Shown here one piece after another: positions 1-64,000 of a stretch of DNA of 64,000 nucleotides. The position numbers and the translations under genes were made by a program. The stretch covers positions 1 through 64,000 of the IMG/VR virus record IMGVR_UViG_3300026518_000008. One strand, written 5' to 3'. Source of the stretch: a virus. Below the pieces are notes generated by a model, which worked only from the letters and a program-made list of their open reading frames with translations, was not told the DNA's origin and ran no database searches. How positions within the stretch are numbered: position 1 is the stretch's first letter; the number at the start of each line of letters is the position of its first letter.

Positions 1-137
1 GAACCAGTGGGTAGGCCAGTAGCATCAGTATCTGGTACTAACATTGTTGGCCATGTACGCATGAACTCACGCTTAAATTTATTACCTCTTTTGTACCTAG
101 AGAGAACAGGAGACAGCAGATCAAATTTTGTATACAT
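1..137 (-). CDS. partial ORF (5' end), probable virion protein running off the left edge
   Basis: ATG at 137 gives open frame MYTKFDLLSPVLSRYKRGNKFKREF... to position 1; co-oriented with the structural operon. Confidence 0.5.
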   Translation of the reverse strand, partial: MYTKFDLLSPVLSRYKRGNKFKREFMRTWPTMLVPDTDATGLPTG

Positions 138-166
138 TACTCATCCCCAATATCCTTATATTGATA

Positions 167-1309
167 TTATATTGTGTATTGTTTTTTTTCTGACAGTCTG
201 ATTCCTCTGTCATCTATTACAGATACGCTTACTGTTACCGTTCCTGTTCCATTGATTAGATCTATGTCGTTTTGTGATACATTTACTGTGAATGCTTTTG
301 TTTCATCTATCAGTACTCTATCATTGATATATACTGTATTCTCTGGACCATTTAGCTTTGTTACCACATATTTACTTACTACTCCATCACTTGTTCCGCT
401 TATTGTCATTCCGCCTGTTGATGGCCATGATGCAGGCCATGATGTTACTGTTAATGTTCCAGCTACAGCATTATGATTTGTGTTTAGGTAGTCTGCTGCT
501 GTTGACCATTTATTTATATATGGTAAATATGCTTCTGTTGTATCAAATGTTGAACTTCCTATCATTGTTCCTAGCATTGATGCAGATGAGTTTAGTATAT
601 GTTGTCTCATATTATCATCAAATGCTAGCTCTTGCCTTTTGGCAACAGCAGTCTGTGCACTTGCCATTCCATCTGAGTCGCTACTATATCCAGCTAGCAT
701 TCCATCTGATTTCTGAGTTACATCTACTAGTCCATTTGCTCGTACTGTTGATGACCACTTCTCATATATATCTGCTTGTGCTTTTTTTACAGCTTCTACT
801 TGTAGTCCATTACCTTTATCTACACTATTCCTATTCAGAACCAGGGTAGTAGTATTAATGTCAGAAACATCGTATCCATATGTTCTGTATAGATCTGCTT
901 GTAGTTTCCATCCTTCTATTGCACTTACAGCTGAATCAGCTTTCATTTTTTCTATAGATGATTGAGTTAGATCTTTCTCATATTCTACTTTTTTTCTTTG
1001 AGCATCTTCTAGCTCAGTGTCAACTCGTAATTTCGTTAGAGCGTACGGAGCGTCCCTGTTTTCTGTTTCTATTTTCATAGCCATATCCATTGCAGTCGTA
1101 GTTATTTGAGTTGTCATTCCTGATAGAGTTTGTGTGAGTATATCTGCTTTTTCTCTCTCGCTGAGAGATCCTGCATTTTCTACGAAATCTGTTATTGTTT
1201 CTTTGGTTCTTATGTATATACTATCTTCAGCAGTAGACGCTTTCATTAGTTCCATATATGTAGACACTATATTTAGCTTACCTATTTTCTCTTGTATTAC
1301 TGTTGCCAT
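167..1309 (-). CDS. virion structural protein (N4 gp54-like position)
   Basis: 380 aa ORF downstream of the capsid operon; helical N-terminus, Ig-like beta C-terminus; synteny inference. Confidence 0.55.
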   Translation of the reverse strand: MATVIQEKIGKLNIVSTYMELMKASTAEDSIYIRTKETITDFVENAGSLSEREKADILTQTLSGMTTQITTTAMDMAMKIETENRDAPYALTKLRVDTELEDAQRKKVEYEKDLTQSSIEKMKADSAVSAIEGWKLQADLYRTYGYDVSDINTTTLVLNRNSVDKGNGLQVEAVKKAQADIYEKWSSTVRANGLVDVTQKSDGMLAGYSSDSDGMASAQTAVAKRQELAFDDNMRQHILNSSASMLGTMIGSSTFDTTEAYLPYINKWSTAADYLNTNHNAVAGTLTVTSWPASWPSTGGMTISGTSDGVVSKYVVTKLNGPENTVYINDRVLIDETKAFTVNVSQNDIDLINGTGTVTVSVSVIDDRGIRLSEKKQYTI

Positions 1310-1333
1310 GTTATTTCCTTTTCATATTTGATA

Positions 1334-2383
1334 TTATAGCGTAGTTACAATACTTTCCACATATGTGCTACTTCTTTCATAAACTTGGTTTGTGTTATAG
1401 AAATATACTTCAACAGATGTGCTATATATATAAATCTCTATTGTTGGATATCCATATCTTGTATACATATTGTTTGGGATTCCGTCGGTTGTATATACTA
1501 TTGTCTTCAAAAAATCATCCATATGTATTGTAGTGCTGGTTACTGCAGTATTATTGTATTGTGGGGCATGAGGTATTCTCACTATAGTAAGGTACGCACT
1601 TCCATTATCATATGTTGTATATTCTATTGTGTGGCTTGTTGATCTTAGAGAAGATGTTTTTGCTATACCTTGCGAGTCATTCCCAAATACAGTATAGTCA
1701 ACTCCATTAATTGAATAGCCAATACTGTTTCCACGAACAGTAAGTGCAGATCTTCCTGCGTCTAAATATGAGCTATTTAGTATTGTTAATGTTCTTGATT
1801 GCAATTGTATATGAAAGTCGTGTGTAAGAGCTGTTGCTTCTTTTGTTAAAAACATTTTATTTGATATATTAACATCTCCCATAAAGATTCCATTTGAATT
1901 AAGTTTTATTCCTTTTGTTATTTTTGGAATAAACTCTTCTAGCTTCATCTTTAATAATACAACAACAGATGAGCTATTTGGAACGCGAGTATAAATATAA
2001 TTACCTGCGTCATGAAATCCTGAATCATTTATGTAGAGAGCTATGCGTGGTCCTGATCCTGTCCATTCTGGAGGTTCATATGAAGTATCAAAAAATTTGT
2101 CCACTATTCTATATATATCATTGTCTATCTTTATCATAAGTATTTCTCCTTCAACTAATGGACCAGAGTAAACTTTAGTATAATTCACTGAATATAAGTC
2201 TATTGCAAGATATACTTGTTCTTCGCCAGATACTGAATAGTATGAAACTTCAGATATATTCACCTTGCTACTATATGTAGTATTTGGTAGTATTGCATTA
2301 TTTTTTAAATCGCTAGAAGACGTATTGCTGTTTGTTATATGTAGCATTGCATTTCCATCAGGTGACCCAAGATACAGACTCAT
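1334..2383 (-). CDS. hypothetical tail-associated protein
   Basis: 349 aa beta-rich S/T/Y-rich ORF overlapping the upstream tail gene stop. Confidence 0.5.
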   Translation of the reverse strand: MSLYLGSPDGNAMLHITNSNTSSSDLKNNAILPNTTYSSKVNISEVSYYSVSGEEQVYLAIDLYSVNYTKVYSGPLVEGEILMIKIDNDIYRIVDKFFDTSYEPPEWTGSGPRIALYINDSGFHDAGNYIYTRVPNSSSVVVLLKMKLEEFIPKITKGIKLNSNGIFMGDVNISNKMFLTKEATALTHDFHIQLQSRTLTILNSSYLDAGRSALTVRGNSIGYSINGVDYTVFGNDSQGIAKTSSLRSTSHTIEYTTYDNGSAYLTIVRIPHAPQYNNTAVTSTTIHMDDFLKTIVYTTDGIPNNMYTRYGYPTIEIYIYSTSVEVYFYNTNQVYERSSTYVESIVTTL

Positions 2384-3840
2384 GGTATATATATCTCCCC
2401 GTTATCTAGATCTATATACATTCCGTTATTACTTGCTTTTATATATCCACCTTGTATATTAGGAGCGGCATTTGTCCCAGCAGCAGCACTATCTAGTATG
2501 AAAGAGTTAACGCTATCATCCATCTTTATTTGACCGGTTTCCATGTTGAAAAAATTAGCACCAGTTGGATCAGCTATCAGCCCAGTCTCTATTCTTCCTC
2601 CATCTATTACTGTTGTACCTGTTGGATTAGCTAGATCAGCAGACAGTGTCGCATTGTCATACTCAGTTCCTGATAGAGCACCAGACATACCATTAAATGT
2701 TACCTTACCTATGAAATTCACATTTCCATTCACATCTACTGAGAATGGTTTACCGTTGGCACCATCTCCATTTTGGATATAGAAATTATCTGCATATATT
2801 GCGAACACACTTCCTGTTGCTCCATATGAGCTTCCATCATAGAACCCCCATCCAGTTTTGTTTCCATTTGTATCATACAATATCTTGCTTGCTCCACCAG
2901 TCCAGTTTGATACACCAGTTGGAATTGATGGTATTTGATGCCATCCATCTGTTCCAAATGATCCGCCTATGTATTCCCAGTATACACCTGATGTATCTGG
3001 AGCTCCAGAACTTGTTGCTGATTGTTTATTGCTACCTATCTTTGGAACATATGTTATTCCATCATAGTTTCCAGTTCCATTGAACTCATCTAGAGTTACA
3101 ACATGCACAGCTCCACTTGACACACCTTCTTCTGATGCTATTCTTGTACTCAGCTTTCCAACTTTTGCTACATAGTCTCCATAAAATCCTGATGATGCAT
3201 TCATTGTTCCATCTGGATTTATTCCTACTGCTGTATACGCTGTAGATATATGTCCAGCATTCGATGCTACACCAGTAGTAGGGTCAGTTACTATAGATAG
3301 TAGCACAGTTGATGCATATGATGCAGCTATGGCATCTGTTGCTATTGTTTTTGATTGGTTTAGTATTGATGCATTATTTGCATTAAATTCTGAACTTTGA
3401 ATTACTGTATCTACTGTTACTGCTTCATTTTTTGTTACATATGAGTTTTTCACATCCACTATTGCAGCTGCGTTTCCATCCAACTCTGATTTTACAGTAT
3501 CTATTTTTATATTTTGTGAGACAACTTGATTTTCTATTGAGGATATGCTCTCATGCACTCCTTTTTCTATTCCTGCTATCAGTACAGATAGATCATGCAC
3601 TACTTGATTTTGATCAGCGTATCCATTGCTTAGAGCTATATCTATACTCTTTGTTAACCAGTCTGGCATTCCACCATTTGCGTATCCTGCTGCTGCACTA
3701 GTCGTTACTATATAGTCTTGTGATGATACTATTGCTGTTGCTTTGTCAGTTGTTTTTACTGTTGCTGGCACAGCTTCAGATTCTACTCTCACTGGTTCTG
3801 ATGTTACAGATACAGATTCATCTACTACTTTTACAGACAT
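2380..3840 (-). CDS. tail fibre / central spike protein with DUF1983-like segment
   Basis: coiled coil followed by SVFAIYADNFYI...KPFSVDVNGNVNF, typical of J-like tip proteins. Confidence 0.6.
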   Translation of the reverse strand: MSVKVVDESVSVTSEPVRVESEAVPATVKTTDKATAIVSSQDYIVTTSAAAGYANGGMPDWLTKSIDIALSNGYADQNQVVHDLSVLIAGIEKGVHESISSIENQVVSQNIKIDTVKSELDGNAAAIVDVKNSYVTKNEAVTVDTVIQSSEFNANNASILNQSKTIATDAIAASYASTVLLSIVTDPTTGVASNAGHISTAYTAVGINPDGTMNASSGFYGDYVAKVGKLSTRIASEEGVSSGAVHVVTLDEFNGTGNYDGITYVPKIGSNKQSATSSGAPDTSGVYWEYIGGSFGTDGWHQIPSIPTGVSNWTGGASKILYDTNGNKTGWGFYDGSSYGATGSVFAIYADNFYIQNGDGANGKPFSVDVNGNVNFIGKVTFNGMSGALSGTEYDNATLSADLANPTGTTVIDGGRIETGLIADPTGANFFNMETGQIKMDDSVNSFILDSAAAGTNAAPNIQGGYIKASNNGMYIDLDNGEIYIP

Positions 3841-3842
3841 CT

Positions 3843-4838
3843 CTATGCACCTGCATATGATACATATATATCTGCTATTCTTGCTACTCTATTGAGTGGA
3901 TTTGGATTTCCATTTACATTAGAGAACTTTATATTTATTATTCCCATGTATTCTGATTTGAGATAGTAGTTATCTACTCCATCTCCTTCTAATACATTGA
4001 GTTTCGCTGTCTCACTTGCATACATTGATACGACTAGATACCCATTTTGATCATACCAGTCTGCAGTTATTTCTGGAGACCCTATAGTATATGCAGTTTG
4101 GACTATGTTTGTAGATTTATCTACTTTTGCCTGACCACCTGCATTTTCAATTATTGTGATTACATCAGAACCAGATGGATGCGTCTTACCTACATATTCA
4201 GGTAATACAGTCATTGCAGTATTCAGTGAATCCATTATCTTACCAGCACTTGTCAGAGTATCATTTGTGTTGCTTAATCCACCAGATATTGTCAGAGTTC
4301 TAGTACCTACAGTCACATCATAGTCAGTTAGTGAAGTACCAGCAGTTATTGCGTCTGCTCCAGATTGCGTCAGCACTATATAGTTTCCATTTGTTGTATA
4401 GTATCCATCTTGATTTGATACTGTTGCTGCTGTAATTGATGAGCTATGTATTACTACCGTTGCTACAGTATCTCCAGCATTTACTGCACCAGATTGAGTA
4501 TTTACTGAGAATATATCTGTCTCATTATCTACTTCATACACCTCACCTTTTACAGTTATTGAGTATTTCTCGTATCCAACTCTTGATATTTGCAGAGTCG
4601 TGTCTTCTGGTACGGCAGCAGTATTACCTACTATTACAGCTTTTCTTTCTACTAGCATTTGAGCTAGTTCTATTCCATTTACATCTACAGCTGGTGTCCC
4701 ATCTGCTTTGTTTCGTATCTTGAATTCGCTTAGTAGATTATCTAGTTCAGATACATTTTGCGGCAGGAAACTATCTTCTTCCATTATTTGTACTGTGAAT
4801 GTATAGTCAGTGCCTTGTGGTATTATGAATCTGCTCAT
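3843..4838 (-). CDS. virion structural protein
   Basis: 331 aa T/S/G-rich beta protein in the tail operon. Confidence 0.5.
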   Translation of the reverse strand: MSRFIIPQGTDYTFTVQIMEEDSFLPQNVSELDNLLSEFKIRNKADGTPAVDVNGIELAQMLVERKAVIVGNTAAVPEDTTLQISRVGYEKYSITVKGEVYEVDNETDIFSVNTQSGAVNAGDTVATVVIHSSSITAATVSNQDGYYTTNGNYIVLTQSGADAITAGTSLTDYDVTVGTRTLTISGGLSNTNDTLTSAGKIMDSLNTAMTVLPEYVGKTHPSGSDVITIIENAGGQAKVDKSTNIVQTAYTIGSPEITADWYDQNGYLVVSMYASETAKLNVLEGDGVDNYYLKSEYMGIINIKFSNVNGNPNPLNRVARIADIYVSYAGA

Positions 4839-4944
4839 GCATTTCTCCAGTATTGTATTTTGTTGTTGAGGGATTACTATTTACCCTCGTATATATTCAC
4901 ATCAGAACCAGGGGAGTTAGTCCTAGTTCCAATCTAACTACATA

Positions 4945-5586
4945 TTACAGTTCATTGTCTTGTAGTGACACACCATATTTTTTGATTACTATTGGAGTTT
5001 TGTTTCCAGTTCGCTGTCCATTTATTATTTCATCTACATGAGATGTTATTACTATCTCTTGAGCTACCTTAATTAGGCATCTTTCTAGCTCTACAGGAAT
5101 ATCTAGAGGTACTTGTCTTTGAATTACACCTGCTGATATAAACGCCATTGTTGCATGAGAGTTTTCTCTCTTATCATTATTTGTGATTGTTACTATTCTC
5201 TTGCCCATCCAGAATGCTTTCAGCCTTGCATGGTATTTCTGAGCCTCTCTCTTGGCTTGCTCTTTTGACATTGTAGAAAAGTTTGGTTTTGATTCCATAA
5301 TTTCTTTGTATGTTTCTCCTATATGTCCATCAGTTGCTGTCTTTTTCTTTTTAATTTTGATAGGATCCTCTGCTTCTACTTCTGTAGTATCTTCACTATC
5401 TACTTTTGTTTTTAGATCTTCAGTAGCTTCTTCTACCTCATTAACTAAACCATCAGCTGCGTGGTTCTCATAGTATGTGTCGATTGCTTCTTTCATATCT
5501 TTCTTGCTTTTTATTGATTTCACATTGATACCGAGATCTCTTGCTTCTGATTTCAGTTCTTCGAATGTTTCTGTTATATCTGACAT
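4945..5586 (-). CDS. N4 gp55-like head-associated protein
   Basis: 213 aa, directly downstream of major capsid; acidic N-terminus; N4-type gene order. Confidence 0.55.
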   Translation of the reverse strand: MSDITETFEELKSEARDLGINVKSIKSKKDMKEAIDTYYENHAADGLVNEVEEATEDLKTKVDSEDTTEVEAEDPIKIKKKKTATDGHIGETYKEIMESKPNFSTMSKEQAKREAQKYHARLKAFWMGKRIVTITNNDKRENSHATMAFISAGVIQRQVPLDIPVELERCLIKVAQEIVITSHVDEIINGQRTGNKTPIVIKKYGVSLQDNEL

Positions 5587-5700
5587 TGTTCTATTCCTCT
5601 TGGGTTTTTAGATTGAGAGTCATTTCTGACTCATGTTATTGATTCTACAGTATTTCTACTGTAGAACACCTTAGTTGTCCATCAGCATATCAAAAAATGA

Positions 5701-6870
5701 TTATGCTGTAGCGAGAACATCTACTTCTAAAAGCTTTGTTTCGTCGAGAATTATACCAGCGTACCACATGTTGTACGAGAAAAATCCGCGTGTACCGTAT
5801 GGGTTACTTAGTTCTACTTTGTCAGGAGACTTAGAGTTGAACTTGATTTTACCTTTACCTTGTAGACCAACAGTTGCGAATGAACCTTTTGTTGGAAATA
5901 GTACAGGGAACACATCAAAGTTTGCACCATTGTTGGATAGCTCTCCTGCATATGATGCAGGTAGTGCAGCACCAGCTCCAACTCTTACCATTGCAGATTC
6001 TGATTCGATGAATCTTACATCATGCATTGCACCAACTTCACCTTCAGCTAGTTTTTCAGCAGCAGCATATTTGTATCTTGGGATATATGCGAACTCTTCA
6101 GCATATCCAGCACCACGAGTTAGTGTTTCGAGATCATATTTTACTTCGTTACCGATTATAGCATAGTATGCTCTATTGATTGTACGAGTATCAATCTTAG
6201 TTGATCCAGATACGATTTGAGTATTATACTGTGCACGGTTACGAACTAGTCGTTTACTAGCTTGTCTAATTAGGTCGAAACCTACTTTGTATAGTTCAGC
6301 ATTTGTATCATCTGCACCTACAGTTGATCCGATATCACTGATTGTAGCTGATCCACCAGCAAATAGTTTATTACCAGTTGACAACATATCTCTTTGGATA
6401 AGATCTTCTTGACGTCTATTTGCTAGATATCCTAGCTCTTCACGGTATCTTACTTGGATAGAGTCTTCAGAGAACATATCTACCTCATCAGTATAGTCTA
6501 TCATTTCACCGTATCGTGCGAATGATGTTTCCATTGTGATCTTTTGAGGCCCTACTTGGTTTACTGCTCCAGCACCTTCAGCTAGAACAACATTTGCAGC
6601 TAGATCAGCAGTTACAGCATCTAGGCTTCTTGAGCTCAGGTACCCTTTTGTAGCGAACTCTGTATCAGCAGTTGTTCTATCATAGATGTGTAGGAACTTA
6701 CTGATTTTGTATGTCTTACCCATTTTTAGTGGCATTGATTTTTTATCTGCCCATTGACCATATACATTTATTTCTCTTGCTGCTTTAATACCAGCTTTGT
6801 CATAAAAGTGTACTACCGTGTTTTCACCTTGTGAGCTATTTACTCCATTTCCATATACTTGTGTTGCCAT
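5701..6870 (-). CDS. major capsid protein, N4 gp56 family
   Basis: 389 aa; MPLKMGKTYK, EGAGAVN, YAAAEKLAEGEVG, NPYGTRGFFSYNMWY; follows portal and scaffold. Confidence 0.9.
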   Translation of the reverse strand: MATQVYGNGVNSSQGENTVVHFYDKAGIKAAREINVYGQWADKKSMPLKMGKTYKISKFLHIYDRTTADTEFATKGYLSSRSLDAVTADLAANVVLAEGAGAVNQVGPQKITMETSFARYGEMIDYTDEVDMFSEDSIQVRYREELGYLANRRQEDLIQRDMLSTGNKLFAGGSATISDIGSTVGADDTNAELYKVGFDLIRQASKRLVRNRAQYNTQIVSGSTKIDTRTINRAYYAIIGNEVKYDLETLTRGAGYAEEFAYIPRYKYAAAEKLAEGEVGAMHDVRFIESESAMVRVGAGAALPASYAGELSNNGANFDVFPVLFPTKGSFATVGLQGKGKIKFNSKSPDKVELSNPYGTRGFFSYNMWYAGIILDETKLLEVDVLATA

Positions 6871-6918
6871 TGTATTTACCCCTCCATTAGGGCATATTTC
6901 ATTTTATCGAGCAGAGTC

Positions 6919-8184
6919 TCATAGACTCGCCTCGAGATTTTTATACCATTCGTTGAATGATTCATCATCATCATCGAGATAGTCAACTACAGTTTTATTC
7001 CCTGCAGATTTACTAGGTATTGCAGCATTTTTACGCCCATTGGCATCTGCTTCTACCTGTTTCTGCTTTTCTTGTTGTGCTTTCACTTCGGCTATTCTAA
7101 CAGCATTTGCTTCAGCTTGTCTTTTAGCTTCTGCGTTTGCACCATCTAGTCTTGCCTGTTCAGTAGCATCGTTTTGAACTTTAGCTATATTTTGGTTTTG
7201 AATTGTATGAGCTCGTCTCTGTGCAGCTTGTGCATAGTATTCGATATCAGACAGCCTATTACCATCGTACAGCTTTAGTTTTGTTGCTTCTGCACTCAGC
7301 ACATCGAAATCTCCAGACTTCACATCTATGTGTAGCTTTTTGATTAGTGATGGGTTATCTAGGAATGCATCTCGTGATGATTGATCCCATCTGTTACTCA
7401 GCACGTCTTGTGTTATTGCGTATTCAGGATCCCTTCCTATTTCATTTACTATGTCATTGATTTCGAGTTCCACTTCAGATTGTCCATACTGTTGTGGCTG
7501 ATACACCTGATCTTCACTATCAACATCCAGCTCCATAGGATCTATGTTTACTTTTTGCATGAGCTTGTTGATAGCTCCTTTGTCACCCTTCATTACATCT
7601 ATCATTAACTCAATATCAGAATGTGATATTTTATTATCTTCTAGTGCACTTATCGTGGTTCTCCATGGCTTGATCTCTTGCATCTTTTGAGTATAATTCA
7701 TTGACTGACCAAATACTTGTCCGAATCGTTCTTTTATCTCCGCTTCAGTAAATTCGAATTCTTGTCCATTTGCATTATACTTATATGTTTGTGGCTTCGT
7801 GTCCTCTGGTTCTGATTTGTCTACATCGTTAGCTTCTGTCTTATCTGCATCAGCTTCAGCAGGATCTGTTCCATTGTCTTCGTTACCATCAGTATTGGAG
7901 TCTGTAGTCGATTGTTCCAATTCTTTTGAATGCTCATCATCTGCAACATCATTATCTTGCGATTTGTCACTATTTACATCGTCTTCTGCCGGTTCAGAAC
8001 CAGTGATATTTGTAGTTTCATTTTCATCAGAGTTTGCATCATTTTGGTCTCCGATTATATCATCTCCTATATCTCCTTGTTCTTGTTCAGCTCGAGCAGA
8101 AGCTAGTGCTTCTTCGAACTGTTCATCTGACATATCATAAAGGGCTTCTTCTTCATCAGTAAGTGGGTTTACGCTATCATACAT
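6919..8184 (-). CDS. capsid scaffolding protein (N4 gp57-like)
   Basis: 421 aa, very acidic N-terminus, YKYNANGQEFEF...MNYTQKMQ; between portal and capsid. Confidence 0.75.
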   Translation of the reverse strand: MYDSVNPLTDEEEALYDMSDEQFEEALASARAEQEQGDIGDDIIGDQNDANSDENETTNITGSEPAEDDVNSDKSQDNDVADDEHSKELEQSTTDSNTDGNEDNGTDPAEADADKTEANDVDKSEPEDTKPQTYKYNANGQEFEFTEAEIKERFGQVFGQSMNYTQKMQEIKPWRTTISALEDNKISHSDIELMIDVMKGDKGAINKLMQKVNIDPMELDVDSEDQVYQPQQYGQSEVELEINDIVNEIGRDPEYAITQDVLSNRWDQSSRDAFLDNPSLIKKLHIDVKSGDFDVLSAEATKLKLYDGNRLSDIEYYAQAAQRRAHTIQNQNIAKVQNDATEQARLDGANAEAKRQAEANAVRIAEVKAQQEKQKQVEADANGRKNAAIPSKSAGNKTVVDYLDDDDESFNEWYKNLEASL

Positions 8185-8187
8185 TGC

Positions 8188-8499
8188 CTACTCCTCTACT
8201 TCTGGACCTTCGATGTTAGCGATTGTTTCCTCTGCACTAGCTCCGAATGTTTTTACCATTTTAAAATAGTATCCTAGATTACTTATTGCAACTAGATCTT
8301 CCATTATGTTTGGTCTATCTCCATTTACCTTTGTACTAGGTTCACCTAGTAGGCTTACTGAGTCCAACACCTTATCTTTCATGTATCCATCTAGAATTAG
8401 TCTTTTGAATCTTTCATCCTTTTCTAGTTCTTCTAGATCTTGTTTCATCTGTGCATAGTGTCTTGTCTCTACCATTTCGAGTTCGTCTTGGTTTTCCAT
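8188..8499 (-). CDS. N4 gp58-like protein
   Basis: LEKDERFKRLILDGY motif; likely start MENQDE at 8499 with AAGGA RBS (ORF track starts at 8568). Confidence 0.6.
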   Translation of the reverse strand: MENQDELEMVETRHYAQMKQDLEELEKDERFKRLILDGYMKDKVLDSVSLLGEPSTKVNGDRPNIMEDLVAISNLGYYFKMVKTFGASAEETIANIEGPEVEE

Positions 8500-8613
8500 T
8501 TCTGGTTCCTTATATTTTGATGTGAGCCCTGTTTTATGAGGTTCTTCACTGGTATTATACTTATCCATAGCTTAGTCGCAGCTTAGTTGTATATTATTGC
8601 CTTCAGTTTTCCT

Positions 8614-8886
8614 TTATTGTTGGGATGTCATCATCCCTGCTAGACCCTGTGGTTGCTGTTGTTGCATTTGTTGTTGCTGTTGTTGCATTCTCTGTTCTCT
8701 TTGCAAAATTTGCATTGCTTGTTCTATTAGTGCATTTGATATACCAGCTGCAACTAGTTCTTGTGGTGTTGATCCATTTTGTAGCATTTTTATAACTTGT
8801 GCTATATCAGCTTGTTGACCAGCACCTCCTTGATTTGATCCAGCCATGCTTTCTCCGAGTCCTTGTTCATTCATTGTATTCTCCAT
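8614..8886 (-). CDS. small Gln-rich hypothetical protein
   Basis: 90 aa with poly-Q C-terminus, in head operon. Confidence 0.6.
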   Translation of the reverse strand: MENTMNEQGLGESMAGSNQGGAGQQADIAQVIKMLQNGSTPQELVAAGISNALIEQAMQILQREQRMQQQQQQMQQQQPQGLAGMMTSQQ

Positions 8887-8887
8887 T

Positions 8888-9172
8888 TTATCTCCAGTGT
8901 GTTGGTATTGGTTTTTGATTTGTTTGCTCGTGATATTGTTGTGCCACTCCAGAACCAGAGGAGAGTATATTTGCTAGACCAGATTCAGCCATATCTGCTC
9001 TATGTTTTTCAGCATCTAGTTCTGGTATAAGCTTGTCATACGCTTGTTTTGCTCCAGCTATCATTCCTAGTTTAGCTATCTTCTTGTTTTCATTTTCTTT
9101 AACTATTGCATCGTATTCTGCAGCTTTTTTGTCTCTAGCTTCTTCTGCTAATTTATTAGCTATGATTCCCAT
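8888..9172 (-). CDS. hypothetical protein
   Basis: 94 aa ORF with AAGGAG RBS. Confidence 0.6.
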   Translation of the reverse strand: MGIIANKLAEEARDKKAAEYDAIVKENENKKIAKLGMIAGAKQAYDKLIPELDAEKHRADMAESGLANILSSGSGVAQQYHEQTNQKPIPTHWR

Positions 9173-9212
9173 AATCGTCTCCTTGGTTGTGGTAGCTGTT
9201 TTATTTGTGTTA

Positions 9213-11228
9213 TCATTGCATAACTCCTAGTTGCTTATCTCCAGCTTGTTGTTGCATCTTCATCTGCTCCATGTTTGCTTGGTACTTCATATACTCTTTT
9301 TGCATATCTTGCTTGTGCTTGATTTCCATATCTTTACGCTTGACTTTTTCATCTATTTGTTCATCTGTTTTTATATAGTTTAGATCTTGCATGTCTGATG
9401 CTGAGTGTAGCTGTCTTGCTTTTGCTTCATCTACAGCAGCTTTTGCCATCTTTGCTCTTTTGTCAGCTTCATTCTCATGACCTGTTGCATATATAGAGAA
9501 TATCTCTGCTTCTAGTTTCTTATTCATCAATTCAGCTTTTTGTACTTCTATTTGTTTCATTTTTTCTTGCATTGGGTCTGGATTTTGCATCTGCTGTCTT
9601 ACTTTTTTTGCTTTGTCTCTTAACCTTTTTGCAGCTTTTGGCATTTTTGTTAGTTCAGCCCAGTCGGCCATTAGATCGAATTTCATATCTGGATCCATAC
9701 TTTGAGCTGTAGTTTGCATCATAAATGATAATTCTTGCGATTTTTGTGCATTGTCTTCAGCTGTGCTAACTTCTATATCTAGATCTACTCTACCAGTTAG
9801 ATCAGCTTTAGTTATTGGTACAAATTTTGCATTTGTTATATCCATTATTTCTTTATCATTCATGAACTCTGCACTGTATGATAACCACTTTCTCATCATT
9901 GGTTTTATTAGATTTTCAGCTATATTTCTTACTCTATACATTCTTCTTACAGCTGTTGCACTGAGTGCTCCTCTTACACCAGTAGCACTACCACTTATTG
10001 ATCCTCCAGATATTCCACCGCTAAATGATTTTACTCCTGTTTGAGACTCTATTTCATTACTCTGTACTGATAACATATCGAACGCAGAACTTGGTATTGA
10101 ATTATAGCTTCCATACCAGAAGTCATTTGGAGTTCCATTGAACTCGAAGTTCTCATCATTTAGGAATTTTCTTCTATTAGCTACATCTAGTGCACCTTTA
10201 CGAACTCCAGTTTGTCCATTATTAGATTGAGCCATATTATCTATGATTCCACGAGTTACTGCTGTTTTTATCTTTTGGTTATCCGCTATTAGTTCTGCAT
10301 CTGATTCTCCAGCTAGCTGGAATGGTACAGAGTTAAATGGAACTACCATGAATGGTACTTTGTTGTCTGGATATGGATTATCTTGAAGTCTAATTATAGT
10401 ATTGCCTATCCATGCACATACTACTGGTTTTGCTATTCCGCTTCCTTCTATATCATAGTTACCCCAATATTCATATATCATTAGTTTCTTCCTAGGATTA
10501 TCTTGAAATTGGAATCTAGTTTCATCTTCTGGATCATAGTAGATATCATTTACTGAATCTCCAGATGATTCTTTCATTACCTTATCTATGTTTTTATATC
10601 TTTTATCTTGTTTTAGAGTTGTATAGTCAGTTTCATATCTATGGATTACGAATTGACAGTTTTCCATGTTATCCATACATGTTGGATCTATATACACATC
10701 TTCGTTTCTACATACTACAGCAGTTGGTCTATTTATTATTATCTCTGTTTCTTCTGCAGGGACCATAACTATTGTTTCTACACCGTTTACTACTTCTATT
10801 GTTTCTGTTTCTCGTTGTATTTTCTTATCTTTATACTCCCATCCAGTTTGTACAACTAGAGTACCTTCTTGCGATAGCACTTTTAGAGCTTTTGACATGA
10901 ATGAGAATCTAGGAAAATCTCTACAGAATTGGTAGTTTAATAGTAGTTCACTTTGTTTAGCTTTGTCTACATCTTCGTACGTGATAGGAGATACTTTTAC
11001 TATTTCTCGTGTTGATACGAATGGATCTAGTATTGATGGATGTAGCCATTCATCCTGCTTTTTTATATCTCGTGATACTATTTGAGATTTGCCTTTTACC
11101 TCATTTCCATATTTTTCACCATTATATCCATGTTTGTATTCTGCTATTTTTGTATCTTGATCCGCTCTTGCTGCCATAGCATGCTTTAGATCTGCTTGCA
11201 TACCTTTTAATATCTTATTCTTGTCCAT
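9213..11228 (-). CDS. portal protein (N4 gp59-like)
   Basis: 671 aa; KYGNEVKGKSQIVSRDIKKQ, IYEYWGNYD, NPYPDNKVPF; C-terminal coiled coil. Confidence 0.9.
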   Translation of the reverse strand: MDKNKILKGMQADLKHAMAARADQDTKIAEYKHGYNGEKYGNEVKGKSQIVSRDIKKQDEWLHPSILDPFVSTREIVKVSPITYEDVDKAKQSELLLNYQFCRDFPRFSFMSKALKVLSQEGTLVVQTGWEYKDKKIQRETETIEVVNGVETIVMVPAEETEIIINRPTAVVCRNEDVYIDPTCMDNMENCQFVIHRYETDYTTLKQDKRYKNIDKVMKESSGDSVNDIYYDPEDETRFQFQDNPRKKLMIYEYWGNYDIEGSGIAKPVVCAWIGNTIIRLQDNPYPDNKVPFMVVPFNSVPFQLAGESDAELIADNQKIKTAVTRGIIDNMAQSNNGQTGVRKGALDVANRRKFLNDENFEFNGTPNDFWYGSYNSIPSSAFDMLSVQSNEIESQTGVKSFSGGISGGSISGSATGVRGALSATAVRRMYRVRNIAENLIKPMMRKWLSYSAEFMNDKEIMDITNAKFVPITKADLTGRVDLDIEVSTAEDNAQKSQELSFMMQTTAQSMDPDMKFDLMADWAELTKMPKAAKRLRDKAKKVRQQMQNPDPMQEKMKQIEVQKAELMNKKLEAEIFSIYATGHENEADKRAKMAKAAVDEAKARQLHSASDMQDLNYIKTDEQIDEKVKRKDMEIKHKQDMQKEYMKYQANMEQMKMQQQAGDKQLGVMQ

Positions 11229-11261
11229 AGAAATTTTCCTTGGCTAGTTCTTATTATTGAC

Positions 11262-11270
11262 ATTATACCA
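11262..11270 (-). promoter_or_regulatory. sigma70 extended -10 (TGGTATAAT) upstream of portal
   Basis: exact TGnTATAAT 34 nt before the portal start, AT-rich upstream. Confidence 0.6.
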
Positions 11271-11375
11271 TATTTTTATTTATAGATTGTGCGTGGATAC
11301 TATTTACTCTGTATATTGGACTACTTCAGAACCAGAGTATATAGTATGTCTAATGTAATACTCTGTATACTGCTC

Positions 11376-11777
11376 TTAATCTGTCTTGATTCTACCCATT
11401 ATTACAGCTAGTCTACTTGCTCTTTCTGGTGTTTGTCGTGACCATATAGAATCCAGCATTTCTACTCCAGCTTGCTTATAGTCTTTTTGTTCTATTGCTT
11501 TCCACATATTTTTGAACTTAAGTACACCATCTACGCCCATCTGATATGCCATCTCATATAGAACATCTTGTCTGCTTTTGTTGAGTAGTTGGATTGTTGG
11601 TTTTCTGTTAGCTAAATCATTCTTCATTTTATTCAATCTATGAACAAGTAGCATTTCTGCCTCATCTTCATTTATTGGCATTAGTGTACCATACCCAAGA
11701 GTATCTCTACCTAGGCTATCTTTATATACATGGTTTACAAATCCCTCATTCGCCTTTATACTGTCTATTAGTTTCAT
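11376..11777 (-). CDS. endolysin, phage lysozyme (GH24/T4L-like)
   Basis: EGFVNHVYKDSLGRDTLGYG catalytic E-8x-D-5x-T pattern; MAYQMG; W.RQTPERA. Confidence 0.9.
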   Translation of the reverse strand: MKLIDSIKANEGFVNHVYKDSLGRDTLGYGTLMPINEDEAEMLLVHRLNKMKNDLANRKPTIQLLNKSRQDVLYEMAYQMGVDGVLKFKNMWKAIEQKDYKQAGVEMLDSIWSRQTPERASRLAVIMGRIKTD

Positions 11778-12364
11778 TTATCTACCTTATATTTTTTTTG
11801 TATTTTAATATCATAGTCTAATCTTTTTTCTATTGTTTTGAATTTTTCAGAATATGTTCTCATCATTAGTTGATTATCTTTTACTATTTTATTTGTTTCA
11901 TTTGCAGTTACATTCCATGAATTAAATAGAGCCCAGAATATCAGAGATGTTATTCCCCATAGAACTCCCATTCCGCTAAATGCAGATTTTAGTCCGAATG
12001 ATAATCTTGCATCACCTTCCTGTTCCATATGTTGTTTTAGATTTGTTGTTTTTGTATTACATAACAGTGTATGGTCTTCGTGGAATATATTCATCTTACC
12101 ATTTGTTGTATTTATTTTATCATGTAGTTCAGATATATCATTTCTGTGTATATTTGCTATATTTCTCATATCAACTTCTAGTTGGTTGATTTTTTCTTCA
12201 GCTACAGCTAGGCTTGTTAGAGTCTCACTCATAGCAGACATTTGTGCTGCCATGCCACCCATTTTATCTGACATGTTTATAGCGAATCCAGATAGTGTAG
12301 TCTCTAGCTTTATCATTGATTTTTCTATGTCATTTATTTTACTATCGTTTTCACATGAAGTCAT
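11774..12364 (-). CDS. coiled-coil membrane protein in lysis cassette (holin/antiholin candidate)
   Basis: long coiled coil and one TM helix; overlaps endolysin start. Confidence 0.5.
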   Translation of the reverse strand: MTSCENDSKINDIEKSMIKLETTLSGFAINMSDKMGGMAAQMSAMSETLTSLAVAEEKINQLEVDMRNIANIHRNDISELHDKINTTNGKMNIFHEDHTLLCNTKTTNLKQHMEQEGDARLSFGLKSAFSGMGVLWGITSLIFWALFNSWNVTANETNKIVKDNQLMMRTYSEKFKTIEKRLDYDIKIQKKYKVDK

Positions 12365-12412
12365 TGTTTCTTCCCACTATATTTTCTTTATTACTGATAT
12401 TATATCATATTA

Positions 12413-12658
12413 TTATTTAGAATCACTACATCTTGTCATCTCTACTTTATGTTTTTTTAGACATATTATGACTTGACCTAGTTGTTCATCTAGTGTTCCA
12501 TGTAATTTTCCACATATTATTTTATCATACTTACATGGAACTGGAACCATTGTTTCTACAGTTTTTACTACAGGCTCACATATCTCTGGTTCTGGAGTAG
12601 TGCTATTACATCCACTATAGAGTATCAAGATCGAAACCGCTAGTAGCATTTTCAACAT
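12413..12658 (-). CDS. o-spanin (Rz1-like lipoprotein)
   Basis: lipobox ILYSG-C, Pro/Cys-rich, overlaps i-spanin end. Confidence 0.75.
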   Translation of the reverse strand: MLKMLLAVSILILYSGCNSTTPEPEICEPVVKTVETMVPVPCKYDKIICGKLHGTLDEQLGQVIICLKKHKVEMTRCSDSK

Positions 12659-13052
12659 CTATATATCCTTTACATTTTTCTATATTTATATCATTATCTT
12701 TTGTTTCATGTTTTACATTTTTTAAAGTATCATACCATTTTTTATATTTATCTCCATCTGGTTTTGATTTCCATATTTTTACTTCTTTCTCCTTCAGAAC
12801 CAGGGAGGCTGCTTGTTTTTCCATCATTATATTTTGTCTATCTATTGCATTAGTTAGAGTTGATTTATCATTTCTCAGAGATCCAATAGAGATGTCTTTC
12901 TCAGATATTTTTTTAGCTAGTTTACCTATAGTATCATCTCTATATTCTATGTCTTCATGCAGTCCACTTATTTTTATTTGGTACCAAATAGCAAGAGCTA
13001 CCATACCAATGCCTAACCCAGCACTTATATATTTCCATATACCGCCAAACAT
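12615..13052 (-). CDS. i-spanin (Rz-like)
   Basis: N-terminal TM then coiled coil, C-terminal Cys; implies a diderm host. Confidence 0.75.
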   Translation of the reverse strand: MFGGIWKYISAGLGIGMVALAIWYQIKISGLHEDIEYRDDTIGKLAKKISEKDISIGSLRNDKSTLTNAIDRQNIMMEKQAASLVLKEKEVKIWKSKPDGDKYKKWYDTLKNVKHETKDNDINIEKCKGYIDVENATSGFDLDTL

Positions 13053-13252
13053 TATTCTTCAGCTTTCGTTTCAAAGTGGCTTTTTAGTATAAATGTCAAA
13101 GCACCAAATATAGATCCATATATAGCACTTGTAGCTATCTCGCCTATACCTTTAATCGCATTAGCATATCCTGGTTGAACTATTTGATATGCTAAATACA
13201 TGAAGAACCCGAGGACTATATATCTAGTACCCATTTTTATATTGTATCTCAT
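13052..13252 (-). CDS. probable holin
   Basis: 66 aa from MRYNIK, two TM helices, charged C-terminus, in lysis cassette. Confidence 0.55.
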   Translation of the reverse strand: MRYNIKMGTRYIVLGFFMYLAYQIVQPGYANAIKGIGEIATSAIYGSIFGALTFILKSHFETKAEE

Positions 13253-13254
13253 AT

Positions 13255-13623
13255 CTAATCCTCTTCCCATCTTGCACATACTCTAGTTGCATGGCATATG
13301 AAGTCATATTGATCACACCATACTCTCATTCCACCATCTTTGTCATATTTATTGTATGGAACATGCTCCATCGCTTCTAACCATTCTGGGCTTACTCTAC
13401 CATACTCACAGTTTGCACAGCTTCGTCTTCTTGCCTCTTTAGTATCTATTCTCCATACACCAGCTATTTTCTTCCAATATATGTTATTGCCTTGATTGTT
13501 ATCTATACCAACTATTGGACCTAGATTCCAATCTTTAACAAGCCACTTCATTATTTTGATGTTGTCTTTTGCTGTTAGCTCTTTTGCTTCTTTTAAATCA
13601 TTGTCTTCAGTTTCGTAACTCAT
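13255..13623 (-). CDS. hypothetical Cys-motif protein
   Basis: 122 aa; CANC and C-x5-C-x5-C. Confidence 0.65.
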   Translation of the reverse strand: MSYETEDNDLKEAKELTAKDNIKIMKWLVKDWNLGPIVGIDNNQGNNIYWKKIAGVWRIDTKEARRRSCANCEYGRVSPEWLEAMEHVPYNKYDKDGGMRVWCDQYDFICHATRVCARWEED

Positions 13624-13682
13624 GTTATGCTCCGTATTTTATTTTATTATACAGCTTTACTGCTATAGTCATTGTTCTTGTT

Positions 13683-13691
13683 ATTATACCA
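13683..13691 (-). promoter_or_regulatory. sigma70 extended -10 (TGGTATAAT) upstream of lysis cassette
   Basis: exact TGnTATAAT in intergenic region. Confidence 0.55.
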
Positions 13692-13851
13692 TTTTCTATC
13701 TTCAGAAATATCTCTTTAAAATATTTATCAGCTTTTCAATATTCTTATCTATTGTATAGCTTGATACACCTATAGGTATATTGCTATAAATTTACTACAA
13801 GATGTCGGATTTAAAAGTTGATATTCTGTCATTTTAGTAACCTAATTAAAT

Positions 13852-14331
13852 TTACCATGATATAACATCCAATTCAGCTTGAGTTGTAGCTAAACTAATT
13901 TTAGTTTTAAGTCCTTGGTACTTAACCCAGTTAAATTGACCTCTTGTTACAAGAGCCTGCGACAGCCCTTGAAACTCTGAAAATGTCATAGCTACATCTA
14001 CATTTAGTTTATCTCTCCAAGTAAAACCACTTGGTACTGCTCCACCTACTAAGATTCCTGTGATTAAATCTTGACTCTTTTTATCAGATTGAAATGTAGT
14101 TGACATATAATCTATGTCTAATTCATTAGCATTATTGTAAGCTACTTCCATTTCTGATAGCTTTTTATTTTGTAACTGTTCAAATGTTGGAGCTATAATA
14201 TCCTCATAATCTGATTGAGTTATCTTTGCTAAAGTAGTATTGTGTGTAACTTCTACTTTAGTTATTATTTCATCTGTCACATTATCTTCAAATACGAATG
14301 GTTTACCGTTTGTGTCTTTATAGTATATCAT
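13852..14331 (-). CDS. DUF4376-like tail fibre accessory protein
   Basis: FQSDKKSQ...FTWRDKLN..V.MT; ends ELDVISW; follows tail fibre. Confidence 0.75.
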   Translation of the reverse strand: MIYYKDTNGKPFVFEDNVTDEIITKVEVTHNTTLAKITQSDYEDIIAPTFEQLQNKKLSEMEVAYNNANELDIDYMSTTFQSDKKSQDLITGILVGGAVPSGFTWRDKLNVDVAMTFSEFQGLSQALVTRGQFNWVKYQGLKTKISLATTQAELDVISW

Positions 14332-14344
14332 CTAATCATTTCCT

Positions 14345-16903
14345 TTATTTTAATTCATACCATTTAATAGCACTATCTATTCCAGATACACTATATGTAG
14401 AACCAGAAGTTATAGTTATTTGAATTCCTCCTACTTGTGCTACAGCATCATTTGAATTCTGTCTAGCTATTCTAACACCATCTATATGTACATAACAGTC
14501 AGTTGCAGTAGACCCAGCCCAATATCCATAAATACTTAGCATAATAGGCTTCCCATTCGTGTTGGTATAAGTGGTTCCAATTGCTCTATTAGCCGTCTCA
14601 TCTATCCACTTCTGACCTAAGTCAAAACCATCTGTAACAATTAACTCTTTAGCATATAACTTCTGTACATCTAATGTAGTCATAACATTCTCAACTAACT
14701 CTTGATTGTAGTCAATAGTCTGTGGAGTTTCTGATGTAATCATTATAGGATGTTTAATAAATGATATAGGTGTTTCTGGTATAGCACTTAGTGTAGGTTC
14801 TATTTTAAATATCGATATAGAATCAACGCTATAAGTTGTACCAGCTGTATTATTGTTGTATCCATTAACATAAACTGTACCAGTTATCGGTGCTATAAAT
14901 TTAGCTGAATAACTACCGTTCAAGTTACTACCAGCATTATAAATTATATCATATGATGTCGGTGTTGTACCAATTGTCAATCTTGCACCTACAGATGTAC
15001 CAAGTATCATTGTATATTCATATATATATTCTTGTCCAGCTTCAACTTGAATAGTTCTATTGTAATCAAAATTAGTAGAACTTCCAGTGACATTTAATGT
15101 ATTGTTTAATAATGCTATACTACCACCACTTGTTGGTGTCCATAAATCTACATCAGCTTGAGTATCAAAGTTACCACCACTAAGTAACTCTACACCAGTA
15201 TCTCTATACCACTCACCATCTACTTGTACTAGTCTATTATCATCAGCACTTTGTTTATCATACATTCCATAGCTAGGTTTCTTTGACTCTAATATTAATC
15301 CATTTGTAAGACTTATAGGTAGTGTTGTATCTACTGTATCTTTAAGCCCTATCCATTGTAGTCCATCATTAGCACCATAGAAATCTACACCTTTACCATT
15401 GGCATTGAGTGATGTTATGGACTTACTGCTTAACTTATACCCTCTATCATCCATACCATCTGTCCAGTTGAATCTACCATCTGTTATAGTTAGATTTGTA
15501 TCATCTGTAGGATAGTCGAAATATGAGCCATCAGGTGTACCAGTATCTTTAGTATCGAATTCTACTAGGTATAGGTACTCTACTCCAAGAGCATTATAGA
15601 ATCCAGAATTTAAGTCAGGTGCAAACCCATTAATACTAATACTAACTGTATTAGAAGTGTCAATAATCTCCGCATCGGAAATGTCAAGTTTAGTAAATGC
15701 ACCATCACCTCTTGTGGTGTCTTGCACACACCAGCTACCTACAACATCTATACTCTTAATTATAACTCTACTTGGCTTTCTAGCTACTCCATTAACATCT
15801 TTAGTCTCTATGAAGTTACCACTAGCACCAGTACCAATATATGTACCAGTAGTGAATGTTTCTGATTTAGCTTTGTAGTATAAGATGTATTCTGAGTCTA
15901 ATGTACCAACACCAGCAAGACCATCTATAACAGTATGTTCTTTAGTGTTCTCCCATATTACATATTCATTATTGAGTGCATGTACTTCTGTGTTAATTTG
16001 CATGTACTGCCCATTATTAGTGCCTTTGTTGTTACTTCTCCAATCAACTACTGATGTTAAGTTTTTTATGTCTCTGACTTCAATCTCTACACCAATACTA
16101 TGACTAATCTCATGTCCAGCATTACCTGAACCAATATAATAAATCATACCCTCTTTAGTTACTGGGTTATATGCTTCTAGTTGAAACTTACCTTGGCTAG
16201 TCATTCCCCATTTGATATGTGTGTATAGAGTTTGGTATAGAATGAAACTATCTGCATTACTATTTACTGTTGTGTCATTATCATAAACAACAGTAACACC
16301 ATCAATGTTAAAAGAGCTTACTTTATCAGGGTTACTATCTTCAGCAGCCGTCATATCAGTAAATATTCTTTTATTTACACCCCTAATACCATCTACAATA
16401 CTATTACTATCAGCTGTTGTCCTACTCTTTATATGTACCTTACTGACACCCTTATTGGTACCCCAATCACAAGTTCCACTAGCTACAACATTACCAGCAT
16501 CATCTTTAACTTGATTAACTGTTCTATCTAACCAGTATCCACTACCATTACCAGCTACTGTAAAGTCTACAGAGTTAATACCAGTAATAATACTCTGCGT
16601 AGCTCCATTACCAGTGTAAGTTACTACAGCGAAATTCTTAGTTAGTAGTGTATTATCTATTGTTACTGCACTTGTATTGATAAGTGCTGAGCTAGCCACT
16701 TTGCTTATTCCTGCTCTCCTCCACTGGTTCTTAGTTACTACATCACTGTCAGCAACTGCATCAGCAGCTTGGAACGCTGCTACTGGATTACCATTCTCAG
16801 CAGCGGCTACTATCTCTTTGTTAGCTCCAGTACTATTACTTGGTGGTGCTATCCTTGTTATATATCCTGCATCGTCTACTAATGCTATTTTACCTGTTGC
16901 CAT
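14345..16903 (-). CDS. tail fibre / receptor-binding protein
   Basis: 852 aa; repeated YTGNG/YIGSG/YIGTG modules, carbohydrate-binding-like domain, C-terminal GQKW.DETANRAIGTTYTNTNGKPI. Confidence 0.8.
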   Translation of the reverse strand: MATGKIALVDDAGYITRIAPPSNSTGANKEIVAAAENGNPVAAFQAADAVADSDVVTKNQWRRAGISKVASSALINTSAVTIDNTLLTKNFAVVTYTGNGATQSIITGINSVDFTVAGNGSGYWLDRTVNQVKDDAGNVVASGTCDWGTNKGVSKVHIKSRTTADSNSIVDGIRGVNKRIFTDMTAAEDSNPDKVSSFNIDGVTVVYDNDTTVNSNADSFILYQTLYTHIKWGMTSQGKFQLEAYNPVTKEGMIYYIGSGNAGHEISHSIGVEIEVRDIKNLTSVVDWRSNNKGTNNGQYMQINTEVHALNNEYVIWENTKEHTVIDGLAGVGTLDSEYILYYKAKSETFTTGTYIGTGASGNFIETKDVNGVARKPSRVIIKSIDVVGSWCVQDTTRGDGAFTKLDISDAEIIDTSNTVSISINGFAPDLNSGFYNALGVEYLYLVEFDTKDTGTPDGSYFDYPTDDTNLTITDGRFNWTDGMDDRGYKLSSKSITSLNANGKGVDFYGANDGLQWIGLKDTVDTTLPISLTNGLILESKKPSYGMYDKQSADDNRLVQVDGEWYRDTGVELLSGGNFDTQADVDLWTPTSGGSIALLNNTLNVTGSSTNFDYNRTIQVEAGQEYIYEYTMILGTSVGARLTIGTTPTSYDIIYNAGSNLNGSYSAKFIAPITGTVYVNGYNNNTAGTTYSVDSISIFKIEPTLSAIPETPISFIKHPIMITSETPQTIDYNQELVENVMTTLDVQKLYAKELIVTDGFDLGQKWIDETANRAIGTTYTNTNGKPIMLSIYGYWAGSTATDCYVHIDGVRIARQNSNDAVAQVGGIQITITSGSTYSVSGIDSAIKWYELK

Positions 16904-17351
16904 ATTTTATCCTCTTATTATATATTGGTAGTTCAGCTATTACTTCATCAACTGTAGGCATTACTCTCACACCAGCTTGCACATCAGCTTCAATTTGTCC
17001 AGTAACTAACCAGCAAGAACTAGCCCAAGCACCAAGTGCTTCAGCTTCAGCCTGAAAATCATTTACATAACCAACATACTTACCAATAGCATTTATATTG
17101 TCATATCTAAGACTTTGAGCTTTAGTATCTAAATGGTTTTGAATACCATCATTAATATATCTTTGTTGTTTAGCTAACACCTCCTCATCATATATTTTCT
17201 GCTGTTCCAACAAAGCCGCATCAACATCACTCTGACTAACTGGTAAAAGCCCTACATGATACACATAAGTATCTCCACTCATTACAACTTGTTTTCCAAG
17301 TTGCGATGTTAAAATATCCACTAATGGCGTAACTGTAATTTCATTTTGCAT
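16890..17351 (-). CDS. tail fibre assembly/accessory protein
   Basis: IQNHLDTKAQSLRYDNI...FQAEA.AL.AW...PTVDEVIAELP. Confidence 0.7.
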   Translation of the reverse strand: MQNEITVTPLVDILTSQLGKQVVMSGDTYVYHVGLLPVSQSDVDAALLEQQKIYDEEVLAKQQRYINDGIQNHLDTKAQSLRYDNINAIGKYVGYVNDFQAEAEALGAWASSCWLVTGQIEADVQAGVRVMPTVDEVIAELPIYNKRIKYGNR

Positions 17352-17367
17352 AATTGCTCCTCTTGAT

Positions 17368-18102
17368 TTATGAATTTAACCCATGATTTGGGTGAAAGCC
17401 TAATTCCTTATAGGCACTATTTCTAACACTTACTGCTTTTTCAAAATCTTTATATCTGCCAAAGAAAATGTTTTTACCGTTTGATTTGATCTGCACCTTA
17501 AAACTTTCTCTTTTTTTATCAAAATATATTCCACTTACACCTGTTTTATTATTTTTACTAAGTGTTTTATTTTTTGAATTTTCTGCATAGGCAATATTCC
17601 TAAGATTTTTTATTCTATTGTCTGCTCTATTGTGATTTATGTGGTCTATTTGTTCAGGCATTACACCATAAACATACAGCCATGCAATTCTGTGAGCTAA
17701 GTATATCTTCCAGTTTATATAAATTCTTATATATCCGTGTTCTGATTTTGAGCCTTGTTTAATACCATCTTTACTAAAAACACCTGTTTTTTTATCGTAA
17801 TATAAAAATTCTTTTAACTTTTTCTGTGTCATTTTTGTATCCTTAGTTATCCAACTATGCAAAATTTTTCCAACCTCTGCTAGTTTTATACTTGCTAAGT
17901 TACTATCAGCCTCATAGAGTTTAGATTTTTGACCTGATTTTAAAGCCTTGTAAAACAGCTCCACTTGTTCAAAGATTATGAGTAAAATTCGCTCTTTAAC
18001 TACACCATGTTTTCGAGGTATATTTTGCAATACTGGATAAGTATAGTTTACAAATTCTTCATATTTTTCAATGATAATCAAGTTTTTAGGAGTCTGTTTC
18101 AT
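17368..18102 (-). CDS. avd: Avd (DGR accessory) remnant fused in frame to HNH/AP2 homing endonuclease
   Basis: aa 1-90 IPRKHGV, QVELF, SKLYEAD, AEVGKILHSWI match BPP-1 Avd; from Met91 (17832, own AAGGA RBS) LAHRIAW...IDHINHNRADNRIKNLR...NNKTGVSGI. Confidence 0.85.
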   Translation of the reverse strand: MKQTPKNLIIIEKYEEFVNYTYPVLQNIPRKHGVVKERILLIIFEQVELFYKALKSGQKSKLYEADSNLASIKLAEVGKILHSWITKDTKMTQKKLKEFLYYDKKTGVFSKDGIKQGSKSEHGYIRIYINWKIYLAHRIAWLYVYGVMPEQIDHINHNRADNRIKNLRNIAYAENSKNKTLSKNNKTGVSGIYFDKKRESFKVQIKSNGKNIFFGRYKDFEKAVSVRNSAYKELGFHPNHGLNS

Positions 18103-18119
18103 CGTTCGTTTTCACTCAC

Positions 18120-19550
18120 TTATACAAGTTCCAAGTGGTCACAAGCGAAACGAGAACCAACGCTCCAGCTCGAGTTCCAAACATAACTGCCCCAATGCGA
18201 GGCACGAGAACCGGCATTGACACCATCGGCACGACTCGCACCCAGAAGCACCGCTGTTACATGGTTGTTGTGAAGTGCATAAATATCTCCACGATTATCA
18301 GTTAATCCAGTTCTCCAAGCCCAAGCAGTAGAACCCTCATCACGATTACCGCCAACATCAGCACTCCAAAGCCATTGAGTACCAGAGGCTTGTTCGATAC
18401 CCCATTTTGAAGTTAGGTTTGAGTAGTGTTCTACTTTTCCTACATTGACTTCATACCCATCTGTGCTAGATGATTTTTGCTCAGTAACTCCATAAGCAAT
18501 AGTAAGAAATTCCGAATAAGAGATAAGTTCTTTTGAGTGAGATTTAGCAATTTCACAAGCTTGGAACCAAGTAAATTTACCGTAGTTTGTAGCTCCATCG
18601 CCGCCAAACTCTAAAGGTATTTTAGGAATTGCACGATAAGATGTAGTATCTGCAACACCACCAGCGATAACAGCACCAGCCTTTGAACTTCCATTTGTGA
18701 TATGTTCGCTATTTAAAAGATAAATATCATACCAACGACCATTTACAAAAACCATACCTTCAGGATTTGCAACTGGTCTAAACTTTAAGTCCCAAAAACT
18801 GTACTGATTGATACCACGAATAGCAACCATATCAGCTTCAGTTTTATTACCAGTCAAAGCTTCAGTTTCAGGAATTAACCCATAATGAAAACCACCAATA
18901 AGCCTATCAGCTGTTATCGTTTTATCTGCACTAATGTAAAAAGTGCTATCTGCTTTTGCATAAACATAATAATCAGTACCAGCTGTTTTAGTTCCAGCGT
19001 CTAAATTGGTATTTAGACTAACAGTAGTTGTCGATGTTGCTTCTACTAATTCAGTACCAACTGCTACTTTAAATCCTATTGGAATAGTTAAGTCAGCTGG
19101 AGATGTCTTTGTAAACAATACACTTGATAAAGGTTTAGTGAAACTTTTCGTAACAATAGACAACTGTCCTCTATTAACAACATCGTAACTAGCTACACCA
19201 TCAGCTGCTTTAAATACTTTAGTTGCATCACCTCCTAGTATCTTACCATCTACAGGTATTACAACTGTCCCATCAATATTTTGTATAGTGTCAGTAACCA
19301 TCTTGGTTTGGCTTATCTGACCACCACTTATTACACCTAATACAGCACCAGTATCTACTATTACCTCAGAACCAGAGGCTACTGTCAGCTCATTCACAAC
19401 AACTTGTCTACCAGCTGGTATCGTTATCGTTTCATTACCATCTACCACTGTAGGCAGAGTAACTATACCATTAGTTGACTTTGGGTCAGCTATGAACTTA
19501 TCTATCTTAGCAGCTTGTGCTGACGCATGACTATACGATATTGCATCCAT
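18120..19550 (-). CDS. mtd: Mtd-like receptor-binding protein (DGR target, C-type lectin fold)
   Basis: LIGGFHYG, NPEGMV, TSKWGIEQASG, C-terminus AVLLGA...GSRAS.W.....GSRFACDHL like Bordetella phage Mtd. Confidence 0.85.
   Translation of the reverse strand: MDAISYSHASAQAAKIDKFIADPKSTNGIVTLPTVVDGNETITIPAGRQVVVNELTVASGSEVIVDTGAVLGVISGGQISQTKMVTDTIQNIDGTVVIPVDGKILGGDATKVFKAADGVASYDVVNRGQLSIVTKSFTKPLSSVLFTKTSPADLTIPIGFKVAVGTELVEATSTTTVSLNTNLDAGTKTAGTDYYVYAKADSTFYISADKTITADRLIGGFHYGLIPETEALTGNKTEADMVAIRGINQYSFWDLKFRPVANPEGMVFVNGRWYDIYLLNSEHITNGSSKAGAVIAGGVADTTSYRAIPKIPLEFGGDGATNYGKFTWFQACEIAKSHSKELISYSEFLTIAYGVTEQKSSSTDGYEVNVGKVEHYSNLTSKWGIEQASGTQWLWSADVGGNRDEGSTAWAWRTGLTDNRGDIYALHNNHVTAVLLGASRADGVNAGSRASHWGSYVWNSSWSVGSRFACDHLELV
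18123..18254 (-). other. DGR variable region (VR)
   Basis: 41 consecutive codons (GCG...TTG) with no third-position A; GC-rich island; variable sites are NNY codons. Confidence 0.8.
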
Positions 19551-19560
19551 TTATATTCCT

Positions 19561-22200
19561 TTATATTGCAGTAAATACTGACGATGTCAGATTACTATTT
19601 GTATATGTTAGAGCCGTATTACCTTTGAGTACATTGCCTATTGTATGAGCTACATTAGATAACCCATCTGCTCCATACGTCAATGTCTCAAAGTTATTCA
19701 CGCCATCATAATATATTACTGATAGACCATCTACTCCATATTCCATATCAGTTATGTTCATTGCTGCTAACTCTTTAGCTGCATTCATATTCATTGCTAC
19801 TACATCACTTTTATTACTATCAGTATATGCATTAGTATTAGCCTCTGCTTCATAGAGTGATTTTATCTCAGATCCAGTTTGGTCAGCAGTTGCACCAGAC
19901 TCTACTGTATCTAGCTTTGCTCCATCATTAATCATGTTCCTATTGTTAACTATTGAATTAGCAGTATTTAGACTATTTAGATTTAGATCTAGAGTTGATT
20001 TAGCTTGATATGTTGCAGCATTCCATATCATTACACCAGTATCTATTGGACTATCTTCGCGAGTTAGAACTTTTTGCAAGTTACCATCATACTGTACTTC
20101 ACCACCAGTTGTACTGATTGTTAGCGATGTTGTGAACGTAATTGTGGTTGCAGTTATGGCAGTCAGCTGATGCGTGCCATCGTATCCATTTGATCCATCT
20201 ATGAATACATAGTCTCCAATTATCCTAGTGTTTGTACCTGATAGTATTGTCAGCACAGCATTAGTACCGTCTCCTACTATAGTATCTATGTCCCACGCCT
20301 CTATTTCACCTAGTGTGAATGTTTGATCATGTTCACTGAACCCGAATACGTAGTCATTTAATGTACCACGATCCAGTCTTAGCCCTGCACTTCCTTTAGA
20401 AATACCAGCTCCAGTCTCCCCAGAGTTCAGTGTTATCTGGTTATCTGCTACTGCTACTACTGTGCTATCTACAGTTGTTGTAGTTCCTTTCACATGCAGG
20501 TCACCATTTACTGTTGCACTTGCTAGAGTTGCATGACCACCTATATATAGTGTTCCTGTGATATCAGCATTCCCACCTATTGTTCCACCAGATTTTTCAT
20601 ACTTATCTGTATTCAATTCATTTACTGCATCCACTAAGTTTGACTTATTTGCAGTTGTTAGAGTTGTAAGATCTCCATCATTTGTAGATCTTGTAGTTGC
20701 TTCTGTATCTATATTTGTCTGTAGTGTATTATCATCATTACTCCGAGCAGTTATTTCAGTATCTATGTTTCCTTGAAGTGTTATATCTGCAGCAGATCTT
20801 GTAGATGCCTCATTATCTATATTAGATTGTAGTAATGTATCATTATTTGATCTTGTTGTTTCTTCATTATCTATATTTGTCTGTAGTGTATGATCATTGT
20901 TTACTCTTATGGATGTCTCTGCATCTATATTTGCTTGCAGTATATTATCTTTTGATGTTCTTGTAGCAGCCTCTGCGGTTATTTCATTTTTTATTGCTGT
21001 ATCAAGTACACTATCAGCATTTGCAAGTGATGTTGCTGTATCTATATAATTTGTACCACTTTTATATACATATGTTCCATCGGCAGACAATCCTGCTCCT
21101 AGCTGAGTATTATTCAATTCTGCATGTATATTTGTCCTATCTATATCTACAACATCTGATCGTTCTTTTAGCTCATTTATTCCACCAGGTAGAGTTTTAG
21201 CTGTCGTGTCAAGAACCAGGGATATTGCTACACTTGATTTTTCTGCATCATTATATACATTTGTATCTGGATTGCTTTCATATGTTGCTTTTACAGATTC
21301 CTTACTTTGTGCATTCAGATATACATCCTCATCCATTATTTTTTCGAATGTTGATGTGTTTCCATTTCCATCAGCAACAGCTGTTACTATGTATTGTGCC
21401 CATTTTGTATCACCATCATCAGATACATATACTTTATCTGACACGACTAGATTGCTTAGGTTATCTCTTTCTGATATATTTGCTACACTATATGTAGTTC
21501 CTAGACCTAATCCTGCTAGTCTTATCTCTTCTGTACGCTCAGTTTCTATTTGATTTAGAGATTTACCACCTAATGCTTCAGAATCATCTACTATTCCATT
21601 CAGATTAGTATCATATGTTTCTTTATCCATAGAGAATTTTGGACCATTTTGCACTACGAATGATCCTAGTGGCATAGTTTCAGACCAGTCACCATACAGA
21701 GTATATGTATCAGTATGAGACGGTGATCCAGCCGTGCCTAGTGGATTTGTAGTGCTTGTTAGTTTTGAATGAGTTATTGATGTTCCATCATTTCCATTAT
21801 ATCCATCTGCACCATTTATACCATCAGTACCATTGACACCAGGTATACCAGGATCTCCTTTATCTCCTTTATAGCCCTTTGCTCCAGTTTCTCCCTTTAA
21901 TCCTTGCAGTCCTTGTAAACCTTGATCACCTTTTGTTGTTTCTACATATAGTATTTTATTGATTTTATCCCATGATGAGTTTGTTCCATATTCTACTGGA
22001 ACTACTGTTATTCCAGTAAAATCTTTTGCATCTTGTAGATCAGATATCAGCTGTGGTATATCTTCTAGCGATACTGTTACTACGGCATCTATATTTGCAG
22101 CAACTACTTTTACATTATCATATTTACTATTTATTTCTCGTTGGATTATAGCATCTTGACTATTTCCTAATGATGAGTATCTAGCCATTTCTATCTCCAT
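19561..22200 (-). CDS. long tail fibre with collagen-like and coiled-coil repeats
   Basis: 879 aa; (Gxy)n run GDQGLQGLQGLKGETGAKG...; 18-aa repeats NIDxExxTRxxxDxxLQx. Confidence 0.8.
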   Translation of the reverse strand: MEIEMARYSSLGNSQDAIIQREINSKYDNVKVVAANIDAVVTVSLEDIPQLISDLQDAKDFTGITVVPVEYGTNSSWDKINKILYVETTKGDQGLQGLQGLKGETGAKGYKGDKGDPGIPGVNGTDGINGADGYNGNDGTSITHSKLTSTTNPLGTAGSPSHTDTYTLYGDWSETMPLGSFVVQNGPKFSMDKETYDTNLNGIVDDSEALGGKSLNQIETERTEEIRLAGLGLGTTYSVANISERDNLSNLVVSDKVYVSDDGDTKWAQYIVTAVADGNGNTSTFEKIMDEDVYLNAQSKESVKATYESNPDTNVYNDAEKSSVAISLVLDTTAKTLPGGINELKERSDVVDIDRTNIHAELNNTQLGAGLSADGTYVYKSGTNYIDTATSLANADSVLDTAIKNEITAEAATRTSKDNILQANIDAETSIRVNNDHTLQTNIDNEETTRSNNDTLLQSNIDNEASTRSAADITLQGNIDTEITARSNDDNTLQTNIDTEATTRSTNDGDLTTLTTANKSNLVDAVNELNTDKYEKSGGTIGGNADITGTLYIGGHATLASATVNGDLHVKGTTTTVDSTVVAVADNQITLNSGETGAGISKGSAGLRLDRGTLNDYVFGFSEHDQTFTLGEIEAWDIDTIVGDGTNAVLTILSGTNTRIIGDYVFIDGSNGYDGTHQLTAITATTITFTTSLTISTTGGEVQYDGNLQKVLTREDSPIDTGVMIWNAATYQAKSTLDLNLNSLNTANSIVNNRNMINDGAKLDTVESGATADQTGSEIKSLYEAEANTNAYTDSNKSDVVAMNMNAAKELAAMNITDMEYGVDGLSVIYYDGVNNFETLTYGADGLSNVAHTIGNVLKGNTALTYTNSNLTSSVFTAI

Positions 22201-22230
22201 GGTTCTGAGTTATTGAGCTATATATATACA

Positions 22231-22863
22231 TTATGCAAATCCTCTATCATGAAATTTATGGTGGGACTTTAGCGACTCTCTGGTTACTAACCCCAATTGT
22301 CTTGCTCTATTGCAACTTGCTTCAAATCGTTGATAGTAGGTATTGCTTTCAGTTTTTATATTAGCTGTTATTGATCCATGTGCCCTATATCCTATATAGT
22401 GTAGCAGTGCCTCTATCAGTTGTGGAGGTAGATCTATTGTTTTATCCAGATATGTACCAGCTTCATCCCATTCTATTATTGATGGTGCCTCTACATATAT
22501 TATAGATATATATGCTCCAGTTACAGATACTGGTATCTGAACTACATTCCATGACACCATATTTATAGACAGTGGGTCATCTTCATCATTTATGCCTAGT
22601 CTATTATCTGTTACATCATCATCTTGACTTAATTCTTGATATGCTGATGAGATATACATAAAATTTTTATCATCTGGTATTTTATATTCTATGATGTCAT
22701 CTTGTAACTCTATTAGCCATTCACTAGTTTTTAATGGAAATCTTTTATATAGTTCTATCATAGCTAGATTTATGAATTCTACTATGTAATTACTATTATA
22801 TTGTATAGCTACAGACTTTAGTTCACCGCCCTTAGCCATTGATATTACATTACCTATTGTCAT
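22231..22863 (-). CDS. head-tail adaptor (N4 gp67-like)
   Basis: INLAMIELYKRFPL, IDLPPQLIEALLHYIGYRA, YYQRFEASC; next to terminase. Confidence 0.7.
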   Translation of the reverse strand: MTIGNVISMAKGGELKSVAIQYNSNYIVEFINLAMIELYKRFPLKTSEWLIELQDDIIEYKIPDDKNFMYISSAYQELSQDDDVTDNRLGINDEDDPLSINMVSWNVVQIPVSVTGAYISIIYVEAPSIIEWDEAGTYLDKTIDLPPQLIEALLHYIGYRAHGSITANIKTESNTYYQRFEASCNRARQLGLVTRESLKSHHKFHDRGFA

Positions 22864-22919
22864 ATGCTTTCTCCATGGTTATCGAGTGCGTGTAGCGTAT
22901 TCAATATTTTGTTTACAGT

Positions 22920-22928
22920 ATTATACCA
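22920..22928 (-). promoter_or_regulatory. sigma70 extended -10 (TGGTATAAT)
   Basis: exact TGnTATAAT between terminase and adaptor. Confidence 0.55.
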
Positions 22929-22937
22929 TATATTTAT

Positions 22938-24830
22938 TTAGAATACAGTTGATCCTCTAGGAGAAACATCATTGTCTTCAATATCTAACCATATATCTGA
23001 TACATCATTAGTTTTATTTGTTACATTTTCAATATCAACTACATAGTCAGTTGGGTATACTACGTCTATTGAAACTGCTATCTGAGTTACAAGATCAGGT
23101 CCATCATCAGCCCTTGTAAAATTCTTGTGCGTTGCACCTCGTATTTGAGCTATGAATTCTTGCATATCTTCAGTGTTTTTTAGTTCTTCTGGTAGCCATA
23201 TCTTTCCATTTAGAAAATGTTGACTTGCTATTCTAAATCTCTCATGTTTGTTTACTCCAGTGTTTTTACTTAGTATACCTTTTCTCTCACCAGTATATCC
23301 TTTCTGCCTTGCGAAACTATAGTAATTACCAGTCTTTAACATTTCTTGTTCCAACGAGTATAGGTGTGCACCTTGATTTCCATCAACTTCTACACCTATC
23401 TCTACATGTTTACCTCTACGCTTCCATTTTGCAGCTTCAGATAGAGTTATTTTGTATTGATCCTCCATACCCATTTTTCTTAGAGTGAGTCCTACAAGGA
23501 ATATATCTTCATTATTACTTACAGCCCATGTTGCTACACCAGAGTAGTCGCTGTCTTCTCCACTTGTAGTAGTGTAGTCTGTTGATATATATATATTATA
23601 TGCATGGATATTTTTTACGATATGTTTCATAGAACACCATTGCAGACACGATTCTGGTACTAGTCTTTCAGATCCAGATGTCAGCCTTAGCATACGCTCT
23701 TGCATAAACGATCCTAATTTTTTAGATCTTTTTGCCTTTTTCAGCAGTTTCAGTATTGACTCATTTGGATGCATTGCAGTCCAACTACTTTCTATCATAT
23801 CTATTGTCACATCTTTTTCTGCATCGAATGTTCTTGCCATTGGTATTACTACTGGAGTGAATGATCCGTTTAGTATTGCTTTTGTATTTACATCACCATA
23901 ATGGAATGGTGTGAAACATAGTATTACTCTTCCTTTACCACCACCTTTTAGTGCATTAGTTGCATCTGAGTGCATAACCTCTTCTAAATTTTCACTCATT
24001 ACTTTTGAGTATGCTGCAGCAGTGTTAAGTATGGCATCATCAAATATGATTCCATCTGGTCTTCTCTCTCCATATCTTGATCCACGTATACCAGTTGCTA
24101 TACCTTGATATCTTATTAGGAATGATCTATTTTTTTTTAGGGTCTTTCCTTTTCTTATAAATTCACTTTCTGTTTCAGTGAACCTCATCTCTTCAAAATA
24201 TTCATTTAGAAATACACTATCTTCACACATAGATTTCACAGCTAGTGCGTTTACCCTTGCCCCACCACGACTTGATGCAGCTAGAACTACATAGAAATAT
24301 ACACTTCCTATTCCATTTGGTAGTTTTCCTTTTATTGCTGAGTATACACCAAAGAATGATATTACTATTGTAGATTTTGCTAGTCCACGTGACTCCATAA
24401 ATCCTATGGCCAGATCATCTAGGTTTATTGTCGAGCATACATCAGAACTATATGGAAATTTATTTACATCTGTTATATATCCTAGCAGTATATCTACCAT
24501 GAAATAGTGAGCTATTGGAGTTTTAAATTCAAAGTCTTCTCCAGCTACAAGTCTCATTAACATGAAGAATTCGAAGGAATCTTCGCTTGGAATATAGTTT
24601 GGGAATGTTGGATCATATGTATCTAGAGCCTTATCGAGATCAAATTTAGCTTCTTTACTTATTTCAGCGTATTGTTTCTCGGCATTATCTTTTTCTAATT
24701 TGCTTATGATATTATGTAATATATTATCTGTGTAGAGCTTTCCCTCTTCTTCTGTCAGTTGACTTTTCTTTATTCCTGCAGAACCAGGGGGGATGGTCTC
24801 TTCATTTATAGTTGTTATGTCCAGTCCCAT
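22938..24830 (-). CDS. terL: terminase large subunit
   Basis: SRGLAKST Walker A variant, IRGSRYGERRPDGIIFDD Walker B, FTPFH, C-terminal nuclease acids (STDY, DYSG, DDGPD). Confidence 0.88.
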   Translation of the reverse strand: MGLDITTINEETIPPGSAGIKKSQLTEEEGKLYTDNILHNIISKLEKDNAEKQYAEISKEAKFDLDKALDTYDPTFPNYIPSEDSFEFFMLMRLVAGEDFEFKTPIAHYFMVDILLGYITDVNKFPYSSDVCSTINLDDLAIGFMESRGLAKSTIVISFFGVYSAIKGKLPNGIGSVYFYVVLAASSRGGARVNALAVKSMCEDSVFLNEYFEEMRFTETESEFIRKGKTLKKNRSFLIRYQGIATGIRGSRYGERRPDGIIFDDAILNTAAAYSKVMSENLEEVMHSDATNALKGGGKGRVILCFTPFHYGDVNTKAILNGSFTPVVIPMARTFDAEKDVTIDMIESSWTAMHPNESILKLLKKAKRSKKLGSFMQERMLRLTSGSERLVPESCLQWCSMKHIVKNIHAYNIYISTDYTTTSGEDSDYSGVATWAVSNNEDIFLVGLTLRKMGMEDQYKITLSEAAKWKRRGKHVEIGVEVDGNQGAHLYSLEQEMLKTGNYYSFARQKGYTGERKGILSKNTGVNKHERFRIASQHFLNGKIWLPEELKNTEDMQEFIAQIRGATHKNFTRADDGPDLVTQIAVSIDVVYPTDYVVDIENVTNKTNDVSDIWLDIEDNDVSPRGSTVF

Positions 24831-24833
24831 CTC

Positions 24834-25640
24834 CTATCCTTCATCAACTTCAGCATCTATTACTTCATCTGGTTCTGAGTTTATGTTCACATTTATCTTC
24901 TGTACATCATTGATATTCTCTCCAGACTCGACTCTCTTTTTACTTTCCATTGCTGCTACTGCCATTTGAGCGAACAGATTATCCATTGCAGACTTAGCTT
25001 CTTCTCCAGTGCTTACATTTAGATCAACTGTTAGCTCTTCAGGAGCTTTTACATGCGTCAGTAACTTATCTGCTGCAGCTATTCTATCTTTGCTCATAGG
25101 AGCATCATGCATCTCCTCACTTAGTACCTTTACAGCATCGTATGTTTCACGCTGAAACATTAGATATAGTGACATATTTGCTCGAGTCAGTATCGTTTTC
25201 ACTAGAGGTCTTTTTCTATATCTACTTGCAGCAGTGCTCAGCTCATTGTATCCAGTTGATCCAGATGGTTCATTCATTCTCTCTCTCACGAATTCATTTT
25301 TTGAGAATGTATATTTGAATGCATCTATTATTGTCGAGTTATCTCCCTCGAGATATGAGCAGAATTTGATTGCATTGATGTAGTCATTGATTGATGCCTT
25401 ACCATCATACATTGCTTTCTCGTAGTCCATCATTGCATCTATAAGATTGTACCCATTGAATAGTGGGTCTTCAATTGTTGCTTGTATTAGTTCTACAGTT
25501 TCATCGGTTATTGTATTTTTTTTCTTAGGGAATTTTTGTTGCAGATATTCTACAGTTATCTTTCCTGAGTGGTTGTCTACTAGATTGAGCTGTCTAGAAT
25601 TTTCCATATCTCTAATATCCATACTATACCCTTCCCGCAT
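24834..25640 (-). CDS. N4 gp69-like protein (terminase small subunit candidate)
   Basis: YINAIKFCSY, AADKLLTHVKAPE; immediately upstream of terL. Confidence 0.65.
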   Translation of the reverse strand: MREGYSMDIRDMENSRQLNLVDNHSGKITVEYLQQKFPKKKNTITDETVELIQATIEDPLFNGYNLIDAMMDYEKAMYDGKASINDYINAIKFCSYLEGDNSTIIDAFKYTFSKNEFVRERMNEPSGSTGYNELSTAASRYRKRPLVKTILTRANMSLYLMFQRETYDAVKVLSEEMHDAPMSKDRIAAADKLLTHVKAPEELTVDLNVSTGEEAKSAMDNLFAQMAVAAMESKKRVESGENINDVQKINVNINSEPDEVIDAEVDEG

Positions 25641-25776
25641 GTAGTCTGTAGAATCTTATGAGCATTTTTATAGTGTCATCATTGAATTTACATCTCTTGC
25701 AGTTTGCTTTTACCTTTACCAGCTGATCATATGTATCAGGAGATATCTTCATTGTAATTCTAGTATCCTTTGCCAT
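25624..25776 (-). CDS. small ribbon-helix-helix-like protein
   Basis: manual translation MAKDTRITMKISPDTYDQLVKVK...DDTIKMLI (50 aa). Confidence 0.5.
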   Translation of the reverse strand: MAKDTRITMKISPDTYDQLVKVKANCKRCKFNDDTIKMLIRFYRLHAGRV

Positions 25777-26102
25777 TATGCTATGCTCCTATCATCATCT
25801 TCTGCTATTCTGCTTGGATGGTTTGAGTTCCATGTAGGTATTGAGCTTTTCGCTGATGGATTACTATTTACCCGCTCTCTTGTTACTCCAGAACCAGGGG
25901 ATGAGAGGTTGCATAGCTTATGCAGATCTGGTATCGACTCAGCTAGACTCTTTAGGTAGCCTATTATTGACACTAGCATCCCTTGACTGATTGTCACCAT
26001 CGTACTGTCTATTGTTCCATGTATTTTTGATTTCTCTATTACTTCTATCTTATCTAGTAACCACTCTTGTTTGGTCCATAGTATTTTTTCTTTATGAGTC
26101 AT
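25776..26102 (-). CDS. hypothetical protein
   Basis: 108 aa with AAGGA RBS. Confidence 0.55.
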   Translation of the reverse strand: MTHKEKILWTKQEWLLDKIEVIEKSKIHGTIDSTMVTISQGMLVSIIGYLKSLAESIPDLHKLCNLSSPGSGVTRERVNSNPSAKSSIPTWNSNHPSRIAEDDDRSIA

Positions 26103-26116
26103 TGTATTGTCCTTGC

Positions 26117-26470
26117 TTATTGTTTTTTCCCGAATACTTTATGCATTACATGGTTGAACATTTTTCCACCTGCAGGGTATGCATCACTCCATTCTTCTAT
26201 ATCTTCATCTTTTAGTTTTGCTGATTTGCACAGAGGGCATAGCTGTAGTCTGTCAGTAGAATTTTTTGGTTGTTGCGTATCGTCTATGTATTTTAGCATT
26301 TCTTTGCAGTTGTCTAGTTGATCGATTATGTCTCTGATTAGATCATAGCTTAGCGGTTCACTTTTTATGTTTCCAGCTACACCAGACATTTCTATCTGCT
26401 TCATAGCTAGCTTGAGGATATTTATCTCTGATATCTTGTCTTCCAGCGACTTTACTTGTACAGTCATCAT
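26117..26470 (-). CDS. hypothetical protein
   Basis: 117 aa, CPLC motif. Confidence 0.55.
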   Translation of the reverse strand: MMTVQVKSLEDKISEINILKLAMKQIEMSGVAGNIKSEPLSYDLIRDIIDQLDNCKEMLKYIDDTQQPKNSTDRLQLCPLCKSAKLKDEDIEEWSDAYPAGGKMFNHVMHKVFGKKQ

Positions 26471-26782
26471 ATTACCTTCGTAGTATATTTACTACGAATT
26501 ATATCCGATGCTTGAGTTATTGTCAAGTTATATGTGATTTTTTTAGTAGTTGAGCAGATCGTCTTCTATTATTCCTAACAGCATGTCTGTTACTGCATCT
26601 ACATCTTCACTCGCTAATGTTACATTTATATTATCTAGTTTCTCTTCGATATTCTGCATATAGTGATCAACAATATCTCTGACTAGCTCTATCTTCATTC
26701 CGATTTCCATTGATTGTTCTCCATTTAGTTTAGAGATTGTATCACACTGGTTCTTATGTGGAGATTAGTTGTTGATATATTT

Positions 26783-26858
26783 TGGCTGTAGTGGTGGATT
26801 ACGCTCCCACATATTCCTGATTAACAGTCAGTCCCCTGTACTAGTTGAGTACACTACA
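26783..26858 (-). tRNA. tRNA-Asn(GTT), atypical T and D loops
   Basis: acceptor TGTAGTG/CACTACA, G73, CCA; CTGA-CT GTT AA-TCAG; T loop AGCGTAA. Confidence 0.75.
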
Positions 26859-26864
26859 TTGTAT

Positions 26865-26939
26865 TGGCTGGGATGGAAGGTGTCGAACCTACACTTTACT
26901 GGATCAAAGCCAGTTGCACTGCCATTATGCTACATCCCA
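26865..26939 (-). tRNA. tRNA-Gln(TTG)
   Basis: TGGGATG/CATCCCA, ACTGG-CT TTG AT-CCAGT, GTTCGAC, GCCA. Confidence 0.9.
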
Positions 26940-26942
26940 ATA

Positions 26943-27027
26943 TGGAGGATATACTTGGACTTGAACCAAGATGAGTTTCACCTCGTCAGTTTAGCAAACT
27001 GATGCGATACCTTTACGCGATATATCC
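26943..27027 (-). tRNA. tRNA-Ser(GCT)
   Basis: GGATATA/TATATCC, TCAGT-TT GCT AA-ACTGA, long variable arm, GTTCAAG, CCA. Confidence 0.88.
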
Positions 27028-27340
27028 ATTCTATATTTGTTATTTATGATTTGATAGGTTTTGAGAGTGTTAGTCCTACCAGATCATGGTAGAGACTCTT
27101 TATGAGAGAGCATCTACCTAGTTGGTAGGCTCCTGCGAATTGAGAGCACTACCATCTACATTACTATTGCTATTGCTGAGATACGATTGCATTTGCATAT
27201 TAGTCATGTATTTCATGATGGTAGTTCCTTTCTTTTTAGATACTAGAAGTTTACTATTGCTTTGCTTAGTTCTTGCTTAATCTTAGAGCAGCGTATTCAG
27301 ACCATGTTATATGTTCTAGCAGAGGCTACTCGATTTGACA

Positions 27341-27793
27341 TTATAGCCTATTTGCTATATTGATTGTGTACTCCATTGCTTGGTCTGTTGTGATTACTTT
27401 TCTTTTATCTTCGTATATGATGTTCGCCCATCCCTTTGCATAGTCATCATCATTCGTGATCACATCTGGATCCAGCTTATTCACTTTGATTTTATTATAC
27501 GCAGATATCTTTCTTGGATAGTCCATCACTTCTCCATCGTTGTCGATGAACAATATGTTATCTCCAGAACTTCTCCATTCTCTACATCCATCTATCCAAC
27601 CTTGCTCTATTCCATCCGAGTCTATATAGCTTATGTCGAGCCCCCACGGGCTAGAATGTTCATCTTCATGTAGTATTTTTTCGTTTATTTCATATACTTT
27701 TGCTACATCGGCTATATCTACCATCTCTACTATCTCTTGCATTACTGGCTCATCTTCTACGTTAGCCATCAGCATCAGAGGCCCATCTATCAT
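27341..27793 (-). CDS. hypothetical protein
   Basis: 150 aa acidic ORF. Confidence 0.55.
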   Translation of the reverse strand: MIDGPLMLMANVEDEPVMQEIVEMVDIADVAKVYEINEKILHEDEHSSPWGLDISYIDSDGIEQGWIDGCREWRSSGDNILFIDNDGEVMDYPRKISAYNKIKVNKLDPDVITNDDDYAKGWANIIYEDKRKVITTDQAMEYTINIANRL

Positions 27794-27940
27794 TACAGAG
27801 TCGCAGTAGTTTACTATTGCTTCTCCATTTTTTAGTTCGATTCTATATTTAATAGTATATCCTTTGGTTTATTTATCGGATTGTATCTTGAGTTTACTTA
27901 GGTGATTCTTACGTATATGTTGGAGTTTTTTGTTGTAGTT

Positions 27941-28000
27941 GTCTATAGACATCTACATAGATATTTATTGATATCTATTGATGTCTATTGATGTCTATTT
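27941..28000. repeat. degenerate 10-bp tandem repeat (ATRTCTATTG)
   Basis: atatttattg atatctattg atgtctattg atgtctattt plus two degenerate units. Confidence 0.6.
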
Positions 28001-28161
28001 GTTCGTTACGAATTTTGAAATTCTTTTGTACTATGTACTACTTCATTTTTTTAGTTGGTTTTTTCATCTTAGCTTTTGCTTTAGTTTTGCACGCCATCTT
28101 ATCTCCTTTCTTTTAGATTTTATATTGTATCATCTGTAGCTTTACATGTTTTTTTGTTGTC

Positions 28162-28677
28162 CTAGAATTCATTTGTTGGCTGTTCAGTATCTATTATTTT
28201 CTTAGCATCATATTCAGCTTTTGTTATTTCATAGTGGTTTGATGATTGAATAAAATTCGCTCTCTCAATTACCTCATATCTCCATCTTGCTTGTCTCATA
28301 GTTCTCACATATACATTTGTAAAAACTCCTTCAGAACCAGCGAGGAAAATATTTGCATGACTTGGGAATACTGGGCTATAGCTATACGACGTGCTTCCAC
28401 CTCCTGCTACATATCCTTTTTTATGATTAATTTTTATATGTCCATCTTCAGCTAGCTTATTTACATGTGTATAAAATGTCTTTTCAGATATACTAAACAG
28501 TTCTGCCCAATGCTTCTGCGTTTTGTGCAGTGTTTTAGCTCTAGAATACCCAAATGACTCTTGTACTATGTCTATGAATATCTGTCTATTCTTTTGAGCT
28601 ACGTTCTTTCTAGCGTACTGAACCATAATACCTATATTTTGCCATCCGTTAGTCGGATTCAATTCTTGTTCGTTCAT
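28162..28677 (-). CDS. winged-HTH protein, replication initiator-like
   Basis: KTQKHWAELFSISEKTFYTHVNKLAEDGHIKI wHTH; ESFGY resembles phage O-like N-terminus. Confidence 0.6.
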   Translation of the reverse strand: MNEQELNPTNGWQNIGIMVQYARKNVAQKNRQIFIDIVQESFGYSRAKTLHKTQKHWAELFSISEKTFYTHVNKLAEDGHIKINHKKGYVAGGGSTSYSYSPVFPSHANIFLAGSEGVFTNVYVRTMRQARWRYEVIERANFIQSSNHYEITKAEYDAKKIIDTEQPTNEF

Positions 28678-28819
28678 TGTCTGCCAACTTTCTAGCTAAT
28701 ATTCTTATTGCTGCGGATATGTTTACCGCTCCTGTTTTATTGATACTATATTCTCTTAGTGCATTTACTGTACTTTCGTCCAGTAGAACCGTTATCTTTC
28801 TTTTTTTTGGGCTGTCCAT
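28649..28819 (-). CDS. CopG/ribbon-helix-helix-like regulator
   Basis: manual translation MDSPKKRKITVLLDESTVNALREYS...NISAAIRILA (56 aa), AAGGA RBS, overlaps wHTH gene. Confidence 0.65.
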   Translation of the reverse strand: MDSPKKRKITVLLDESTVNALREYSINKTGAVNISAAIRILARKLADNERTRIESD

Positions 28820-28890
28820 TTATGATTCCTTTGTTTAGATACCGGAAGTATACATACTCTATACTTAATTTATACTGAATCATAGTCATT

Positions 28891-29005
28891 CAGTAAATTT
28901 TACGGTATAGCTATCCAGTAATTTTTACTGTATTCATGCAGTAAATTTTACGGTATTCAGTGGAAATTTTTACGGGATCTAATAGACGCCGTAAATTTTA
29001 CGGTA
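28891..29005. repeat. array of five quasi-palindromic 15-17 bp repeats (CMGTAAWTTTTACKG), iteron/operator-like
   Basis: copies at 28891, 28916, 28939, 28958 (degenerate), 28989. Confidence 0.85.
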
Positions 29006-29216
29006 TCTATTAAGTACCCTAGTTAAAGGAACCTATTTATAGGTTCCTAGATATATTCTCTTCGAGAACCTACTGTCATGTTCTTTGCTTTGCAGAACAT
29101 GACGAAAAATGTTTGGTTTATTACCGATGAAGAGTGGAGGAGAGTTGTACTACTTTTAGTACAGATTCAGTTTCATATGATATACTATCATTATATTTAC
29201 ATATAGGATTATTATC

Positions 29217-29756
29217 ATGAGTGAGTTTACAGAGTATCGCAGACTAGGTTCTGCTTGGGCTAGACCAGTTACCGCATATGATTGTACTGGAGAGGGAATC
29301 GAGAGGCTAGAGTCGATAGGAGTATCTATTTCACCAGCAGATCTTGATGCAGGATCACCTAGAATTGGTGACATGATATGCATGAATCCATCTAATTATG
29401 CAGATCAGTGGCTAGTAACTCACGATTACTTTCAGGAGAACTTCGAGCATATTGCCTCTGGTTCTGATGTATTGCATACAGGATCTCAGATTGGTGTTCG
29501 CAGAGGCTCACTTGATTCAGTGAATAGCGAGCGTTTTTACAGAGGGCTACGATTCGAGTTTAGCGGTAGCTCAGATGACTTTATTGAGATATCTACATCT
29601 GGAGTTCGTACGCTATTTGGAGCTAATTCACAGATGGCTGACGATGCCTATACTAGATCGCTTGAGGATGCTATTAGAGACTACATATCTCGCGTTGATG
29701 CTGGAGAGATACTTTCTACTAACACATATGAGAAATTTAGAGAGCTACTTAGTTAG
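29217..29756 (+). CDS. hypothetical protein (PGDYG-like N-terminal domain)
   Basis: EYRR...GDMICMNP...DQWLVTHDYFQENFE. Confidence 0.6.
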   Translation: MSEFTEYRRLGSAWARPVTAYDCTGEGIERLESIGVSISPADLDAGSPRIGDMICMNPSNYADQWLVTHDYFQENFEHIASGSDVLHTGSQIGVRRGSLDSVNSERFYRGLRFEFSGSSDDFIEISTSGVRTLFGANSQMADDAYTRSLEDAIRDYISRVDAGEILSTNTYEKFRELLS

Positions 29757-30148
29757 GGTATCACTTGGTGATACGCATCTAATATCACATCTTCTTCGGC
29801 TTTGAAAAATTCAGTGCATCCATCGAATCTTTCTGCTGGTTCGTATCCATATATTTTCAGTAGATTGTGTATAGCTTTTTCATCTCCATATGGATCTTTT
29901 GATTTTCTATCTCGTTTTAGTCTAGACATTGGTACTACTTGATATGACAGATATATACTTCTGAGCACTTGCATGAATCTATCTATACTTGACTTCCCAC
30001 TAGCCTTTCCTATTTTGTATACTACATCTCCGTCCAGCTTAAATTTCATGCAGTATACTCTCCCCTGGTTCTTAGGCGGTTTATCTGCTCGTCCACTAGC
30101 TCTATCTACATATTCTTCACTTGTACCTATCAGATTTGCTATTGACAT
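29753..30148 (-). CDS. GIY-YIG superfamily T5orf172/MUG113 protein
   Basis: VYCMK...YKIGKA...R...EKAIH...GCTEFF. Confidence 0.75.
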   Translation of the reverse strand: MSIANLIGTSEEYVDRASGRADKPPKNQGRVYCMKFKLDGDVVYKIGKASGKSSIDRFMQVLRSIYLSYQVVPMSRLKRDRKSKDPYGDEKAIHNLLKIYGYEPAERFDGCTEFFKAEEDVILDAYHQVIP

Positions 30149-30154
30149 ATACTA

Positions 30155-30379
30155 CTACTGTTCAGAACCAGTGGTGATGAGCTCAGCTGCTTCAGATGGT
30201 ACTATCCAGGATATCTCGTTGAGACCTTCAGGTATTGACAGAGACTCACAGTTTGGACAAGTTAGGATACTTACCAGCAGTGGTTCACCAGATGGAGACT
30301 CTATATCTAGCTTTGATATCAGATCTGCTTCCATATCAAATCCTAGACGGCAATGTGGGCACACATATATATTACTCAT
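30155..30379 (-). CDS. small zinc-ribbon protein
   Basis: CPHC...CPNC. Confidence 0.6.
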   Translation of the reverse strand: MSNIYVCPHCRLGFDMEADLISKLDIESPSGEPLLVSILTCPNCESLSIPEGLNEISWIVPSEAAELITTGSEQ

Positions 30380-30389
30380 ATTCCATTCC

Positions 30390-30635
30390 TTATAGTATTA
30401 GTCCCAGACTCGGACTTTCTTTGAGCAGTTTTGCTTTCTCAACTGCTTCCTGCTCTTGTTGTTCCAGCCACTTCTGTCTGGCTAGATCATATACCATTCT
30501 TACTCCGTTTATTATATCTACTGTTATCCAGCATATATCTTTCCATTCAGAGTCTATGTATGCCCATCTAGGCAATTCATCCATTTGTTTGAGTAGTCTT
30601 GGTTTCATATTGTGGATTATACCACAACATTTCAT
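30390..30635 (-). CDS. hypothetical protein
   Basis: 81 aa in operon. Confidence 0.45.
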   Translation of the reverse strand: MKCCGIIHNMKPRLLKQMDELPRWAYIDSEWKDICWITVDIINGVRMVYDLARQKWLEQQEQEAVEKAKLLKESPSLGLIL

Positions 30636-30641
30636 ATTTGA

Positions 30642-31169
30642 CTAGTCGTCTCGTTTTATCATATGTTCTTGATCACAGCTTTGATTCCACTGATAGATTG
30701 CTTGCAGTTTTCTTGTTGATATTATCATTAGCTGGTTTGCCATATATTGAGTCTTGTTTAGCTTTATCGCTAGACCTTTCTCTTTGAGCAGCTTCATACC
30801 TTTTCTGAATGCCTGAGCATAAGCATCAGATTCCCAGTATTTTGCTGGTATATAGCTTATTCCATCAGAGTACATTTCGTCAGTGATTTCGTCTCGTACC
30901 CACCTAGATGTCCGTCTTAGTGTTAGCAGAGCAAAATGCTCACGCTTTGTCATCTCATATGTTGCCTCTAGAGGGTCTATCGCTTCTAGTCCTGATCTAA
31001 TATTTTTTGCTCCTGATCCTACCATATAGTATGATATATTTACATCTAATTCTTTTATTATTTTTACGCCATGACCTTTAGGTATGTCTAAGGTTACATT
31101 GTGTATACTTTTATTACTACTCACTAGTAACACCTCGCTATCGGAGATGTCAGTCTCCGATTCTTTCAT
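30642..31169 (-). CDS. wHTH protein, RepL-like
   Basis: FRKGMKLLKEKGLAIKL...QYMANQ. Confidence 0.5.
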   Translation of the reverse strand: MKESETDISDSEVLLVSSNKSIHNVTLDIPKGHGVKIIKELDVNISYYMVGSGAKNIRSGLEAIDPLEATYEMTKREHFALLTLRRTSRWVRDEITDEMYSDGISYIPAKYWESDAYAQAFRKGMKLLKEKGLAIKLNKTQYMANQLMIISTRKLQAIYQWNQSCDQEHMIKRDD

Positions 31170-31915
31170 TTTATTTTATCTTCTCATTAATTTTTTTTAC
31201 ATATAATAGTATATCATATTTTTGGTCAACTTCTGACCAAATCGTATATGTTTTTGGTCAACTTTTGGTTTTGGATATTCCGTGCTACACGATGCTGGGC
31301 AGGAATTCCCTATATTATAGAATATATTATAGAACAGCATATCTACGTTCGCATGACTACGCATGCTCACAGTTCATCTCTCCGAGGGAGACTGTGGGAT
31401 ACTATTTACCTTATCTATGAGGTATATTCAGAACCAGGGGAGATGGACTACTACAGATTTCAGAGTTTAGTTATTTAGTGGTCCAGATCTGATTTCAGCT
31501 CAGACTGGTATAGGCTGGACATTTTTTGTTTCCAGACTTAATCTGGTCAGCTGGCTATTGACTTGCCTAGATGTTTGCAGACTTGGATAACATCCTTTAC
31601 GGATCTTTTGCCTTGTAGCAATAGCAATCGTTGCATCTTTTGTCCATCTCTATACTTAAGTGCATTCTATTACACCAGTTGTTACTACTTAGACCGTTAA
31701 GATCAACCATATACATACACTTCTTGCAGGCTTGCTTAGTCATGGATTTTCCTTTGACTCACAGTCGGCTTTGAACCAGTCGCAGTCTTATATTATTGTA
31801 TCTACTTTGATCTTAGCTTTGGCTTTGGCTCACAGCTAACTTCAGACTTTGTATATGCATTCATCTCCCTGGTTCTGACTTATTACAGAGGTAGTCCTTG
31901 GTAGGCTGCCGCAGG

Positions 31916-32392
31916 CTAGATGTTCTCTAGATCACTTAGTTGTTCTTTCCATATCATTTGAGCTTCTTCTCTTTGCTCATTAGATCTGATTCTTTTACCA
32001 GTGAATACCATTGGATTCACCATATACACTCCAGTATCTAGTTTGATTGTTAGTCTGTCCGGTCTCACTTCTTCAGTGCTCTTGAGAAATGTTGTCAGCT
32101 TCTGTCTTGATACGTCTAGATCTTTCGCTAGCTTTCCTATGTTTGATATTCGTATTTCATTTTGCTTGTCTGCCATCTCCAGCAGTATTCTGAATATCCG
32201 TATGTCTTTTGATGACTTACAGATTTGTTCTTGTATTTCGAATAGGTTCATTGAGTTTATCCTTGATGTTAGATTTTTTATGCTATAATATTTTTTAGAA
32301 ACTTCATGTGTACCACTTATTCGGTGCAGTTCTCCGGTATCTGGATTCATAATATCCAGATCCACCTTATATACTTCATTTTTTTCGAGCAT
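31916..32392 (-). CDS. RepL-like HTH protein
   Basis: LAKDLDVSRQKLTTFLK HTH then GVYMVNPMVF; TGGTATAAT at 32431-32439. Confidence 0.65.
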   Translation of the reverse strand: MLEKNEVYKVDLDIMNPDTGELHRISGTHEVSKKYYSIKNLTSRINSMNLFEIQEQICKSSKDIRIFRILLEMADKQNEIRISNIGKLAKDLDVSRQKLTTFLKSTEEVRPDRLTIKLDTGVYMVNPMVFTGKRIRSNEQREEAQMIWKEQLSDLENI

Positions 32393-33059
32393 TTCTCATC
32401 CTTTACTGACAACTGTCAGTTGTCAAATGTATTATACCAGTTACCACATAGAATGTCAATATGTCTCGTAGTCATGGTACTTGCAGAGGATTTGGTCTTT
32501 GTTGGCTATTTATATAGTCATATAGACTTGGTATAGACTTTGACTCAATTACTATCACTATACTTATAACTGTCTTCATATATATATTTATATAGACTAC
32601 AGATCTTTGGTTCTGAGGTAGAGTCATCATTGTAATTGTTCAGACCGAAGGTCAGGGCCGACCGCTTTAGGTCACGTGTAGAGGCTTACAAATTTTTTTG
32701 TGTGTATATTTTTTTGTGTGTACATGTTAGAATAAAAATTTGTGCGTACATATTGGCAGGGTTTCGCTTCAGGCACATTTCAGATCAAAGTACCCCCCAC
32801 TACTATTATTCCCTTCTGCACTCATTTTCACCACCTCATCTACATAGAGTTCGGCTTCTGTCTTCCTATCTTTGGTTCTTAGTTATTCCTTTCTCTGCAC
32901 ACAGTAATCAGCTCTTGTCCATCCTTTGGTTCTGAGGTATTACCTAGTTGTACTGCTACTATAGCCTTTCGTGTAATAGATATATGTACATTCATTGTGA
33001 ATGTATACGACTATCACAATCCAGTACCATCGAGTACATTATTCTGTAGGAGGAATATC

Positions 33060-33425
33060 ATGAGCTATAATACTCAACAAACTCAAGTCTCTAAAAAGAG
33101 CACTCCATTCGTTAAAACATCTAGCGGTCATTCAATAAACTATACAGGTCTAAAGCCTTCTGAAGGTTTATCTGTGTCTTTAGCTTTATCTGTTGACGCA
33201 GACGGCAACACCATTAAGTCTTTGGACAACAATGGTACAGAAACTGTATCATTTCGTAACTCGTTCTCAGACGGCGACTTGTTTACATATATTCCTGTTG
33301 AAGACGTTGGTACTAAGAAGTCAGTGAAGTTGCTTGTCGATTCTAACGGAACTAAGTTTGCATCGTTTACTGTGCAGAACACTATCATTATCAATGAGGC
33401 GGGTGCTAAACCTGCTTCATTGTAG
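33060..33425 (+). CDS. hypothetical early protein
   Basis: AGGAGG RBS; first rightward gene. Confidence 0.7.
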   Translation: MSYNTQQTQVSKKSTPFVKTSSGHSINYTGLKPSEGLSVSLALSVDADGNTIKSLDNNGTETVSFRNSFSDGDLFTYIPVEDVGTKKSVKLLVDSNGTKFASFTVQNTIIINEAGAKPASL

Positions 33426-33435
33426 GAGGTGTACT

Positions 33436-33717
33436 ATGCCAGTTGAATTCAGCTTATTTAGTATAATCGCTATTGTATTACTATTTTGGTTCGTATGGTC
33501 TCAATTGAAGTCCAGCAAAACTATCCAAGTTGTTGCTACTAGCATCCAAGACCAGGTTGAACTTGGTGCTAAATGGTCTCAGGCAACTATGGTTGACACT
33601 GCTTCTAAGTCCAATATGTCTCGTGCAATCGAGCTAACAGAGAAGCGTGATGAGCTTACACAGCTCAACATCACCAAAGCTTCAGTATCTAAAATCCGTG
33701 AAGAGTGGGGTATATAA
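33436..33717 (+). CDS. membrane-anchored hypothetical protein
   Basis: AGGAGG RBS, N-terminal TM, ends IREEWGI. Confidence 0.7.
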   Translation: MPVEFSLFSIIAIVLLFWFVWSQLKSSKTIQVVATSIQDQVELGAKWSQATMVDTASKSNMSRAIELTEKRDELTQLNITKASVSKIREEWGI

Positions 33718-33822
33718 TGTATCCTATTATCATATCAGTAGTCCTTATCGGGCTACTAATACTTATCGGAGTTACTGTATCAAAGTTGGTCGACATGGAC
33801 TCACATCCATTTTGACTATTTC

Positions 33823-33860
33823 AGCGTCCCTTCGTTGGGATGCTTATCTTTTTCTTTTCC
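33823..33860 (+). terminator. intrinsic terminator
   Basis: AGCGTCCC-TTCGTT-GGGATGCT then T-rich tract. Confidence 0.6.
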
Positions 33861-34343
33861 TCTCTGCACACAGCAGTTATTCGTTTATATATTATGTATC
33901 TTTTGATTTCTATATTTCGCTATTTGCTTGAGTTCGTTTATTTTAAGTTCTCCTTTGCACACACGGTCGAGAGAACCACAAGAGTACACTACAAGTTTTT
34001 TGTGTTTGCAGTTTTCGTCCCTTTCGTGTGTTGGTATTGTTTATTATTTTATTATGTGTTCGTTGTTCTACCAGTATGTTATCTATGGATAGATATGGTT
34101 ATATATTTGAACCAGAACCGAACCAATAGAAATTGATATTCACACTCAGAATTGAGTTATTCACATGTTATTCACATCTACTTATGTATGTAGAATATGC
34201 CGGTATAGAGGGCATTATAGGTCTTTTTCAATTCCTACTCTTACAGCTTCACTTCTACTCCAGAAACACAAAATGTGAATAACTCTATAAACACAAACGT
34301 ACATATCTCAACAGAGAACCAACACACACCAAAGGAGACAACA

Positions 34344-34571
34344 ATGGCACTATCATCAACAGCTAGAGACTTCAGACTAGCATACATTCAATACATGATC
34401 TCAGAGGCTATGTCTACAACTAATATCGAGGACCAAGACAAAATAGCTAGAGAGATCCAGGCTTCATCACTACAATTACCATTCAGAGAATTAGTAGACA
34501 TGGCCATATACGACGGATTAATCGACTCATTCGATGACATATACACAGAACCAGAGGGAGATATACTATGA
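34344..34571 (+). CDS. hypothetical early protein
   Basis: AAGGAG RBS before MALSSTAR. Confidence 0.6.
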   Translation: MALSSTARDFRLAYIQYMISEAMSTTNIEDQDKIAREIQASSLQLPFRELVDMAIYDGLIDSFDDIYTEPEGDIL

Positions 34572-34667
34572 TACACAACATAGACACAGTAATAACAGGC
34601 TACACAGTTGCAACAGTATTATTCTTAACTACAATATACTTTGCCTATTCACTATAAGGAGATAACA

Positions 34668-34874
34668 ATGAACCAGAAACCAATCACAGCTCAAGACAAA
34701 GTCACATTAGACATGTACATGGCATACATCCATCCAGACGAGAATTTATTCTCAGACACAGAAATTATGGAGTCCATACTTCGTATACAGCAGATAGTTG
34801 GAGACAGACTTGAGGTAGACACCATGACTAATGCAGAGCTTTATGCAGCACTAGATATTCTTGTAGCTGCATAG
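34668..34874 (+). CDS. hypothetical early protein
   Basis: AAGGAG RBS before MNQKPIT. Confidence 0.6.
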   Translation: MNQKPITAQDKVTLDMYMAYIHPDENLFSDTEIMESILRIQQIVGDRLEVDTMTNAELYAALDILVAA

Positions 34875-35129
34875 ACCTATGTACACATACAACAATATTC
34901 GATTCGCTACCAAGCTGGATCGAGACACATATTATATCCGTATGGAGCTCTACCTCAGAACCAGAGGCTAGACTACATACCAAATCTTACAACGGGAGGA
35001 ATTTGATTATGAATTCATTTGACGATCAGTACGACGAAGATTCTAGATTAATCTTTTGTCAAGGGTAGATACTACCATCATGCTTTGACCTGAAAAGGTC
35101 TTCAACTAATTACCATACAGGAGATAGAT

Positions 35130-35366
35130 ATGGAATCATCATTTGCATTTGGAGTAATACTCCTAGTTCTCGCATACTATGGCCGAAAAATGGCACAATT
35201 GTGGATGCAGGACAAAACATCACAACTTGAAGAGGCAGTCATGGAGTCTATGAAGACTCGACAACCTCAGACACATCAGCTACATAATGATGTGAAGAAA
35301 CTAAAATCTGACCAGGACGGCGTATGGACTACAGCCGAAATGATCAGAGAGGAGATGGGGATATAG
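35130..35366 (+). CDS. membrane-anchored hypothetical protein
   Basis: AGGAG RBS, N-terminal TM, ends IREEMGI. Confidence 0.7.
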   Translation: MESSFAFGVILLVLAYYGRKMAQLWMQDKTSQLEEAVMESMKTRQPQTHQLHNDVKKLKSDQDGVWTTAEMIREEMGI

Positions 35367-35514
35367 TCCTCATCTCAAATTACATCTATCATGTAGATAG
35401 ACCAAATTACAATTCCTCCTACAGAATTCTTGGATTCATGATAGATAGACGCAACTACAGTCTTGGATGTATTGCATCCTAAATATTACATAAATACCAT
35501 ATAAGGAAAACACA

Positions 35515-36144
35515 ATGGCAACTAGAAAATCAAATAAAATAACACAAGTACAAAAGGCTGCGAATAGTATAATAGAGTCTCGTAACAAATTCTTACAGAC
35601 TAATCCATCGGCAATCAATTACAAACTTCGTACTGAGTCTATAGCTAAACTCAAAGAAATCATTATGTCAGTTACAGAAATTGCAAACATGGACCAAAGT
35701 AAAATCGCTGGTCGTATCACAGCTGCATCATCAGCTCGTAATGAATATGGTCGCGTATCAGGTTTGATGAACTTGCTTGCAACAATCATCAATTGGCCTT
35801 CAGATAGTCGCAAACCAGACGGATTAAACGAAACTCGTCAAGAAATTCTAGATTCACTTGGAATGGATTTCACTATTTTCGAGGACTTGAAATCTGCGAA
35901 GGGATACCATACTTTCACTACAGACGAGCACTCTATTGAGCCAGGAATAGAACCAGCATTCGAAGAGTACAATATGCTAGTAGAACTACTTGCTTCTGAA
36001 CTTGGATTATCGGTAGTAGATGTCAATCTTGACGAAGATAAATGGCACAGAGATGAGGTAAAGGCTATTGAGTCAGCTCAGTCAGAACTTGATGCTATCA
36101 CTGCAGAACTTGAGTTACATCAACAACTACATGGAGCAGCATAG
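35515..36144 (+). CDS. hypothetical helical protein
   Basis: 209 aa, AAGGA RBS. Confidence 0.7.
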   Translation: MATRKSNKITQVQKAANSIIESRNKFLQTNPSAINYKLRTESIAKLKEIIMSVTEIANMDQSKIAGRITAASSARNEYGRVSGLMNLLATIINWPSDSRKPDGLNETRQEILDSLGMDFTIFEDLKSAKGYHTFTTDEHSIEPGIEPAFEEYNMLVELLASELGLSVVDVNLDEDKWHRDEVKAIESAQSELDAITAELELHQQLHGAA

Positions 36145-36158
36145 CTATTCACCACTAC

Positions 36159-36210
36159 AGAACCAGAGATAGATTGGACTATTTCCAGTCTTTTCTCTCT
36201 GGTTCTTTTG
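36159..36210 (+). terminator. long hairpin (terminator-like) before RNAP
   Basis: AGAACCAGAGA...TCTCTGGTTCT plus inner AGATTGGA/TCCAGTCT, short T tail. Confidence 0.55.
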
Positions 36211-36230
36211 TAACACACTAAGGAGAAAAC

Positions 36231-38060
36231 ATGTTAAAATATATATTAGACAAAGCTCTATCAGAGTATGTCAAATCATTCATAAGTTGGGGCTCAGATA
36301 CTACAGAGTCCTTCATTTCATCACTTGACAGATCACTTATATCTGGAGGTACTATATCCACAGTTCACATGGCTCAGGAACACGACCCAATCATTGTTAA
36401 AGATATTACTTATGCATTATCAGATATTGGATTTATCAAATCTTCAGTTCTATCAAAATATGCATCAGTAGAGCTTATTGAGTCTAAATTATATGAATAT
36501 GAATCAAAGTCGGAGATAGACTCGTATAAAGTTCATGAAAGATTCAAGTCTATGATATTGCGTAGAGATATTGAGCATTATCCAGCTACATTAGTCAGAT
36601 CCAACGGAGTTATTAAGGAAACTGGACTATCTAGATTAGGCTTTGCTAAAGTAGCGAAGAATGACTTTCAATTTGATACCATCAAATTATCAGAGTATAG
36701 AGAGCCAATTGTTCAAACTATAGTTAAATCTATACAGAAATCCGTAGAGAAGGGCAATATCACAGATAAATTCTTTCTCAACGAGGCTAACTATCAAGTC
36801 ATAGCAGAACTTGCAGTTGATTACTATATTGCAGATCCATCTCAACGATTCAATCTTGAACAGAACATCTCAGATAGTCGTGGCAGAGCTACATTTAAGG
36901 CTTTGAAACGCATCGGGAATCCTATTCAATTCAAAGATTTCAGAGCATTGCTTATAGTTCCAGAGCCAACAGTTATCAATGTATTCAGTAGAGATAAACT
37001 CAATGACATCTACTATTTTATAGCAGAACTCATTGGAACAGATGCTGATACTGTAGATGGCAAGTATATAGCAGGTAGAATGGCTTATGAGGCACGATCT
37101 CTACCTCAGATAGATCTTACTATGGAACATGACCGTACAGAGCTTCATGAGCTTATATGGCTTGAGCGTATTTATGACAAACTTGACGAATTAGACATTC
37201 AGCGTAGAATATTTTGGGATATACCACTAGAGGTAGACGCTTCTATGTCTATTAATCAGTATGTAGGAGCACTTACCAATGACGCTAGATTGTTATCTCG
37301 TACGAATGTTATCGGAGATACACTTACGGATCCATGGTATATAGAAGGAGTCAAACGCCTTCATGGCAAATTTGTTGGAACTCCGGTGTTCTATGGATCA
37401 TCTCAGGCAGCTACTACTTTGCTTAGAGCAAATGGAGTGACTCCAGACATGGATGAAGTTAGAGCTATCAATCAGGAATTCCGCAACGGAGCATTCGCGG
37501 TTACTAAAGCATTTAAAGATTGCGTCATAGACGGATATTCAAACCATGCACCAGCTATACAGGTACAAATTGCAGACGACACATTTAATGTTGAATGCAA
37601 CAAATTTAAAGTAGCTGGATCAACTAGAATATTTACTACGGCATGGGACTCAGACTTGAAGAGAATCCGCACAGCGGTCACTCATGAACCTATACGCATT
37701 CCAGATTACGACAGATTCAAATTGTTTTGGGCTACATGTTTGATTCACAACCTTGATTCACAGGATTCTAATGCCATTGCACTTGAGATATCTACAGAGT
37801 TAGTTGATCATGAGAGTTTATCCAATTGGATTATTACTATACATGACGCAGCTTTAACATTGCCTGGGACATGTAGAGTTGTTCGTAACAAATATGCAAA
37901 ACGACTTAAACGAGTCAATACAAACAGAGATGAGATCATATCTAACTTTAGAGCATCTATAGGTGCAACTAGTATGAAATCAGATGTATCATTTATGAAA
38001 TTACATAGAATGGTAGAGCAAGCAGATGATGTAGAATTCAACGCATCGGCTATGAAATAA
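36231..38060 (+). CDS. single-subunit (T7/N4-type) DNA-directed RNA polymerase
   Basis: DSRGR, motif A PLEVDASMSINQ, motif B RLHGKFVGTPVFYGS, IHNLDS, motif C TIHDA. Confidence 0.85.
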   Translation: MLKYILDKALSEYVKSFISWGSDTTESFISSLDRSLISGGTISTVHMAQEHDPIIVKDITYALSDIGFIKSSVLSKYASVELIESKLYEYESKSEIDSYKVHERFKSMILRRDIEHYPATLVRSNGVIKETGLSRLGFAKVAKNDFQFDTIKLSEYREPIVQTIVKSIQKSVEKGNITDKFFLNEANYQVIAELAVDYYIADPSQRFNLEQNISDSRGRATFKALKRIGNPIQFKDFRALLIVPEPTVINVFSRDKLNDIYYFIAELIGTDADTVDGKYIAGRMAYEARSLPQIDLTMEHDRTELHELIWLERIYDKLDELDIQRRIFWDIPLEVDASMSINQYVGALTNDARLLSRTNVIGDTLTDPWYIEGVKRLHGKFVGTPVFYGSSQAATTLLRANGVTPDMDEVRAINQEFRNGAFAVTKAFKDCVIDGYSNHAPAIQVQIADDTFNVECNKFKVAGSTRIFTTAWDSDLKRIRTAVTHEPIRIPDYDRFKLFWATCLIHNLDSQDSNAIALEISTELVDHESLSNWIITIHDAALTLPGTCRVVRNKYAKRLKRVNTNRDEIISNFRASIGATSMKSDVSFMKLHRMVEQADDVEFNASAMK

Positions 38061-38069
38061 GGAGCAAAC

Positions 38070-38381
38070 ATGCAAATCATTAATTTATGTCCACATACCA
38101 TCAACGAGACTACTACTGGACGATCTTTCCCACCATCTGGACAGATTGCGAGAGTAAATGCAGTACAGAGTGAGGTATGTAAACGAAATGGTATACCTGT
38201 ATACCATACCACATTTGGAGAGATAGCTGGACTTCCAGATAAACAGCCAGATACATTTTACATTGTATCTGCTATAGTGCTAAATGCCACAGACAGAACA
38301 GATGTCATGGCACCAGGGAATATTCGTAGAGACGAGGATAAACAACCTATAGGTTGTCAAGGATTCCGTTTAAATCAGTAG
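38070..38381 (+). CDS. hypothetical phage protein
   Basis: IINLCPHTI...FPPSG...YIVS...RTDV.APG. Confidence 0.7.
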   Translation: MQIINLCPHTINETTTGRSFPPSGQIARVNAVQSEVCKRNGIPVYHTTFGEIAGLPDKQPDTFYIVSAIVLNATDRTDVMAPGNIRRDEDKQPIGCQGFRLNQ

Positions 38382-38390
38382 ACATATCAT

Positions 38391-38422
38391 AGCATGAGCC
38401 TTCGGGCTTTTGCTTTTTTTTT
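38391..38422 (+). terminator. intrinsic terminator
   Basis: GAGCC-TTCG-GGCTT stem-loop with long T run. Confidence 0.85.
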
Positions 38423-38503
38423 CTTCTCACAGGAGGGATAGAGAATTTATTTCTATTTTTTTTTCTTAACAGAGAGATAGAATATATTTTATGGAGGTAT
38501 ATC

Positions 38504-38956
38504 ATGTGGTATCAGAAATTATGGATAGCTATACCAATTACTATTGTTATTGCTTTTTTTTTCTCACTTATTCCTATTGCTATATGGCTTGGTATTTTTT
38601 TACTTTTTTATTTTTTTTTTACTAGAAATAATGATAAAAATAGAACAACAGATGAACTCAGAGAGAAATATAGACAGAATGCGTATGATACAGATAGTTA
38701 CATTGACTATTCTAGAGTACCATATCAGTATTATGAGGCCTATAAAGATTACCTCAGAACCAGGGAGTGGCGTTCGCTTAGATTAGAAGTTTTAAACAGA
38801 GATTCTTTCAGTTGTGTTAAATGTGGAACAGAAGCTATAGATACTCCATTGCATGTTCACCATATACATTACAGAGGAATAGAGACGATGACATTTACAC
38901 CAGATCAGCTAATTACCATTTGCCCATCTTGTCACAAATTAGAGCATCAGCATTAG
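38504..38956 (+). CDS. HNH endonuclease with N-terminal TM segments
   Basis: VLNRDSFSCVKCG...LHVHHIHY...LITICPSCH. Confidence 0.85.
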   Translation: MWYQKLWIAIPITIVIAFFFSLIPIAIWLGIFLLFYFFFTRNNDKNRTTDELREKYRQNAYDTDSYIDYSRVPYQYYEAYKDYLRTREWRSLRLEVLNRDSFSCVKCGTEAIDTPLHVHHIHYRGIETMTFTPDQLITICPSCHKLEHQH

Positions 38957-39394
38957 ATATCATTTGTAGTACATTTAACGTACACATAGGATATAGTTTT
39001 TAACATACAATACCTTACATGATTAGGAGTTTTTTATGGCTATTTTATCAGTTCAAAGAAAGATTATAAAATTGTACTTTAAGGGTACCAGATTAATCAA
39101 TATTGCAAGCATAGTTGGGCTTAGATTTGATGAGGTAGTAGATTGTATTGATGCATATCTTTTACAGTCAGCTAAATATAATCAACATTATATTCCAAAG
39201 GAAAATAGACAATGAGCTATATATCTAGAGAGTATGTGCCATCAGCTAGGCAGATGTTTGTTTTGAACCGTGGTTCTTATATATCTTCTTTAGGAACTAC
39301 ACGGCAACCACTTACTATTAGTAGGGCTATCACATTGCTACGTAAACTTGAGATTGCATACATAGAGAACACACTTGGATTGAGGACAGATTAG

Positions 39395-39937
39395 ATGAAA
39401 TTAACATATAGAGATATGAATCAACTTAGAATAGGAGATATAGTTCAATATATAAATCCTACTCCAGATGGACCGAATACAGCAGGATTTAAACAAGGAG
39501 AGATATATATAGCAGACATTACTCTAAATTATTTCAATGATATAAAGCATATACATATATATGTTGATCGAGAGAGTAGCATCAATGCTCCAGCGACTAA
39601 CTTTAGACTTCTCCAGACATATCCTGGTAGCTCAGCAGAGGTGGGAGATCTGTGCATATATATGCGACGAGGAAATGGCCGTATTAAATATGGAGAACTA
39701 TTTATAGTAACACATTTATTCCCAAGAAGTACTGGACATGACGTTGGATATGAACAGGGATTTTCTTGTGATATATCGTCATGTAGAGTTGTTTGCAGAG
39801 CAGCAGATATTGGTGCTACAAGATTAGATAACAACACCACAGAACCAGAGGGAGACGATACTATATCTGATGCAGAGACTACACGAGTTACACATCTAAC
39901 TCATAGAAACATAGGTACTATGTTTTACAAATCTTAG
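39395..39937 (+). CDS. hypothetical protein, paralog family A
   Basis: shares FxxGxxY...FRLxxTxP segment with 40181 and 43895. Confidence 0.65.
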   Translation: MKLTYRDMNQLRIGDIVQYINPTPDGPNTAGFKQGEIYIADITLNYFNDIKHIHIYVDRESSINAPATNFRLLQTYPGSSAEVGDLCIYMRRGNGRIKYGELFIVTHLFPRSTGHDVGYEQGFSCDISSCRVVCRAADIGATRLDNNTTEPEGDDTISDAETTRVTHLTHRNIGTMFYKS

Positions 39938-39949
39938 AGGAGATTATTT

Positions 39950-40168
39950 ATGTTAGATTATTCACAGAGACTTGATCTCATACAACATATGACACATGAG
40001 GAGTTACAGGCGTTTGCAGTTACATTATCTTTATCAGATATTAATGGTGACTGGAAGCAGAAATTTGAGTCAGCTATTGATAGCAGATTTACTAAGTTGT
40101 CACGCATTCATCCATTTAACGCAGAGCATGCAGAGATATCAGCTGGTGAATTTGAATCATCATTTTAA
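39950..40168 (+). CDS. hypothetical protein
   Basis: GAGGAG RBS, 72 aa. Confidence 0.6.
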   Translation: MLDYSQRLDLIQHMTHEELQAFAVTLSLSDINGDWKQKFESAIDSRFTKLSRIHPFNAEHAEISAGEFESSF

Positions 40169-40180
40169 AGGATAATTACT

Positions 40181-40978
40181 ATGAATAAACCAGTTGCAAT
40201 ATATAAACGCAGTGGAGAACCATGGACAGAGATAGAGGCAGAGATTGTTACCAGAAAATATGGCAGTAATGGTCAGATAGAAATCAGAGATTGGGGGCAT
40301 ATAGATCCAGAAGAAAAATACATGTATGTAGATGAAGATGGATTAATTGCATCATGGGATTATACTAACAATATAACTACAGAGGAATATGATATTAAAT
40401 CTTTTGAGGATGAGTTGCATCTCCCTGGTTCTGAGACAGCTAGCAATTATGTTACATCAGAAATTATTGACGCAAGGGATATCCCAGAGCATTCAGTGGT
40501 TTTATGCAATGAAAACAATTCTAATCAATTCATCTCAGGTAGACTTTATGTTACTAGAAATTCTACATCAAAAGATATAGTGAGGATTGAACTTGATAGT
40601 ATTGGAGCTTATCTAAATGGATGGGGTCTCAACAAATTTAGACTTGTTAAGACTAGACCAAGTGATACTATATCGTCTGGAGATAGAGTTATATGCAAGA
40701 GAAATATTGGTTCGTTACGATATGGAGATATATTTACAGTAATGTCTGTTTCTGATACAGATTGCATACATCCTTTCGCAGCAGAGTGCAATTTCAGCAA
40801 TTATTCACCAAACAGTAGCGAAAGTTGGCATGTAAATAATTTTAGAGCTTTAGTGTATACTGACGATACAGTAGAGCATATAGGACAAAATTCAGATATA
40901 GACACAGAATATATTCCACCTGTGAAACCACTATATAAATTACAGAAAAGACGAGAGTCTATATTCTATAAAGGATAA
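40181..40978 (+). CDS. hypothetical protein, paralog family A
   Basis: 265 aa, AAGGA RBS. Confidence 0.65.
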   Translation: MNKPVAIYKRSGEPWTEIEAEIVTRKYGSNGQIEIRDWGHIDPEEKYMYVDEDGLIASWDYTNNITTEEYDIKSFEDELHLPGSETASNYVTSEIIDARDIPEHSVVLCNENNSNQFISGRLYVTRNSTSKDIVRIELDSIGAYLNGWGLNKFRLVKTRPSDTISSGDRVICKRNIGSLRYGDIFTVMSVSDTDCIHPFAAECNFSNYSPNSSESWHVNNFRALVYTDDTVEHIGQNSDIDTEYIPPVKPLYKLQKRRESIFYKG

Positions 40979-41372
40979 AATATGCAACACTTAGCTACAA
41001 TTACATCCATTTCAGACAAAACAGTAACACTTATATATCATTACGGAGGACTTGACTATACAGTTATGACTCCCAGATTTTTCTGGAAGAAGTCTTCATT
41101 AAGTGTTGGCGAGGAACTTGAACTTTTCATTGGAATGCCAAATCAATTTACGAAAGGATAGCATTATGAATTCACAAATTTCAAACCTCAGATCAGCTTT
41201 ACTATGTATTGGATATACTTCCAGACAGGTAGATTTAATTGCTAGAGGAGTGAGGGTTTCTACTCTCAGTACAGGAATTGACAAGCCAGAGGATGGACAG
41301 TATTTATCTATCTCAGAACCAGAGTCGTAGGACTACCTACTCACATATAACATTATTATACAGGACATTATT

Positions 41373-41678
41373 ATGACACGCAATTCATTATTTACATTAG
41401 CAGGACTATCTACAGTTATGGGATCAGTTGGAGACATACTTATGCCTTCGAATTCTCCACTCACACAGGATTCAGCTTCAGCTCTATCAGAGTCACAGCA
41501 GAGACATCTTGACTAGGTCAATGCTTCTCGTTCACAGAGACAGATGAGACTCGATAGAGGACATCATACAATTGCTATTGGAGAACGACGCTTGTTTCGC
41601 AACAAACAAAGAGCATTCAAAGCTTCGAATCGTTATTGTAATAACATTGGATCAGATGGCAGTATCGTTTATACTTAG
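41373..41678 (+). pseudogene. small ORF interrupted by one in-frame TAG
   Basis: AGGA RBS, 47 codons, TAG at 41514-41516, then 53 more open codons. Confidence 0.4.
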
Positions 41679-41977
41679 ATATTATTGCAGTGCAAAACAT
41701 CACCGGACTAGAGTGATGGTGTCTTTTTATGACGTCCTTTTAACTCATCACAGGAGCTATGTTCCTACATAGTACACACATAGTTCACTACTCCAGAGTT
41801 GTTAGATGTTTAGTTGAATGGATGGCCTGAATCACCCAGCTGCAGCCAAACTCGTTTAATTCCCAGATTAATTATGATCTGGGGACTTTATACATAAATT
41901 CGGTTATTTATGTATCTGATCATATATTGGAGCTATCTTTGCAGATGGTTCTCATATATTATTACAGGAGATTTATT

Positions 41978-42232
41978 ATGAATATTTATTTATGCTCACA
42001 GGATGAGAATTGTGATTATGATACTTACGACAGCTTTGTTTGTTATGCAGAAACAGAGGAGGAAGCCCGGAACCTATATCCTACTAGTCCTGATTACAAT
42101 ACAGAGCCAGAGTGGGATAAAATACCTTATCACTGGGCATCGACACCAGATAATGTTACAGTGAAATTATTTGGCACAGCACTCCCTGGTTCTGAAGCAG
42201 GAGTTATATGTTCATCATTTAACGCAGGGTAG
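41978..42232 (+). CDS. hypothetical phage protein
   Basis: YDTYDSFVCYAETEEEAR...VICSSFNAG, AGGAG RBS. Confidence 0.7.
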   Translation: MNIYLCSQDENCDYDTYDSFVCYAETEEEARNLYPTSPDYNTEPEWDKIPYHWASTPDNVTVKLFGTALPGSEAGVICSSFNAG

Positions 42233-42477
42233 CTACCATGCCTTTGATTTTGAACGAGAATATTATACTTATATAAAGGAGAAACATATGACAGATACAA
42301 TTGAAATCGTAGTTATGATAGGAGTTCTTGGTAACTTCATAGTTCAAATATATGACATAATTTGGTGCAGACATCACGATTGCGGAAGCAAAAACGATTA
42401 ATTATGATATAGTACAAATTAGATTTATTTAAGGAATTATTATAGAGAACATAATAACTGAAAATGAAAATACATTT

Positions 42478-42798
42478 GTGTTAGTAGAAGAATTTGCAAA
42501 ACGAGAGAAACAAGTATATCCTTCATCAGTAACATATAGAACATACGATAAATACCAGTGCACAAATTTCGGAAACGAAACTTTTATACGAAGAGATATA
42601 AAAGGAAAAAGAAAACACTGTAGGTGTCAAAATACATTTACAGGAAACGAAAGATTATATTTCATATGGAGAAGTATGATGCAGAGATGCGAAAATGAAA
42701 AACATCAATCATATGAAAACTATGGAGGAAGAGGTATTTCAGTAGATGAAGATAGCTGGAAAAACTTTAAAATCTTTAAAAAATGGTCACTAAAATAG
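42478..42798 (+). pseudogene. truncated HNH-type homing endonuclease
   Basis: RLYFIWRSMMQRCEN...YGGRGISV...W..F..F..W then stop before the DRID/HNH core. Confidence 0.65.
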
Positions 42799-42969
42799 AA
42801 ACAACAAACAATAGGTAATATGACATGGCAAATCTATATATTATCAATCAGTTTACTGTTTTATTTATATTCATTGTAGCTGTTACAAGTATTTGAATAT
42901 ATATTAATCATTATATAGATGTTCTAATATATAAAATCGTTAGAAAGACAATTAAAAAGGACAATAACT

Positions 42970-43809
42970 ATGAAGCAAATAGTAATAGATGAAAATTACG
43001 AAGGTGTAATATATAAGGGACATTGGTTTGAATTTGATGGAGATTTAATAATTGATGGTAATGTGATAATAAAAATAAATCTTCAAATAAATGGTAATCA
43101 AACAATAAATGGTAATCAGACAGTACATGGTAATCAAACGATTAAAGGCAACCAAACTATTAAGGGAAACCAAATAGTAAATGGTGATCAAACGGTTGAA
43201 AAAACTCAAGCAGTTAGAGGTAATCAAACGGTAAACGGAAATCAAATAGTTTATGGCTATCAAACAGTTGATGGCTATCAAATAATTCGAGGTTATCAAA
43301 CAGTTAAAAGTAACCAAATAATTAAAGGGTACCAAACAGTTAGTAATGATCAAATAGTAAACGATAGTCAAAGGGTTGAAAGAATCCAAATAGTAAATGG
43401 TAACCAAATAGTAAATGGTTATCAGACAGTTGGATTAAATCAAACAGTTCGAGGCAACCAAACAGTTGAGAGAGATCAAATAGTTAGAGGTCATCAATTC
43501 GTAACTGGTTACCAAATAGTAGACGGTAGTCAAATAGTTATAGGTGATCAAGTAGTAAATGGTGAAATGAAAATTTTAGGTATTAAAACTGCATTCTCTT
43601 TATCGTTAATGCAAGACAAATATCAACTACACTTTATGAGTAATTTAATAAAAATTGGTTGTAAAGAACAATCACCAAAAGAATGGGAAAATTTTACAGA
43701 TGAAGATATAGCAATAATGGATGAGGGTGCTTTAGATTGGTGGAAAAAATGGAAAACATTTGTATTAGTTACTCATAAAGAGTTAGTTAATGTATATAAG
43801 ACTAAGTAG
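42970..43809 (+). CDS. hexapeptide-repeat (beta-solenoid) protein
   Basis: about 27 xGxQx(V/I) units; C-terminal IGCKEQSPKEW...MDEGALDWW domain. Confidence 0.75.
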   Translation: MKQIVIDENYEGVIYKGHWFEFDGDLIIDGNVIIKINLQINGNQTINGNQTVHGNQTIKGNQTIKGNQIVNGDQTVEKTQAVRGNQTVNGNQIVYGYQTVDGYQIIRGYQTVKSNQIIKGYQTVSNDQIVNDSQRVERIQIVNGNQIVNGYQTVGLNQTVRGNQTVERDQIVRGHQFVTGYQIVDGSQIVIGDQVVNGEMKILGIKTAFSLSLMQDKYQLHFMSNLIKIGCKEQSPKEWENFTDEDIAIMDEGALDWWKKWKTFVLVTHKELVNVYKTK

Positions 43810-43894
43810 ACTAGATGATTAGAAATACTATATGTATTTTATATGCATATAATAACGACAATGAACAATGGTTATATTGAAAAGGAGATACAAA

Positions 43895-45256
43895 ATGAGT
43901 AAATACTTATACGGAGACAATAGCAACATAATAGAGGGTAGTGTAGTAGAGTGCTTAATAGACTATGATGACAAATTTACTAAAGGTAAACTATATATAG
44001 TAAAAAGTATTGTGCCTAAACAAGTAACTGATGACAAAGGATGCATAGACGAATTTTGTTCATGGGATCATTTTAAACTAGTGCAAACAGCACCTGGTTC
44101 TGAAGTAAAACCAGATGATGATTATATAGAAATAAATAGTCTAAAGATTTTACAGGTATACAAAATGTATGATGAGTGGGTCACAGGAAATAGTGTACAT
44201 GGAAAAGGGCCAGCAGAATATCATGAACGTAAAAACATTATCAAGCTATTAAAACAACAATCACAAACTAAACGCACTGAATTCATAGAATGTAAGATTA
44301 GAGTAACACCTGGTACAGTAGAGGCTATTGCTGCAAAGTTAGATGAATATGGATTATGTAATAAACCTAAATGCAAAATAACTATATCTGACGATGTAGG
44401 AAGTTATTTTATTAATAACACCTACATAGGCTTTAACAGGAACGATAAAGTTGGTGAAAAGTTCTTCGAAGAACATAGATACAAAGAAGTCTATTGGGTA
44501 GATGGTGACTTATCATTTGAAAAACCTTCTATACAATTCACATACCCTATGTGGTTTAAATGGCACAATTCTCCAAAAGTAGTAAAGTTTACATCTATAG
44601 ACTGTTATGAAGTAGTAATACCAGCAGAAGATACATATGCTATGGGAGTTGGAGAGATTGATTCTAACGCGTTGCCTCACACTGAGGACCAATGGGTACA
44701 GGTACCTGAACCGATAGCAGACTATGAGTACCCGTTATGGGTTCGCCATAACACAACTGGTAATATTTATAAGTATGTGCGTTTGCAAACTTGTATATGG
44801 GAATGTTACAACAGTAGATATGAAGGCACAACACCTCATACCAATAACTGCTTTACACAAATACCTGAACCAACTCCTAGCCATATACCGTATGAAGCAC
44901 TACAAGATATTCCAAAGCAAACACCAATAGACTGCGTCTCAGACGCCAACACACCAAACATAAAGGATAACACAATGGAAACACAAATCACAGTAGCTAT
45001 GACAGCTAAAGAGTATGCTAAATATAATAAATCTAACAGTACACCAATTAGAGTCAAAACTGATTTAGAATTAGCTAAGAAACATTTAACGCAATGGTTC
45101 AACGCAAATGGAGCTGCATACCAATCGGCTAGATATCAATCATCTAAATCTGCCGAAAAAGAACTACAGAGACCAGACCGCATAGGATGGACTTATCGCA
45201 CATACACATTATCGGCATCTGAAACTACAGATATACCTACTAAATCATTGATTTAA
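43895..45256 (+). CDS. multidomain hypothetical protein, paralog family A N-terminus
   Basis: AAGGAG RBS; internal repeat YP(M/L)W...PHT...Q(V/I)PEP twice. Confidence 0.65.
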   Translation: MSKYLYGDNSNIIEGSVVECLIDYDDKFTKGKLYIVKSIVPKQVTDDKGCIDEFCSWDHFKLVQTAPGSEVKPDDDYIEINSLKILQVYKMYDEWVTGNSVHGKGPAEYHERKNIIKLLKQQSQTKRTEFIECKIRVTPGTVEAIAAKLDEYGLCNKPKCKITISDDVGSYFINNTYIGFNRNDKVGEKFFEEHRYKEVYWVDGDLSFEKPSIQFTYPMWFKWHNSPKVVKFTSIDCYEVVIPAEDTYAMGVGEIDSNALPHTEDQWVQVPEPIADYEYPLWVRHNTTGNIYKYVRLQTCIWECYNSRYEGTTPHTNNCFTQIPEPTPSHIPYEALQDIPKQTPIDCVSDANTPNIKDNTMETQITVAMTAKEYAKYNKSNSTPIRVKTDLELAKKHLTQWFNANGAAYQSARYQSSKSAEKELQRPDRIGWTYRTYTLSASETTDIPTKSLI

Positions 45257-45266
45257 TGGATATGTC

Positions 45267-45512
45267 ATGTCAGTTGTATCAGAAGAATATTCAGACCTAA
45301 TGCTTGATAGAGCATTTGAGCATAAACTTGAACAACAGGAAGAGAAGTTGCATAATCTTAATATGTCATCTGATAGAGAATATGCTATTGAATATGTAAT
45401 TGATAGATATCAACTTGCAGATTGCAGAGAATCTCTACGGTCAGCTATTGATTATCTTAATTCTTATGGATATGAATTATCGTTGAATGAACTTTTTGAA
45501 GATATATCATGA
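45267..45512 (+). CDS. hypothetical protein
   Basis: 81 aa ORF in operon. Confidence 0.55.
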   Translation: MSVVSEEYSDLMLDRAFEHKLEQQEEKLHNLNMSSDREYAIEYVIDRYQLADCRESLRSAIDYLNSYGYELSLNELFEDIS

Positions 45513-46026
45513 AAAGAAAATCATATATCACAAAAGGTAAAATAATTACTTCCTATATAGACAGAGAGGAGACTTTTGTAGTGATTCGTATACCATCTGG
45601 GAAAATCAATACATATTCTACTCGAACAAATGAAAAAGTTAGAGGTAAACATTATGCTTAGAGATTGGATTATGCTTACTAGCATATGGTTGTTTGGAGT
45701 TGCTGTTGGAACAGCTATGTGGGCTATCATTAATATTGAATATCTCACAAGAATTGCAGTAGATATCTATAAAGGATATTTATAGCAATAATTATATAGA
45801 GGAATATATATGAAAATAGAGATTACTAGAGACTCAGAGACAGCAAAATGGAAATTCATCTACAATGGTGAAACTATAACAGAGCAGAAAACATTATCGA
45901 AGTTGCTTCACAAGGCTCACAAATATATGAAGTCACAAGGATTATAGTATGAACATTTTGTTTTTATTATTACCTATTGTAACAATACTTTTTATAGTAT
46001 TTATTATCGACGATTAGGATGCTATT

Positions 46027-46869
46027 ATGAACACAACACACACACAGACAATAGCAGGAATTGCTTATTCAGAACCAGAGGTATGCTTACTTCATTCAAC
46101 ACCACTTGTGAATGCAGAGATTGCAGCTCGTACTGCTTATGATAGTTTTGACTTATCAGAACATGAACAGGTTAGAGACTTTAATCATTACGCAGTACCG
46201 GATATCCCTGGTTCTAAGTTGTTACATCAGTTATCTCATGTATATTTCCATCATTCTGTATTAGAGCATATATCATTTACATTTGATATTTCCAATACAT
46301 CTCGTGGAGTATTGCAAGAGTTATCTAGACACAGAATTGCTTCTTATACTGTGAGGTCTACTAGATATACGATGAGTAGAATCATTAATCTGTTTCTGGC
46401 TGATATGTTACACAACTATTCAAATACACATCCATCAGATTGGTTCCTCTCCGAGGGACTTAATCTGAAGTTATTTGTTACCTCAGAACCAGAGTACAAT
46501 TTTATTCAACTTACAGATATCTGGCAGAAATTAAAATATCAGTGGACACGAATAGGAGAGGATGCATTCCTTGATCTATCTACTACAAAATCTATTCGTA
46601 TTTCTTACGATGAGTATTCGCACAATCATGATCAATTTTATTCAGCAGCTATTCAGGCAAAACAGAAGAGAAATGTTGGTGACAATTTCAAACACATAGT
46701 AAATGACAATTGGTCTACTGATTTAGTTATGACTATCAACCTCAGATCTCTGAAGAACTTTTTGGAACTTAGAGATTCTGGTGCTGCTTATTTTCAGATG
46801 CAATGGCTAGCAAAAACTATGAAGTCATATATTGATGATAGATATCTATCATTAATTGAGAGGAAATAG
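46027..46869 (+). CDS. thyX: FAD-dependent thymidylate synthase
   Basis: HHSVLEH...SRGVLQELSRHRIASYTVRSTRY (RHRx7S); NLRSLKNFLELR. Confidence 0.95.
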   Translation: MNTTHTQTIAGIAYSEPEVCLLHSTPLVNAEIAARTAYDSFDLSEHEQVRDFNHYAVPDIPGSKLLHQLSHVYFHHSVLEHISFTFDISNTSRGVLQELSRHRIASYTVRSTRYTMSRIINLFLADMLHNYSNTHPSDWFLSEGLNLKLFVTSEPEYNFIQLTDIWQKLKYQWTRIGEDAFLDLSTTKSIRISYDEYSHNHDQFYSAAIQAKQKRNVGDNFKHIVNDNWSTDLVMTINLRSLKNFLELRDSGAAYFQMQWLAKTMKSYIDDRYLSLIERK

Positions 46870-47059
46870 ATATGGAATTTTTAGATCTTGCTATCGCTAT
46901 GTCACTATTTATATCTGGATTCAACTCATCAAGAGTTAATGTGTCTAGTTTTGCCATGGCTATACTTACAGTTGCTTTTGCATTTTCTATGTTTGTTATG
47001 TCTGCATTTTTTGCAGATAAATACATTCACTATATTATTACATTATTAGGAGATTAATT

Positions 47060-47560
47060 ATGATTACACTTACATCAGAGAACATCGAACTGTTAGAACA
47101 TATATTGAACGAAGGACAAGTCACAGATAATGTCGGAGAGTATCAGAATATAGTATTTGGTACAAGAGTAGACGATACTGGTGATTTTTATCGCATAGAT
47201 ACAGATGAGCTTCTTTCTTTTGATATTTATATGACAGATGACAAGAGACGTATTCTAGAGCTTGAGGCAGAAATTGCACAACTTAAAAGCATACAGGCAT
47301 CAGTATGCTCTTCAGAGAACAGAAAAACACATATTCGACCTCAAGGTACACATCTGAAATCAGACGAGGTATTGCAAATTGAGATGGATATGACGTCTGG
47401 AGTAAATAACAGATATATTGCTATTTCATATGGAATATCCGAGGCTACTGCATCTATTATTCGTAACGGGAAACACAAATTTTCTACATTTGGATTCAAT
47501 ATGGCTCAGAAAATTATGACACCCAGAAAATCTTCAGAGAAGAGTTCAGATGAGCAGTAA
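47060..47560 (+). CDS. HTH DNA-binding protein
   Basis: NRYIAISYGISEATASIIRNG C-terminal HTH. Confidence 0.6.
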   Translation: MITLTSENIELLEHILNEGQVTDNVGEYQNIVFGTRVDDTGDFYRIDTDELLSFDIYMTDDKRRILELEAEIAQLKSIQASVCSSENRKTHIRPQGTHLKSDEVLQIEMDMTSGVNNRYIAISYGISEATASIIRNGKHKFSTFGFNMAQKIMTPRKSSEKSSDEQ

Positions 47561-47864
47561 AATACCATTACATCCACTTATCACACCAGGTGACAATCAA
47601 CACTATAATACTAGGCTTGATGGACAAAATTCTATTCTAGACTTAGAGTTAGAACTTACAGTTTGCCAGGCTATTGGAGCTTGCCTATGGAACATTCACA
47701 AATACTCCACTAGAACAAAAGGTCAGGATGATGCAGATTCTCGTAAGGCTGACAAATACAAAGAATATCTAGTAGAACTTGATCTGCTTAGTATTGACGG
47801 ACTTGGATCTTGTAGAGTTATAAAAGCTTGGACTTATGCAGGAAAACAATGGAAATATATTTAA
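47550..47864 (+). CDS. DUF3310 (T7 gp1.7-like nucleotide kinase) protein
   Basis: HYN...GAC.WNIHKYSTR.KGQ..D.RKA..Y. Confidence 0.7.
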   Translation: MSSKIPLHPLITPGDNQHYNTRLDGQNSILDLELELTVCQAIGACLWNIHKYSTRTKGQDDADSRKADKYKEYLVELDLLSIDGLGSCRVIKAWTYAGKQWKYI

Positions 47865-47875
47865 AGGAACATTAC

Positions 47876-48304
47876 ATGAGAGTTATTATTAACAACGAAC
47901 ATTCAGATAGCGAGATACTACCACCAGAACTGGAGAGTATCATAGGATTTCAATTCGGTGAGGAAGTAAATATCCCAGTTGCTACATATAACGCTATTTT
48001 CAATCTTACATTTACGAATTCAGCTGGAATGCAACAGAACAGATTTAAAATCATAGTTATATCTATGGATGAATCACCAGAGGAAGTTGAGCAGAAGGCA
48101 GAGATAGATGCTGTAACTGCAGCTCAAGAGGAAGAGTTTGAACAGATTGTATTAACTCTTGACAAATATGAGGCACTTCTATCAGGAGTTGCTACAGCTC
48201 ATGCAAAACATGGTATCAGTACAGATTCTGCACCAAATTCTGCTATTGCATTATTTCTTCATCTAAATTCACCAGAGTTTACTACCTCAGAACCAGAGGA
48301 ATAG
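47876..48304 (+). CDS. hypothetical protein
   Basis: AAGGA RBS before MRVIIN. Confidence 0.6.
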   Translation: MRVIINNEHSDSEILPPELESIIGFQFGEEVNIPVATYNAIFNLTFTNSAGMQQNRFKIIVISMDESPEEVEQKAEIDAVTAAQEEEFEQIVLTLDKYEALLSGVATAHAKHGISTDSAPNSAIALFLHLNSPEFTTSEPEE

Positions 48305-48307
48305 GAC

Positions 48308-48526
48308 ATGGACTTAATTGATAAAATTCAGGCTAGACGAGATGCGAATGAGATGGACTTTGGATCTAAACCAAAGGCTAAACGTAAATCTCCTATTAAA
48401 ATGGGAGCACAGCATGCTGCTAAGGTAACAGCTGTTAGAGCCGTCAGAGATGCGTTCGGACCTGGAATTGTTTCTGGTATACTTTCACTTCTTGTTAGAG
48501 ATCAGATTACTAAGATAGGAAAATAG
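48308..48526 (+). CDS. hypothetical protein
   Basis: 72 aa. Confidence 0.55.
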   Translation: MDLIDKIQARRDANEMDFGSKPKAKRKSPIKMGAQHAAKVTAVRAVRDAFGPGIVSGILSLLVRDQITKIGK

Positions 48527-48795
48527 CACACTCCTGGTTCTGATGGGTTGCAGTAGAAGGCTGTAATTAAATAGCGTCGCCGACTTAATCGGCGGAGCAC
48601 CTTGCCCACACTATGTGAGAGATGAGTTATAAGACAGGAATAAAACCGCCTGCAGCTATAAGGTTCTTAGAAGTTAGCTTATTAAAGTGTAACCGGTCCA
48701 CTTGTCTCTCATCGCCTGATTCATTTTGCAAAACGCATCACAGTCCCGTCCTATATGGACTCACATTATATACATACATCTTGAAAGGATATAAT

Positions 48796-49167
48796 ATGTT
48801 AAAAGTGAACGAAACACTTAGCATCATGGTTGATGCAAACAAAGACGCTGGAGTTGATTCAGCAAAAATTATCGCAGGGAATATCCTTAACGATAGAGTG
48901 AATACGATTCTTATGAAAAACCTTCCTACTGGCATTAAACTTGTAGCAGGCTCATATCTTGAATCTAATGTAGGTAAAGCGATTGTTGCTAACACCGTTG
49001 CTGGATTACTTATCCACACTATGCCAGAGAATGAGAAAGTTGCTATTGCCGCTGAGGCGATGATTAAATCTGCATCATTAGCACTTGCTAGTTCTTTCAA
49101 CATCGAAGAAATGATCAACGAGCTTCTTGACGGAGTTCCAGGTCTTACACCAGCTGCAGAGTTATAG
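48796..49167 (+). CDS. hypothetical Ala-rich helical protein
   Basis: AAGGA RBS before MLKVNE. Confidence 0.7.
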   Translation: MLKVNETLSIMVDANKDAGVDSAKIIAGNILNDRVNTILMKNLPTGIKLVAGSYLESNVGKAIVANTVAGLLIHTMPENEKVAIAAEAMIKSASLALASSFNIEEMINELLDGVPGLTPAAEL

Positions 49168-49304
49168 TCATGACTCTCGCAGAACGTCTAGCCGCGAAAC
49201 AGGCTGAAGCAAAAGCATCAGGTTCAACAGAGATCAAAGTCGTTAAGACTACTTCACTGAAGAATAATTCAGAATCAGGTAAATAGCTTTATCTATTTAT
49301 ATAG

Positions 49305-49332
49305 ACCTAGGGTTCTTCCCTGGGTTATTTTA
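49305..49332 (+). terminator. intrinsic terminator
   Basis: ACCTAGGG-TTCTT-CCCTGGGT then T tract. Confidence 0.65.
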
Positions 49333-49407
49333 TTCCACACTATTTTTATATATCAACTGATGTATTTATTTATTAATATATCATTTTTTATATCAAAGGA
49401 CACATAT

Positions 49408-50472
49408 ATGTATTTAGTAAAATACTTTAAAGATGAGATAAGACGCAGATATTTTGTTGATAGTAATAACAATTATGCTGCAAATATGATAGTTGATGAG
49501 AGATGTATAGTTTCTACATTATATAGTAGAGATATGGTTCAAAGAGATCACTATGTTATATCAGAATGGTTTTCTAATAAATATGGAATTAGACAACTTC
49601 CATTCAAATTTATGCTTCAGACATTGAATATCAGTGATAAAAAACTAAAATCCCTGGTTCTTGCAGTGAAACGAAAAAGACTAGAATTTGTTTTTGCAGG
49701 ATTTGGAGGAACTGGTATGAATACTGCATATTGGTTACAGAAAATTCTTGACCATACAGGAGATGTATACTTATTTAATAGCGTACATGTTTACGATGAT
49801 GACGAGATTGAATTTTCAAATCTTTTTAGATTTCCACAGGATTTATCGTCATGTACAGAGAACAAGAAAGCATTTATGTATACTAATAAAAACTCACTTG
49901 GTAGAAAGTATTATAAAGTAGCAGATACAATTAAATTTGTAAATCCATCTATTGAATATAGATTTGCTAATGTAGAATTATTTGAACACACAGACTATAC
50001 ACATAGACTTTCGTTTGCAGACGATACTATTGTGTATGGAGCACCAGATCTTGCTACTCGAAAAGATGTTTCTCTTACTAATTGTAGATTCATAGCAGCT
50101 ACTCATGGGGGAAATTCTTGCTCTATGACAGTACAGCCAGACATTGATGAGAACTTACAGACAGAGGGATATGGTGTAATACACTTGAACACATTTTTCT
50201 GGAATCAACTCGCTATGGCTATTGGACTTTTAGAGTTCCTTGCGGAGGACGATATTCAACAGATAGAGACTACTGATATTAATTCAGATGGGACTCCTGT
50301 AATGAACCTTGATGGTACTACTTCTACAATACTTGCAGATGTGTCTAAATGGGATCAGGAAGGGCAAATATTTAAGTTCAGCTTTGAGGATTTTGTTGAC
50401 TCTGGTTCATTTGGTAAAGCTTCCAGAATTCTTGATTTTAATATTACTAAAGACAATGGAGGACGAGTATGA
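49408..50472 (+). CDS. ThiF/E1-like adenylyltransferase
   Basis: AGFGGTG, YDDDEIEFSNLFR, IVYGAPDLATR. Confidence 0.8.
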   Translation: MYLVKYFKDEIRRRYFVDSNNNYAANMIVDERCIVSTLYSRDMVQRDHYVISEWFSNKYGIRQLPFKFMLQTLNISDKKLKSLVLAVKRKRLEFVFAGFGGTGMNTAYWLQKILDHTGDVYLFNSVHVYDDDEIEFSNLFRFPQDLSSCTENKKAFMYTNKNSLGRKYYKVADTIKFVNPSIEYRFANVELFEHTDYTHRLSFADDTIVYGAPDLATRKDVSLTNCRFIAATHGGNSCSMTVQPDIDENLQTEGYGVIHLNTFFWNQLAMAIGLLEFLAEDDIQQIETTDINSDGTPVMNLDGTTSTILADVSKWDQEGQIFKFSFEDFVDSGSFGKASRILDFNITKDNGGRV

Positions 50473-51617
50473 TATCATTTCAAAAACAAACAAGCACAAT
50501 AGATCATGCTATCAAAAACACTGTTTTGGCTAAGTTAAATAGTGTTTTAGAGACATCTATGTCACATACAAATCCAGATTTATATAATCCATCATCTAGT
50601 CTTGGCAAATCATTGTATCCAGTAGATATGACGCATGGACTTAGTACAGAAATAGGAATGTGGAGCAATTCCATGAAAGACGAGAGTTCTGTGCTTATTG
50701 ATGCTATTGGTTCGGATACATTATCTTTTGGACCGGTTACACTGAGCGAGGGATTGTCATTGATAAAAAATGAAATTACTTCTGGAACTTTCTATGGTGT
50801 AGTAGCTGTTAATAGCTTGACAAATGAACGAATAAATCCACTACATCCACTGATTGCTAAAGAGATATCTGAGAACTGGGATATTTACAAGGATCAGAAG
50901 TTTAATTTTTATATCTTTTCTGGAAATTGGAGGGGAGACCCAGATGCTGACCTTGAGTTATACACAAATAGTATAGTGCAGCTTTTATCAGAATACGGAG
51001 AAAGACAACTAATTTCATATGTTTCATCTACACTTGCCGTTGTTAATAATGACATAGAGATACCTATAACATCAGATGAAAACGTTCAAGAAATATTGTA
51101 TAACTACATGGACGGAAAAAGCATAGAATTAGTAGATTCTACATTATTAAAATTACCGAATGGAAATTCGCCATATTTTATTGTACCAGTGCAAATTGTT
51201 AGCGACGGAATTGCTTATCCTTACTATGGAACTTCATTGTTGCAGCAAGACATTCGCAATAGTGAGGATAGTGAAACAGAAGATCTATGGGGTACAGATT
51301 TGTCACCTATGGGATCTGCAAATATTGGAAATAATACAACTAATCCGACAGCATCTGAATTTTTCTCTGTATGTACTGGAGGACATGGCGTCGACGATTA
51401 TGGTATGGCTACTATAAATCAGAGCAATCTTCAGTCTCCTATGAATTCTGAATGTTTATCTCCAGAATGGAGAGAATATGTAGCAGCTTGTCTCAACATT
51501 AGCTATGAGATATTTGACTCATTACTAGATTCCACTCCACAAAAAATACTTACTAGAGCAGATTTTGATACTATACCAGAATGGTTAGAACATTTATCTA
51601 CATTACATTTACATTAA
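50469..51617 (+). CDS. prokaryotic E2-like conjugating enzyme
   Basis: SANI...SVCTG then NLQSPMN resemble UBC HPNI...C and NxxSPxN; between E1 and JAB. Confidence 0.55.
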   Translation: MISFQKQTSTIDHAIKNTVLAKLNSVLETSMSHTNPDLYNPSSSLGKSLYPVDMTHGLSTEIGMWSNSMKDESSVLIDAIGSDTLSFGPVTLSEGLSLIKNEITSGTFYGVVAVNSLTNERINPLHPLIAKEISENWDIYKDQKFNFYIFSGNWRGDPDADLELYTNSIVQLLSEYGERQLISYVSSTLAVVNNDIEIPITSDENVQEILYNYMDGKSIELVDSTLLKLPNGNSPYFIVPVQIVSDGIAYPYYGTSLLQQDIRNSEDSETEDLWGTDLSPMGSANIGNNTTNPTASEFFSVCTGGHGVDDYGMATINQSNLQSPMNSECLSPEWREYVAACLNISYEIFDSLLDSTPQKILTRADFDTIPEWLEHLSTLHLH

Positions 51618-51629
51618 AGGATTGTACAC

Positions 51630-52913
51630 ATGGCTTATCATATAAATACATCTAGACACAACGCTACTCCAACTCAGAAGAATGCATCAGTTTGCTCTGT
51701 ACCAAAGTATGACTTTGTAGGAAAAATTCACACCACATCTACTGGTGATCTTTTTGGAGTGCTTTTACTACAGCAGGAAACTCTTGACGAGATATTCGAG
51801 CAGAGCGGACCACTTGCTGTATCGAATGAATTTCAGTTCCACTATACATCATTAGTTGGGAAACTTCAGAACCAGGGGCAGGAGCTCTATATTAGTATTC
51901 CACTTGTATGTTACAACTACAAACAGACGGTATCTGGAGCTCACATTGGATTCAACCTTGAGGACACTGAGACTATGTCAGATGATACTCTTGAGATCGC
52001 ACAGATGAAGGCTGCAGAATTTCTTAGTACAGATACTCGTACTCAGATAGAGTCTATCTTTGGAGAACTTGATTGGCATGTTGCTACACTACAGACTATG
52101 CACAGACATCCAGGAGGTTCATCTCAGGGATTCTCAAGTACAGATCTTATGACAGATCCAGACAGAGCTGGAATTGTATTTCCACTTAATGAGTCTATTG
52201 AGAAATCTATCAGTTTTTCATCTATTATGTATGTGCAGAATGGATCGTGTAGACTTGCTCATACTGAGGTTCGTACTGCACTTGGTTCAGCTTCAGAGAA
52301 GAGTGGAATACTATACAGCAATGGTAGATCTATTACTATTGTTGCTGGATATGATTCTACGCCTACAGAGCTTGATACTATGTTTGGCATACCTGGATAC
52401 ACATCTACAGATACTGTATATTTTGATGACATGCCTACCACTACAGATATACCTCAGCAACTTACATCTATAATGAGAGAGTCCTCTTTTAGGCCAGAGA
52501 TATTTATTGATGAAAATCATTTATCCACTGAGACTACTTACTATGGGAAGCAGAGAAAACCTTTGATTAAACAATCAGAATTTACAAAATCCACAGATAG
52601 CTTTCAAAATACTAACCAGCTGAGCTTATTTAGTAGAGGACTTGAAGATGACATCGTATTTGATCAAGATGAATTATATGAAGATTATATAGATCCATTA
52701 GATCAGGATTCATCTGGAATGTATACACAAAATCCATTTGAGCTTGATCATATGGACAGAGAGATACTTACAGATGCACTTAGAGATGAACTTGCAGATA
52801 TTACATATTGCGGAACCAAGAGTCATGTTTTCACAGAACGAGAGATTGCTCTCAAGCCTGAACATGAGATCTGGAGATTATCCAGAACTCACAAATTACT
52901 AAAACCACTATAG
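51630..52913 (+). CDS. JAB/MPN+ metallopeptidase
   Basis: NEFQ...QTVSGA...MHRHPGGSSQGFSSTD (E...HxH-x8-SxxD). Confidence 0.8.
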   Translation: MAYHINTSRHNATPTQKNASVCSVPKYDFVGKIHTTSTGDLFGVLLLQQETLDEIFEQSGPLAVSNEFQFHYTSLVGKLQNQGQELYISIPLVCYNYKQTVSGAHIGFNLEDTETMSDDTLEIAQMKAAEFLSTDTRTQIESIFGELDWHVATLQTMHRHPGGSSQGFSSTDLMTDPDRAGIVFPLNESIEKSISFSSIMYVQNGSCRLAHTEVRTALGSASEKSGILYSNGRSITIVAGYDSTPTELDTMFGIPGYTSTDTVYFDDMPTTTDIPQQLTSIMRESSFRPEIFIDENHLSTETTYYGKQRKPLIKQSEFTKSTDSFQNTNQLSLFSRGLEDDIVFDQDELYEDYIDPLDQDSSGMYTQNPFELDHMDREILTDALRDELADITYCGTKSHVFTEREIALKPEHEIWRLSRTHKLLKPL

Positions 52914-52923
52914 GACATATATT

Positions 52924-53814
52924 ATGGCTACAACATTTCAAACATTGTATGGTTCAGATGATTTGTTTTTTACACCAGAACACCAATTTGGTATACGACG
53001 TTCAGAATTAGCTGATGCAACATCTAATTCTGATACAACTACAGAAAATACATCTATTCCTGACCCAATTGATACTAACCAATCAGAACCAGGTGAGATG
53101 ATTCCGTATGACACTTCACGAGATATTACATCATTGATTACAGAATTTCATGATCATCATGACAGGCTAGAAGGTGATGCATATGTATTTGATGCAGAGA
53201 TGCTATCAAATACTAGACTCCAGAATTTCCTTATGACTATTGATCATAGGGCTAGACCAGAACAGAGAAAGATTACTATGCCAGATATGAGCAGAATTAT
53301 TGAGCATGGGCTATCTATGATTGTAGATGGATATGATCAACTTGAGTATAGAGACTGTTCTAAAGTATTTCATTTTAATAACGGAGATGTACTGCTCAGA
53401 GTATCTGGATTCATCAATAGAGCTACTGAAACTATTGAAATTATTCGTTATACGAAGAAATTCAAAGTAGACCGCATGATTGATGATGTCCAGGCAAGAC
53501 GAGTATTTGATTATTCGTTATATGCATCAGCATTTCTACTAGCATCAAGATATCCAGCTATTGGAACTATGATTAAAACAATTCATGAGCATTTTGGTGA
53601 ATTTCATATCACTGAGCATTTCCCGTATATATCCAGCAATAATACTATTGAGTCAATACTTGAGGCATATATATCTGATATCAATTCTGGAGAATTGCCA
53701 CCAGAGTGCGAGGACAAATGGACCACTCGGGCTGGAGTTAATTCTCGTTGTGAGAAATATTGTTCAGTTAAAGATATTTGTCCATTTTACACTCCTACTC
53801 ACGCTGGTTCTTAG
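52924..53814 (+). CDS. Cas4/PD-(D/E)XK-like protein with C-terminal Cys cluster, catalytic motif degenerate
   Basis: LPPEC...RCEKYCSVKDICPF. Confidence 0.5.
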   Translation: MATTFQTLYGSDDLFFTPEHQFGIRRSELADATSNSDTTTENTSIPDPIDTNQSEPGEMIPYDTSRDITSLITEFHDHHDRLEGDAYVFDAEMLSNTRLQNFLMTIDHRARPEQRKITMPDMSRIIEHGLSMIVDGYDQLEYRDCSKVFHFNNGDVLLRVSGFINRATETIEIIRYTKKFKVDRMIDDVQARRVFDYSLYASAFLLASRYPAIGTMIKTIHEHFGEFHITEHFPYISSNNTIESILEAYISDINSGELPPECEDKWTTRAGVNSRCEKYCSVKDICPFYTPTHAGS

Positions 53815-53820
53815 ATAGTA

Positions 53821-54256
53821 CAGCTGGGTGTCGTTTCAGTCGACTTCTTAAGTAGAAAGTGTTCTCCCCAGCACATGTATTAATTCATTTGCGAGATAAT
53901 ATTCGTATCCTGCTTAGTGTGCGTGGTAGATACACAGAGCATTTTTCCATTTGGCAACTATTTACCATTTGGAAGAACACTACAGAACCAGAGTGATGAT
54001 CATCCCACAGAGAACTCATAGGAGTTTTGTTTGGGTCGATTCATATCAGTCCCTCTAACCTTAGACAGGAAGAGAAAAGAATATGCGTGTTTAGTATCAG
54101 AATTTATGCGTTAAGAAAACTGAGATGTTAATTTGTGATATTGAGTTGTAACTGCAAAACAAAAATATTAATTGGGAATATTTATATTACTAGAACGAGT
54201 CAGTGTGGCATTGCGTCTACACATACAATTCTAGTCTCCAGAAAGATGCCCAGCTG
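53821..54256 (+). ncRNA. candidate large structured ncRNA (~435 nt)
   Basis: ends pair (CAGCTGGGTGTC-G-TTTC / GAAAGATGCCCAGCTG); several internal stems; no ORF. Confidence 0.6.
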
Positions 54257-54314
54257 GAGTAGCGATATGAGTCTATTTATATATACTTAGTATTCGCTAT
54301 ATATTTTTATATAT

Positions 54315-54392
54315 GTCTCAGCTAAACCCACACCTTATTTAAACATAGGATGGATAGCTTACTGGCAGTGCAAGTCTGTCCTGAGTACACCA
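54315..54392 (+). ncRNA. tRNA-like element without D arm
   Basis: GTCTCAG/CTGAG(T)AC acceptor, GGCAG-TGCAAGT-CTGTC T arm, ACCA end. Confidence 0.5.
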
Positions 54393-54546
54393 AAGTCTTA
54401 ATATATAATCTATTCTTGCAGAATACAGATACAACTAAACTGATTATATTTGTGGTAGTAGTATGCCGTGAGAATATAAAATATTGCCAATATTAATACT
54501 GCTATTAAGTTTTTAGTGTAACAACACGCCTATAACTATAGAACAT

Positions 54547-54656
54547 GAATCATTAGCTTACACATTGGTAAATCGGATCGGTATTTGTGGAACCAAGATT
54601 TCCTAAGGAGTGCATCCTTGTAGTTAAGACACTGGTTCGAGTCCAGTATGGTTCTC
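54547..54656 (+). ncRNA. enlarged tRNA-like element (His GTG-like loop)
   Basis: GAATCAT/ATGGTTC acceptor, ACTGG-TTCGAGT-CCAGT, extended anticodon arm, extra arm AAGGA-GTGCA-TCCTT, no encoded CCA. Confidence 0.55.
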
Positions 54657-54670
54657 TATAAACACTTTAT

Positions 54671-54702
54671 GTACCATTAGCTCAGTCTGGTAGAGCACTG
54701 TT
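54671..54702 (+). ncRNA. orphan tRNA 5' half
   Basis: GTACCAT-TA-GCTC-AGTCTGGTA-GAGC-A; does not pair with the adjacent CGGGCCC 3' end. Confidence 0.65.
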
Positions 54703-54709
54703 TCTATTA

Positions 54710-54869
54710 GTATAGAACGACGGTTCGAATCCGTCCGGGCCCACCATATGTGCCATTAAATTTGTATCGGTAGCATTATACGCGAGATAATTCGCAAAGG
54801 ACCAGAGTTCAATTCTCTGGATGGCACACCACATTAGGGCCCGTAGCATGAGCGGTTCATGCACTATAC
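54710..54869 (+). tRNA. circularly permuted tRNA-like gene 1 (3' half 54710-54746, 5' half 54837-54869)
   Basis: CGGGCCC-ACCA pairs 7/7 with downstream GGGCCCG; GTATAG pairs 6/6 with downstream CTATAC. Confidence 0.75.
54750..54831 (+). ncRNA. tRNA-like element nested in the linker of permuted gene 1
   Basis: GTGCCAT/ATGGCAC-ACCA, CAGAG-TTCAATT-CTCTG, non-canonical D and anticodon arms. Confidence 0.6.
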
Positions 54870-54925
54870 ATAATTTATTTTAAAAACCAGTGACTAGTAT
54901 ATACAATAGACTTAGCACCATAACC

Positions 54926-55005
54926 AAGTTTTAGGTCGGAAGTTCGAGTCTTCCATCGGGCGCCATTTATATGCCCGATTAGCTCAGTTGGTAGAGCAGA
55001 AATTT
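54926..55005 (+). tRNA. circularly permuted tRNA-like gene 2 (3' half 54926-54965, 5' half 54973-55005)
   Basis: ATCGGGC-GCCA, linker TTTATAT, GCCCGAT (7/7); canonical T and D arms; AAGTTTT pairs GAAATTT. Confidence 0.8.
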
Positions 55006-55015
55006 AAACATGAAT

Positions 55016-55058
55016 TACAGGGACAAATACGGTATATTTTGTCCCTGTACCTTTTTTT
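55016..55058 (+). terminator. intrinsic terminator closing the RNA locus
   Basis: TACAGGGACAAA/TTTGTCCCTGTA 12-bp stem, CC, T7. Confidence 0.75.
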
Positions 55059-55111
55059 AGAGAACTCACGGAGTTTTCTCAAATTAGGTACAGCACAATA
55101 AAGGAATTAGA

Positions 55112-56404
55112 ATGAGACAAGATATAGAGGAACGCATTAATGCTACTAAAGTTCCATACAAAATATATGCAGAGTTTGTCGAAGACAAAGCTGCAGAACA
55201 ATTTGCAAATTGCCTAGAGCAGGAGTCTGTAGTGCAAGGAGCTCTCATGCCAGACACACATGCCGGTTACGTTGCACCTATCGGTTCTGTACTAGCTACA
55301 AATGGTACTATTTTCCCATCTTTCGTTGGATACGACATCGGATGCGGCATGAGCTCTATCCGTACTAATATCCAATACAAATCAGTCTCAACAGAACAAC
55401 TAGAGGCTATTAAAAATCAGATTCTTAGAGATATTCCTATTGGTTTTGAGAGACATTCTAAACCTAAGACACATATCGTAGAAAGATTTCCTATGACACC
55501 TTTTGCAAAGGACGTGTTACGCACCACTGGTTCTTATCAGTTAGGCACACTTGGCGGAGGGAATCATTTCCTTGAAATAGGATATGACAATGACGAATAT
55601 TTAAATATAGTTGTTCACTCAGGTTCGCGTGGTGTTGGACATAAAATTGCCACTAAATATATGAAAGAGGCTGCAATTCAATCAGTAGACGAATCTAGAT
55701 ATAGAAAAGAATTTGATGAGAAAAATAAAGCTTGGCTAAATAAAATTTTAAACAGCAAATCATCTCCAGCTAATGACAAATTACAGGATAGATACGACAA
55801 AGCTAAAACTGAATTTACTTATCGTCGCACCAGAGCTAGAGTATCGAATATTGAGGATGCGTATCCATTAGATAACACATCAGAACCAGGGATGGGATAC
55901 ATGCAGGATATGAACATGGCATTGGAATTTGCTTTAGAGAATAGAGAGCTAATGATAGGTAGATCAGTAGCTGCTATTGCTAAAGTTCTTGGCCAGGATA
56001 TTTCTACTTCTCGCTTTATCAATCGAAATCATAACCATGCAGAACTAGTAGATGGTAGATGGATACATCGCAAGGGAGCCACTCAGGCTGCAGATGGTAT
56101 GATTGGAGTTATACCAGGAAACATGGTAGATGGCTCGTTCATAGTTAGATGTAGAGGTAGCTCAGATTCTATGAATTCATCATCTCATGGAGCAGGTAGA
56201 GTTTTATCTAGACGAAAAGCCAAGGATACTCTTGACCTAGAGGAGTTTATTTCTAGCACAGCTCACCTAATAGCGAACCATTCTGATTCAAACCTAGACG
56301 AATCTCCACTTGCATACAAAAATATTTTTGATGTAATGGAACAGCAGTCAGACTTGGTTAAGACACTAGACAGAATTGTACCAATTATAAACATTAAAGG
56401 GTGA
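55112..56404 (+). CDS. rtcB: RtcB RNA 3'-phosphate/5'-OH ligase
   Basis: MPDTHAG, VGYDIGCGM, LGTLGGGNHFLE, HSGSRG, HNH, HRKGAT, HGAGR, DESPLAYK. Confidence 0.96.
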   Translation: MRQDIEERINATKVPYKIYAEFVEDKAAEQFANCLEQESVVQGALMPDTHAGYVAPIGSVLATNGTIFPSFVGYDIGCGMSSIRTNIQYKSVSTEQLEAIKNQILRDIPIGFERHSKPKTHIVERFPMTPFAKDVLRTTGSYQLGTLGGGNHFLEIGYDNDEYLNIVVHSGSRGVGHKIATKYMKEAAIQSVDESRYRKEFDEKNKAWLNKILNSKSSPANDKLQDRYDKAKTEFTYRRTRARVSNIEDAYPLDNTSEPGMGYMQDMNMALEFALENRELMIGRSVAAIAKVLGQDISTSRFINRNHNHAELVDGRWIHRKGATQAADGMIGVIPGNMVDGSFIVRCRGSSDSMNSSSHGAGRVLSRRKAKDTLDLEEFISSTAHLIANHSDSNLDESPLAYKNIFDVMEQQSDLVKTLDRIVPIINIKG

Positions 56405-56408
56405 AATT

Positions 56409-58466
56409 ATGATAGACAACAGAATAGAAACAATTACACATACGAACGCACCAATCCAGGATTTTAGTATAGCAATGAACGCAAGCATGTTTCAGATGTT
56501 AACAAAAAATGTTTACACCAATGTTATTGCTGCAGTAATCAGAGAATGGAGCACCAATGCTATTGACGCATGTATTGCAGCTGGAGTTTCACCACGATTT
56601 GATGTACATCTTCCTACGATAGCATCACAAGTTTTTTCAGTTAGAGATTTTGGTACTGGTCTATCATCAGATGATGTACACGGACTGTTTTCAGCTCTTG
56701 GAGCATCTACAAAACGTGAGTCAAATCAATATAACGGTACTTTTGGAATTGGCCGTATGGCTGGACTAGCATACACTGATATGTTTACTATTGAATCATT
56801 TTTCAATGGAACATTATCTACATATGTTGTATCTATACAAGATGGAATTCCGAATATGATATCTATCAATGATACAGATACAGATCTTCCAAATGGAATG
56901 AGATTATCTATTGATGTTAGAGAGTATGATATAGATAGGTTTACTAGTGAAGCTAGAGATATATATCAGTATTTTGACACTAGACCAGATACGAATATCC
57001 AGCTTGAATATCAAGATTATTCATCAAATCTATCAGGAGATGGATGGTACATTATTAATACAAACGTTAGAAATTACAATCTTAATTTAGTTATGGGAAA
57101 TGTTTTATATACTGTATCAACATCGCAACTTAATAAAGAAGCTAGAGATGTTCTTGAAATACATGGCTTAGTGCTAGATGTACCTATTGGATCCGTATCT
57201 ATTACTCCTGGTAGAGAATCGTTGAATCTTGATAATACTACTATTACATATTTAAACAATAGTTGCAAACATGTAATAGATCAATACGAAGAACAGTTGA
57301 CTAATTTAATATGCAGTTTCGACAAAGACTTTGACAAAATTATTGCATATAGCAAATATATAACAAGGCTTGGATGGAACTTGCAAAATAGATTTAAAAA
57401 TATTAGTATAGACTACAGCACACTCTATGTTAAAAACAACTGTTTGCGTTCAATAAATATGGAAGTAGGTGTGTATTATTTTAAAAATGGATTTAAGAAT
57501 ATTAAATCAGTAAATGAATATATACACATAACGAATAGCACTATATTCTGCATTGCAGATACAAGAATACATATTGTTGAATCTATTAAAAAATATCTAT
57601 TAGAAACAAATAATAATTTTGTAGATGTATATATAGTAAAGCCAAATAGGTGGAGTAGTGATCCAGAGGACATTAAGTCTCATGTTCAATCATCTATAGA
57701 ATTATTTGATGAAATTGGAATAAAGAATTACTTTAAAACATCTGACTACTCAGTGGAGAATATACAACGCAAGAAGTCAGGTAAAATTTCAACTATAGAT
57801 TTCATGTTTGAAAACAAATATGATACAGAACCTATATCTAAAAAAGGAGTAGAGATATTATCTATAGATACTGGACCATTCTATTATATAGAAACTTCTG
57901 GATTTAAACCTATTAGTATGACTCCAGATGAATTATCATTGCATATGAGAGCTGCTAAATTTTATGATAACATAAATTCTACAAATACACGAATAGTTGG
58001 TGTGCCAAAATCAGCATTACGAAATACTGTTGATGACGATAGATTCATTCCATTGGCTGGAGCACTTGATGATATATTTTCAGAAATGACTATGCCTAAA
58101 TATTTTAACGATATTGGACATGAGAATTCGTTTATCCTATATGATAACAGAATACATAGATATACAAATCTAAATTTGCCAGATGAACTTATTGAGTTTA
58201 TTACTGAGCACAAAAAATTCTTTGAACAAAACAGACAATGTATATTACCTGCAAATGCTGTTGGGATTAAGGATAGATTTGGATGCAATGTATCATCTCC
58301 TAATTCTAAGTTGTCACTTGAGGACGTGATGGAGAAATATCCATTATTTATGTATATACTTGATACATTCTATAGAGATGGTTTGTATTTATCTATGGAA
58401 CAGATAGAAAACTATGTACAGACTATATATGAAGCAGGAGACGAAGATGAGCAAAATGACCAATAA
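56409..58466 (+). CDS. rIIA: rIIA-like protein (GHKL ATPase N-terminus)
   Basis: IREWSTNAIDA, VRDFGTGL, STKRESN...GTFGIG, SITPGRESL. Confidence 0.85.
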   Translation: MIDNRIETITHTNAPIQDFSIAMNASMFQMLTKNVYTNVIAAVIREWSTNAIDACIAAGVSPRFDVHLPTIASQVFSVRDFGTGLSSDDVHGLFSALGASTKRESNQYNGTFGIGRMAGLAYTDMFTIESFFNGTLSTYVVSIQDGIPNMISINDTDTDLPNGMRLSIDVREYDIDRFTSEARDIYQYFDTRPDTNIQLEYQDYSSNLSGDGWYIINTNVRNYNLNLVMGNVLYTVSTSQLNKEARDVLEIHGLVLDVPIGSVSITPGRESLNLDNTTITYLNNSCKHVIDQYEEQLTNLICSFDKDFDKIIAYSKYITRLGWNLQNRFKNISIDYSTLYVKNNCLRSINMEVGVYYFKNGFKNIKSVNEYIHITNSTIFCIADTRIHIVESIKKYLLETNNNFVDVYIVKPNRWSSDPEDIKSHVQSSIELFDEIGIKNYFKTSDYSVENIQRKKSGKISTIDFMFENKYDTEPISKKGVEILSIDTGPFYYIETSGFKPISMTPDELSLHMRAAKFYDNINSTNTRIVGVPKSALRNTVDDDRFIPLAGALDDIFSEMTMPKYFNDIGHENSFILYDNRIHRYTNLNLPDELIEFITEHKKFFEQNRQCILPANAVGIKDRFGCNVSSPNSKLSLEDVMEKYPLFMYILDTFYRDGLYLSMEQIENYVQTIYEAGDEDEQNDQ

Positions 58467-59097
58467 AATTAGGGTTAAATTTACATTATCTAGCAATAAT
58501 GTTATTGTATTCATTGACGGAACTAAATTTTATTCAGATACATCACATAACAATTTCAAAAATATAACAGAGCTACTGTCAGACTGGAGAGAGACTAAAA
58601 AAAAAGTCAGTAAACTTAGATCATTATTTATTGTTCCAGAGGATGTATCTAGATATATTGGTACGGAATTACAATTAGATCACCTTATGAATCTTATTTT
58701 TAGAGGAATTGTTCTTCCACAATATTTTTATAAACTTGTACTGTATATGATTGCAAATGATTTTGATATTGGTATACTCATTAGATTACTTAACAATATA
58801 TGGATATCAGATGCAGACACACACATTGTGTTACAGTTTATAGATAGAAGACATATGGCAATTACGCCAGATGGATGTTTTCTTGAAAAAACACATAATG
58901 GAAAAAATATGATTGTAGAAAAAATAAATCCATTAGATATTACACGATGTAATAGAGAAATATTAGAAGCATCAAGCACGCAGTTTATTGCTTGTTGTGA
59001 ATCATACGACGATATAGACATTTATAACAAACCATCAGTTATTATTGATGACAACTATGATAATTTATACAAAATTTACACAGGAGATATATTATGA
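58447..59097 (+). CDS. rIIB: rIIB-like protein
   Basis: follows rIIA; LIRLLNNI...FI....MAITPDGCFL. Confidence 0.65.
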   Translation: MSKMTNKIRVKFTLSSNNVIVFIDGTKFYSDTSHNNFKNITELLSDWRETKKKVSKLRSLFIVPEDVSRYIGTELQLDHLMNLIFRGIVLPQYFYKLVLYMIANDFDIGILIRLLNNIWISDADTHIVLQFIDRRHMAITPDGCFLEKTHNGKNMIVEKINPLDITRCNREILEASSTQFIACCESYDDIDIYNKPSVIIDDNYDNLYKIYTGDIL

Positions 59098-59453
59098 TTA
59101 TATACAGACACATTCGTAGAAAGAGTTGTGATTTTTTCGACACAAAAGAGTATACGATTGCAGCAGAACTTAGAGACGGAGCATACTATATCGGCATTGC
59201 TACATGTTCACCACGAGATACATATTGCAAAAAAACTGGACGAGAGATTGCTAGATCTAGACTTAAGTCATCAGAGCAGAAGATCACACTTGATGACCTC
59301 AAATTGGAGGTAGATATTTCAGAGTGCAATATATTTACACATGAGTATACCAGCAATTTCATTGGATCACTATCTATAGAGGATTTCTCTATACACCATG
59401 TCTTATCACTTGCTCATGATACATTTATTGATAACAACAGTAGTGTATTATGA
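59094..59453 (+). CDS. hypothetical phage protein
   Basis: GIATCSPRDTYCKKTGREIARSR. Confidence 0.65.
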   Translation: MIIYRHIRRKSCDFFDTKEYTIAAELRDGAYYIGIATCSPRDTYCKKTGREIARSRLKSSEQKITLDDLKLEVDISECNIFTHEYTSNFIGSLSIEDFSIHHVLSLAHDTFIDNNSSVL

Positions 59454-60346
59454 AAAAACCTATAAACAATTATGAGACAGGAGATGGTATCATTCCAGAT
59501 GGAATGATAAAACTAAGTCCTTCAAGATTTGAGAGATTCTTCTCGAAACCACATGAGTGGTTCAGAGAATTGATCATGCAGGAGGGTGGGTTCGATGGTA
59601 ATTCTGGGTCCAACATTGGGAATATTATCCATGCTACTGCAGAGGCAGAGGCTACAGGTCAGACACTTACTGATGACGAGATTCAGGAGTTCATAGACAG
59701 CTTGCCAGAGTTAGTTGACGAGAAACATCCATGGATGAATCTTGAGCATCATGTCATTAGAGCAGCTTATCCAGACATGCAGGAGCTTATTCGCGAGTTT
59801 GTAAGAGAGAATCTACCTACATCTACAGAGGGATATATCTGGAGACAGATTACTCCACGAATTGTAGTTGCTGGTTCTTACGATGCATACAGAGTGAATC
59901 CTATGACAGGAAATTATATTGTGACCGACTACAAGACTACTGGAGAGAAATTACCTCCGAAGTCAATGAGTTACTCTCACAAATTGCAGCTTTATATGTA
60001 TGCTTGGATGCTTCGCAAACAGGGCATTATGGTAGACGCTATCGAAATAGTATATATTACTAGATTCCATTCAGGGGCACCAGCTAAAATTTCAGAGAAG
60101 ACAGGGAAACTTGGAAAGCCTGGAAGAGATTATCCAGCTACGCTTACACCGATTATGTACGAATTTACAGACAGAGATATGACTTTTATATCTGACTTGA
60201 TAAAACTTGGAGCTGAGTCACTTGAGTATTTCATTGATCATCCAGAGGCAGCATACATTATTTTTCGAGACTACCGTCTCAAAGGAACAGACTTCTCCAG
60301 ATACTTGACAGATATAGTGGACGGCGGAGTTTACGACGATTTTTAG
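59450..60346 (+). CDS. PD-(D/E)XK exonuclease
   Basis: LSPS, GNIIH, E, GSYDA, VTDYKT, QLYMY. Confidence 0.85.
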   Translation: MKKPINNYETGDGIIPDGMIKLSPSRFERFFSKPHEWFRELIMQEGGFDGNSGSNIGNIIHATAEAEATGQTLTDDEIQEFIDSLPELVDEKHPWMNLEHHVIRAAYPDMQELIREFVRENLPTSTEGYIWRQITPRIVVAGSYDAYRVNPMTGNYIVTDYKTTGEKLPPKSMSYSHKLQLYMYAWMLRKQGIMVDAIEIVYITRFHSGAPAKISEKTGKLGKPGRDYPATLTPIMYEFTDRDMTFISDLIKLGAESLEYFIDHPEAAYIIFRDYRLKGTDFSRYLTDIVDGGVYDDF

Positions 60347-60356
60347 AGGAGACATT

Positions 60357-61091
60357 ATGTCAGACACATCAGATATATATAAGAGTAGCTTTGAAGGACT
60401 ATTTCATTTACCACAGGCACCAAATGAAAAGATTCTTCTAGCTTCTGAACTAGGATCAGAGCTTCTTGTCTCATATTTACGCAGAACCAGCGGAGGGGAA
60501 TATTTACAACATTTCTCAGACATGTTTACACAAGTTTTGAGAAATGCTACTGGATATAATTGCTCATGGTTTTCAACTAAGCTAGAGAATGGTTGGGATA
60601 TTCAGTCAGAGATCAGTTACCTAAATCACGATGAAAAAGTTGCATGCCTTTCAATTGTACTATCCACGAATCGTATACTTGAGCTTCAGAAGGCAGATAC
60701 ATCTCATCCCCTGGTTCTGGAGTTATCAGTAATGAGATACATAGCTGACAAATATAAGACTACAAATTCATCAGTGTACAAATTCATCATCATAGCTTTT
60801 GATAGACTATATACTGATTACAAATCTATGCCTACTCAGGCTATCACATATATAGAGCCAGAGTTACTTAGTATTGCAGAGACAGAGAATAGACTCATTG
60901 AGTATACTGACCAACTTCAACACTACATTGATACATGCACACTTCCACCTCGTTGCACAGATATCAAATGGCATAGACGTCGAGGGAAATCCATCAATAT
61001 GACTTGTCAGAGATGTCCAGTCAGGAATTCATGTCCGCATACGAATTCATTTACACACACCAATGCTACATTGGATAATATTATTTTTTAG
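60357..61091 (+). CDS. Cas4/PD-(D/E)XK-like protein with C-terminal Cys cluster, catalytic motif degenerate
   Basis: LPPRC...TCQRCPVRNSCPH. Confidence 0.5.
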   Translation: MSDTSDIYKSSFEGLFHLPQAPNEKILLASELGSELLVSYLRRTSGGEYLQHFSDMFTQVLRNATGYNCSWFSTKLENGWDIQSEISYLNHDEKVACLSIVLSTNRILELQKADTSHPLVLELSVMRYIADKYKTTNSSVYKFIIIAFDRLYTDYKSMPTQAITYIEPELLSIAETENRLIEYTDQLQHYIDTCTLPPRCTDIKWHRRRGKSINMTCQRCPVRNSCPHTNSFTHTNATLDNIIF

Positions 61092-61102
61092 GGAGATCCA
61101 TT

Positions 61103-61510
61103 ATGGACCAATTACCAGAACATGTACTAAAGAACAAAGAGAGACAGAAATTTGACTCAGTAAAACACAAGATTCGCATTATGCAGGCTTTCGTTGATGG
61201 CAGGCATATTATTTGCAAATCTAGAGAGACTCTTGAGTCATCTCCAGACAGAACACCATCATGGAATTGGGAGACGCATTCATATATGATTGCACACGAC
61301 AACTACTCTCCGAGAGGCACTATTTACCCTACCGATTATGATACTCCAGAACCAGTGGTGATGGATCTTGACCAGAGATATGAGCTTCCAGATGAGTTAC
61401 CTGTTGTTTCTTCATCTAAGACATTGGATGAGAGATTTGCAGAGATTGATAGAGAGTACAATTCTAGACAGATTGGATTCTGGTCTACAGTTAGATCATT
61501 TTTTTCATAG
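61103..61510 (+). CDS. hypothetical phage protein
   Basis: IRIMQAFVDGRHI...PSWNWE..Y. Confidence 0.65.
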   Translation: MDQLPEHVLKNKERQKFDSVKHKIRIMQAFVDGRHIICKSRETLESSPDRTPSWNWETHSYMIAHDNYSPRGTIYPTDYDTPEPVVMDLDQRYELPDELPVVSSSKTLDERFAEIDREYNSRQIGFWSTVRSFFS

Positions 61511-61519
61511 GAGACTCAT

Positions 61520-64000
61520 ATGAGCACTTTTACTTTACGTCCTCACCAGCAACATGCTGTAGATGAAACAATTGCAGAACTTGCATTTGGATCATCTGAG
61601 GTAGTTATTGATGCACCGACATCTTTTGGGAAAGAGCAACCATATACAGAGCCTGTTCTTACTCCAGATGGATTTATCCCGATGGGTCAGCTTTCAGTTG
61701 GCAGCAGGGTTATTGGTTCAGATGGGCAGCCAATCCTTATCACTCATATACATGAGCAGGGATGGAAAGATGTGTACGAGATATCATTTCGAGACGGTAG
61801 CTCAGTACGTTGTGGACTTGATCATTTATGGAGAATATCTAAATATGAGAAGAGACAGCAGGATGGCATTTCAGAGTCATATTTGAAGTATGACACGAAA
61901 TCTATTTCAGAATTGTTGAATTATTCAGAGAATTCCCAGCGTAGATTTTTTGTAGATTTACCTTCTCCTGTTCTCACTGGGCACAGTGATTTACCTATTG
62001 ACCCATATGCACTTGGATTATTGCTTGGAGATGGATCTTTTACATGTAGCACTATTGGTTTCTCAAATAGAGATGAGCATATCATAGATGCACTTTTTGA
62101 TGCTATTCCTTCCAGAGACAAACTTGGATATATAGGTTTTAGAGACGATGGATCTAAGGTTGATATGAATATTATCAGCAGAACATCTGGAAAGACCAGG
62201 AGCGATACTTCACTTATTCTTGAGTCACTAGAATTGCTTGGAAAGAAGTCTACAGAGAAATTTATTCCAAATCAGTATATGACCTCTTCATATATAGATC
62301 GTATGAAATTACTACAGGGTCTTATTGATACAGATGGCCACTGGCAGACAGGCACTCTGAATGAATATTCATCTTCGTCTAGAGAGCTTGCATATGGAGT
62401 AGTTGATCTAGCTAGAAGTCTTGGCATATATGTTACTATATCAGACAGAATCCCGGTCTTTAAAGATACGAATGGACAGAAAAAGAATGGTTCTAGAAAT
62501 TATAGAGTATTTTTAAATTTTGCTCGAACCAAGAAATCTATTATATCTATTAGATCGTTAGGATACAGAGAGAATAGTAGATGTATTACAGTGGATAGCA
62601 CAGATCACCTATATATCACTAAAGATTTCACACTTACCCACAACTCGTCAGTAATTGCTGGACTTTGTCGAGATATGGATGCAGAGGATATAGTTATCCT
62701 TGTCAATATTACAGAGCTTATAGATCAGATAGCTGAGCACTTAGATTATTTAGGACTGAGTTATTCTATCTTGAAGGCTGGACGAGAGTCAGAGTTTGTA
62801 CACGGATCACGTATACATATTGCTATGTCTCAAACATTGTTTTCACGCATTGACAAGATTGACTTATCTTGTGATGTCATCATACAGGATGAGGTTCACA
62901 AGGAGTTTTCTACGAATCGCACGCAGACTATTCTTGACAAATTACAGCCTGATTCTCGTATTGGATTATCAGCTACACCATACGATGCCAAGAATTTCAA
63001 ACTTGGAGATTCTACTATTATACAGACATTATCTGTTCAACAGTTGCAGGATGATGGATATTTAACACCAGTAAGATATTTTATTCCTAAATGGTCAGAG
63101 CAGGTTGATTATTCGTCAGTTAAATCCACAGGAGCAGACTATACTATATCAAAACTAGATGAGAAAATTGCTACTCATCAGCATATAGAGCAGTCATTAC
63201 GTTCTATGAACTTACTCGATGCAAAATCGAAGAAAACTATTGTCTTCTGTTCATCTATAGAACAGTGTGAGTTAGTTACAGCAGCCATGAGAGCAGATGG
63301 ATATGCAGTTGAGCAGGTTCACTCTAAACAGAGCAAACAGGACAATGAGAATATCATTTCAGCTTTCAGAGATTGCACATTATATACACCTGGAGTTAAG
63401 GCCAGACAAAATGATGCAGAGCGAACACTATTTGAACAGGATAACATTCACTCTGGTTCTGAGGTGTCAGCACTAGTATCAGTGTCAAAACTTTCTACAG
63501 GTTTCGATGTCAAGGATATTCAGCTTGGAGTATTGATGAGACCTACTAAGGTATTATCTCTATTTATCCAGCAGGTAGGTAGGCTAATTCGTACAGCACC
63601 AGGAAAAAAATATGCAGAATTATTAGATCTTGCTCAATGTACATCCAGATTTGGATTTCACACGACACAGTTTACTCCGCTGGAGCATTCTGGAAACATA
63701 GATCTTGATAGAACACGCAAATTATTATCTGACTCAGAGATGGAACTCAAACATCTTGCTCAGACTCTACCAGATGATGGAGATGAGTTACAGGAATTTG
63801 ATTTTGAGAAATACGCACTCAGTATTCAGAAACTAGCTGCCAAAGAGAAATTGCTTCTTGAGAAAAAGAACGATATAACTACTTGGACTATGAAAGAGTT
63901 AGCCTCAACTTATGACTACACTGATAATATACAAACAGTAATTGCTATTGGTGCAGAGATTTATACACGCAAGTTTGGATCTCCTATATCTAAGAAGGGA
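61520..64000 (+). CDS. SF2 DExH helicase with intein (3' end beyond the window)
   Basis: manual translation LRPHQ, APTSFGK|S, IIQDEVH, GLSATP, STGFDV, QQVGRLIR. Confidence 0.9.
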   Translation, partial: MSTFTLRPHQQHAVDETIAELAFGSSEVVIDAPTSFGKEQPYTEPVLTPDGFIPMGQLSVGSRVIGSDGQPILITHIHEQGWKDVYEISFRDGSSVRCGLDHLWRISKYEKRQQDGISESYLKYDTKSISELLNYSENSQRRFFVDLPSPVLTGHSDLPIDPYALGLLLGDGSFTCSTIGFSNRDEHIIDALFDAIPSRDKLGYIGFRDDGSKVDMNIISRTSGKTRSDTSLILESLELLGKKSTEKFIPNQYMTSSYIDRMKLLQGLIDTDGHWQTGTLNEYSSSSRELAYGVVDLARSLGIYVTISDRIPVFKDTNGQKKNGSRNYRVFLNFARTKKSIISIRSLGYRENSRCITVDSTDHLYITKDFTLTHNSSVIAGLCRDMDAEDIVILVNITELIDQIAEHLDYLGLSYSILKAGRESEFVHGSRIHIAMSQTLFSRIDKIDLSCDVIIQDEVHKEFSTNRTQTILDKLQPDSRIGLSATPYDAKNFKLGDSTIIQTLSVQQLQDDGYLTPVRYFIPKWSEQVDYSSVKSTGADYTISKLDEKIATHQHIEQSLRSMNLLDAKSKKTIVFCSSIEQCELVTAAMRADGYAVEQVHSKQSKQDNENIISAFRDCTLYTPGVKARQNDAERTLFEQDNIHSGSEVSALVSVSKLSTGFDVKDIQLGVLMRPTKVLSLFIQQVGRLIRTAPGKKYAELLDLAQCTSRFGFHTTQFTPLEHSGNIDLDRTRKLLSDSEMELKHLAQTLPDDGDELQEFDFEKYALSIQKLAAKEKLLLEKKNDITTWTMKELASTYDYTDNIQTVIAIGAEIYTRKFGSPISKKG
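61634..62644 (+). mobile_element. intein (337 aa) with LAGLIDADG endonuclease, class 3 signature
   Basis: inserted in Walker A GK|S; starts EQP; DHLW, RCITV, THN|S; LGLLLGDG and LQGLIDTDG. Confidence 0.9.

Follow-up and report, generated by a model that had tools for sequence, protein, structure and literature searches.

The window analysed here is a stretch of 64,000 nucleotides, positions 1 to 64,000 of the virus record IMGVR_UViG_3300026518_000008, and belongs to the complete, 93,163-bp genome of an N4-like phage from a hydrothermal vent. Dispersed through it on both strands is an octamer, AGAACCAG, or CTGGTTCT when read on the other strand, and a replication/recombination module begins near its end (Table 1). 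The phage has recombination genes for a Sak4-like annealase, RusA and a PD-(D/E)XK nuclease and encodes an HNH nuclease as well, and many lineage-specific ORFs of no assigned function adjoin its replication genes. In the complete genome no DNA polymerase of any recognisable family is detectable, and a query with the AD45 ligase found no DNA ligase homolog.

Table 1. Copies of the word and genes discussed in the text (positions in the window unless stated otherwise).
Feature	Positions	Strand	Remarks
Word array	837..63460	both	52 copies in window; continues to genome 93,052, 76 in all
AGAACCAG	837..844	+	exact match
AGAACCAG	3792..3799	-	exact match
AGAACCAG	4167..4174	+	exact match
AGAACCAG	4904..4911	+	intergenic; conserved in L001
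AGAACCAG	7806..7813	-	conserved in L001
AGAACCAG	7996..8003	+	L001's own copy 33 columns off (turnover)
AGAACCAG	8951..8958	+	conserved in L001
AGAACCAG	11328..11335	+	intergenic; conserved in L001
AGAACCAG	12586..12593	-	exact match
AGAACCAG	12796..12803	+	exact match
AGAACCAG	14399..14406	+	exact match
AGAACCAG	16724..16731	-	exact match
AGAACCAG	19368..19375	+	exact match
AGAACCAG	21212..21219	+	exact match
AGAACCAG	24780..24787	+	opposite-strand pair with 24869
AGAACCAG	24869..24876	-	opposite-strand pair with 24780
AGAACCAG	25890..25897	+	exact match
AGAACCAG	26747..26754	-	intergenic
AGAACCAG	28333..28340	+	exact match
AGAACCAG	29458..29465	-	exact match
AGAACCAG	30065..30072	-	opposite-strand pair with 30164
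AGAACCAG	30164..30171	+	opposite-strand pair with 30065
AGAACCAG	31430..31437	+	exact match
AGAACCAG	31869..31876	-	intergenic
AGAACCAG	34547..34554	+	exact match
AGAACCAG	34957..34964	+	intergenic
AGAACCAG	35949..35956	+	exact match
AGAACCAG	36159..36166	+	intergenic; 40 bp from opposite-strand copy at 36199
AGAACCAG	36199..36206	-	intergenic; pair with 36159
AGAACCAG	38756..38763	+	exact match
AGAACCAG	39841..39848	+	exact match
AGAACCAG	40425..40432	-	exact match
AGAACCAG	41315..41322	+	exact match
AGAACCAG	42186..42193	-	exact match
AGAACCAG	44094..44101	-	exact match
AGAACCAG	46071..46078	+	exact match
AGAACCAG	46208..46215	-	exact match
AGAACCAG	46485..46492	+	exact match
AGAACCAG	48289..48296	+	exact match
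AGAACCAG	48534..48541	-	intergenic
AGAACCAG	49654..49661	-	exact match
AGAACCAG	51868..51875	+	exact match
AGAACCAG	53085..53092	+	exact match
AGAACCAG	53804..53811	-	exact match
AGAACCAG	53984..53991	+	exact match
AGAACCAG	55527..55534	-	exact match
AGAACCAG	55882..55889	+	exact match
AGAACCAG	59871..59878	-	exact match
AGAACCAG	60483..60490	+	exact match
AGAACCAG	60711..60718	-	exact match
AGAACCAG	61348..61355	+	exact match
AGAACCAG	63453..63460	-	exact match
PD-(D/E)XK nuclease gene	59450..60346	+	opens replication/recombination module; context, not proven partner
SF2 helicase gene (ResIII + Helicase_C), LAGLIDADG intein, lineage-specific	61520..64000, on to 64300 past window	+	
AEP/PriCT primase gene	genome 64372-66510 (L011:372-2510), outside window		candidate reader; after SF2 helicase gene

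A first-pass annotation of this DNA had counted about 50 copies of the word by hand against the 1-2 expected, and all 36 of the positions that it listed are real copies; the exact count for the window is 52 (31 on the + strand and 21 on the - strand), where dinucleotide shuffles give 1.71 +/- 1.37 and never more than 6. Over the whole genome there are 76 copies (45 +, 31 -), which makes AGAACCAG its most frequent octamer. As the annotation had also noted, the copies lie on both strands, between genes and within them in different frames: 30 are in the sense and 35 in the antisense orientation, 11 are intergenic and all six frames are used, with the genic copies encoding mostly Ser-Glu-Pro or x-Gly-Ser. 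Two results were named in advance as capable of refuting a selected DNA-level signal, namely loss of the enrichment under a codon-preserving null and lack of conservation in related phages. The enrichment persists, the coding sequences holding 66 copies against 9.3 +/- 2.4 after synonymous-codon shuffling and 4.8 +/- 2.1 after shuffling of codon order, and a sister phage of 72-80% nucleotide identity keeps 8 of 11 sites, where the figure for any 8-mer is 14.1% (P=2e-5). Turnover of the word by point mutation is seen against L001, and the core is strict at 8/8 positions, one-mismatch variants not being enriched. With the codon nulls, the six frames, the intergenic copies and the conservation in the sister phage all in agreement, there is full support for selection on the word at the level of DNA, which neither amino-acid preference nor codon usage explains. 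The suggestion that a modifying or segregation protein reads the word fares less well, as a search of the complete genome in six frames gave zero matches to PF01555, PF02384 and PF00145, the three main methyltransferase families, and to the ParB-like PF02195. A methylation or restriction-modification target and a parS-type site were rejected on the same search, the cognate methyltransferase or ParB not being encoded.

The copies form a separate, regular array along each of the two strands. The mean gap between copies is 2.1 kb on the + strand (CV 0.56) and 2.9 kb on the - strand (CV 0.53), in both cases significantly regular (P<2e-4), and the strand labels alternate along the genome, in 55 runs against the 37.7 +/- 4.2 expected by chance. 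Copies on the same strand repel one another: of the 23 gaps shorter than 450 bp, 20 lie between copies on opposite strands. Pairing of opposite-strand copies within this distance is itself somewhat above expectation (19 vs 12.7, P=0.009), with some sites just 40-100 bp apart. Five control words from the same genome show neither strand alternation nor significantly regular spacing. The density of the word is even across all genome modules, at 0.74-0.91 per kb, and the direction of transcription has no effect.

An asymmetric, strand-specific word, regularly arrayed along both strands of a genome that encodes HNH and PD-(D/E)XK nucleases, might mark the positions at which a phage enzyme nicks or modifies one strand, after the manner of the localized single-strand interruptions in T5-like or phiKMV-like genomes or of sequence-specific hypermodification. 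We regard this as very improbable: the three methyltransferase families are absent and the AD45 query found no ligase, opposite-strand sites 40-100 bp apart would risk double-strand breaks and, while the word occurs on both strands, in known nicked phage genomes the nicks are confined to a single strand. DNA uptake sequences, the USS of the Pasteurellaceae and the DUS of the Neisseriaceae, belong to the chromosomes of competent bacteria, where they are maintained by uptake bias, and they resemble the word in their 9-12-nt core with weaker flanks, their frequency of about 1 per 1.2 kb, their occurrence in both orientations, their fairly even distribution and their placement in frames that proteins tolerate. 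Strand-wise regular arrays are not, however, a hallmark of either, and we know of no uptake-type drive in a lytic phage, so that the uptake-like signal proposed at first makes little sense here.

When the sites are aligned, information runs from -7 to +10, and the full site is an asymmetric sequence of about 18 bp, YYAC..M AGAACCAG nGR, which is clearest in the intergenic copies; the extension (C)AGAACCAG(RG) given by the first-pass annotation is thus correct as far as it goes but too short. Positions +8 to +10 are purines in 76/93/86% of sites and C in 8/1/1%, alike in this phage and in its relative G002. Just 5' of CTGG the rarest base is G (6/76 copies), and no covariation indicative of a hairpin stem was seen at the word sites. 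A footprint of this kind, asymmetric and 18 bp long, in which the contacts (YAC at -6 to -4, the core and G at +9) are spaced by about one helical turn, is typical of proteins that bind duplex DNA, and an array of double-stranded sites for a sequence-specific phage protein, whose task would be to organise or coat the genome, to block translocating host nucleases or motors or to serve as a self mark, would suit both the even coverage of the genome and the many unassigned ORFs near the replication genes. Duplex binding does not in itself explain, however, why copies should repel one another on the same strand and not on opposite strands, or why each strand should be regular; moreover, no candidate DNA-binding domain was identified, a ParB-like domain is absent and a strict 8/8 core without enriched one-mismatch variants would be unusual, all of which makes this reading improbable.

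The same alignment has the layout of T7-type promoters, in which about 15 conserved bases are followed by a purine-rich start, here often GGGAGA or AGGAGA, and N4-like phages possess two single-subunit RNA polymerases (PMC4496689). The sites could on this basis be mini-promoters from which such a T7-like phage polymerase transcribes short RNAs from either strand, for use as primers of replication or in antisense regulation. This is the least probable of the explanations that we weighed, given the lack of gene-orientation bias (30 sense vs 35 antisense) and the GC-rich CCAG just upstream of the putative start, a poor sequence for melting. The promoter of N4 RNAP II, furthermore, is a minimal AT-rich element from -7 to +2, whereas the core of the word contains GC, and the promoters of the N4/LUZ7 vRNAP and the middle promoters of LUZ7 (RNAP II) are hairpins, of which the sites here show no covariation.

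Among the relatives of this phage, G002, with a primase of 83% identity, has 25 copies of the word in 24 kb and in L087, with one of 70% identity, GAACCAG-RG occurs four times within 5 kb. No DNA-level word is present in AD45 (primase identity about 22%), G003/G004 (26%) have only a 2-fold excess of GAACCA, and in G007 and G009 neither a primase nor such a word was detected. Enriched words in most relatives turned out to be coding effects, and a scan of viral contigs turned up dense copies in no unrelated phage. From these comparisons the word appears to travel with the primase lineage, although the independent lineages are few, in essence a single evolutionary event together with a fragment of 5 kb. 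It is also to be observed that the whole replication module, including the SF2 helicase and small ORFs, co-varies with the word, and not the primase alone.

The proposal of a Chi-like signal deserves closer consideration. In this case a translocating helicase-nuclease would recognise CTGGTTCT and its 3' flank on the strand that it unwinds, the enzyme being the RecBCD or AddAB of the host or possibly a phage enzyme, and degradation would give way to recombination; the phage DNA would be shielded from breaks or ends in either direction, and recombination-dependent replication could be seeded without a polymerase of the phage's own. With no detectable DNA polymerase in the complete genome, the phage may plausibly depend on the host for repair and replication. 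Chi-rich phages are documented, and from their frequent near-Chi octamers the authors suggest that sites are gained and lost through mutation (PMC12315714). Like Chi in P1, LLS and Pseudomonas MD8, the word outnumbers every other octamer of its genome, has a frequency near 1 per 2 kb (on each strand here, 1 per 2.1-2.9 kb), exceeds codon usage in genes, turns over by mutation, seen or inferred, and would be read on one strand; the orientation ratio in P1, 31:19, is similar to the 45:31 found here. CTGGT is common to CTGGTTCT and E. coli Chi, GCTGGTGG, which is enhanced by purines at nucleotides 4-7 of its 3' flank (PMC5041463), and the matching flank of the word is G-T-R-R with almost no C.

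The layout, however, is unlike that of genuine phage Chi arrays. Chi is polar and terminally clustered in LLS (20:3) and MD8 (32:0) (PMC12315714) and clustered in P1, with CVs of 1.24-1.45, gaps of up to 29 kb and no strand alternation (24 runs vs 24.5), whereas the word is regular and alternates. Chi-rich lambdoid phages are without recombination modules (PMC12315714), in contrast to the Sak4, RusA and PD-(D/E)XK nuclease of this phage. Chi is, moreover, set by the enzyme of the host and common to unrelated phages of that host, while the word follows the lineage of a phage replication module and is absent, in dense form, from the unrelated phages scanned. Both known proteobacterial Chi sequences contain GCTGG, whereas G is the base least often found before CTGG in the present array. 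We retain the Chi-like role as the second most probable explanation, unlikely but to be taken seriously.

The product of the primase gene matches the PHROG DNA primase family (E=1.6e-66) and, over residues 657-711, Pfam PriCT_1 (E=7.7e-6). It has an N-terminal P-loop domain followed by C-terminal AEP and PriCT domains, and six homologs share its DxD and SHQ motifs. The best fold match of its model (pLDDT 60) is the primase RepB' (3H20; probability 0.92, E=2e-3) and the next is the AEP domain of the S-2L PrimPol, which lends weak to moderate structural support to its assignment as an AEP primase that bears a PriCT helix bundle. Taken together with the strand-wise arrays and with the precedent of phage NrS-1, discussed below, this leads us to a possibility outside those first proposed, that the word signals the initiation of DNA synthesis strand by strand and that its copies are hard-wired priming sites for the phage's own primase. 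This is the reading that we favour, tentatively and at somewhat less than even odds.

According to this priming-site reading, the N4 gp43-like primase would recognise the word on a single-stranded template, where the site reads 5'-Y C n CTGGTTCT G A n G T R R-3', and the primer, 5'-R-G-R-n-R, would begin on the template bases immediately 5' of the word. Because such a primase would read one strand only, each strand would require a separate array, with sites at Okazaki-fragment distances, and selection would have written this array into each strand by point mutation, placing the word between genes or where proteins tolerate it (Ser-Glu-Pro, x-Gly-Ser). The per-strand arrays, at Okazaki-scale spacing, fit a primase signal read on one strand, and the purine-rich, nearly C-free flank is compatible with initiation at the position where priming would be expected to start. 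An even density that takes no account of transcription, an asymmetric site of about 18 nt, the apparent association with the primase lineage and the lack of dense copies in the unrelated phages scanned also speak for this reading. The excess of opposite-strand pairs within 450 bp is not predicted by priming. Characterised primases mostly need just 3-5 nt, and that of NrS-1 also uses GTG, so a requirement for 8-18 nt in routine lagging-strand priming would be unusual.

The nearest precedent is another deep-sea vent phage. The AEP primase-polymerase of NrS-1 reads an 8-nt template word, 5'-TTTGGTTA-3', binding of the site is ascribed to the helix-bundle domain and the base immediately 5' of the word is the first to be copied (PMC8718748, citing Zhu et al. 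2017); the enzyme also primes at GTG, and the 8-mer is there suggested to mark a specific start site. The present word is likewise of 8 nt, shares TGGTT, in its CTGGTTCT form, with TTTGGTTA and has as its candidate reader a phage AEP primase with a predicted helix-bundle domain, and the flank 5' of the template word, where synthesis starts in NrS-1, is purine-rich. NrS-1 is, however, an unrelated siphovirus, the primase here has a different domain order and no genome-wide regular array of the NrS-1 8-mer is reported, in contrast to the 76 copies in a regular array per strand here.

The primase sites of T7, 5'-(G/T)2GTC-3' with a 10-nt 3' flank contributing to choice, number about 26 active sites (PMC12839067) and are similar in the additional conservation 3' of the template word and in forming a limited set spread over the genome at kilobase distances. 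They differ in being partly clustered and not an exact, strongly over-represented word, and their core is of 3-5 nt; the T7 enzyme, gp4, belongs to the DnaG/TOPRIM type of primase and has a zinc-binding domain. A third comparison is with ssiA and ssiB of RSF1010, single-strand initiation sites read by RepB'. This enzyme, the best structural match of the modelled primase, is likewise of AEP fold with a helix bundle and primes only at specific sequences. The ssi sites are hairpin-containing origins of about 40 nt, one per strand, on a plasmid, whereas the word has no hairpin and 76 dispersed copies.

It is conceivable, though on balance doubtful, that DNA synthesis in this phage, on the lagging strand or altogether, is hard-wired in this manner: its AEP primase would need an exact word of at least 8 nt, and the per-strand arrays would have co-evolved with it, overwriting protein sequences as they did so. 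In a genome with no recognisable DNA polymerase gene the primase may then double as replicase, for which NrS-1 is a precedent, or the replisome of the host may be recruited to the sites.

The octamer AGAACCAG, counted as an exact match on either strand, has 52 copies in the window, where dinucleotide shuffles give 1.71 ± 1.37, and 76 copies in the whole phage genome (G000; 45 copies on the plus strand and 31 on the minus strand), where it is the top-ranked octamer and is followed in rank by words that overlap it. A third-order Markov model predicts 5.8 copies in the genome (z ~29). The excess, which the first-pass annotation had ascribed to a signal selected at the level of the DNA, persists when synonymous codons are shuffled with every protein and the codon usage of each gene held fixed (66 coding copies against 9.3 ± 2.4), as it does when codon order is shuffled (4.8 ± 2.1 coding copies against the same 66). 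The sites are also retained in a related phage, as such a signal demands. This sister phage comes from a different metagenome (IMG/VR sample 3300003177), has a nucleotide identity of 72-80% to G000 and carries 8 copies in one contig of 7.6 kb (L001) and 25 in another of 24 kb (G002). It keeps 8 of 11 G000 copies (P = 2e-5) and 8 of its own 14 copies are conserved in G000 (P = 2e-4), where the baseline is that an arbitrary 8-mer is fully conserved in 14.1% of cases across 17 kb of alignable sequence. Copies that the two phages do not share arose by point mutation, amino-acid changes included (TEVE to QEPE, GY to GS).

The copies lie, as had been claimed from the sequence alone, in both orientations, between genes and in several reading frames: 30 are sense and 35 antisense, all six frames are used, and 11 copies are intergenic. 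Two frames nevertheless dominate, the sense copies being read mostly as x-Ser-Glu-Pro-x and the antisense copies mostly as x-Gly-Ser-x, and the tripeptides SEP, PGS and QNQ are enriched 2.6-4-fold across the proteome, which implies that the word has shaped the proteins and has been placed where they tolerate it. The information in the site extends from -7 to +10 and reads Y Y A C n T C AGAACCAG r G R; the bases that come next are rich in purines and poor in C. These flanks are present whatever the frame class and stand out most in the intergenic copies (Y at -6 in 100%, A at -5 in 91%, C at -4 in 91% and G at +9 in 91%) and hence belong to the DNA signal. The core, on the other hand, is strict, since no one-mismatch variant is enriched in the context of the flanks, and a degenerate core is thereby ruled out. 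A hairpin or cruciform was likewise rejected: complementarity between the upstream and downstream flanks equals the expectation for independent columns and there is no stem covariation.

The layout of the copies is strand-wise. The strand labels of consecutive copies alternate (55 runs against 37.7 ± 4.2; P < 5e-5) and the copies of each strand are regularly spaced, with a mean gap of 2.1 kb and a CV of 0.56 on the plus strand and a mean gap of 2.9 kb and a CV of 0.53 on the minus strand (P < 2e-4 against random spacing for each). Copies on the same strand repel one another at short range, such that 20 of the 23 gaps below 450 bp separate opposite-strand pairs, and five control words of similar frequency in G000 display neither alternation nor significantly regular spacing. 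Copy density is even, at 0.74-0.91 per kb in each of the modules (structural, early/middle, replication and vRNAP), and it is even along genes as well. The simplest reading of this layout is a signal that is read one strand at a time; each strand would then require the word every few kilobases and a second copy close by on the same strand would bring no gain. There is, in addition, an excess of opposite-strand copies no more than 450 bp apart (19 against 12.7 ± 2.4 under a rotation null; P = 0.009), convergent and divergent alike, which is predicted by no explanation considered here.

Several kinds of DNA-level signal can be weighed against these features. An array of sites for a duplex-binding protein would suit a footprint of 18 bp but does not fit the strand-wise behaviour, and we regard it as improbable. 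A segregation protein was also suggested in the first-pass annotation; a system of the parS type finds no support, there being no ParB domain in the genome. That the word marks a site of nicking or modification is very unlikely, given that close opposite-strand pairs would be risky and that a search of the genome revealed no encoded methyltransferase of the three main families. We give the least credence, and very little of it, to a promoter for phage T7-like RNA polymerases, because the word has no orientation relative to genes and no likeness to known N4-type promoters.

The genome that bears the array is one contig of 93,163 bp, the initial 64 kb of which form the window, and its source is hydrothermal-vent metagenomes, the phage being present in two studies, of which one may be the sample of origin. 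The contig ends overlap by ~100 bp with a few mismatches and a single open frame spans their junction, so the assembly is circularly closed and very likely complete; in IMG/VR it is entered as linear, with a CheckV completeness estimate of 85%. Judged by its gene content, the phage is an N4-like podophage. It encodes portal, terminase and tail genes, RIIA and RtcB, a set of recombination genes (a PD-(D/E)XK nuclease, a Sak4-like annealase and RusA), a UvrD-type helicase and ribonucleotide reductase, together with an N4 gp43-like primase and a split virion RNA polymerase. The closest named relatives are the Alteromonas phages vB_AmaP_AD45-P1 to P4 (~100 kb), with a portal identity of 58%.

Coordinates of features in the phage genome and of example pairs of the word
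Feature	Position	Remark
Overlapping contig ends	window 1-110 / genome 93050-93163	
Collagen-like (Gly-X-Y) protein	window 42970-43809	amid early/middle genes
ORFan, 462 aa	window 43868-45256	
SF2 helicase with LAGLIDADG intein	61520-64300 (window part 61520-64000)	in word-bearing lineage
Divergent gp43-like primase	genome 64372-66510 (L011: 372-2510)	
UvrD-type helicase with LAGLIDADG intein	genome 69604-72153 (L011, a part of the genome beyond the window: 5604-8153)	
Opposite-strand pairs of the word, examples	36159/36199; 24780/24869; 30065/30164	within 300-450 bp excess

Some further features of these genomes deserve mention in their own right. Inteins interrupt two helicases of G000, and in the sister contig G002 the match to NrdA is broken by ~0.9 kb, probably another intein. 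The 462-aa ORFan has no match in Pfam, PHROGs, NCBIfam, PDB sequences or the ESM Atlas and no homolog among the relatives examined; the collagen-like protein is weakly similar to collagen-like adhesins; and a single-sequence fold of a lineage-specific 244-aa protein (pLDDT 39) is too poor to use. A scan of genome contigs with the NrdA alignment gave matches in Patescibacteria and other MAGs, among them a 100,442-bp contig of a 'Candidatus Falkowbacteria' MAG (L068; JAEHGX010000003.1) whose NrdA is 46% identical to that of the phage. This contig has the size of a phage genome and is probably a related phage mis-binned into a Patescibacteria MAG.

The replication module of the word-bearing lineage differs from that of its relatives. 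It contains the intein-bearing SF2 helicase, the divergent primase (83% identity in G002 and 22% in AD45) and several small ORFs without homologs in AD45 or the relatives G007 and G009. No DNA polymerase was detected in G000 either as a Pfam family A, family B or Prim-Pol match in six frames or by tblastn with the Pol I of AD45; Pol I is present in AD45-P1, G007 and G009. As the word, the distinct module and the missing polymerase amount to one evolutionary event, their association is a correlation and not a proof. Presence or absence of the primase was downgraded as a clean correlate, because the AD45 primase is a homolog at so low an identity that the lack of a match in G007, G009 and G019 probably reflects search sensitivity. 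The N-terminal part of the G000 primase is of the P-loop type; the DxD and SHQ motifs are conserved in the protein, which also contains a helical domain, PriCT_1. A model of its C-terminal half (pLDDT 60) matches best the primase RepB' (3H20, probability 0.92) and also the AEP (archaeo-eukaryotic-type primase) domain of S-2L PrimPol.

We tentatively read the word as a priming signal for DNA synthesis, for which the AEP primase of the phage is the candidate reader. The AEP primase-polymerase of the vent phage NrS-1 recognises, besides GTG(A/G), an 8-nt template word, 5'-TTTGGTTA-3'; binding of the recognition site is ascribed to its helix-bundle domain, and the base immediately 5' of the word is where synthesis begins (PMC8718748). 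The site in G000, written on the template strand, is 5'-Y C n [CTGGTTCT] G A n G T R R-3', and TGGTT is common to both template words. A primer begun directly 5' of the template word would read 5'-R-G-R-n-R and so match exactly the flank that G000 and the sister phage conserve; the primer-start flank has purines in 76/93/86% and C in 8/1/1%, alike in the two phages. With T7 primase, a 10-nt flank 3' of the core affects the choice of site and ~26 active sites have been defined (PMC12839067), and in G000, too, the extra conservation lies 3' of the template word. A priming signal would explain why the sites are strand-specific, regular on an Okazaki scale along each strand and independent of transcription, why their flanks are asymmetric and why they are associated with the replication module. 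Against it, primases do not usually recognise a word of this length, the lineages available for comparison are few and the mild opposite-strand pairing is left over.

A Chi-like signal is an unlikely second explanation. In phages that depend on host RecBCD, Chi builds up to the point of being the top octamer, as in LLS (23 sites, 1 per 1.86 kb, orientation 20:3), P1 (50 sites, 1 per 1.9 kb) and MD8 (32 sites, orientation 32:0) (PMC12315714), and Chi is enhanced by purines at nucleotides 4-7 of the 3' flank (PMC5041463). The word matches Chi in rank, density, turnover and, in part, flank, and CTGGT is common to it and GCTGGTGG. However, Chi in P1, which served as our positive control, occurs in both orientations (31:19 by our count) but in clusters (CV 1.24-1.45, with gaps of as much as 29 kb) and without strand alternation (24 runs against 24.5), so that the regular, alternating layout in G000 is unlike every documented Chi array. 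The phage moreover encodes recombination functions itself, the base 5' of CTGG is least often G, and the word tracks a phage lineage. The E. coli K-12 genome has 79 copies of CAGAACCAG against 10 of a reversed control, plausibly an uninformative codon effect (CTG-GTT-CTG).

A DNA-level word is secure only in G000 and the sister phage. A family-wide motif with a GAAC core was ruled out by frame analysis of the words enriched in relatives: 43 of 66 copies of CTAGTTC in AD45-P1, 35 of 44 copies of CTTTAGCA in G009 and 42 of 54 copies of GGGTCA in the relatives G003/G004 fall in a single frame, and all 16 copies of a 15-mer in Alteromonas phage vB_AmeP_PT11-V19 lie on a single strand. Being mostly confined to one orientation and frame, or to one strand, these words are coding or regulatory effects and a different phenomenon. 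The 15-mer, CAACAGGATCAACAG (~16 copies in L009 and L010, 7 of them intergenic, single strand throughout), is probably a promoter or regulatory repeat of this N4-like phage. The 9-mers CCATCTCCA and CCACTTCCA of G009 (L060-L064; 13-16 copies, nearly all on one strand and strongly clustered, CV ~2.5) look like an intragenic repeat of one gene, not a dispersed signal. The complete relatives G007, G009 and AD45 are without a DNA-level word of the G000 kind. Similar words may exist in contigs of three other lineages, where samples are small: GAACCAG occurs four times in a 5-kb contig whose primase is 70% identical (L087), each time followed by RG; CAGTGGTTCyT has ~12 dispersed copies on both strands in L025/L042, against 0.8 expected for its 8-mer core; and TGAACCA has 23 copies in L004/L005 against 2 expected. 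All have TGGTT(C) in common on the complementary strand. When 2.9 million viral contigs were scanned with an extended pattern of 16 nt, which is sensitive only for long contigs with the same flanks, no contig other than that of the known sister had dense copies.

The closest known systems are the primase word of NrS-1, the extended sites of T7 primase and the Chi arrays of P1, LLS and MD8, and the G000 array is an established member of none of them. It has the genomic and structural features of the primase-site class, with binding and priming putative; the two defining features of Chi arrays that we tested are absent from it. In the literature we found no N4-like phage described as carrying an exact word of 8 nt or longer in regular, strand-wise arrays, and the raw 8-mer yielded primer tables only.

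Under either of these two readings, it has to be explained why an N4-like genome that is complete at 93 kb has no detectable DNA polymerase. If the word is Chi-like, it would reveal the recognition sequence of the break-repair enzyme of a vent bacterium, in an array layout, regular and bidirectional, that is new. If it serves in priming, the phage sequence would show directly where DNA synthesis starts, and the sequence preference of a replication enzyme would have reshaped ~65 codon contexts in proteins unrelated to one another, which would be a clear example of protein evolution under constraint from a signal in the DNA. The phage would then offer a simple test system that consists of a single enzyme, a single 8-mer and predicted 5' ends of primers, as well as a means of recognising the replication strategy of uncultured phages.

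What the first reader, a model, noticed from the sequence alone, without database searches (positions are those of the whole stretch)
53821..56404. Candidate new system: large ncRNA + array of permuted/aberrant tRNA-like RNAs + RtcB ligase
Seen: 1.25 kb without a credible ORF, holding in order a ~435 nt structured RNA, two aberrant tRNA-like elements, an orphan 5' half, two permuted tRNAs (one with a nested element), a terminator and rtcB. None is a canonical tRNA, unlike the 26.8 kb cluster, yet acceptor, T and D arms are intact while anticodons are absent or distorted. Established: RtcB joins 2',3'-cyclic-P and 5'-OH ends; permuted tRNAs are known from algae and an archaeon; YrlA Y RNAs have T-acceptor-D order and occur in rsr-yrl-rtcB operons. 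No Ro60/Rsr is in this window. Inference, three models: (a) RtcB seals anticodon loops to make mature tRNAs; (b) RNase P and 3' trimming give pieces 54671-54746, 54837-54965 and 54973 onward, each with halves of different tRNAs, pairing into a domain-swapped chain of chargeable anticodon-less mimics or decoys against anticodon nucleases; (c) Ro-independent Y-like RNAs.
Basis: partly seen in the sequence, partly recalled or inferred. Interest (0 to 1): 0.93.

Follow-up and report, generated by a model that had tools for sequence, protein, structure and literature searches.

The report
Chained tRNA-mimic RNA beside phage RtcB
Just upstream of its RNA-repair ligase gene, this phage has a gene-free stretch that encodes a folded RNA made of several anticodon-less, back-to-front tRNA look-alikes; these resemble bacterial Y RNAs, but neither of the protein partners usually found next to such RNAs is present.

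Summary
Window 53815-55111 has no ORF over 51 aa and no canonical tRNA. It holds five perfect T arms, three D arms and several 7-bp acceptor stems. Two of those stems pair 7/7 only in the order T arm, acceptor, D arm. One of the two encloses a nested tRNA-like element. The unconstrained minimum-energy fold recovers almost all of these helices.

The best reading is a non-coding RNA chain of YrlA-type tRNA mimics. They are not tRNA genes awaiting ligation, and they are not simple debris of a tRNA cluster.

The genome record (about 85% complete) has no Ro60/TROVE, no Ro60-type vWA domain and no DUF7873.

This scan has seen the same kind of RNA many times on other DNA, beside Ro60-like or DUF7873 genes. 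I re-verified both settings. I also found a covarying twin-module RNA in Sulfurovum genomes that shares an operator-like sequence with rtcB and has no Ro60.

Function is inferred: a tRNA decoy or platform tied to RNA repair.

Verdict: a new variant of a known kind, of moderate to high interest.

The parts
53821..54256 (+). 436-nt structured RNA domain closed by a terminal stem (53821-53832 with 54245-54256). No Rfam family matches it.
   Evidence: z -4.17 on +, -2.2 on -; no relevant Rfam hit; I2
54009..54030 (+). 7-bp hairpin AGAACUC/GAGUUUU, copy 1. The same hairpin recurs at 55059-55079, just before rtcB.
   Evidence: (D11)
54315..54392 (+). tRNA-like element F: acceptor with one bulge, T arm 54364-54380 with the atypical loop UGCAAGU, 3' end ACCA.
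   Evidence: read directly
54530..54590 (+). Degenerate paralogue fragments: a copy of the hp(B) hairpin followed by a 5'-half-like piece. This shows past duplication and decay within the array.
   Evidence: D3, D4, D5
54591..54696 (+). Element A and module 1: variable-arm-like hairpin 54605-54619, T arm 54631-54647, acceptor 54648-54654 / 54671-54677 (6 of 7 pairs, 16-nt loop, no CCA), D arm 54680-54696. This is the weakest module.
   Evidence: (YrlA 30 bits). The MFE fold replaces it with an alternative.
54702..54717 (+). hp(B): 6-bp hairpin with a 4-nt loop, in the position of an anticodon arm between D(B) and T(B). It competes with a possible 6-bp closure 54710-54715 / 54864-54869.
54719..54862 (+). 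Module 2, a permuted tRNA mimic: T arm 54719-54735, acceptor 3' strand plus ACCA 54736-54746, 5' strand 54837-54843 (7/7), D arm 54846-54862.
   Evidence: helices recovered in the unconstrained MFE fold
54750..54831 (+). Nested tRNA-like element C inside the acceptor loop of module 2: acceptor 7/7, T arm 54803-54819, ACCA end, aberrant D and anticodon regions.
   Evidence: DUF7873-linked RNAs also have acceptor loops of 73-88 nt.
54938..54997 (+). Module 3, a compact permuted tRNA mimic: T arm, acceptor 3' strand plus GCCA, 7-nt linker, 5' strand (7/7), U8 A9, canonical D arm.
   Evidence: (YrlA 33.9 bits, E 3.2e-5)
54999..55018 (+). hp(E): hairpin with a 4-nt loop directly after A26 of the last D arm, an anticodon-arm analogue. 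Its 5' strand can instead pair with 54929-54933 or with 54596-54602, which would close the whole array.
55016..55058 (+). Intrinsic terminator: 12-bp perfect stem, 10-nt loop, U run.
   Evidence: (I7)
55059..55079 (+). Hairpin copy 2, lying between the terminator and the rtcB start codon.
55112..56404 (+). rtcB, RNA 3'-phosphate/5'-OH ligase, 430 aa.

Best explanation
The gap encodes non-coding RNA, not tRNA genes. From about 54590 to the terminator at 55058 it is a chain of anticodon-less tRNA mimics of the YrlA (bacterial Y RNA) type.

Each module is a T arm stacked on a 7-bp acceptor helix. The acceptor is closed by a loop, or in module 2 by a nested tRNA-like element. It is followed by U8-A9, a D arm and a short hairpin where the anticodon arm would be. 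Because modules follow each other directly, the stretch between two acceptors looks like a tRNA whose two acceptor strands belong to its neighbours.

Shown: the helices, their canonical spacing, the retained NCCA ends, the absence of decodable anticodon loops, and the absence of Ro60 and DUF7873 from this record.

Inferred: the RNA is transcribed with, or just after, the upstream genes and ends at the terminator. Its top halves are recognised by tRNA-handling factors. Modules 2 and 3 are probably cut by RNase P and keep CCA, as M. smegmatis YrlA does, which would leave pieces held together by base pairing.

Most likely role: a tRNA decoy or platform working in the same RNA-damage and repair setting as the neighbouring RtcB, independently of Ro60.
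For: (1) Structure. There are five perfect 5-bp T stems, four of them with canonical T loops, and three perfect D stems. The acceptors of modules 2 and 3 and of element C pair 7/7. The unconstrained MFE fold of 54585-55060 (-140.0 kcal/mol, z -4.4) recovers D(B), hp(B), T(B), the module 2 acceptor with nested C, D(D), T(D), the module 3 acceptor, D(E) and the terminator.

(2) Rarity. The permuted pairing is absent from 240 other RtcB loci and from 124 of 125 ordinary tRNA junctions.

(3) Co-adjusted strands. The module 2 and module 3 acceptors share the core GCCCG/CGGGC but are offset by 2 nt on both strands. Each 3' strand therefore matches the following 5' strand, not the 5' strand of its own tRNA-sized unit (read).

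(4) Uneven preservation. Top halves are intact while all anticodon regions are aberrant. This is not what neutral decay would give.

(5) The same design elsewhere:
- L335:6668 has a T arm, 7 nt, GCCA, AT, 7 nt and a D arm, inside four Y-like units directly after a Ro60-like gene (PF25045 7.9e-19, TROVE 2.1e-7).
- DUF7873 (PF25283) genes are followed by two such modules 165-230 nt apart, with acceptor loops up to 88 nt. Here the spacing is 219 nt.
- The Sulfurovum twin-module RNA has 12 of 36 pairs compensatory and 97% of cells paired. Its promoter/operator sequence recurs upstream of rtcB. No TROVE was found in those three genomes.

(6) Precedent. A 7-bp acceptor YrlA is cut by RNase P and carries CCA (PMC4201824).
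Against: - No orthologue of this array could be examined, so there is no covariation for it. Flanking proteins have no IMG/VR relatives. There is no DNA match in INPHARED or in 401 Campylobacterales genomes, where the only hits were ordinary tRNA junctions.
- There are no expression or processing data.
- Module 1 is weak: 6 of 7 pairs, and it is displaced in the MFE fold.
- Internal paralogue fragments at 54530-54590 show that part of the region is decaying.
- YrlA hits score 30-34 bits against a gathering score of 69. Chen et al. note that tandem tRNAs also hit that model.
- The record is only about 85% complete, so a partner gene could lie in the missing part.
- RtcB adjacency may be no more than the usual placement of phage rtcB among tRNA genes.
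Confidence: 0.6

Rival explanations
1. Debris of a former tRNA gene cluster. Duplications, deletions and recombination between conserved D and T boxes left non-functional hybrids and halves.
For: Phage rtcB often sits in or next to tRNA clusters: 16 of 42 loci checked have tRNAs within 4 kb, as does Privateer. Orphan tRNA 5' halves occur beside ORFs in L015. Internal paralogue fragments at 54530-54590 show duplication and decay. No orthologue evidence for selection is available.
Against: Debris does not predict two independent 7/7 acceptor matches in the 3'-then-5' order with canonical spacing to the T stem, U8-A9 and NCCA. It does not predict 25 of 25 intact T-stem pairs alongside uniformly lost anticodon loops. 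It does not predict the co-ordinated 2-nt register shift on both strands of modules 2 and 3. Nothing like this appeared in 240 RtcB loci or 124 sampled junctions.
Confidence: 0.17
2. True circularly permuted tRNA genes. The halves are joined, with RtcB sealing the anticodon loop, to give decoding tRNAs, as in Cyanidioschyzon merolae.
For: The 3' half precedes the 5' half and the acceptors are perfect. Possible closure stems exist at 54710-54715 / 54864-54869 and 54929-54933 / 54999-55003. An RtcB ligase gene is adjacent.
Against: No 7-nt anticodon loop with U33 can be formed from the flanks (read). Local hairpins with 4-nt loops occupy the anticodon-arm position. No bulge-helix-bulge motif or splicing endonuclease was seen in 68 ORFs scanned. 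No self-cleaving ribozyme hit was found in Rfam. The homologous designs elsewhere are anticodon-less ncRNAs. ARAGORN's intron mode only joins 54671..54965, with a 5 of 7 acceptor.
Confidence: 0.04
3. The same RNA, but its working form is a multi-piece particle. RNase P and 3' trimming release 54671-54746, 54750-54831, 54837-54965 and 54973 onward. These stay joined through swapped acceptor helices and expose several CCA ends, serving as bait for enzymes or toxins that act on tRNA 3' ends.
For: The acceptors are 7 bp long and each is followed by NCCA and a 3-7 nt spacer, like a packed tRNA array. The leader TAT precedes three of the 5' strands (D1). M. smegmatis YrlA is processed in exactly this way and its halves stay bound (PMC4201824).
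Against: There are no processing data. Salmonella and Deinococcus Y RNAs are not cleaved. Modules in L335 and Sulfurovum cap the acceptor with GAAA or 4-5 nt loops and lack CCA, so cleavage is not general to the class.
Confidence: 0.19

Closest known systems
YrlA bacterial and phage Y RNAs bound by Ro60/Rsr (Rfam RF02553; Chen et al. 2014, PMC4201824), especially M. smegmatis YrlA
   Same: tRNA-like domain in the order T arm, loop-closed acceptor, D arm. The 7-bp acceptor with CCA matches the M. smegmatis type. Both can occur in tandem. In Salmonella the RNA lies in one operon with rtcB.
   Different: Scores are 30-34 bits against a gathering score of 69. There is no GNCGAAN0-1G Ro-binding motif. 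No Ro60/TROVE or vWA_Ro60 was found in the genome record. Modules are chained directly, with local hairpins rather than a long 5'/3' stem. One acceptor loop holds a nested tRNA-like element.
Two-headed tRNA-mimic RNAs downstream of DUF7873 (PF25283). Known only from earlier notes of this scan; re-verified here on L246 and L381-L399.
   Same: Two permuted, anticodon-less modules about 165-230 nt apart (219 nt here). The second module often keeps NCCA. Acceptor loops can be large, up to 88 nt. They occur in phage tRNA regions.
   Different: No DUF7873 gene in this genome record. The first module here lacks the Leu-type D arm seen in most of those RNAs. No repeated hexamer tract was found.
Sulfurovum twin-module RNA beside a WYL regulator
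   Same: No Ro60 and, in the one genome checked (G001), no DUF7873. Modules are directly chained, with D arm 1 separated from T arm 2 by 13-18 nt, giving a pseudo-tRNA middle unit like 54671-54746 here. The last D arm is followed by a local hairpin. It is linked to rtcB, and that RtcB is 47-49% identical to the phage's.
   Different: Acceptors are capped by 4-6 nt loops without CCA. There is no sequence homology beyond tRNA-conserved positions. The link to rtcB there is a shared operator, whereas here it is adjacency only.
Circularly permuted tRNA genes of Cyanidioschyzon merolae and relatives (from established literature)
   Same: The 3' half is encoded upstream of the 5' half, with a perfect acceptor.
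   Different: Those genes yield decoding tRNAs through a circular intermediate made by splicing endonuclease and ligase. Here there is no anticodon loop, no bulge-helix-bulge motif and a bacterial host setting.
Two-piece (permuted) tmRNA (Rfam RF04321)
   Same: A T arm, acceptor 3' strand and CCA lie upstream of the acceptor 5' strand.
   Different: The hit scores 23 bits against a gathering score of 47. ARAGORN calls nothing at its default setting. At lowered thresholds it gives only implausible tags.

Membership tests
YrlA (Rfam RF02553) | Covariance-model score at or above the gathering score (69 bits) | tested here: not met
   33.9 bits (54930-55002) and 30.0 bits (54628-54696). Only model positions 23-86 of 114 aligned.
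YrlA (Rfam RF02553) | tRNA-like domain in the order T arm, acceptor-like stem-loop, D arm | tested here: met
   Modules 2 and 3 pair 7/7 and module 1 pairs 6/7. The helices appear in the MFE fold.
YrlA (Rfam RF02553) | 5' GNCGAAN0-1G motif / Ro60-binding helix | tested here: not met
   No match in 53815-55111.
YrlA (Rfam RF02553) | Encoded within about 4 kb of a Ro60/TROVE gene on the same strand | tested here: not met
   No TROVE, no vWA_Ro60 and no match to the L335 Ro60-like protein in the 93-kb record. The record is about 85% complete.
Canonical tRNA | Cloverleaf with a 7-nt anticodon loop, detected by ARAGORN or the Rfam tRNA model | tested here: not met
Permuted tRNA gene (decoding) | 3' half upstream of the 5' half, with a complementary acceptor | tested here: met
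Permuted tRNA gene (decoding) | Ends that can be joined into a normal anticodon stem-loop, plus processing signals for that join | tested here: not met
   No U33-containing 7-nt loop can be formed. Hairpins with 4-nt loops occupy the position. No ribozyme or bulge-helix-bulge motif was found.
Two-piece tmRNA (RF04321) | Gathering score and a plausible tag reading frame | tested here: not met
   23 bits against 47. ARAGORN finds nothing at default and only odd tags at -ps80.
DUF7873-linked two-headed RNA (scan-internal class) | Lies just downstream of a DUF7873 (PF25283) gene | tested here: not met
   The upstream gene is Cas4/PD-(D/E)XK-like. No PF25283 in the record.
DUF7873-linked two-headed RNA (scan-internal class) | Two permuted anticodon-less tRNA-like modules 165-230 nt apart in one RNA | tested here: met
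   T arms at 54719 and 54938, 219 nt apart. Compare.
RtcB (PF01139) | Full-length match to the family profile | tested here: met
   E 4.7e-81; phrog_1075 E 3.6e-104.

The most novel reading that the evidence does not exclude
A Ro60-independent RNA-repair accessory. RNase P cuts the phage RNA chain into pieces that stay joined through swapped acceptor helices. The result is a multi-headed, CCA-ended, anticodon-less tRNA decoy. It would soak up host anti-phage enzymes that attack or sense tRNA, or present damaged ends to the adjacent RtcB. The Sulfurovum rtcB-regulon twin RNA would be the cellular counterpart.
Probability: 0.12. Interest if true: 0.85.

Novelty: new variant of a known kind. Interest (0 to 1): 0.62.

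Why it matters
Y RNAs with tRNA-like domains are described only as partners of Ro60. This locus, together with the Sulfurovum RNA that shares an operator with rtcB, indicates that the same tRNA-mimic design is used without Ro60 and close to RtcB. That points to a broader and unexplained role for tRNA mimicry in RNA damage and repair during phage-host conflict.

The chained layout is also structurally unusual. Each tRNA-sized unit borrows its acceptor strands from its neighbours, and one acceptor loop holds another tRNA-like element. The layout gives concrete, testable predictions for RNase P processing and particle assembly.

Tried and rejected
The contigs of the close RtcB relatives (P0001 98%, P0002/P0003 70%, P0004-P0023 58-68% identical) could not be read. 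The listing of cluster members returned no accession numbers.
- The single metagenome scan chose generic RtcB peptides and returned only relatives of 46% identity or less.
- The genome-contig scan gave cellular RtcBs of 48% identity or less, mostly Campylobacterota.
- The flanking proteins have no IMG/VR relatives. The gap has no DNA match in INPHARED.
- Two IMG/VR pattern scans were mis-specified by one N and wasted. The corrected scan is.
- BLAST of the gap against all fetched loci found only D-arm boxes. Against 401 Campylobacterales genomes it found only ordinary tRNA-Asp/Lys junctions.
- A covariance model of modules was not built, because MAFFT misaligned the acceptor strands. I used a purpose-written scanner with reversed-sequence controls instead.
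- Rejected: ARAGORN's 'tRNA-Cys with a 197-nt intron' (acceptor 5 of 7), permuted tmRNA, and a shared hexamer tract with DUF7873-linked RNAs.
- Burroughs and Aravind 2016 and the Sim et al. 2020 review were not held in the library.
Full report
SETTING

The window is the first 64 kb of a 93,163-bp IMG/VR virus record, estimated 85% complete. Gene content marks it as an SU10-like podophage. It has an SU10 portal and adaptor, ribonucleotide reductase, Thy1 and rIIA/rIIB-like genes.

The finding lies in a 1297-nt gap (53815-55111). Upstream is a 296-aa gene that the protein atlas places with Cas4/PD-(D/E)XK nucleases. Downstream is rtcB (Pfam E 4.7e-81). The gap's only ORFs are 45-51 aa.

THE OBSERVATION

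ARAGORN finds only two tRNAs in the whole genome, at 26865-27027. Rfam finds nothing in the gap at gathering score.

In E-value mode the only meaningful hits are sub-threshold. YrlA scores 33.9 bits at 54930-55002 and 30.0 bits at 54628-54696, against a gathering score of 69. Permuted tmRNA scores 23 bits against 47.

Read directly, with coordinates fixed, the gap holds:
- five perfect 5-bp T stems, four with canonical T loops;
- three perfect D arms;
- acceptor strands each followed by NCCA.

Two acceptor helices pair 7/7 only in the order T arm, 3' strand, linker, 5' strand, D arm:
- Module 2 is 54719-54862. Its 94-nt acceptor loop contains a further tRNA-like element, 54750-54831, with its own 7/7 acceptor and ACCA end.
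- Module 3 is 54938-54997, with an 11-nt loop.

A third module, 54631-54696, pairs 6/7. A 12-bp terminator hairpin with a U run follows at 55016-55058.

Upstream, 53821-54256 folds as a closed 436-nt domain. Its z-score is -4.17 on the + strand and -2.2 on the - strand.

The unconstrained minimum-energy fold of 54585-55060 (-140.0 kcal/mol, z -4.4) recovers nearly all proposed helices. It also adds a long-range stem, 54596-54602 with 54999-55005, that would close the whole array.

IS IT MORE THAN CHANCE OR DECAY?

A scanner for T arm, 7 nt, linker, complementary 7 nt, NN, D arm found 7/7 cases only in this array among 240 RtcB loci (1.85 Mb). The single other hit was two ordinary paralogous tRNA-Pro genes in L088. 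The reversed-sequence control gave 0.

In 125 ordinary-looking junctions sampled from IMG/VR with a generic pattern, acceptor complementarity was mostly 2-4 of 7. The one 7/7 case was a true Y-RNA module.

The module 2 and module 3 acceptors share a GCCCG/CGGGC core but are shifted by 2 nt on both strands. Each 3' strand therefore matches the next 5' strand perfectly and its own unit's 5' strand only partly. That is what selection on the permuted pairing predicts.

Top halves are intact throughout, while every anticodon region is aberrant.

Against this, paralogous fragments at 54530-54590 show that parts of the region have duplicated and decayed. Module 1 is weak.

WHAT KIND OF THING IS IT?

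The design is that of the tRNA-like domain of YrlA Y RNAs (PMC4201824). In M. smegmatis, YrlA has a 7-bp acceptor, is cut by RNase P and carries CCA, and its two halves stay bound. The same paper warns that tandem tRNAs also hit the YrlA model. The sub-threshold hits therefore count only together with the complementarity.

Membership of YrlA fails on three of four features:
- the score is below gathering;
- the Ro-binding motif is absent;
- no Ro60 gene is present: no TROVE, no vWA_Ro60 and no match to a phage Ro60-like protein.

Earlier notes of this scan report the same kind of RNA many times on other DNA, beside Ro60-like genes or beside DUF7873. I tested both leads.
- L335, a 190-kb phage, has a Ro60-like gene (PF25045 7.9e-19, TROVE 2.1e-7). 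It is followed by four Y-like units, one with exactly the module 3 layout including GCCA.
- L246 and 18 further IMG/VR loci carry DUF7873 (PF25283, 1.4e-69). Most are followed by two permuted modules 165-230 nt apart, with acceptor loops up to 88 nt.

The present genome record has no DUF7873. It also lacks a shared hexamer tract.

A THIRD SETTING FOUND HERE

The closest cellular RtcBs are in Campylobacterota. In Sulfurovum locus L205, a WYL-HTH regulator gene is followed by an RNA of about 300 nt with two directly chained permuted modules.

Its promoter region shares an operator-like sequence and -10 box with the region just upstream of rtcB. That sequence is also found upstream of rtcB in several related loci.

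Homologues in two further genomes show 12 of 36 pairs compensatory, with 97% of cells paired. None of the three genomes has TROVE, and the one checked has no DUF7873. These are metagenome-assembled genomes, so absence is not proven.

Its middle unit runs 5' acceptor strand, D arm, short hairpin, T arm, 3' strand of the next acceptor. This is the same pseudo-tRNA arrangement as 54671-54746 here. Its last D arm is followed by a covarying local hairpin, like 54999-55018 here.

This supports two points. The hairpin after each D arm is the anticodon-arm analogue. A functional link between RtcB and Ro60-less tRNA mimics exists somewhere in nature.

For the phage itself the link rests on adjacency only. 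Phage rtcB often sits among tRNA genes, in 16 of 42 loci checked.

MECHANISM

Shown: the structure and topology.

Inferred: one transcript ending at 55058. RNase P cleaves at the 5' strands of the 7-bp acceptors, three of which are preceded by TAT (D1). The encoded CCA is retained. The resulting tRNA top halves lack anticodons and act as a decoy or platform in RNA damage and repair.

No ribozyme, bulge-helix-bulge motif or splicing endonuclease was seen.

LIMITS

There are no expression data.

VERDICT

This is a real, unusual tRNA-mimic RNA array: a new variant of the YrlA-type kind, without either known partner gene. Its function is unproven.

Noticed in passing
L205:230-1476 (- strand) and L205:3899-3932; homologues L401, L402, L426: In Sulfurovum metagenome-assembled genomes, a WYL-HTH-WCX regulator gene is followed by a covarying twin permuted tRNA-like RNA. 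Its promoter/operator sequence recurs just upstream of rtcB. No TROVE was found in the three genomes.
   Followed up: partly
L335:4712-7030: A 190-kb phage has a Ro60-like gene (vWA_Ro60 plus TROVE) followed by four Y-like units of about 140 nt. Each has a repeated GAATGC...TACA[AT]T segment and a permuted tRNA-like module.
   Followed up: partly
L264:3916-4200: A single YrlA-like RNA with its own sigma-70-like promoter and a long terminal stem lies inside a phage tRNA cluster. No Ro60 or DUF7873 was found among five neighbouring ORFs checked by Pfam.
   Followed up: partly
window 54009-54030 and 55059-55079: Two copies of one 7-bp hairpin (AGAACUC/GAGUUUU). One lies inside the 436-nt RNA. The other lies between the terminator and the rtcB start. 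This may be a shared regulatory or processing site.
   Followed up: partly
whole genome G000, not localised (among the ORFs scanned): A bAvd-like protein (PF22296, 7.5e-22) and an Mtd second domain (PF21916, 1.5e-16) suggest a diversity-generating retroelement. No reverse transcriptase appeared among the ORFs scanned.
   Followed up: no
L015:2843-5008 and L015:1472-1500, 1787-1810: The RtcB of a 235-kb phage is a 721-aa ORF with an insertion right after the GYDIGC active-site motif, which looks like an intein. Orphan tRNA 5' halves lie directly in front of small ORFs in its tRNA cluster.
   Followed up: no
L027:3083-3415: A phage-encoded tmRNA (tag AKTSVLMAA) lies about 600 nt upstream of rtcB.
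   Followed up: no
window 52924-53814 and 49360-52913: The gene just upstream of the RNA is Cas4/PD-(D/E)XK-like, with a C-terminal Cys cluster. Further upstream lie the E1/E2/JAB-like genes noted by other readers. None of them hit Pfam at E 0.001 or better.
   Followed up: partly
L391 and L070 (the same 169-kb IMG/VR contig): One phage carries both an rtcB embedded in a large tRNA array and, about 100 kb away, a DUF7873 gene with a permuted tRNA-like module downstream.
   Followed up: no

Follow-up and report, generated by a model that had tools for sequence, protein, structure and literature searches.

A phage array of permuted tRNA-like modules preceding rtcB, probably a variant of the YrlA-type tRNA mimics

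The stretch at 54710-54869 of the window, the window being the whole 64,000-nucleotide stretch of DNA analysed and the first 64 kb of a 93-kb IMG/VR phage record (IMGVR_UViG_3300026518_000008) rated 85% complete, is probably the middle unit of a phage array of non-decoding, Ro60-independent tRNA-mimic RNAs of the YrlA structural class. Much lower confidence attaches to any specific binding partner of these mimics. Each unit would consist of a tRNA body in permuted order, with the entry/exit stem of the RNA replacing the anticodon arm. The preliminary description of this DNA had interpreted the stretch as a permuted tRNA with another tRNA-like gene nested in its linker. The permuted topology and the nested element were borne out by the analysis, whereas the designation as a tRNA gene was not, there being no visible route to an anticodon loop. 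The nested tRNA-like insert, the daisy chain of three units and the absence of both known partner genes are unusual at this locus.

The presence of terminase and rIIA/rIIB genes in the record indicates that the virus infects bacteria. Approximately 1.3 kb lacking a credible ORF lie between a 296-aa ORF (52924-53814) and rtcB, and along the plus strand three permuted modules are followed by a terminator-like hairpin and then by rtcB, which begins 50 nt past the terminator (Table 1). The hairpin was missed by a consensus terminator scan since its loop is longer than 8 nt. With ARAGORN and Rfam, the canonical tRNAs identified in the record were limited to one for Gln and one for Ser at 26.9 kb. 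No match was obtained when 54500-55110 was compared by blastn with 50,697 phage records, and searching 53700-55400 against Rfam at permissive E-values gave weak YrlA and tmRNA matches and nothing else, whether ribozyme, intron, RNase P or any other family.

Several features of the flanks are recorded here as separate observations. The non-coding head of the array (53815-54300, ~450 nt), earlier listed as a separate candidate for a large structured RNA, gave no Rfam match even at permissive E-values. The 296-aa ORF matched no Pfam or PHROG family and no IMG/VR relative by peptide patterns; its C-terminus contains a cysteine cluster, C..CxxxCxxxxxC, reminiscent of Cas4/AddB-type iron-sulfur nucleases. 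Three tightly packed genes occupy 49360-52913, previously listed as a candidate E1-E2-JAB cassette, with no Pfam or PHROG match at the thresholds used. Genes encoding rIIA-like (685 aa) and rIIB-like (227 aa) proteins directly follow rtcB at 56409-59097.

Table 1. Positions in the window of the modules, their parts and the neighbouring elements.
Feature	Positions	Strand	Description	Basis
Upstream aberrant tRNA-like element	54314..54394	+	bulged acceptor-like helix, T-like arm GGCAG-TGCAAGT-CTGTC, ACCA end; weak	
Upstream aberrant tRNA-like element	54589..54655	+	GGAACCA/TGGTTCT helix, module 1 T arm, internal hairpin; z = -1.1	
Module 1	54631-54696	+	acceptor ATGGTTC/GTACCAT 6/7; 16-nt loop without CCA	
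Module 2 (flagged), core span	54719-54862	+	acceptor CGGGCCC/GGGCCCG 7/7; loop 94 nt, starts ACCA	
Module 2 closing ("anticodon-stem-like") helix, 5' strand, and variable region	54710..54718	+	GTATAG (54710-15); 3-nt variable region AAC	sequence
Module 2 T arm	54719..54735	+	GACGG-TTCGAAT-CCGTC	sequence, folds
Module 2 acceptor 3' strand, encoded discriminator and CCA	54736..54746	+	CGGGCCC (54736-42); ACCA (54743-46)	
Nested tRNA-like element in module 2 acceptor loop	54750..54831	+	82 nt, ends ACCA	fold
Module 2 acceptor 5' strand	54837..54843	+	GGGCCCG	sequence, folds
Module 2 UA linker and D arm	54844..54862	+	GCAT-GAGCGGTTC-ATGC (54846-62)	sequence, folds
Module 2 A26-like base and closing helix, 3' strand	54863..54869	+	CTATAC (54864-69)	sequence
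Module 3	54926..55005	+	core 54938-54997; acceptor ATCGGGC/GCCCGAT 7/7	
Terminator-like hairpin	55017..55059	+	11-12 bp, 10-nt loop, then a run of seven T	folds and sequence
rtcB, RNA 3'-phosphate/5'-OH ligase gene	55112..56404	+		Pfam RtcB, E = 4.7e-81

In module 2 the 3' half (54710-54746) precedes the 5' half (54837-54869), the letters being exactly as first reported, and the linker contains the nested element as claimed. The acceptor strands pair at 7/7 positions, all Watson-Crick, and the strands of the closing stem at 6/6. The claim that both stems pair only in the permuted order was borne out for the acceptor stem; it does not strictly apply to the 6-bp closing stem, which has a local rival formed by 54712-17 (ATAGAA) with 54702-07 (TTCTAT) that was preferred by MFE in every context tried. 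The T arm has the G53-C61 closing pair and a loop of the T54-psi55-C56-R57-A58 type. The T loop, the GG of the D loop, the UA and C48 of the elbow are all kept; the D arm is atypical, with G14, C21 and A15 opposite C48, and can zip to 6 bp with a 5-nt loop.

A script requiring a T arm, a 7-nt strand and the complement of that strand followed by TA and a D arm identified three permuted modules in the whole window, all of them in this region and all on the plus strand. The units are daisy-chained, the D-arm side of one running straight into the T-arm side of the next. Module 1 has the T arm ACTGG-TTCGAGT-CCAGT and a canonical D arm, GCTC-AGTCTGGTA-GAGC. Its T arm could instead close a linear element with GAACCA (54590-95), and the 54589-54655 element and the module 1 acceptor are mutually exclusive. 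Module 3 comprises a 7-bp closing stem (AAGUUUU/GAAAUUU), the variable region AGGUC, the T arm GGAAG-TTCGAGT-CTTCC, an 11-nt acceptor loop made up of GCCA and a 7-nt linker, and a canonical D arm; folded alone it adopted the permuted cloverleaf with z = -2.7. Both upstream elements were rejected by ARAGORN, and the fold of that at 54314-54394 was no better than those of shuffled sequences. Altogether five or six tRNA-like elements are present in the region, all with an intact acceptor/T half and none with an anticodon arm, and three or four copies of NCCA are encoded there, after the acceptor 3' strands of modules 2 and 3 and at the nested element among others. Since the acceptor/T halves and NCCA are kept while the anticodon arms are all lost, the results indicate selection for the top half and elbow of tRNA and not for decoding. 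In the largest fold computed (54300-55065), TACTGGCAGTGC...TCTGTCCTGAGT pairs over ~18 bp with the D-arm region of module 1; this pairing, of 54360-54386 with 54680-54700, competes with the module 1 D arm and may be due to chance.

The folding of the array was compared with expectations from ordinary tRNA genes. In each of three contexts the MFE fold contained the T and D arms as well as the nested element and the long-range acceptor helix of module 2, and the 506-nt fold of 54560-55065 had z = -6.0. The null consisted of an IMG/VR scan for a T loop, NCCA, 4-14 nt and a D arm, a pattern also found in ordinary tandem tRNA genes. Acceptor complementarity at 124 ordinary tandem-tRNA junctions ranged from 0 to 6 of 7 with G-U pairs allowed, and none of the 124 (0/124) reached 7. 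As encoded, the modules gave no ARAGORN call and no match to Rfam RF00005 at the gathering threshold. When the halves were rejoined in silico, modules 1, 2 and 3 were each called as tRNAs by ARAGORN at default settings, while the linear chimeras 54671-54746 and 54837-54965 and joins between wrong partners were rejected, in agreement with the earlier proposal that the rejoined order is superior to alternative pairings. These results bear on a linear reading of the locus as a row of aberrant tRNAs (54671-54746 and others) with acceptor stems that are simply unpaired. The first of these has a tRNA-like length of 76 nt, D and T arms in the normal order and an Rfam tRNA score of 26 bits obtained without the acceptor; however, GTACCAT and CGGGCCC do not pair, no cloverleaf is formed (z = -0.4) and ARAGORN rejects the sequence, which makes the linear reading exceedingly unlikely.

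The linear gap of 22 nt between the D arm of module 1 and the T arm of module 2 has the spacing of real tRNAs, and, together with the 26-bit score on the linear reading and the frequent location of phage rtcB genes beside tRNA genes, is consistent with an origin of the array from a tRNA cluster rearranged by duplications and deletions such that 3' halves came to precede 5' halves. An origin of YrlA from dimeric tRNAs has likewise been proposed (bioRxiv 10.1101/312249). That the modules are non-functional debris of such a cluster is nevertheless quite improbable. Three different acceptor helices pair at 6-7 of 7 positions and five different T stems at 5/5, NCCA is kept three or four times with loss of all anticodon arms, a pattern of selective retention, the array ends in a good terminator, and the design recurs in unrelated loci. 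Scars of phage integration were likewise discounted as an explanation, since an att site contains only the 3' portion of a tRNA and in no case a 3' half with its own 5' half immediately behind it.

The nested element, with the acceptor strands GTGCCAT/ATGGCAC and the T arm CCAGAG-TTCAATT-CTCTGG, contains an 8-bp acceptor-like helix stacked on a 6-bp T stem, and its interior lacks both a canonical D arm and an anticodon arm. Folded alone it reached -25.3 kcal/mol with z = -3.4. Neither ARAGORN nor the Rfam tRNA model called the element at 54750-54831. Since a T arm was found in none of the eight long acceptor loops (0/8) of the RNAs associated with DUF7873, the nested tRNA-like element appears peculiar to the window locus.

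The possibility was considered that the modules are true permuted or split tRNA genes, the halves of which are excised and joined in the anticodon loop to yield decoding tRNAs. Such a route might employ the adjacent phage RtcB, which would join 2',3'-cyclic phosphate and 5'-OH ends after cleavage: RNase P and 3' trimming would open the acceptor ends, some nuclease would trim the other ends and RtcB would seal the anticodon loop. RtcB is the tRNA-splicing ligase in archaea and animals, and its gene lies 50 nt past the terminator. The ARAGORN calls on the rejoined halves, the NCCA at the proper place, the 7-bp acceptors and the UU/AA that flank the break of module 3 at would-be positions 32-33 and 37-38 are in accord with this route. 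The break of module 2 is not, since the nucleotides beside its closing stem provide neither U33 nor a purine at 37; this module also has a non-canonical D arm and a variable loop of 3 nt, and module 1 is without CCA. Inspection of the flanks revealed no bulge-helix-bulge at the break, and no Rfam ribozyme was found at the junctions. An archaeal or eukaryotic splicing endonuclease is not expected for a phage of bacteria, and we know of no splicing endonuclease in a bacterial host. Furthermore, the design is widespread with closed acceptor loops of 4-12 nt, which offer no free acceptor end unless processed. The identity assigned by ARAGORN depended on placement of the junction alone, module 2 being called Asn, Lys, Ile or Leu and module 3 Gly, Val, Phe or Leu. 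The original statement that the anticodon cannot be assigned is therefore correct, as the anticodon varies with the junction chosen. A hint of Ile2/Met ancestry had been drawn from CATAA overlapping the end of the 5' stem; the motif is present at 54869-73, but the ancestry finds no support given the dependence of identity on the junction. True permuted tRNA genes are, on this evidence, very improbable; in the bacterial world they would be without precedent, both as permuted tRNA genes and as a case of tRNA maturation dependent on RtcB. In a milder form of this reading, the processed, CCA-ended two-piece mimics may be charged, or may be decoys for host toxins that attack tRNA 3' ends.

In order to place the array among related loci, ~235 distinct RtcB loci from viral, metagenome and genome collections were examined, among which the metagenome relatives listed were mostly of 42-51% identity; RtcB relatives of 58-98% identity exist. 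Besides the window, permuted modules were found in the flanks of 3 of the ~235 RtcB loci listed, indicating that linkage to RtcB is not a rule and may reflect neighbourhood only. Modules of the window type recur in these three loci, a Sulfurovum MAG, L096 and L120, with different and fully compensated helices. In the Sulfurovum MAG (L093, identical to L212) a pair of daisy-chained modules neighbours a WYL regulator; in L096 a single module is located upstream of genes for an Rnl2-type ligase and RtcB; and in L120 two modules immediately follow a DUF7873 gene and are themselves followed by tRNAs, RtcB and a Ro60 gene. Across seven modules from the four loci, pairing is kept in 97% of cells, with both sides of each of the seven acceptor pairs changing; because the modules were picked by a pairing filter, this count documents the pattern and does not test it. 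A covariance model (R1) built from the three modules of the window mostly matched ordinary tandem tRNA junctions with unpaired acceptors elsewhere, and the pairing-aware script was of more use for finding modules in other loci.

Additional features of these and other RtcB loci were observed. In the Sulfurovum MAG (L093:270-420, minus strand; JAMORY010000008.1) rtcB is 3.6 kb away from the modules, which lie a short way downstream of an HTH-WYL-WCX regulator. The second of them runs into a canonical-looking anticodon arm, AAGTG-TTTTGGA-CACTT, with the anticodon UUG, and so amounts to a whole tRNA, closed at the acceptor and with its permutation point in the variable loop. The metagenome contig ERZ890604 NODE-434 (L120:649-5955) is a one-strand RNA-repair island with DUF7873, modules at ~1486-1555 and ~1642-1708, tRNA-Trp, two tRNA-Lys, RtcB, Ro60/TROVE-vWA, NADAR and a methyltransferase. 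According to ARAGORN, tRNA-Pro is located directly beside rtcB in many unrelated phage contigs (L008, L010, L013, L019, L023, L037, L045) and the same adjacency occurs at the phage loci L060, L064-L068 and L076. A Sedimenticola MAG (L237) considered as a second nested case proved to contain an ordinary Pro-Asn-Lys-Tyr tRNA array.

A parallel in design was found downstream of phage DUF7873 genes, where one or two permuted modules lie within a few hundred bases in 73 of 80 loci. Among 110 modules of this family (64 distinct loci) NCCA directly follows the acceptor 3' strand in 46 (42%), against a chance expectation of ~2%, and the acceptor loops range from 4 to 134 nt. Encoded CCA and long inserts in the acceptor loop are thus features of a wider class. 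The DUF7873-associated double tRNA-mimic RNA was not found in Rfam or in the literature searched. The array could be a member of this family whose partner gene resides in the missing 15% of the genome or is supplied by the host, as the record is only 85% complete and the modules share the 7-bp acceptor, the NCCA with a short linker, the tandem arrangement and the occasional long inserts. In the family, however, the protein gene sits directly upstream, and that position is occupied here by the 296-aa ORF, which has no Pfam match and is unrelated to DUF7873 (hhalign probability 0.6%). No DUF7873 was detected in the record at E <= 10. An nhmmer profile of 69 family RNAs, of limited sensitivity as it rested on a rough alignment, matched only the module cores of the window at 11-19 bits, no better than a real tRNA junction at 14.5 bits. 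Membership of the array in the DUF7873-associated family is therefore considered unlikely. In five phage DUF7873 loci (L397, L414, L367, L370 and L401, ~1930-2330) repeated AAGYTSAGRYTSA-like motifs precede the first module and recur in the gap to the second, which is followed by a TTAAACG-like motif; in the window TTTAAAC immediately follows module 3, though in AT-rich DNA this may be a coincidence.

YrlA, a Y-RNA-like RNA, is the partner of bacterial Ro60, and its tRNA-like domain is a circularly permuted tRNA mimic (bioRxiv 10.1101/312249). Its gene is frequently a neighbour of rtcB, and the RNA may have originated from dimeric tRNA transcripts (Wang et al. 2018, bioRxiv 10.1101/312249). 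YrlAs occur in tandem, with pairs processed from one precursor, and have been found in 22 phages (Chen et al. 2014, PMC4201824). The best Rfam family for modules 3 and 1 was YrlA (RF02553), with 33.9 bits (E = 3e-5) and 30 bits (E = 4e-4) respectively; both scores are below the gathering threshold of 69 bits, and module 2 had no match. The YrlA domain order, consisting of a T arm, an acceptor-like stem closed by a loop, UA and a D arm, is that of the locus, and inspection revealed all the YrlA elbow nucleotides (T-loop TTCRA, D-loop GG, UA and the last pyrimidine of the variable loop) in modules 1 and 3. The motif GNCGAAN0-1G near the YrlA 5' end is the presumed Ro60 contact (PMC4201824). It is absent from 53815-55110, the only matches being within rtcB. 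No TROVE gene (Ro60) was detected at E <= 10 in the 93-kb record, 85% complete, and none is present in the five Campylobacterota MAGs that carry the closest cellular RtcBs. The gene-context definition of YrlA calls for a Ro60/TROVE gene within ~4 kb on the same strand, and the locus has none. Strict membership in the YrlA family thus fails, as the scores are subthreshold and neither the Ro60-binding motif nor a TROVE gene was detected. Module 2 also gave a weak match to the Rfam family tmRNA_permuted (RF04321), with 23 bits versus a gathering threshold of 47, and ARAGORN found no tmRNA and no tag reading frame.

From the sequence we infer that the array would function as a tRNA mimic, in the following manner. 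The array would be transcribed as one precursor that folds into a series of tRNA-like elbows. The determinants of RNase P are a 12-bp acceptor/T helix and NCCA. Processing by RNase P is likely in view of the 7-8-bp acceptors stacked on T arms together with the NCCA of units 2 and 3 and the nested element. By analogy with the YrlA of M. smegmatis, host RNase P and 3' trimming would probably open the acceptor loops, with predicted cuts 5' of 54750, 54837 and 54973 and trimming to CCA ends at 54746, 54831 and 54965. That YrlA, which has a 7-bp acceptor, is cleaved by RNase P in vivo and in vitro, after which CCA is added (PMC4201824). Processing of the array would free the nested element as an 82-nt minihelix RNA, and the neighbouring units would then be nicked, two-piece tRNA mimics with free CCA ends, held together by the acceptor and closing helices only. 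The mimics most likely would engage, without Ro60, a protein that recognises the elbow or acceptor end in a conflict over tRNA damage and repair. Candidate roles are a cofactor or scaffold for repair by RtcB, or a decoy titrating a host tRNA-binding factor. To our knowledge YrlA-type tRNA mimics are known only as partners of Ro60, whereas this phage, in whose record neither Ro60 nor DUF7873 was detected, has the same design immediately ahead of an RNA-repair ligase gene. The locus is a compact test case for three questions: whether RNase P opens such RNAs into two-piece, CCA-ended molecules; whether the mimics cooperate with RtcB or serve as decoys when phage and host are in conflict over tRNA; and, with linear tRNA spacing still visible between units, whether tandem tRNA genes give rise to YrlA-like RNAs.

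Some green algae and archaea have permuted tRNA genes. Such genes were reportedly described also in Cyanidioschyzon merolae, by Soma et al. in 2007. As in the window, the 3' half of the C. merolae-type gene is upstream of the 5' half and a cloverleaf is obtained only when the halves are rejoined; unlike the window, these genes have a bulge-helix-bulge, a splicing endonuclease, circularisation and a defined anticodon, and CCA is not encoded. Two-piece tmRNA of alpha-proteobacteria and cyanobacteria resembles module 2 in the succession of T arm, acceptor 3' strand, CCA, removed segment and acceptor 5' strand, whereas pair 3:70 of module 2 is G-C in place of G3-U70 and its D arm is full. The RNAs associated with DUF7873 share with the array tandem permuted modules, 7-bp acceptors, frequent NCCA with a short linker, occasional long loop inserts and a location in or near phage tRNA and RNA-repair regions, whereas the array is without a DUF7873 gene and without sequence similarity outside generic tRNA-like cores. 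The array differs from YrlA in the encoded NCCA, the daisy-chained units, the tRNA-like element nested in an acceptor loop, the absence of the Ro60-binding motif and Ro60 gene, and scores under the Rfam threshold. It is like YrlA in the permuted tRNA body, in ends that form a stem replacing the anticodon arm, in the conserved elbow nucleotides, in the tandem copies, in the location beside rtcB that is frequent for YrlA, and in its occurrence in a phage. Overall, the locus is most likely best filed as a variant of the YrlA-type tRNA mimics and not as a permuted tRNA gene.

What the first reader, a model, noticed from the sequence alone, without database searches (positions are those of the whole stretch)
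54926..55005. Compact circularly permuted tRNA immediately upstream of rtcB
Seen: AA-GTTTT-AGGTC-GGAAG TTCGAGT CTTCC-ATCGGGC-G-CCA, 7-nt linker TTTATAT, then GCCCGAT-TA-GCTC AGTTGGTA GAGC-A-GAAAT-TT. Every element has canonical length; TT (32-33) and AA (37-38) flank the break, so only the anticodon is undefined. The topology equals the YrlA tRNA-like module, but NCCA is retained at the proper position and I see no Ro-binding GNCGAA stem. Inference: the anticodon would be set by the cleavage/ligation site, or the RNA works as a two-piece tRNA.
Basis: partly seen in the sequence, partly recalled or inferred. Interest (0 to 1): 0.9.

Follow-up and report, generated by a model that had tools for sequence, protein, structure and literature searches.

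The report
Back-to-front tRNA mimic beside RtcB
Just ahead of its RNA-repair ligase gene, a phage encodes a small RNA that is a complete transfer RNA written back to front with only the anticodon missing. It is most likely a tRNA look-alike of the bacterial Y-RNA (YrlA) type, not a working tRNA.

Summary
54926-55005 folds on its own into a permuted cloverleaf. When rotated and given any three-base anticodon, ARAGORN calls it a canonical 76-nt tRNA. In genomic order no tRNA finder sees it.

It is the last unit of an array. A second permuted unit (54710-54869) has a whole tRNA-like gene nested in its linker, and further aberrant tRNA-like units lie upstream. The array ends in a strong terminator 55 nt before an intact rtcB.

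Rfam YrlA matches only the tRNA-like core (33.9 bits; threshold 69). There is no Ro-binding motif. The 93-kb, about 85% complete phage record has no Ro60, DUF2828, DUF7873, splicing endonuclease or CCA-adding enzyme.

CCA followed by a short AT spacer is the punctuation of this phage's real tRNA-Ser/Gln genes. RNase P cleavage into a two-piece, CCA-ended mimic is therefore plausible, with M. smegmatis YrlA as precedent.

I found the same topology in about 30 other phage loci, with Ro60, with DUF7873 or with neither, and usually without RtcB. Earlier notes of this scan report many more on other DNA.

Verdict: a real, partner-less variant of a known kind. It is most likely an anticodon-less tRNA decoy. 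RtcB-made tRNAs are unsupported. No orthologue could be fetched, so there is no covariation test.

The parts
54879..54907 (+). Promoter-like site (TTTAAA, 17 nt, TACAAT) in the 20% G+C spacer ahead of the unit. A start near 54914 would make the unit its own roughly 140-nt transcript.
   Evidence: Consensus scan only. Four sites were found in the region against 5.2 expected, so this is weak evidence. G+C profile.
54926..54937 (+). AA (positions 37-38), GTTTT (39-43, the 3' strand of the open anticodon-type stem) and AGGTC (a canonical 5-nt variable loop with G46 and C48).
   Evidence: Sequence. Pairs with 54999-55005 in the fold of the unit alone and in the rotated tRNA.
54938..54954 (+). T arm: GGAAG / TTCGAGT / CTTCC.
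   Evidence: Aligned to the YrlA T arm.
54955..54965 (+). Acceptor 3' strand ATCGGGC, discriminator G and CCA.
   Evidence: 7/7 Watson-Crick with 54973-79.
54966..54972 (+). 7-nt AT linker TTTATAT. Read as an inter-tRNA-type spacer, with predicted RNase P cleavage after T54972.
   Evidence: The TAT|G context recurs before three acceptor 5' strands (family D1). It matches the CCA-TAT spacer of the phage's real tRNAs. Cleavage itself is inferred.
54973..54998 (+). Acceptor 5' strand GCCCGAT, U8 A9, D arm GCTC/AGTTGGTA/GAGC and A26.
54999..55005 (+). GAAAT (27-31) plus TT (32-33), the 5' strand of the open stem. It can also pair with 54596-54602.
   Evidence: for the local pairing. for the alternative long-range pairing in the 471-nt fold.
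55016..55059 (+). Intrinsic terminator: a 12-bp perfect stem (55016-27 / 55038-49) followed by a run of seven T.
   Evidence: Inverted repeat I7 and folds. The simple scanner missed it because the loop is 10 nt.
55112..56404 (+). rtcB, RNA 3'-phosphate/5'-OH ligase, 430 aa. The GGGNHF motif and the SSSHGAGR histidine are conserved.
   Evidence: Pfam RtcB 4.7e-81. PHROG tRNA splicing ligase 3.6e-104. Invariant columns.
54710..54869 (+). Second permuted unit (B). Order: GTATAG, AAC, T arm 54719-35, CGGGCCC-A-CCA 54736-46, a 90-nt linker, GGGCCCG 54837-43, TA, D arm 54846-62, A, CTATAC 54864-69.
   Evidence: Called a 75-nt tRNA by ARAGORN after rotation. tmRNA_permuted 23 bits, sub-threshold.
54750..54831 (+). 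Normal-order tRNA-like gene (C) nested in the linker of B. Acceptor GTGCCAT/ATGGCAC, A, CCA; 6-bp T stem; 4-bp stem with a 6-nt loop in place of the anticodon arm.
   Evidence: Not called by ARAGORN or Rfam tRNA.
54547..54697 (+). A long aberrant tRNA-like unit (GAATCAT 54547-53 ... T arm 54631-47, ATGGTTC 54648-54) followed by an orphan 5' half (GTACCAT, TA, D arm; 54671-97). ATGGTTC can pair with either 5' strand, so a third permuted unit is ambiguous.
   Evidence: (YrlA 30 bits at 54628-96).

Best explanation
The element is a phage gene for an anticodon-less tRNA mimic. It is a Ro-independent relative, in design, of the tRNA-like module of YrlA Y RNAs, and the last unit of an array of such mimics. 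It is not a decoding tRNA.

Shown: the RNA has every helix and tertiary-contact nucleotide of a class I tRNA in circularly permuted order. Its chain ends lie where the anticodon loop would be, and a terminator follows.

Inferred, step 1: it folds into the tRNA L-shape, with acceptor and T arm stacked and a D/T-loop elbow.

Inferred, step 2: the host treats the 7-nt linker as an inter-tRNA spacer. RNase P cuts before G54973 and exonucleases trim back to GCCA. The product is a two-piece molecule with an authentic 5'-phosphate / CCA-3' acceptor end and an open lower half.

Inferred, step 3: because nothing can be decoded, the RNA works by occupying proteins that read the upper half or overall shape of tRNA. 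My favoured reading is a competitive decoy for host tRNA-targeting anti-phage nucleases or acceptor-end toxins, while the adjacent RtcB reseals the tRNAs that still get cut. The same role was proposed in print for the YrlA tRNA-like domain in the rsr-yrlBA-rtcBA operon (PMC7790460).
For: Exact permuted cloverleaf and a canonical tRNA after rotation. Three clustered hits in 93 kb against 0.2 per window in shuffles. The YrlA model aligns to the tRNA-like core only. The helices are intact and G+C-rich in a 36% G+C genome. The 471-nt array folds with z -5.8. CCA plus a TAT-type spacer is the same punctuation as at the phage's real tRNA-Ser/Gln genes. A terminator lies directly behind the unit. RNase P cleavage and a CCA end are documented for the 7-bp-acceptor YrlA of M. 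smegmatis (PMC4201824). The same topology is kept in other phages. One compensatory acceptor change separates L082/L085 (CTTCCCA/TGGGAAG) from L111 (CTTCCCC/GGGGAAG). About 20 further modules came from one pattern scan. Tandem pairs lie behind DUF7873 genes. The decoy idea for YrlA is in print (PMC7790460).
Against: No orthologue of this array could be obtained, so there is no covariation or conservation evidence for this locus itself. There is no expression, processing or binding datum. The closing stem is weak (3 A-U and 2 G-U pairs, plus 2 A-U). The promoter call is at chance level. No partner protein was identified. RtcB is absent from all 17 other phage records with such modules that could be searched. 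44 of 170 phage RtcB loci lie within 3 kb of ordinary tRNA genes. The adjacency may therefore only reflect general tRNA-RtcB synteny. A young relic of tandem tRNA duplication would look the same.
Confidence: 0.5

Rival explanations
1. Evolutionary debris. Tandem duplication of phage tRNA genes, followed by loss of the outer halves, left junction fragments that happen to be complementary because they come from two copies of one gene. They are transcribed or not, but have no function.
For: Tandem duplication with loss of the outer halves is the accepted origin model for permuted tRNA genes (my own knowledge of the C. merolae literature, not checked here). The acceptor strands GAATCAT, GTACCAT and GTGCCAT at 54547, 54671 and 54750 are paralogous and all can pair with ATGGTTC or ATGGCAC, which shows serial duplication. 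CCA and the TAT spacers could simply be inherited from the phage's tRNA gene style. No orthologue shows conservation.
Against: Two units (B and D) have flawless 7/7 acceptor, T and D helices and all tertiary nucleotides, in an AT-rich genome where unselected DNA should drift. The same break point, the anticodon loop, is used each time, and a terminator closes the array. The topology is conserved, with a compensatory change, in other phages.
Confidence: 0.17
2. It is the RNA subunit of a ribonucleoprotein whose protein partner was not recognised. The partner could be a host Ro60/Rsr, a divergent Ro60-like phage protein, or a DUF7873-type partner lying in the missing 15% of the genome. On this reading it is a Y-RNA-like tether rather than a free decoy.
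For: The topology is that of YrlA. Units B and D are two tandem permuted modules 219 nt apart, both with NCCA and ending at a terminator. This is the layout I found downstream of DUF7873 genes in phages, with spacing of 150-220 nt and NCCA kept in about half of the loci. The record is only about 85% complete. Earlier notes of this scan report Ro60-like proteins that the TROVE model misses.
Against: There is no TROVE, DUF2828 or DUF7873 match in 93 kb, although the DUF2828 control rang nowhere. No GNCGAA motif or long basal stem is present. The upstream gene is a Cas4-like PD-(D/E)XK nuclease, not DUF7873. The ATCGT-type tracts seen in some DUF7873 RNAs are absent.
Confidence: 0.1
3. A cis-acting leader of rtcB. 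A broken-tRNA look-alike followed by a terminator would let RtcB, or another tRNA-binding factor, bind its own leader and tune read-through or translation of rtcB. This would be substrate-mimic autoregulation.
For: The order is promoter-like site, mimic, terminator, 55 nt, ribosome-binding site, rtcB. The RNA ends sit where an anticodon-nuclease-cut tRNA has its ends, which is the shape of RtcB's substrate. A second inverted repeat (55045-67 / 55071-93) overlaps the terminator's 3' arm and reaches towards the ribosome-binding site (I1).
Against: I found no antiterminator alternative for the terminator's 5' arm. The other RtcB-linked example (L150) has its modules 1.6 kb away, with tRNA genes and ORFs in between. 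Most modules of this topology lie in phages without RtcB.
Confidence: 0.08
4. A true permuted or split tRNA gene. RNase P opens the acceptor end, the flanks are trimmed by a nuclease that leaves 2',3'-cyclic phosphate and 5'-OH ends, and the adjacent RtcB closes the anticodon loop. The product would be a decoding tRNA whose anticodon depends on the cut sites.
For: After rotation the unit is a flawless tRNA with U32 U33 and A37 A38 already in place. RtcB is the ligase that joins permuted and split tRNAs in archaea and eukaryotes (established knowledge; PMC3400036 reviews tRNA ligases). The gene lies 107 nt from rtcB.
Against: No anticodon is encoded. No splicing endonuclease, archease, bulge-helix-bulge motif or known self-cleaving ribozyme is present. 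The 3' flank ends in a terminator with a 3'-OH. All anticodons that could be assembled from the flanks begin with A34. Unit B has a 3-nt variable loop, and unit C a 6-nt loop. Similar modules elsewhere occur without RtcB.
Confidence: 0.05

Closest known systems
YrlA (Y RNA-like A; Rfam RF02553), especially the M. smegmatis form (Chen et al. 2014, PMC4201824; structure preprint 10.1101/312249)
   Same: The tRNA-like module is in the order T arm, acceptor helix closed by a linker, then D arm. There is no anticodon. The M. smegmatis RNA has a 7-bp acceptor, is cut by RNase P and carries CCA. In Salmonella the RNA is encoded next to rtcB. A decoy role against an anticodon nuclease has been proposed (PMC7790460).
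   Different: This element has no Ro60-binding stem or GNCGAA motif and the genome has no Ro60 gene. It scores half the Rfam threshold, on the core only. GCCA is fully encoded, and the linker looks like an inter-tRNA spacer. The variable loop and anticodon-type stem are canonical. The unit is part of an array that includes a nested tRNA-like gene.
Circularly permuted tRNA genes of Cyanidioschyzon merolae and other algae or archaea, matured through a circular intermediate (recalled from the literature; tRNA ligases reviewed in PMC3400036)
   Same: The 3' half lies upstream of the 5' half, and the two are joined across the acceptor end by a short linker that follows CCA or the discriminator. An RtcB-type ligase is the joining enzyme in those systems.
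   Different: Those genes encode the whole anticodon loop and a bulge-helix-bulge motif at the termini, and they need a splicing endonuclease. Here the anticodon, the motif and the endonuclease are all missing.
Two-piece (permuted) tmRNA of alpha-proteobacteria, cyanobacteria and others (Rfam RF04321 tmRNA_permuted)
   Same: A bacterial precedent for a permuted gene in which T arm, acceptor and CCA precede the acceptor 5' strand. The intervening segment is excised, giving a two-piece RNA with a chargeable CCA end.
   Different: This element has no tag reading frame, pseudoknots or G3-U70 alanine identity. ARAGORN finds no tmRNA. The Rfam hit is on unit B only, at 23 bits against a threshold of 47.
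Tandem permuted tRNA-mimic RNAs downstream of DUF7873 (PF25283) genes in phages. I found no paper describing them. They were seen here and in earlier notes of this scan.
   Same: Two permuted modules lie 150-220 nt apart in one ORF-free stretch. NCCA is often retained, most often in the second module. They often lie in or near phage tRNA clusters.
   Different: No DUF7873 gene is found in this genome record. The upstream gene is a Cas4-like nuclease. The linkers here are a bare 7-nt spacer and a nested tRNA-like gene rather than hairpins. The array is followed by rtcB.

Membership tests
YrlA (Rfam RF02553) | tRNA-like module in the order T arm, linker-closed acceptor helix, D arm | tested here: met
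   Aligned to model positions 23-86.
YrlA (Rfam RF02553) | Score at or above the curated gathering threshold (69 bits) over the full model | tested here: not met
   33.9 bits. Model positions 1-22 and 87-114, the basal Ro-binding stem, are unmatched.
YrlA (Rfam RF02553) | Ro60-binding helix with GNCGAAN0-1G (PMC4201824) | tested here: not met
   No GNCGAA occurs on either strand between 51173 and 55177, so none in the intergenic region.
YrlA (Rfam RF02553) | Ro60/Rsr (TROVE) gene nearby or in the genome | tested here: not met
   No PF05731 match in the 93-kb record, with positive controls ringing. No DUF2828 match either, but that control was silent. The record is about 85% complete, and a host-encoded Ro60 cannot be excluded.
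Canonical tRNA | Recognised as a tRNA in genomic order, with an anticodon loop | tested here: not met
   Not reported by ARAGORN at default or relaxed settings, nor by Rfam tRNA. No anticodon is encoded.
Canonical tRNA | Cloverleaf with canonical arm lengths and tertiary nucleotides | tested here: met
   The rotated sequence is called a 76-nt tRNA with any inserted triplet.
Permuted tRNA gene (C. merolae type) | 3' half upstream of 5' half, joined across the acceptor end by a short linker | tested here: met
Permuted tRNA gene (C. merolae type) | Complete anticodon loop and bulge-helix-bulge motif formed by the transcript termini | tested here: not met
   The flanks give only AAGUUUU/GAAAUUU followed by a 4x4 internal loop. 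Three anticodon bases are missing.
Permuted tRNA gene (C. merolae type) | tRNA splicing endonuclease available | tested here: not met
   No PF01974 match in the phage record, with archaeal controls ringing. Bacterial hosts lack this enzyme (established knowledge).
Permuted tRNA gene (C. merolae type) | Circular intermediate and mature joined tRNA | not testable with these tools
   Needs RNA from infected cells.
Two-piece tmRNA | Tag reading frame, pseudoknots, alanine identity; detection by ARAGORN or Rfam | tested here: not met
   ARAGORN reports no tmRNA. The tmRNA_permuted hit is on unit B only, 23 bits against 47. The third acceptor pair of D is C3-G70.
DUF7873-linked tandem tRNA mimic (not in the literature searched) | Two permuted modules 150-220 nt apart in one ORF-free unit | tested here: met
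   The T arms of B and D start at 54719 and 54938, 219 nt apart. Comparison loci.
DUF7873-linked tandem tRNA mimic (not in the literature searched) | DUF7873 (PF25283) gene immediately upstream | tested here: not met
   No PF25283 match in the genome at E<=1. The upstream 296-aa ORF has no Pfam hit, no similarity to the L081 DUF7873 protein, and looks Cas4-like.

The most novel reading that the evidence does not exclude
The array is a working split-tRNA system of a bacterial virus. RNase P opens each permuted unit at the acceptor end, a host or phage nuclease trims the open lower ends, and the adjacent RtcB closes the anticodon loop. This would produce decoding tRNAs, possibly with an anticodon chosen by the cut sites. 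It would be the first permuted-tRNA maturation pathway outside archaea and eukaryotes.
Probability: 0.05. Interest if true: 0.95.

Novelty: new variant of a known kind. Interest (0 to 1): 0.55.

Why it matters
If the RNA is made and processed as proposed, tRNA mimicry of the Y-RNA type does not need Ro60. Phages would then carry free-standing, CCA-ended tRNA upper halves next to their tRNA repair ligase. That makes a standing proposal directly testable: that such mimics are competitive decoys for tRNA-cleaving or tRNA-modifying defence enzymes (made for YrlA in PMC7790460). The test system would be small, one RNA, one ligase and a host nuclease. Together with the roughly 30 similar modules seen here in unrelated phages, it points to a large class of phage non-coding RNAs. 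I did not find that class in Rfam 15 or in the papers I could search.

Tried and rejected
1. Orthologues of the array. RtcB-anchored searches of IMG/VR and JGI metagenomes gave 170 loci with at most 60% RtcB identity, and none has the array. The upstream 296-aa protein has no relative in IMG/VR. blastn against INPHARED matched only part of rtcB.

4. A covariance model of the module was abandoned. MAFFT cannot align the variable linkers, and such a model would not separate families. I used explicit scanners instead.

5. Isotype ancestry of the halves against 462 phage tRNAs was indecisive.

6. True YrlA: rejected on score, motif and Ro60.

7. tmRNA: rejected.

8. Known ribozymes or other Rfam families in 53500-55300 at E<=10: none.

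9. ATCGT-type tracts as a signature of the DUF7873 RNAs occur in only some of those RNAs, so they are of no use as a membership test.

10. The 11-nt repeat AACCAAG(A/T)TTT (54591 and 54922) and other short repeats are at chance level for a 1.3-kb region (my estimate).

11. I could not retrieve Burroughs and Aravind 2016.

Full report
THE OBSERVATION. The window is the first 64 kb of a 93,163-bp IMG/VR phage record (36% G+C, about 85% complete by CheckV). In order they are: AA, GTTTT, the variable loop AGGTC, a 5-bp T stem with loop TTCGAGT, the acceptor 3' strand ATCGGGC, G73, CCA, a 7-nt AT linker, the perfectly complementary 5' strand GCCCGAT, U8 A9, a 4-bp D stem with loop AGTTGGTA, A26, GAAAT and TT. 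The tertiary-contact nucleotides of a class I tRNA are all in place: U8, A14, G15-C48, G18G19, A21, G46, T54T55C56 and A58.

The 80 nt fold by themselves into this permuted cloverleaf, closed by a 7-bp AAGUUUU/GAAAUUU stem (-22.6 kcal/mol, z -2.4). When I joined the 5' half, any triplet and the 3' half in a script, ARAGORN called a canonical 76-nt tRNA at default settings. In genomic order ARAGORN (default and relaxed) and Rfam tRNA see nothing.

A scanner written for the permuted order finds only three hits in the whole genome, all within 54631-54997. Shuffled windows gave 0.2 hits on average.

SURROUNDINGS. The unit is the last element of a 1.3-kb ORF-free region (53815-55111).

- Directly upstream lies a second, equally clear permuted unit, B. 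Its T arm is at 54719-35, followed by CGGGCCC-A-CCA. GGGCCCG-TA-D arm lies at 54837-62, and a 6-bp closing stem pairs GTATAG 54710-15 with CTATAC 54864-69. After rotation it is also called a tRNA.
- Its 90-nt linker holds a complete normal-order tRNA-like gene, C (54750-54831). C has a perfect acceptor, ACCA, a 6-bp T stem, and a 4-bp stem with a 6-nt loop instead of an anticodon arm.
- Further upstream are a long aberrant tRNA-like unit (54547-54654) and an orphan 5' half (54671-97). The strand ATGGTTC (54648-54) can pair with GAATCAT, GTACCAT or GTGCCAT, so a third permuted unit is ambiguous.
- The 471-nt array folds far better than shuffles (z -5.8).
- A 12-bp perfect hairpin plus seven T (55016-59) terminates the array 55 nt before rtcB.
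- RtcB (55112-56404) is intact, with the catalytic motifs conserved. rIIA and rIIB-like genes follow.
- The gene upstream of the region (52924-53814) looks like a Cas4-type PD-(D/E)XK nuclease.
- A promoter-like site lies at 54879-54907, in a 20% G+C spacer. The scan is at chance level there, so this is only a hint.

The phage's two genuine tRNA genes (Ser and Gln, 26865-27027, minus strand) encode CCA and are separated by TAT. The array uses the same punctuation: ACCA-TAT-G at 54743-50, and TAT|G before three acceptor 5' strands (family D1). I therefore read the linker as an inter-tRNA spacer rather than as a loop meant to stay closed.

TESTS AGAINST KNOWN FAMILIES. Rfam YrlA aligns to 54930-55002 (33.9 bits) and to 54628-54696 (30 bits). 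It does so only over model positions 23-86 of 114, the tRNA-like core, and at half the gathering score of 69. The Ro60-binding motif GNCGAA is absent from the whole intergenic region. The genome record has no TROVE/Ro60, no DUF2828 (control silent) and no DUF7873. It also has no tRNA splicing endonuclease, no archease and no CCA-adding enzyme. ARAGORN finds no tmRNA. The permuted-tmRNA model touches only unit B, at 23 bits against 47. No ribozyme or other Rfam family appears at E<=10.

So the element has the topology of the YrlA tRNA-like module. It fails three of the four defining features of that family, and it fails the defining features of permuted tRNA genes and of two-piece tmRNA.

COMPARATIVE EVIDENCE. 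I could not find an orthologous array. 170 phage and metagenome RtcB loci (at most 60% identity) lack it. The upstream protein has no relatives in IMG/VR. There is therefore no covariation test for this locus.

The topology itself is recurrent in other phages.

- Two pattern scans of IMG/VR for a T loop followed closely by a canonical D arm gave 148 loci. My scanner found about 25 compact permuted modules in them that ARAGORN does not call tRNA.
- In three 310-kb jumbo phages the module replaces the anticodon loop of an outer tRNA-like RNA. The closed acceptor shows a compensatory change: CTTCCCA/TGGGAAG against CTTCCCC/GGGGAAG.
- Of the 18 records with modules that I tested for all three genes, 2 have Ro60, 3 have DUF7873 and none has RtcB. 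Four of the eight records at least 90% complete have none of the three.
- A lead from earlier notes of this scan held up on my own data. The DUF7873 gene L081:12062-12859 (PF25283, E 9e-70) is followed by two tandem permuted modules. 14 of 18 DUF7873 loci show one or more modules downstream, and the tandem pairs are typically 150-220 nt apart. About half of these loci retain NCCA in at least one module.
- Units B and D of the window are 219 nt apart and both keep NCCA. The layout is the same although the protein is missing.
- One other RtcB locus (L150) has two permuted modules 1.6 kb upstream of the ligase, among tRNA genes.
- 44 of 170 RtcB loci have ordinary tRNA genes within 3 kb. Adjacency of tRNA-like genes to rtcB is therefore a common phage arrangement, not a specific signal.

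HOW IT MOST LIKELY WORKS. Shown: a complete tRNA body in permuted order with no anticodon, followed by a terminator. Everything else is inferred.

- The RNA folds into the tRNA L-shape.
- RNase P cuts before G54973. The determinants are present: a 7-bp acceptor stacked on a 5-bp T stem, U at -1, and GCCA. Exonucleases then trim the 7-nt spacer back to CCA, as at the phage's real tRNA junction.
- M. smegmatis YrlA, the one YrlA with a 7-bp acceptor, is processed in just this way in vivo (PMC4201824).
- The product is a two-piece, CCA-ended tRNA upper half on an open stem. It cannot decode.
- It can be bound by anything that reads the tRNA upper half or overall shape.

I commit to a decoy or competitor role against host tRNA-targeting defence enzymes, with RtcB next door repairing what is still cut. 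Hughes et al. proposed the same for the YrlA tRNA-like domain in the rsr-yrlBA-rtcBA operon (PMC7790460). My confidence that it is a functional tRNA mimic rather than a tRNA is about 0.5 for the whole statement. It is higher for 'not a decoding tRNA' and lower for the decoy role specifically.

RIVALS.
- Relic of tandem tRNA duplication, 0.17. It fits the paralogous acceptor strands. It fits poorly with flawless helices in an AT-rich genome and with conservation of the design elsewhere.
- RNA subunit of an unrecognised protein partner (host Ro60, a divergent Ro-like protein, or DUF7873 in the missing 15% of the genome), 0.10.
- Cis-acting, substrate-mimic leader of rtcB, 0.08. The order of elements fits, but I found no antiterminator.
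- True permuted tRNA closed by RtcB, 0.05. There is no anticodon, no endonuclease, no processing motif, and the 3' end is a terminator's 3'-OH.

NOVELTY AND VERDICT. The published anchor is YrlA. This element is a partner-less, fully canonical, CCA-encoding, arrayed variant beside a phage rtcB. I found no description of Ro-independent permuted tRNA mimics of phages in the papers searched. Earlier notes of this scan, however, list many such RNAs on other DNA, so this locus is one more case of a recurrent and apparently uncatalogued class, not a singular oddity. I rate it a new variant of a known kind, with interest 0.55.

Noticed in passing
window 53816-54261: An ORF-free stretch of about 440 nt closed by a long terminal stem (TAGTACAGCTGGGTGTCGTT / AAAGATGCCCAGCTGGAGTA). 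It folds to -134 kcal/mol together with its flanks and heads the tRNA-like array. No Rfam family matches at E<=10. In other phage loci ROOL RNA lies next to permuted modules (L226 8971-9618, L312 3148-3722).
   Followed up: partly
window 54315-54392: Another tRNA-shaped element: a T-arm-like hairpin GGCAG/TGCAAGT/CTGTC followed by CTGAGTAC-A-CCA, with one long hairpin in place of the D and anticodon arms. It is preceded by a 16% G+C spacer holding a promoter-like site (54276-54305).
   Followed up: partly
window 55045-55093: A 23-nt inverted repeat (83% complementary) overlaps the terminator's 3' arm and T run and ends just before the rtcB ribosome-binding site. It might affect rtcB translation in read-through transcripts.
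   Followed up: no
window 52924-53814: The gene just upstream of the RNA region has no Pfam or PHROG hit. By language-model features and predicted structure it resembles phage PD-(D/E)XK / Cas4-type nucleases, with a Cys-rich C-terminus. A second PD-(D/E)XK gene lies at 59450-60346.
   Followed up: partly
window 49360-52913: Three tightly packed genes (370, 382 and 427 aa) have no Pfam or PHROG match at my thresholds. First-stage notes read them as an E1/E2/JAB triad. I did not test this.
   Followed up: no
L082 4440-4660 (-), L085 8800-9000 (+), L111 13040-13260 (-): A 'two-headed' tRNA in three roughly 310-kb jumbo phages. The outer tRNA-like RNA (TCCAGCG ... CGCTTGGA-ACCA) carries, in place of its anticodon loop, a permuted module whose acceptor is closed by a tetraloop. 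One compensatory acceptor change separates the phages. These complete genomes have no Ro60, DUF7873 or RtcB.
   Followed up: partly
L150 612-1140: A metagenome contig with an RtcB (44% identity) carries two permuted modules (665-732 and 822-888, neither with CCA) and one aberrant long tRNA-like unit. Three normal tRNAs lie 1.4-1.9 kb upstream of the ligase.
   Followed up: partly
L109 1366-1466 (-), L307 and L317: These permuted modules share a 3' tail AAUACCCGA(A)U. L109 aligns to the full YrlA model at 39.5 bits, below threshold. They may be true phage Y RNAs, but the records are fragments and Ro60 could not be checked.
   Followed up: no
L330 / L070 (IMGVR_UViG_3300037247_001890, 169 kb): One phage carries both a DUF7873 gene with a TCCA-retaining permuted module downstream and an RtcB gene, about 100 kb apart.
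   Followed up: no
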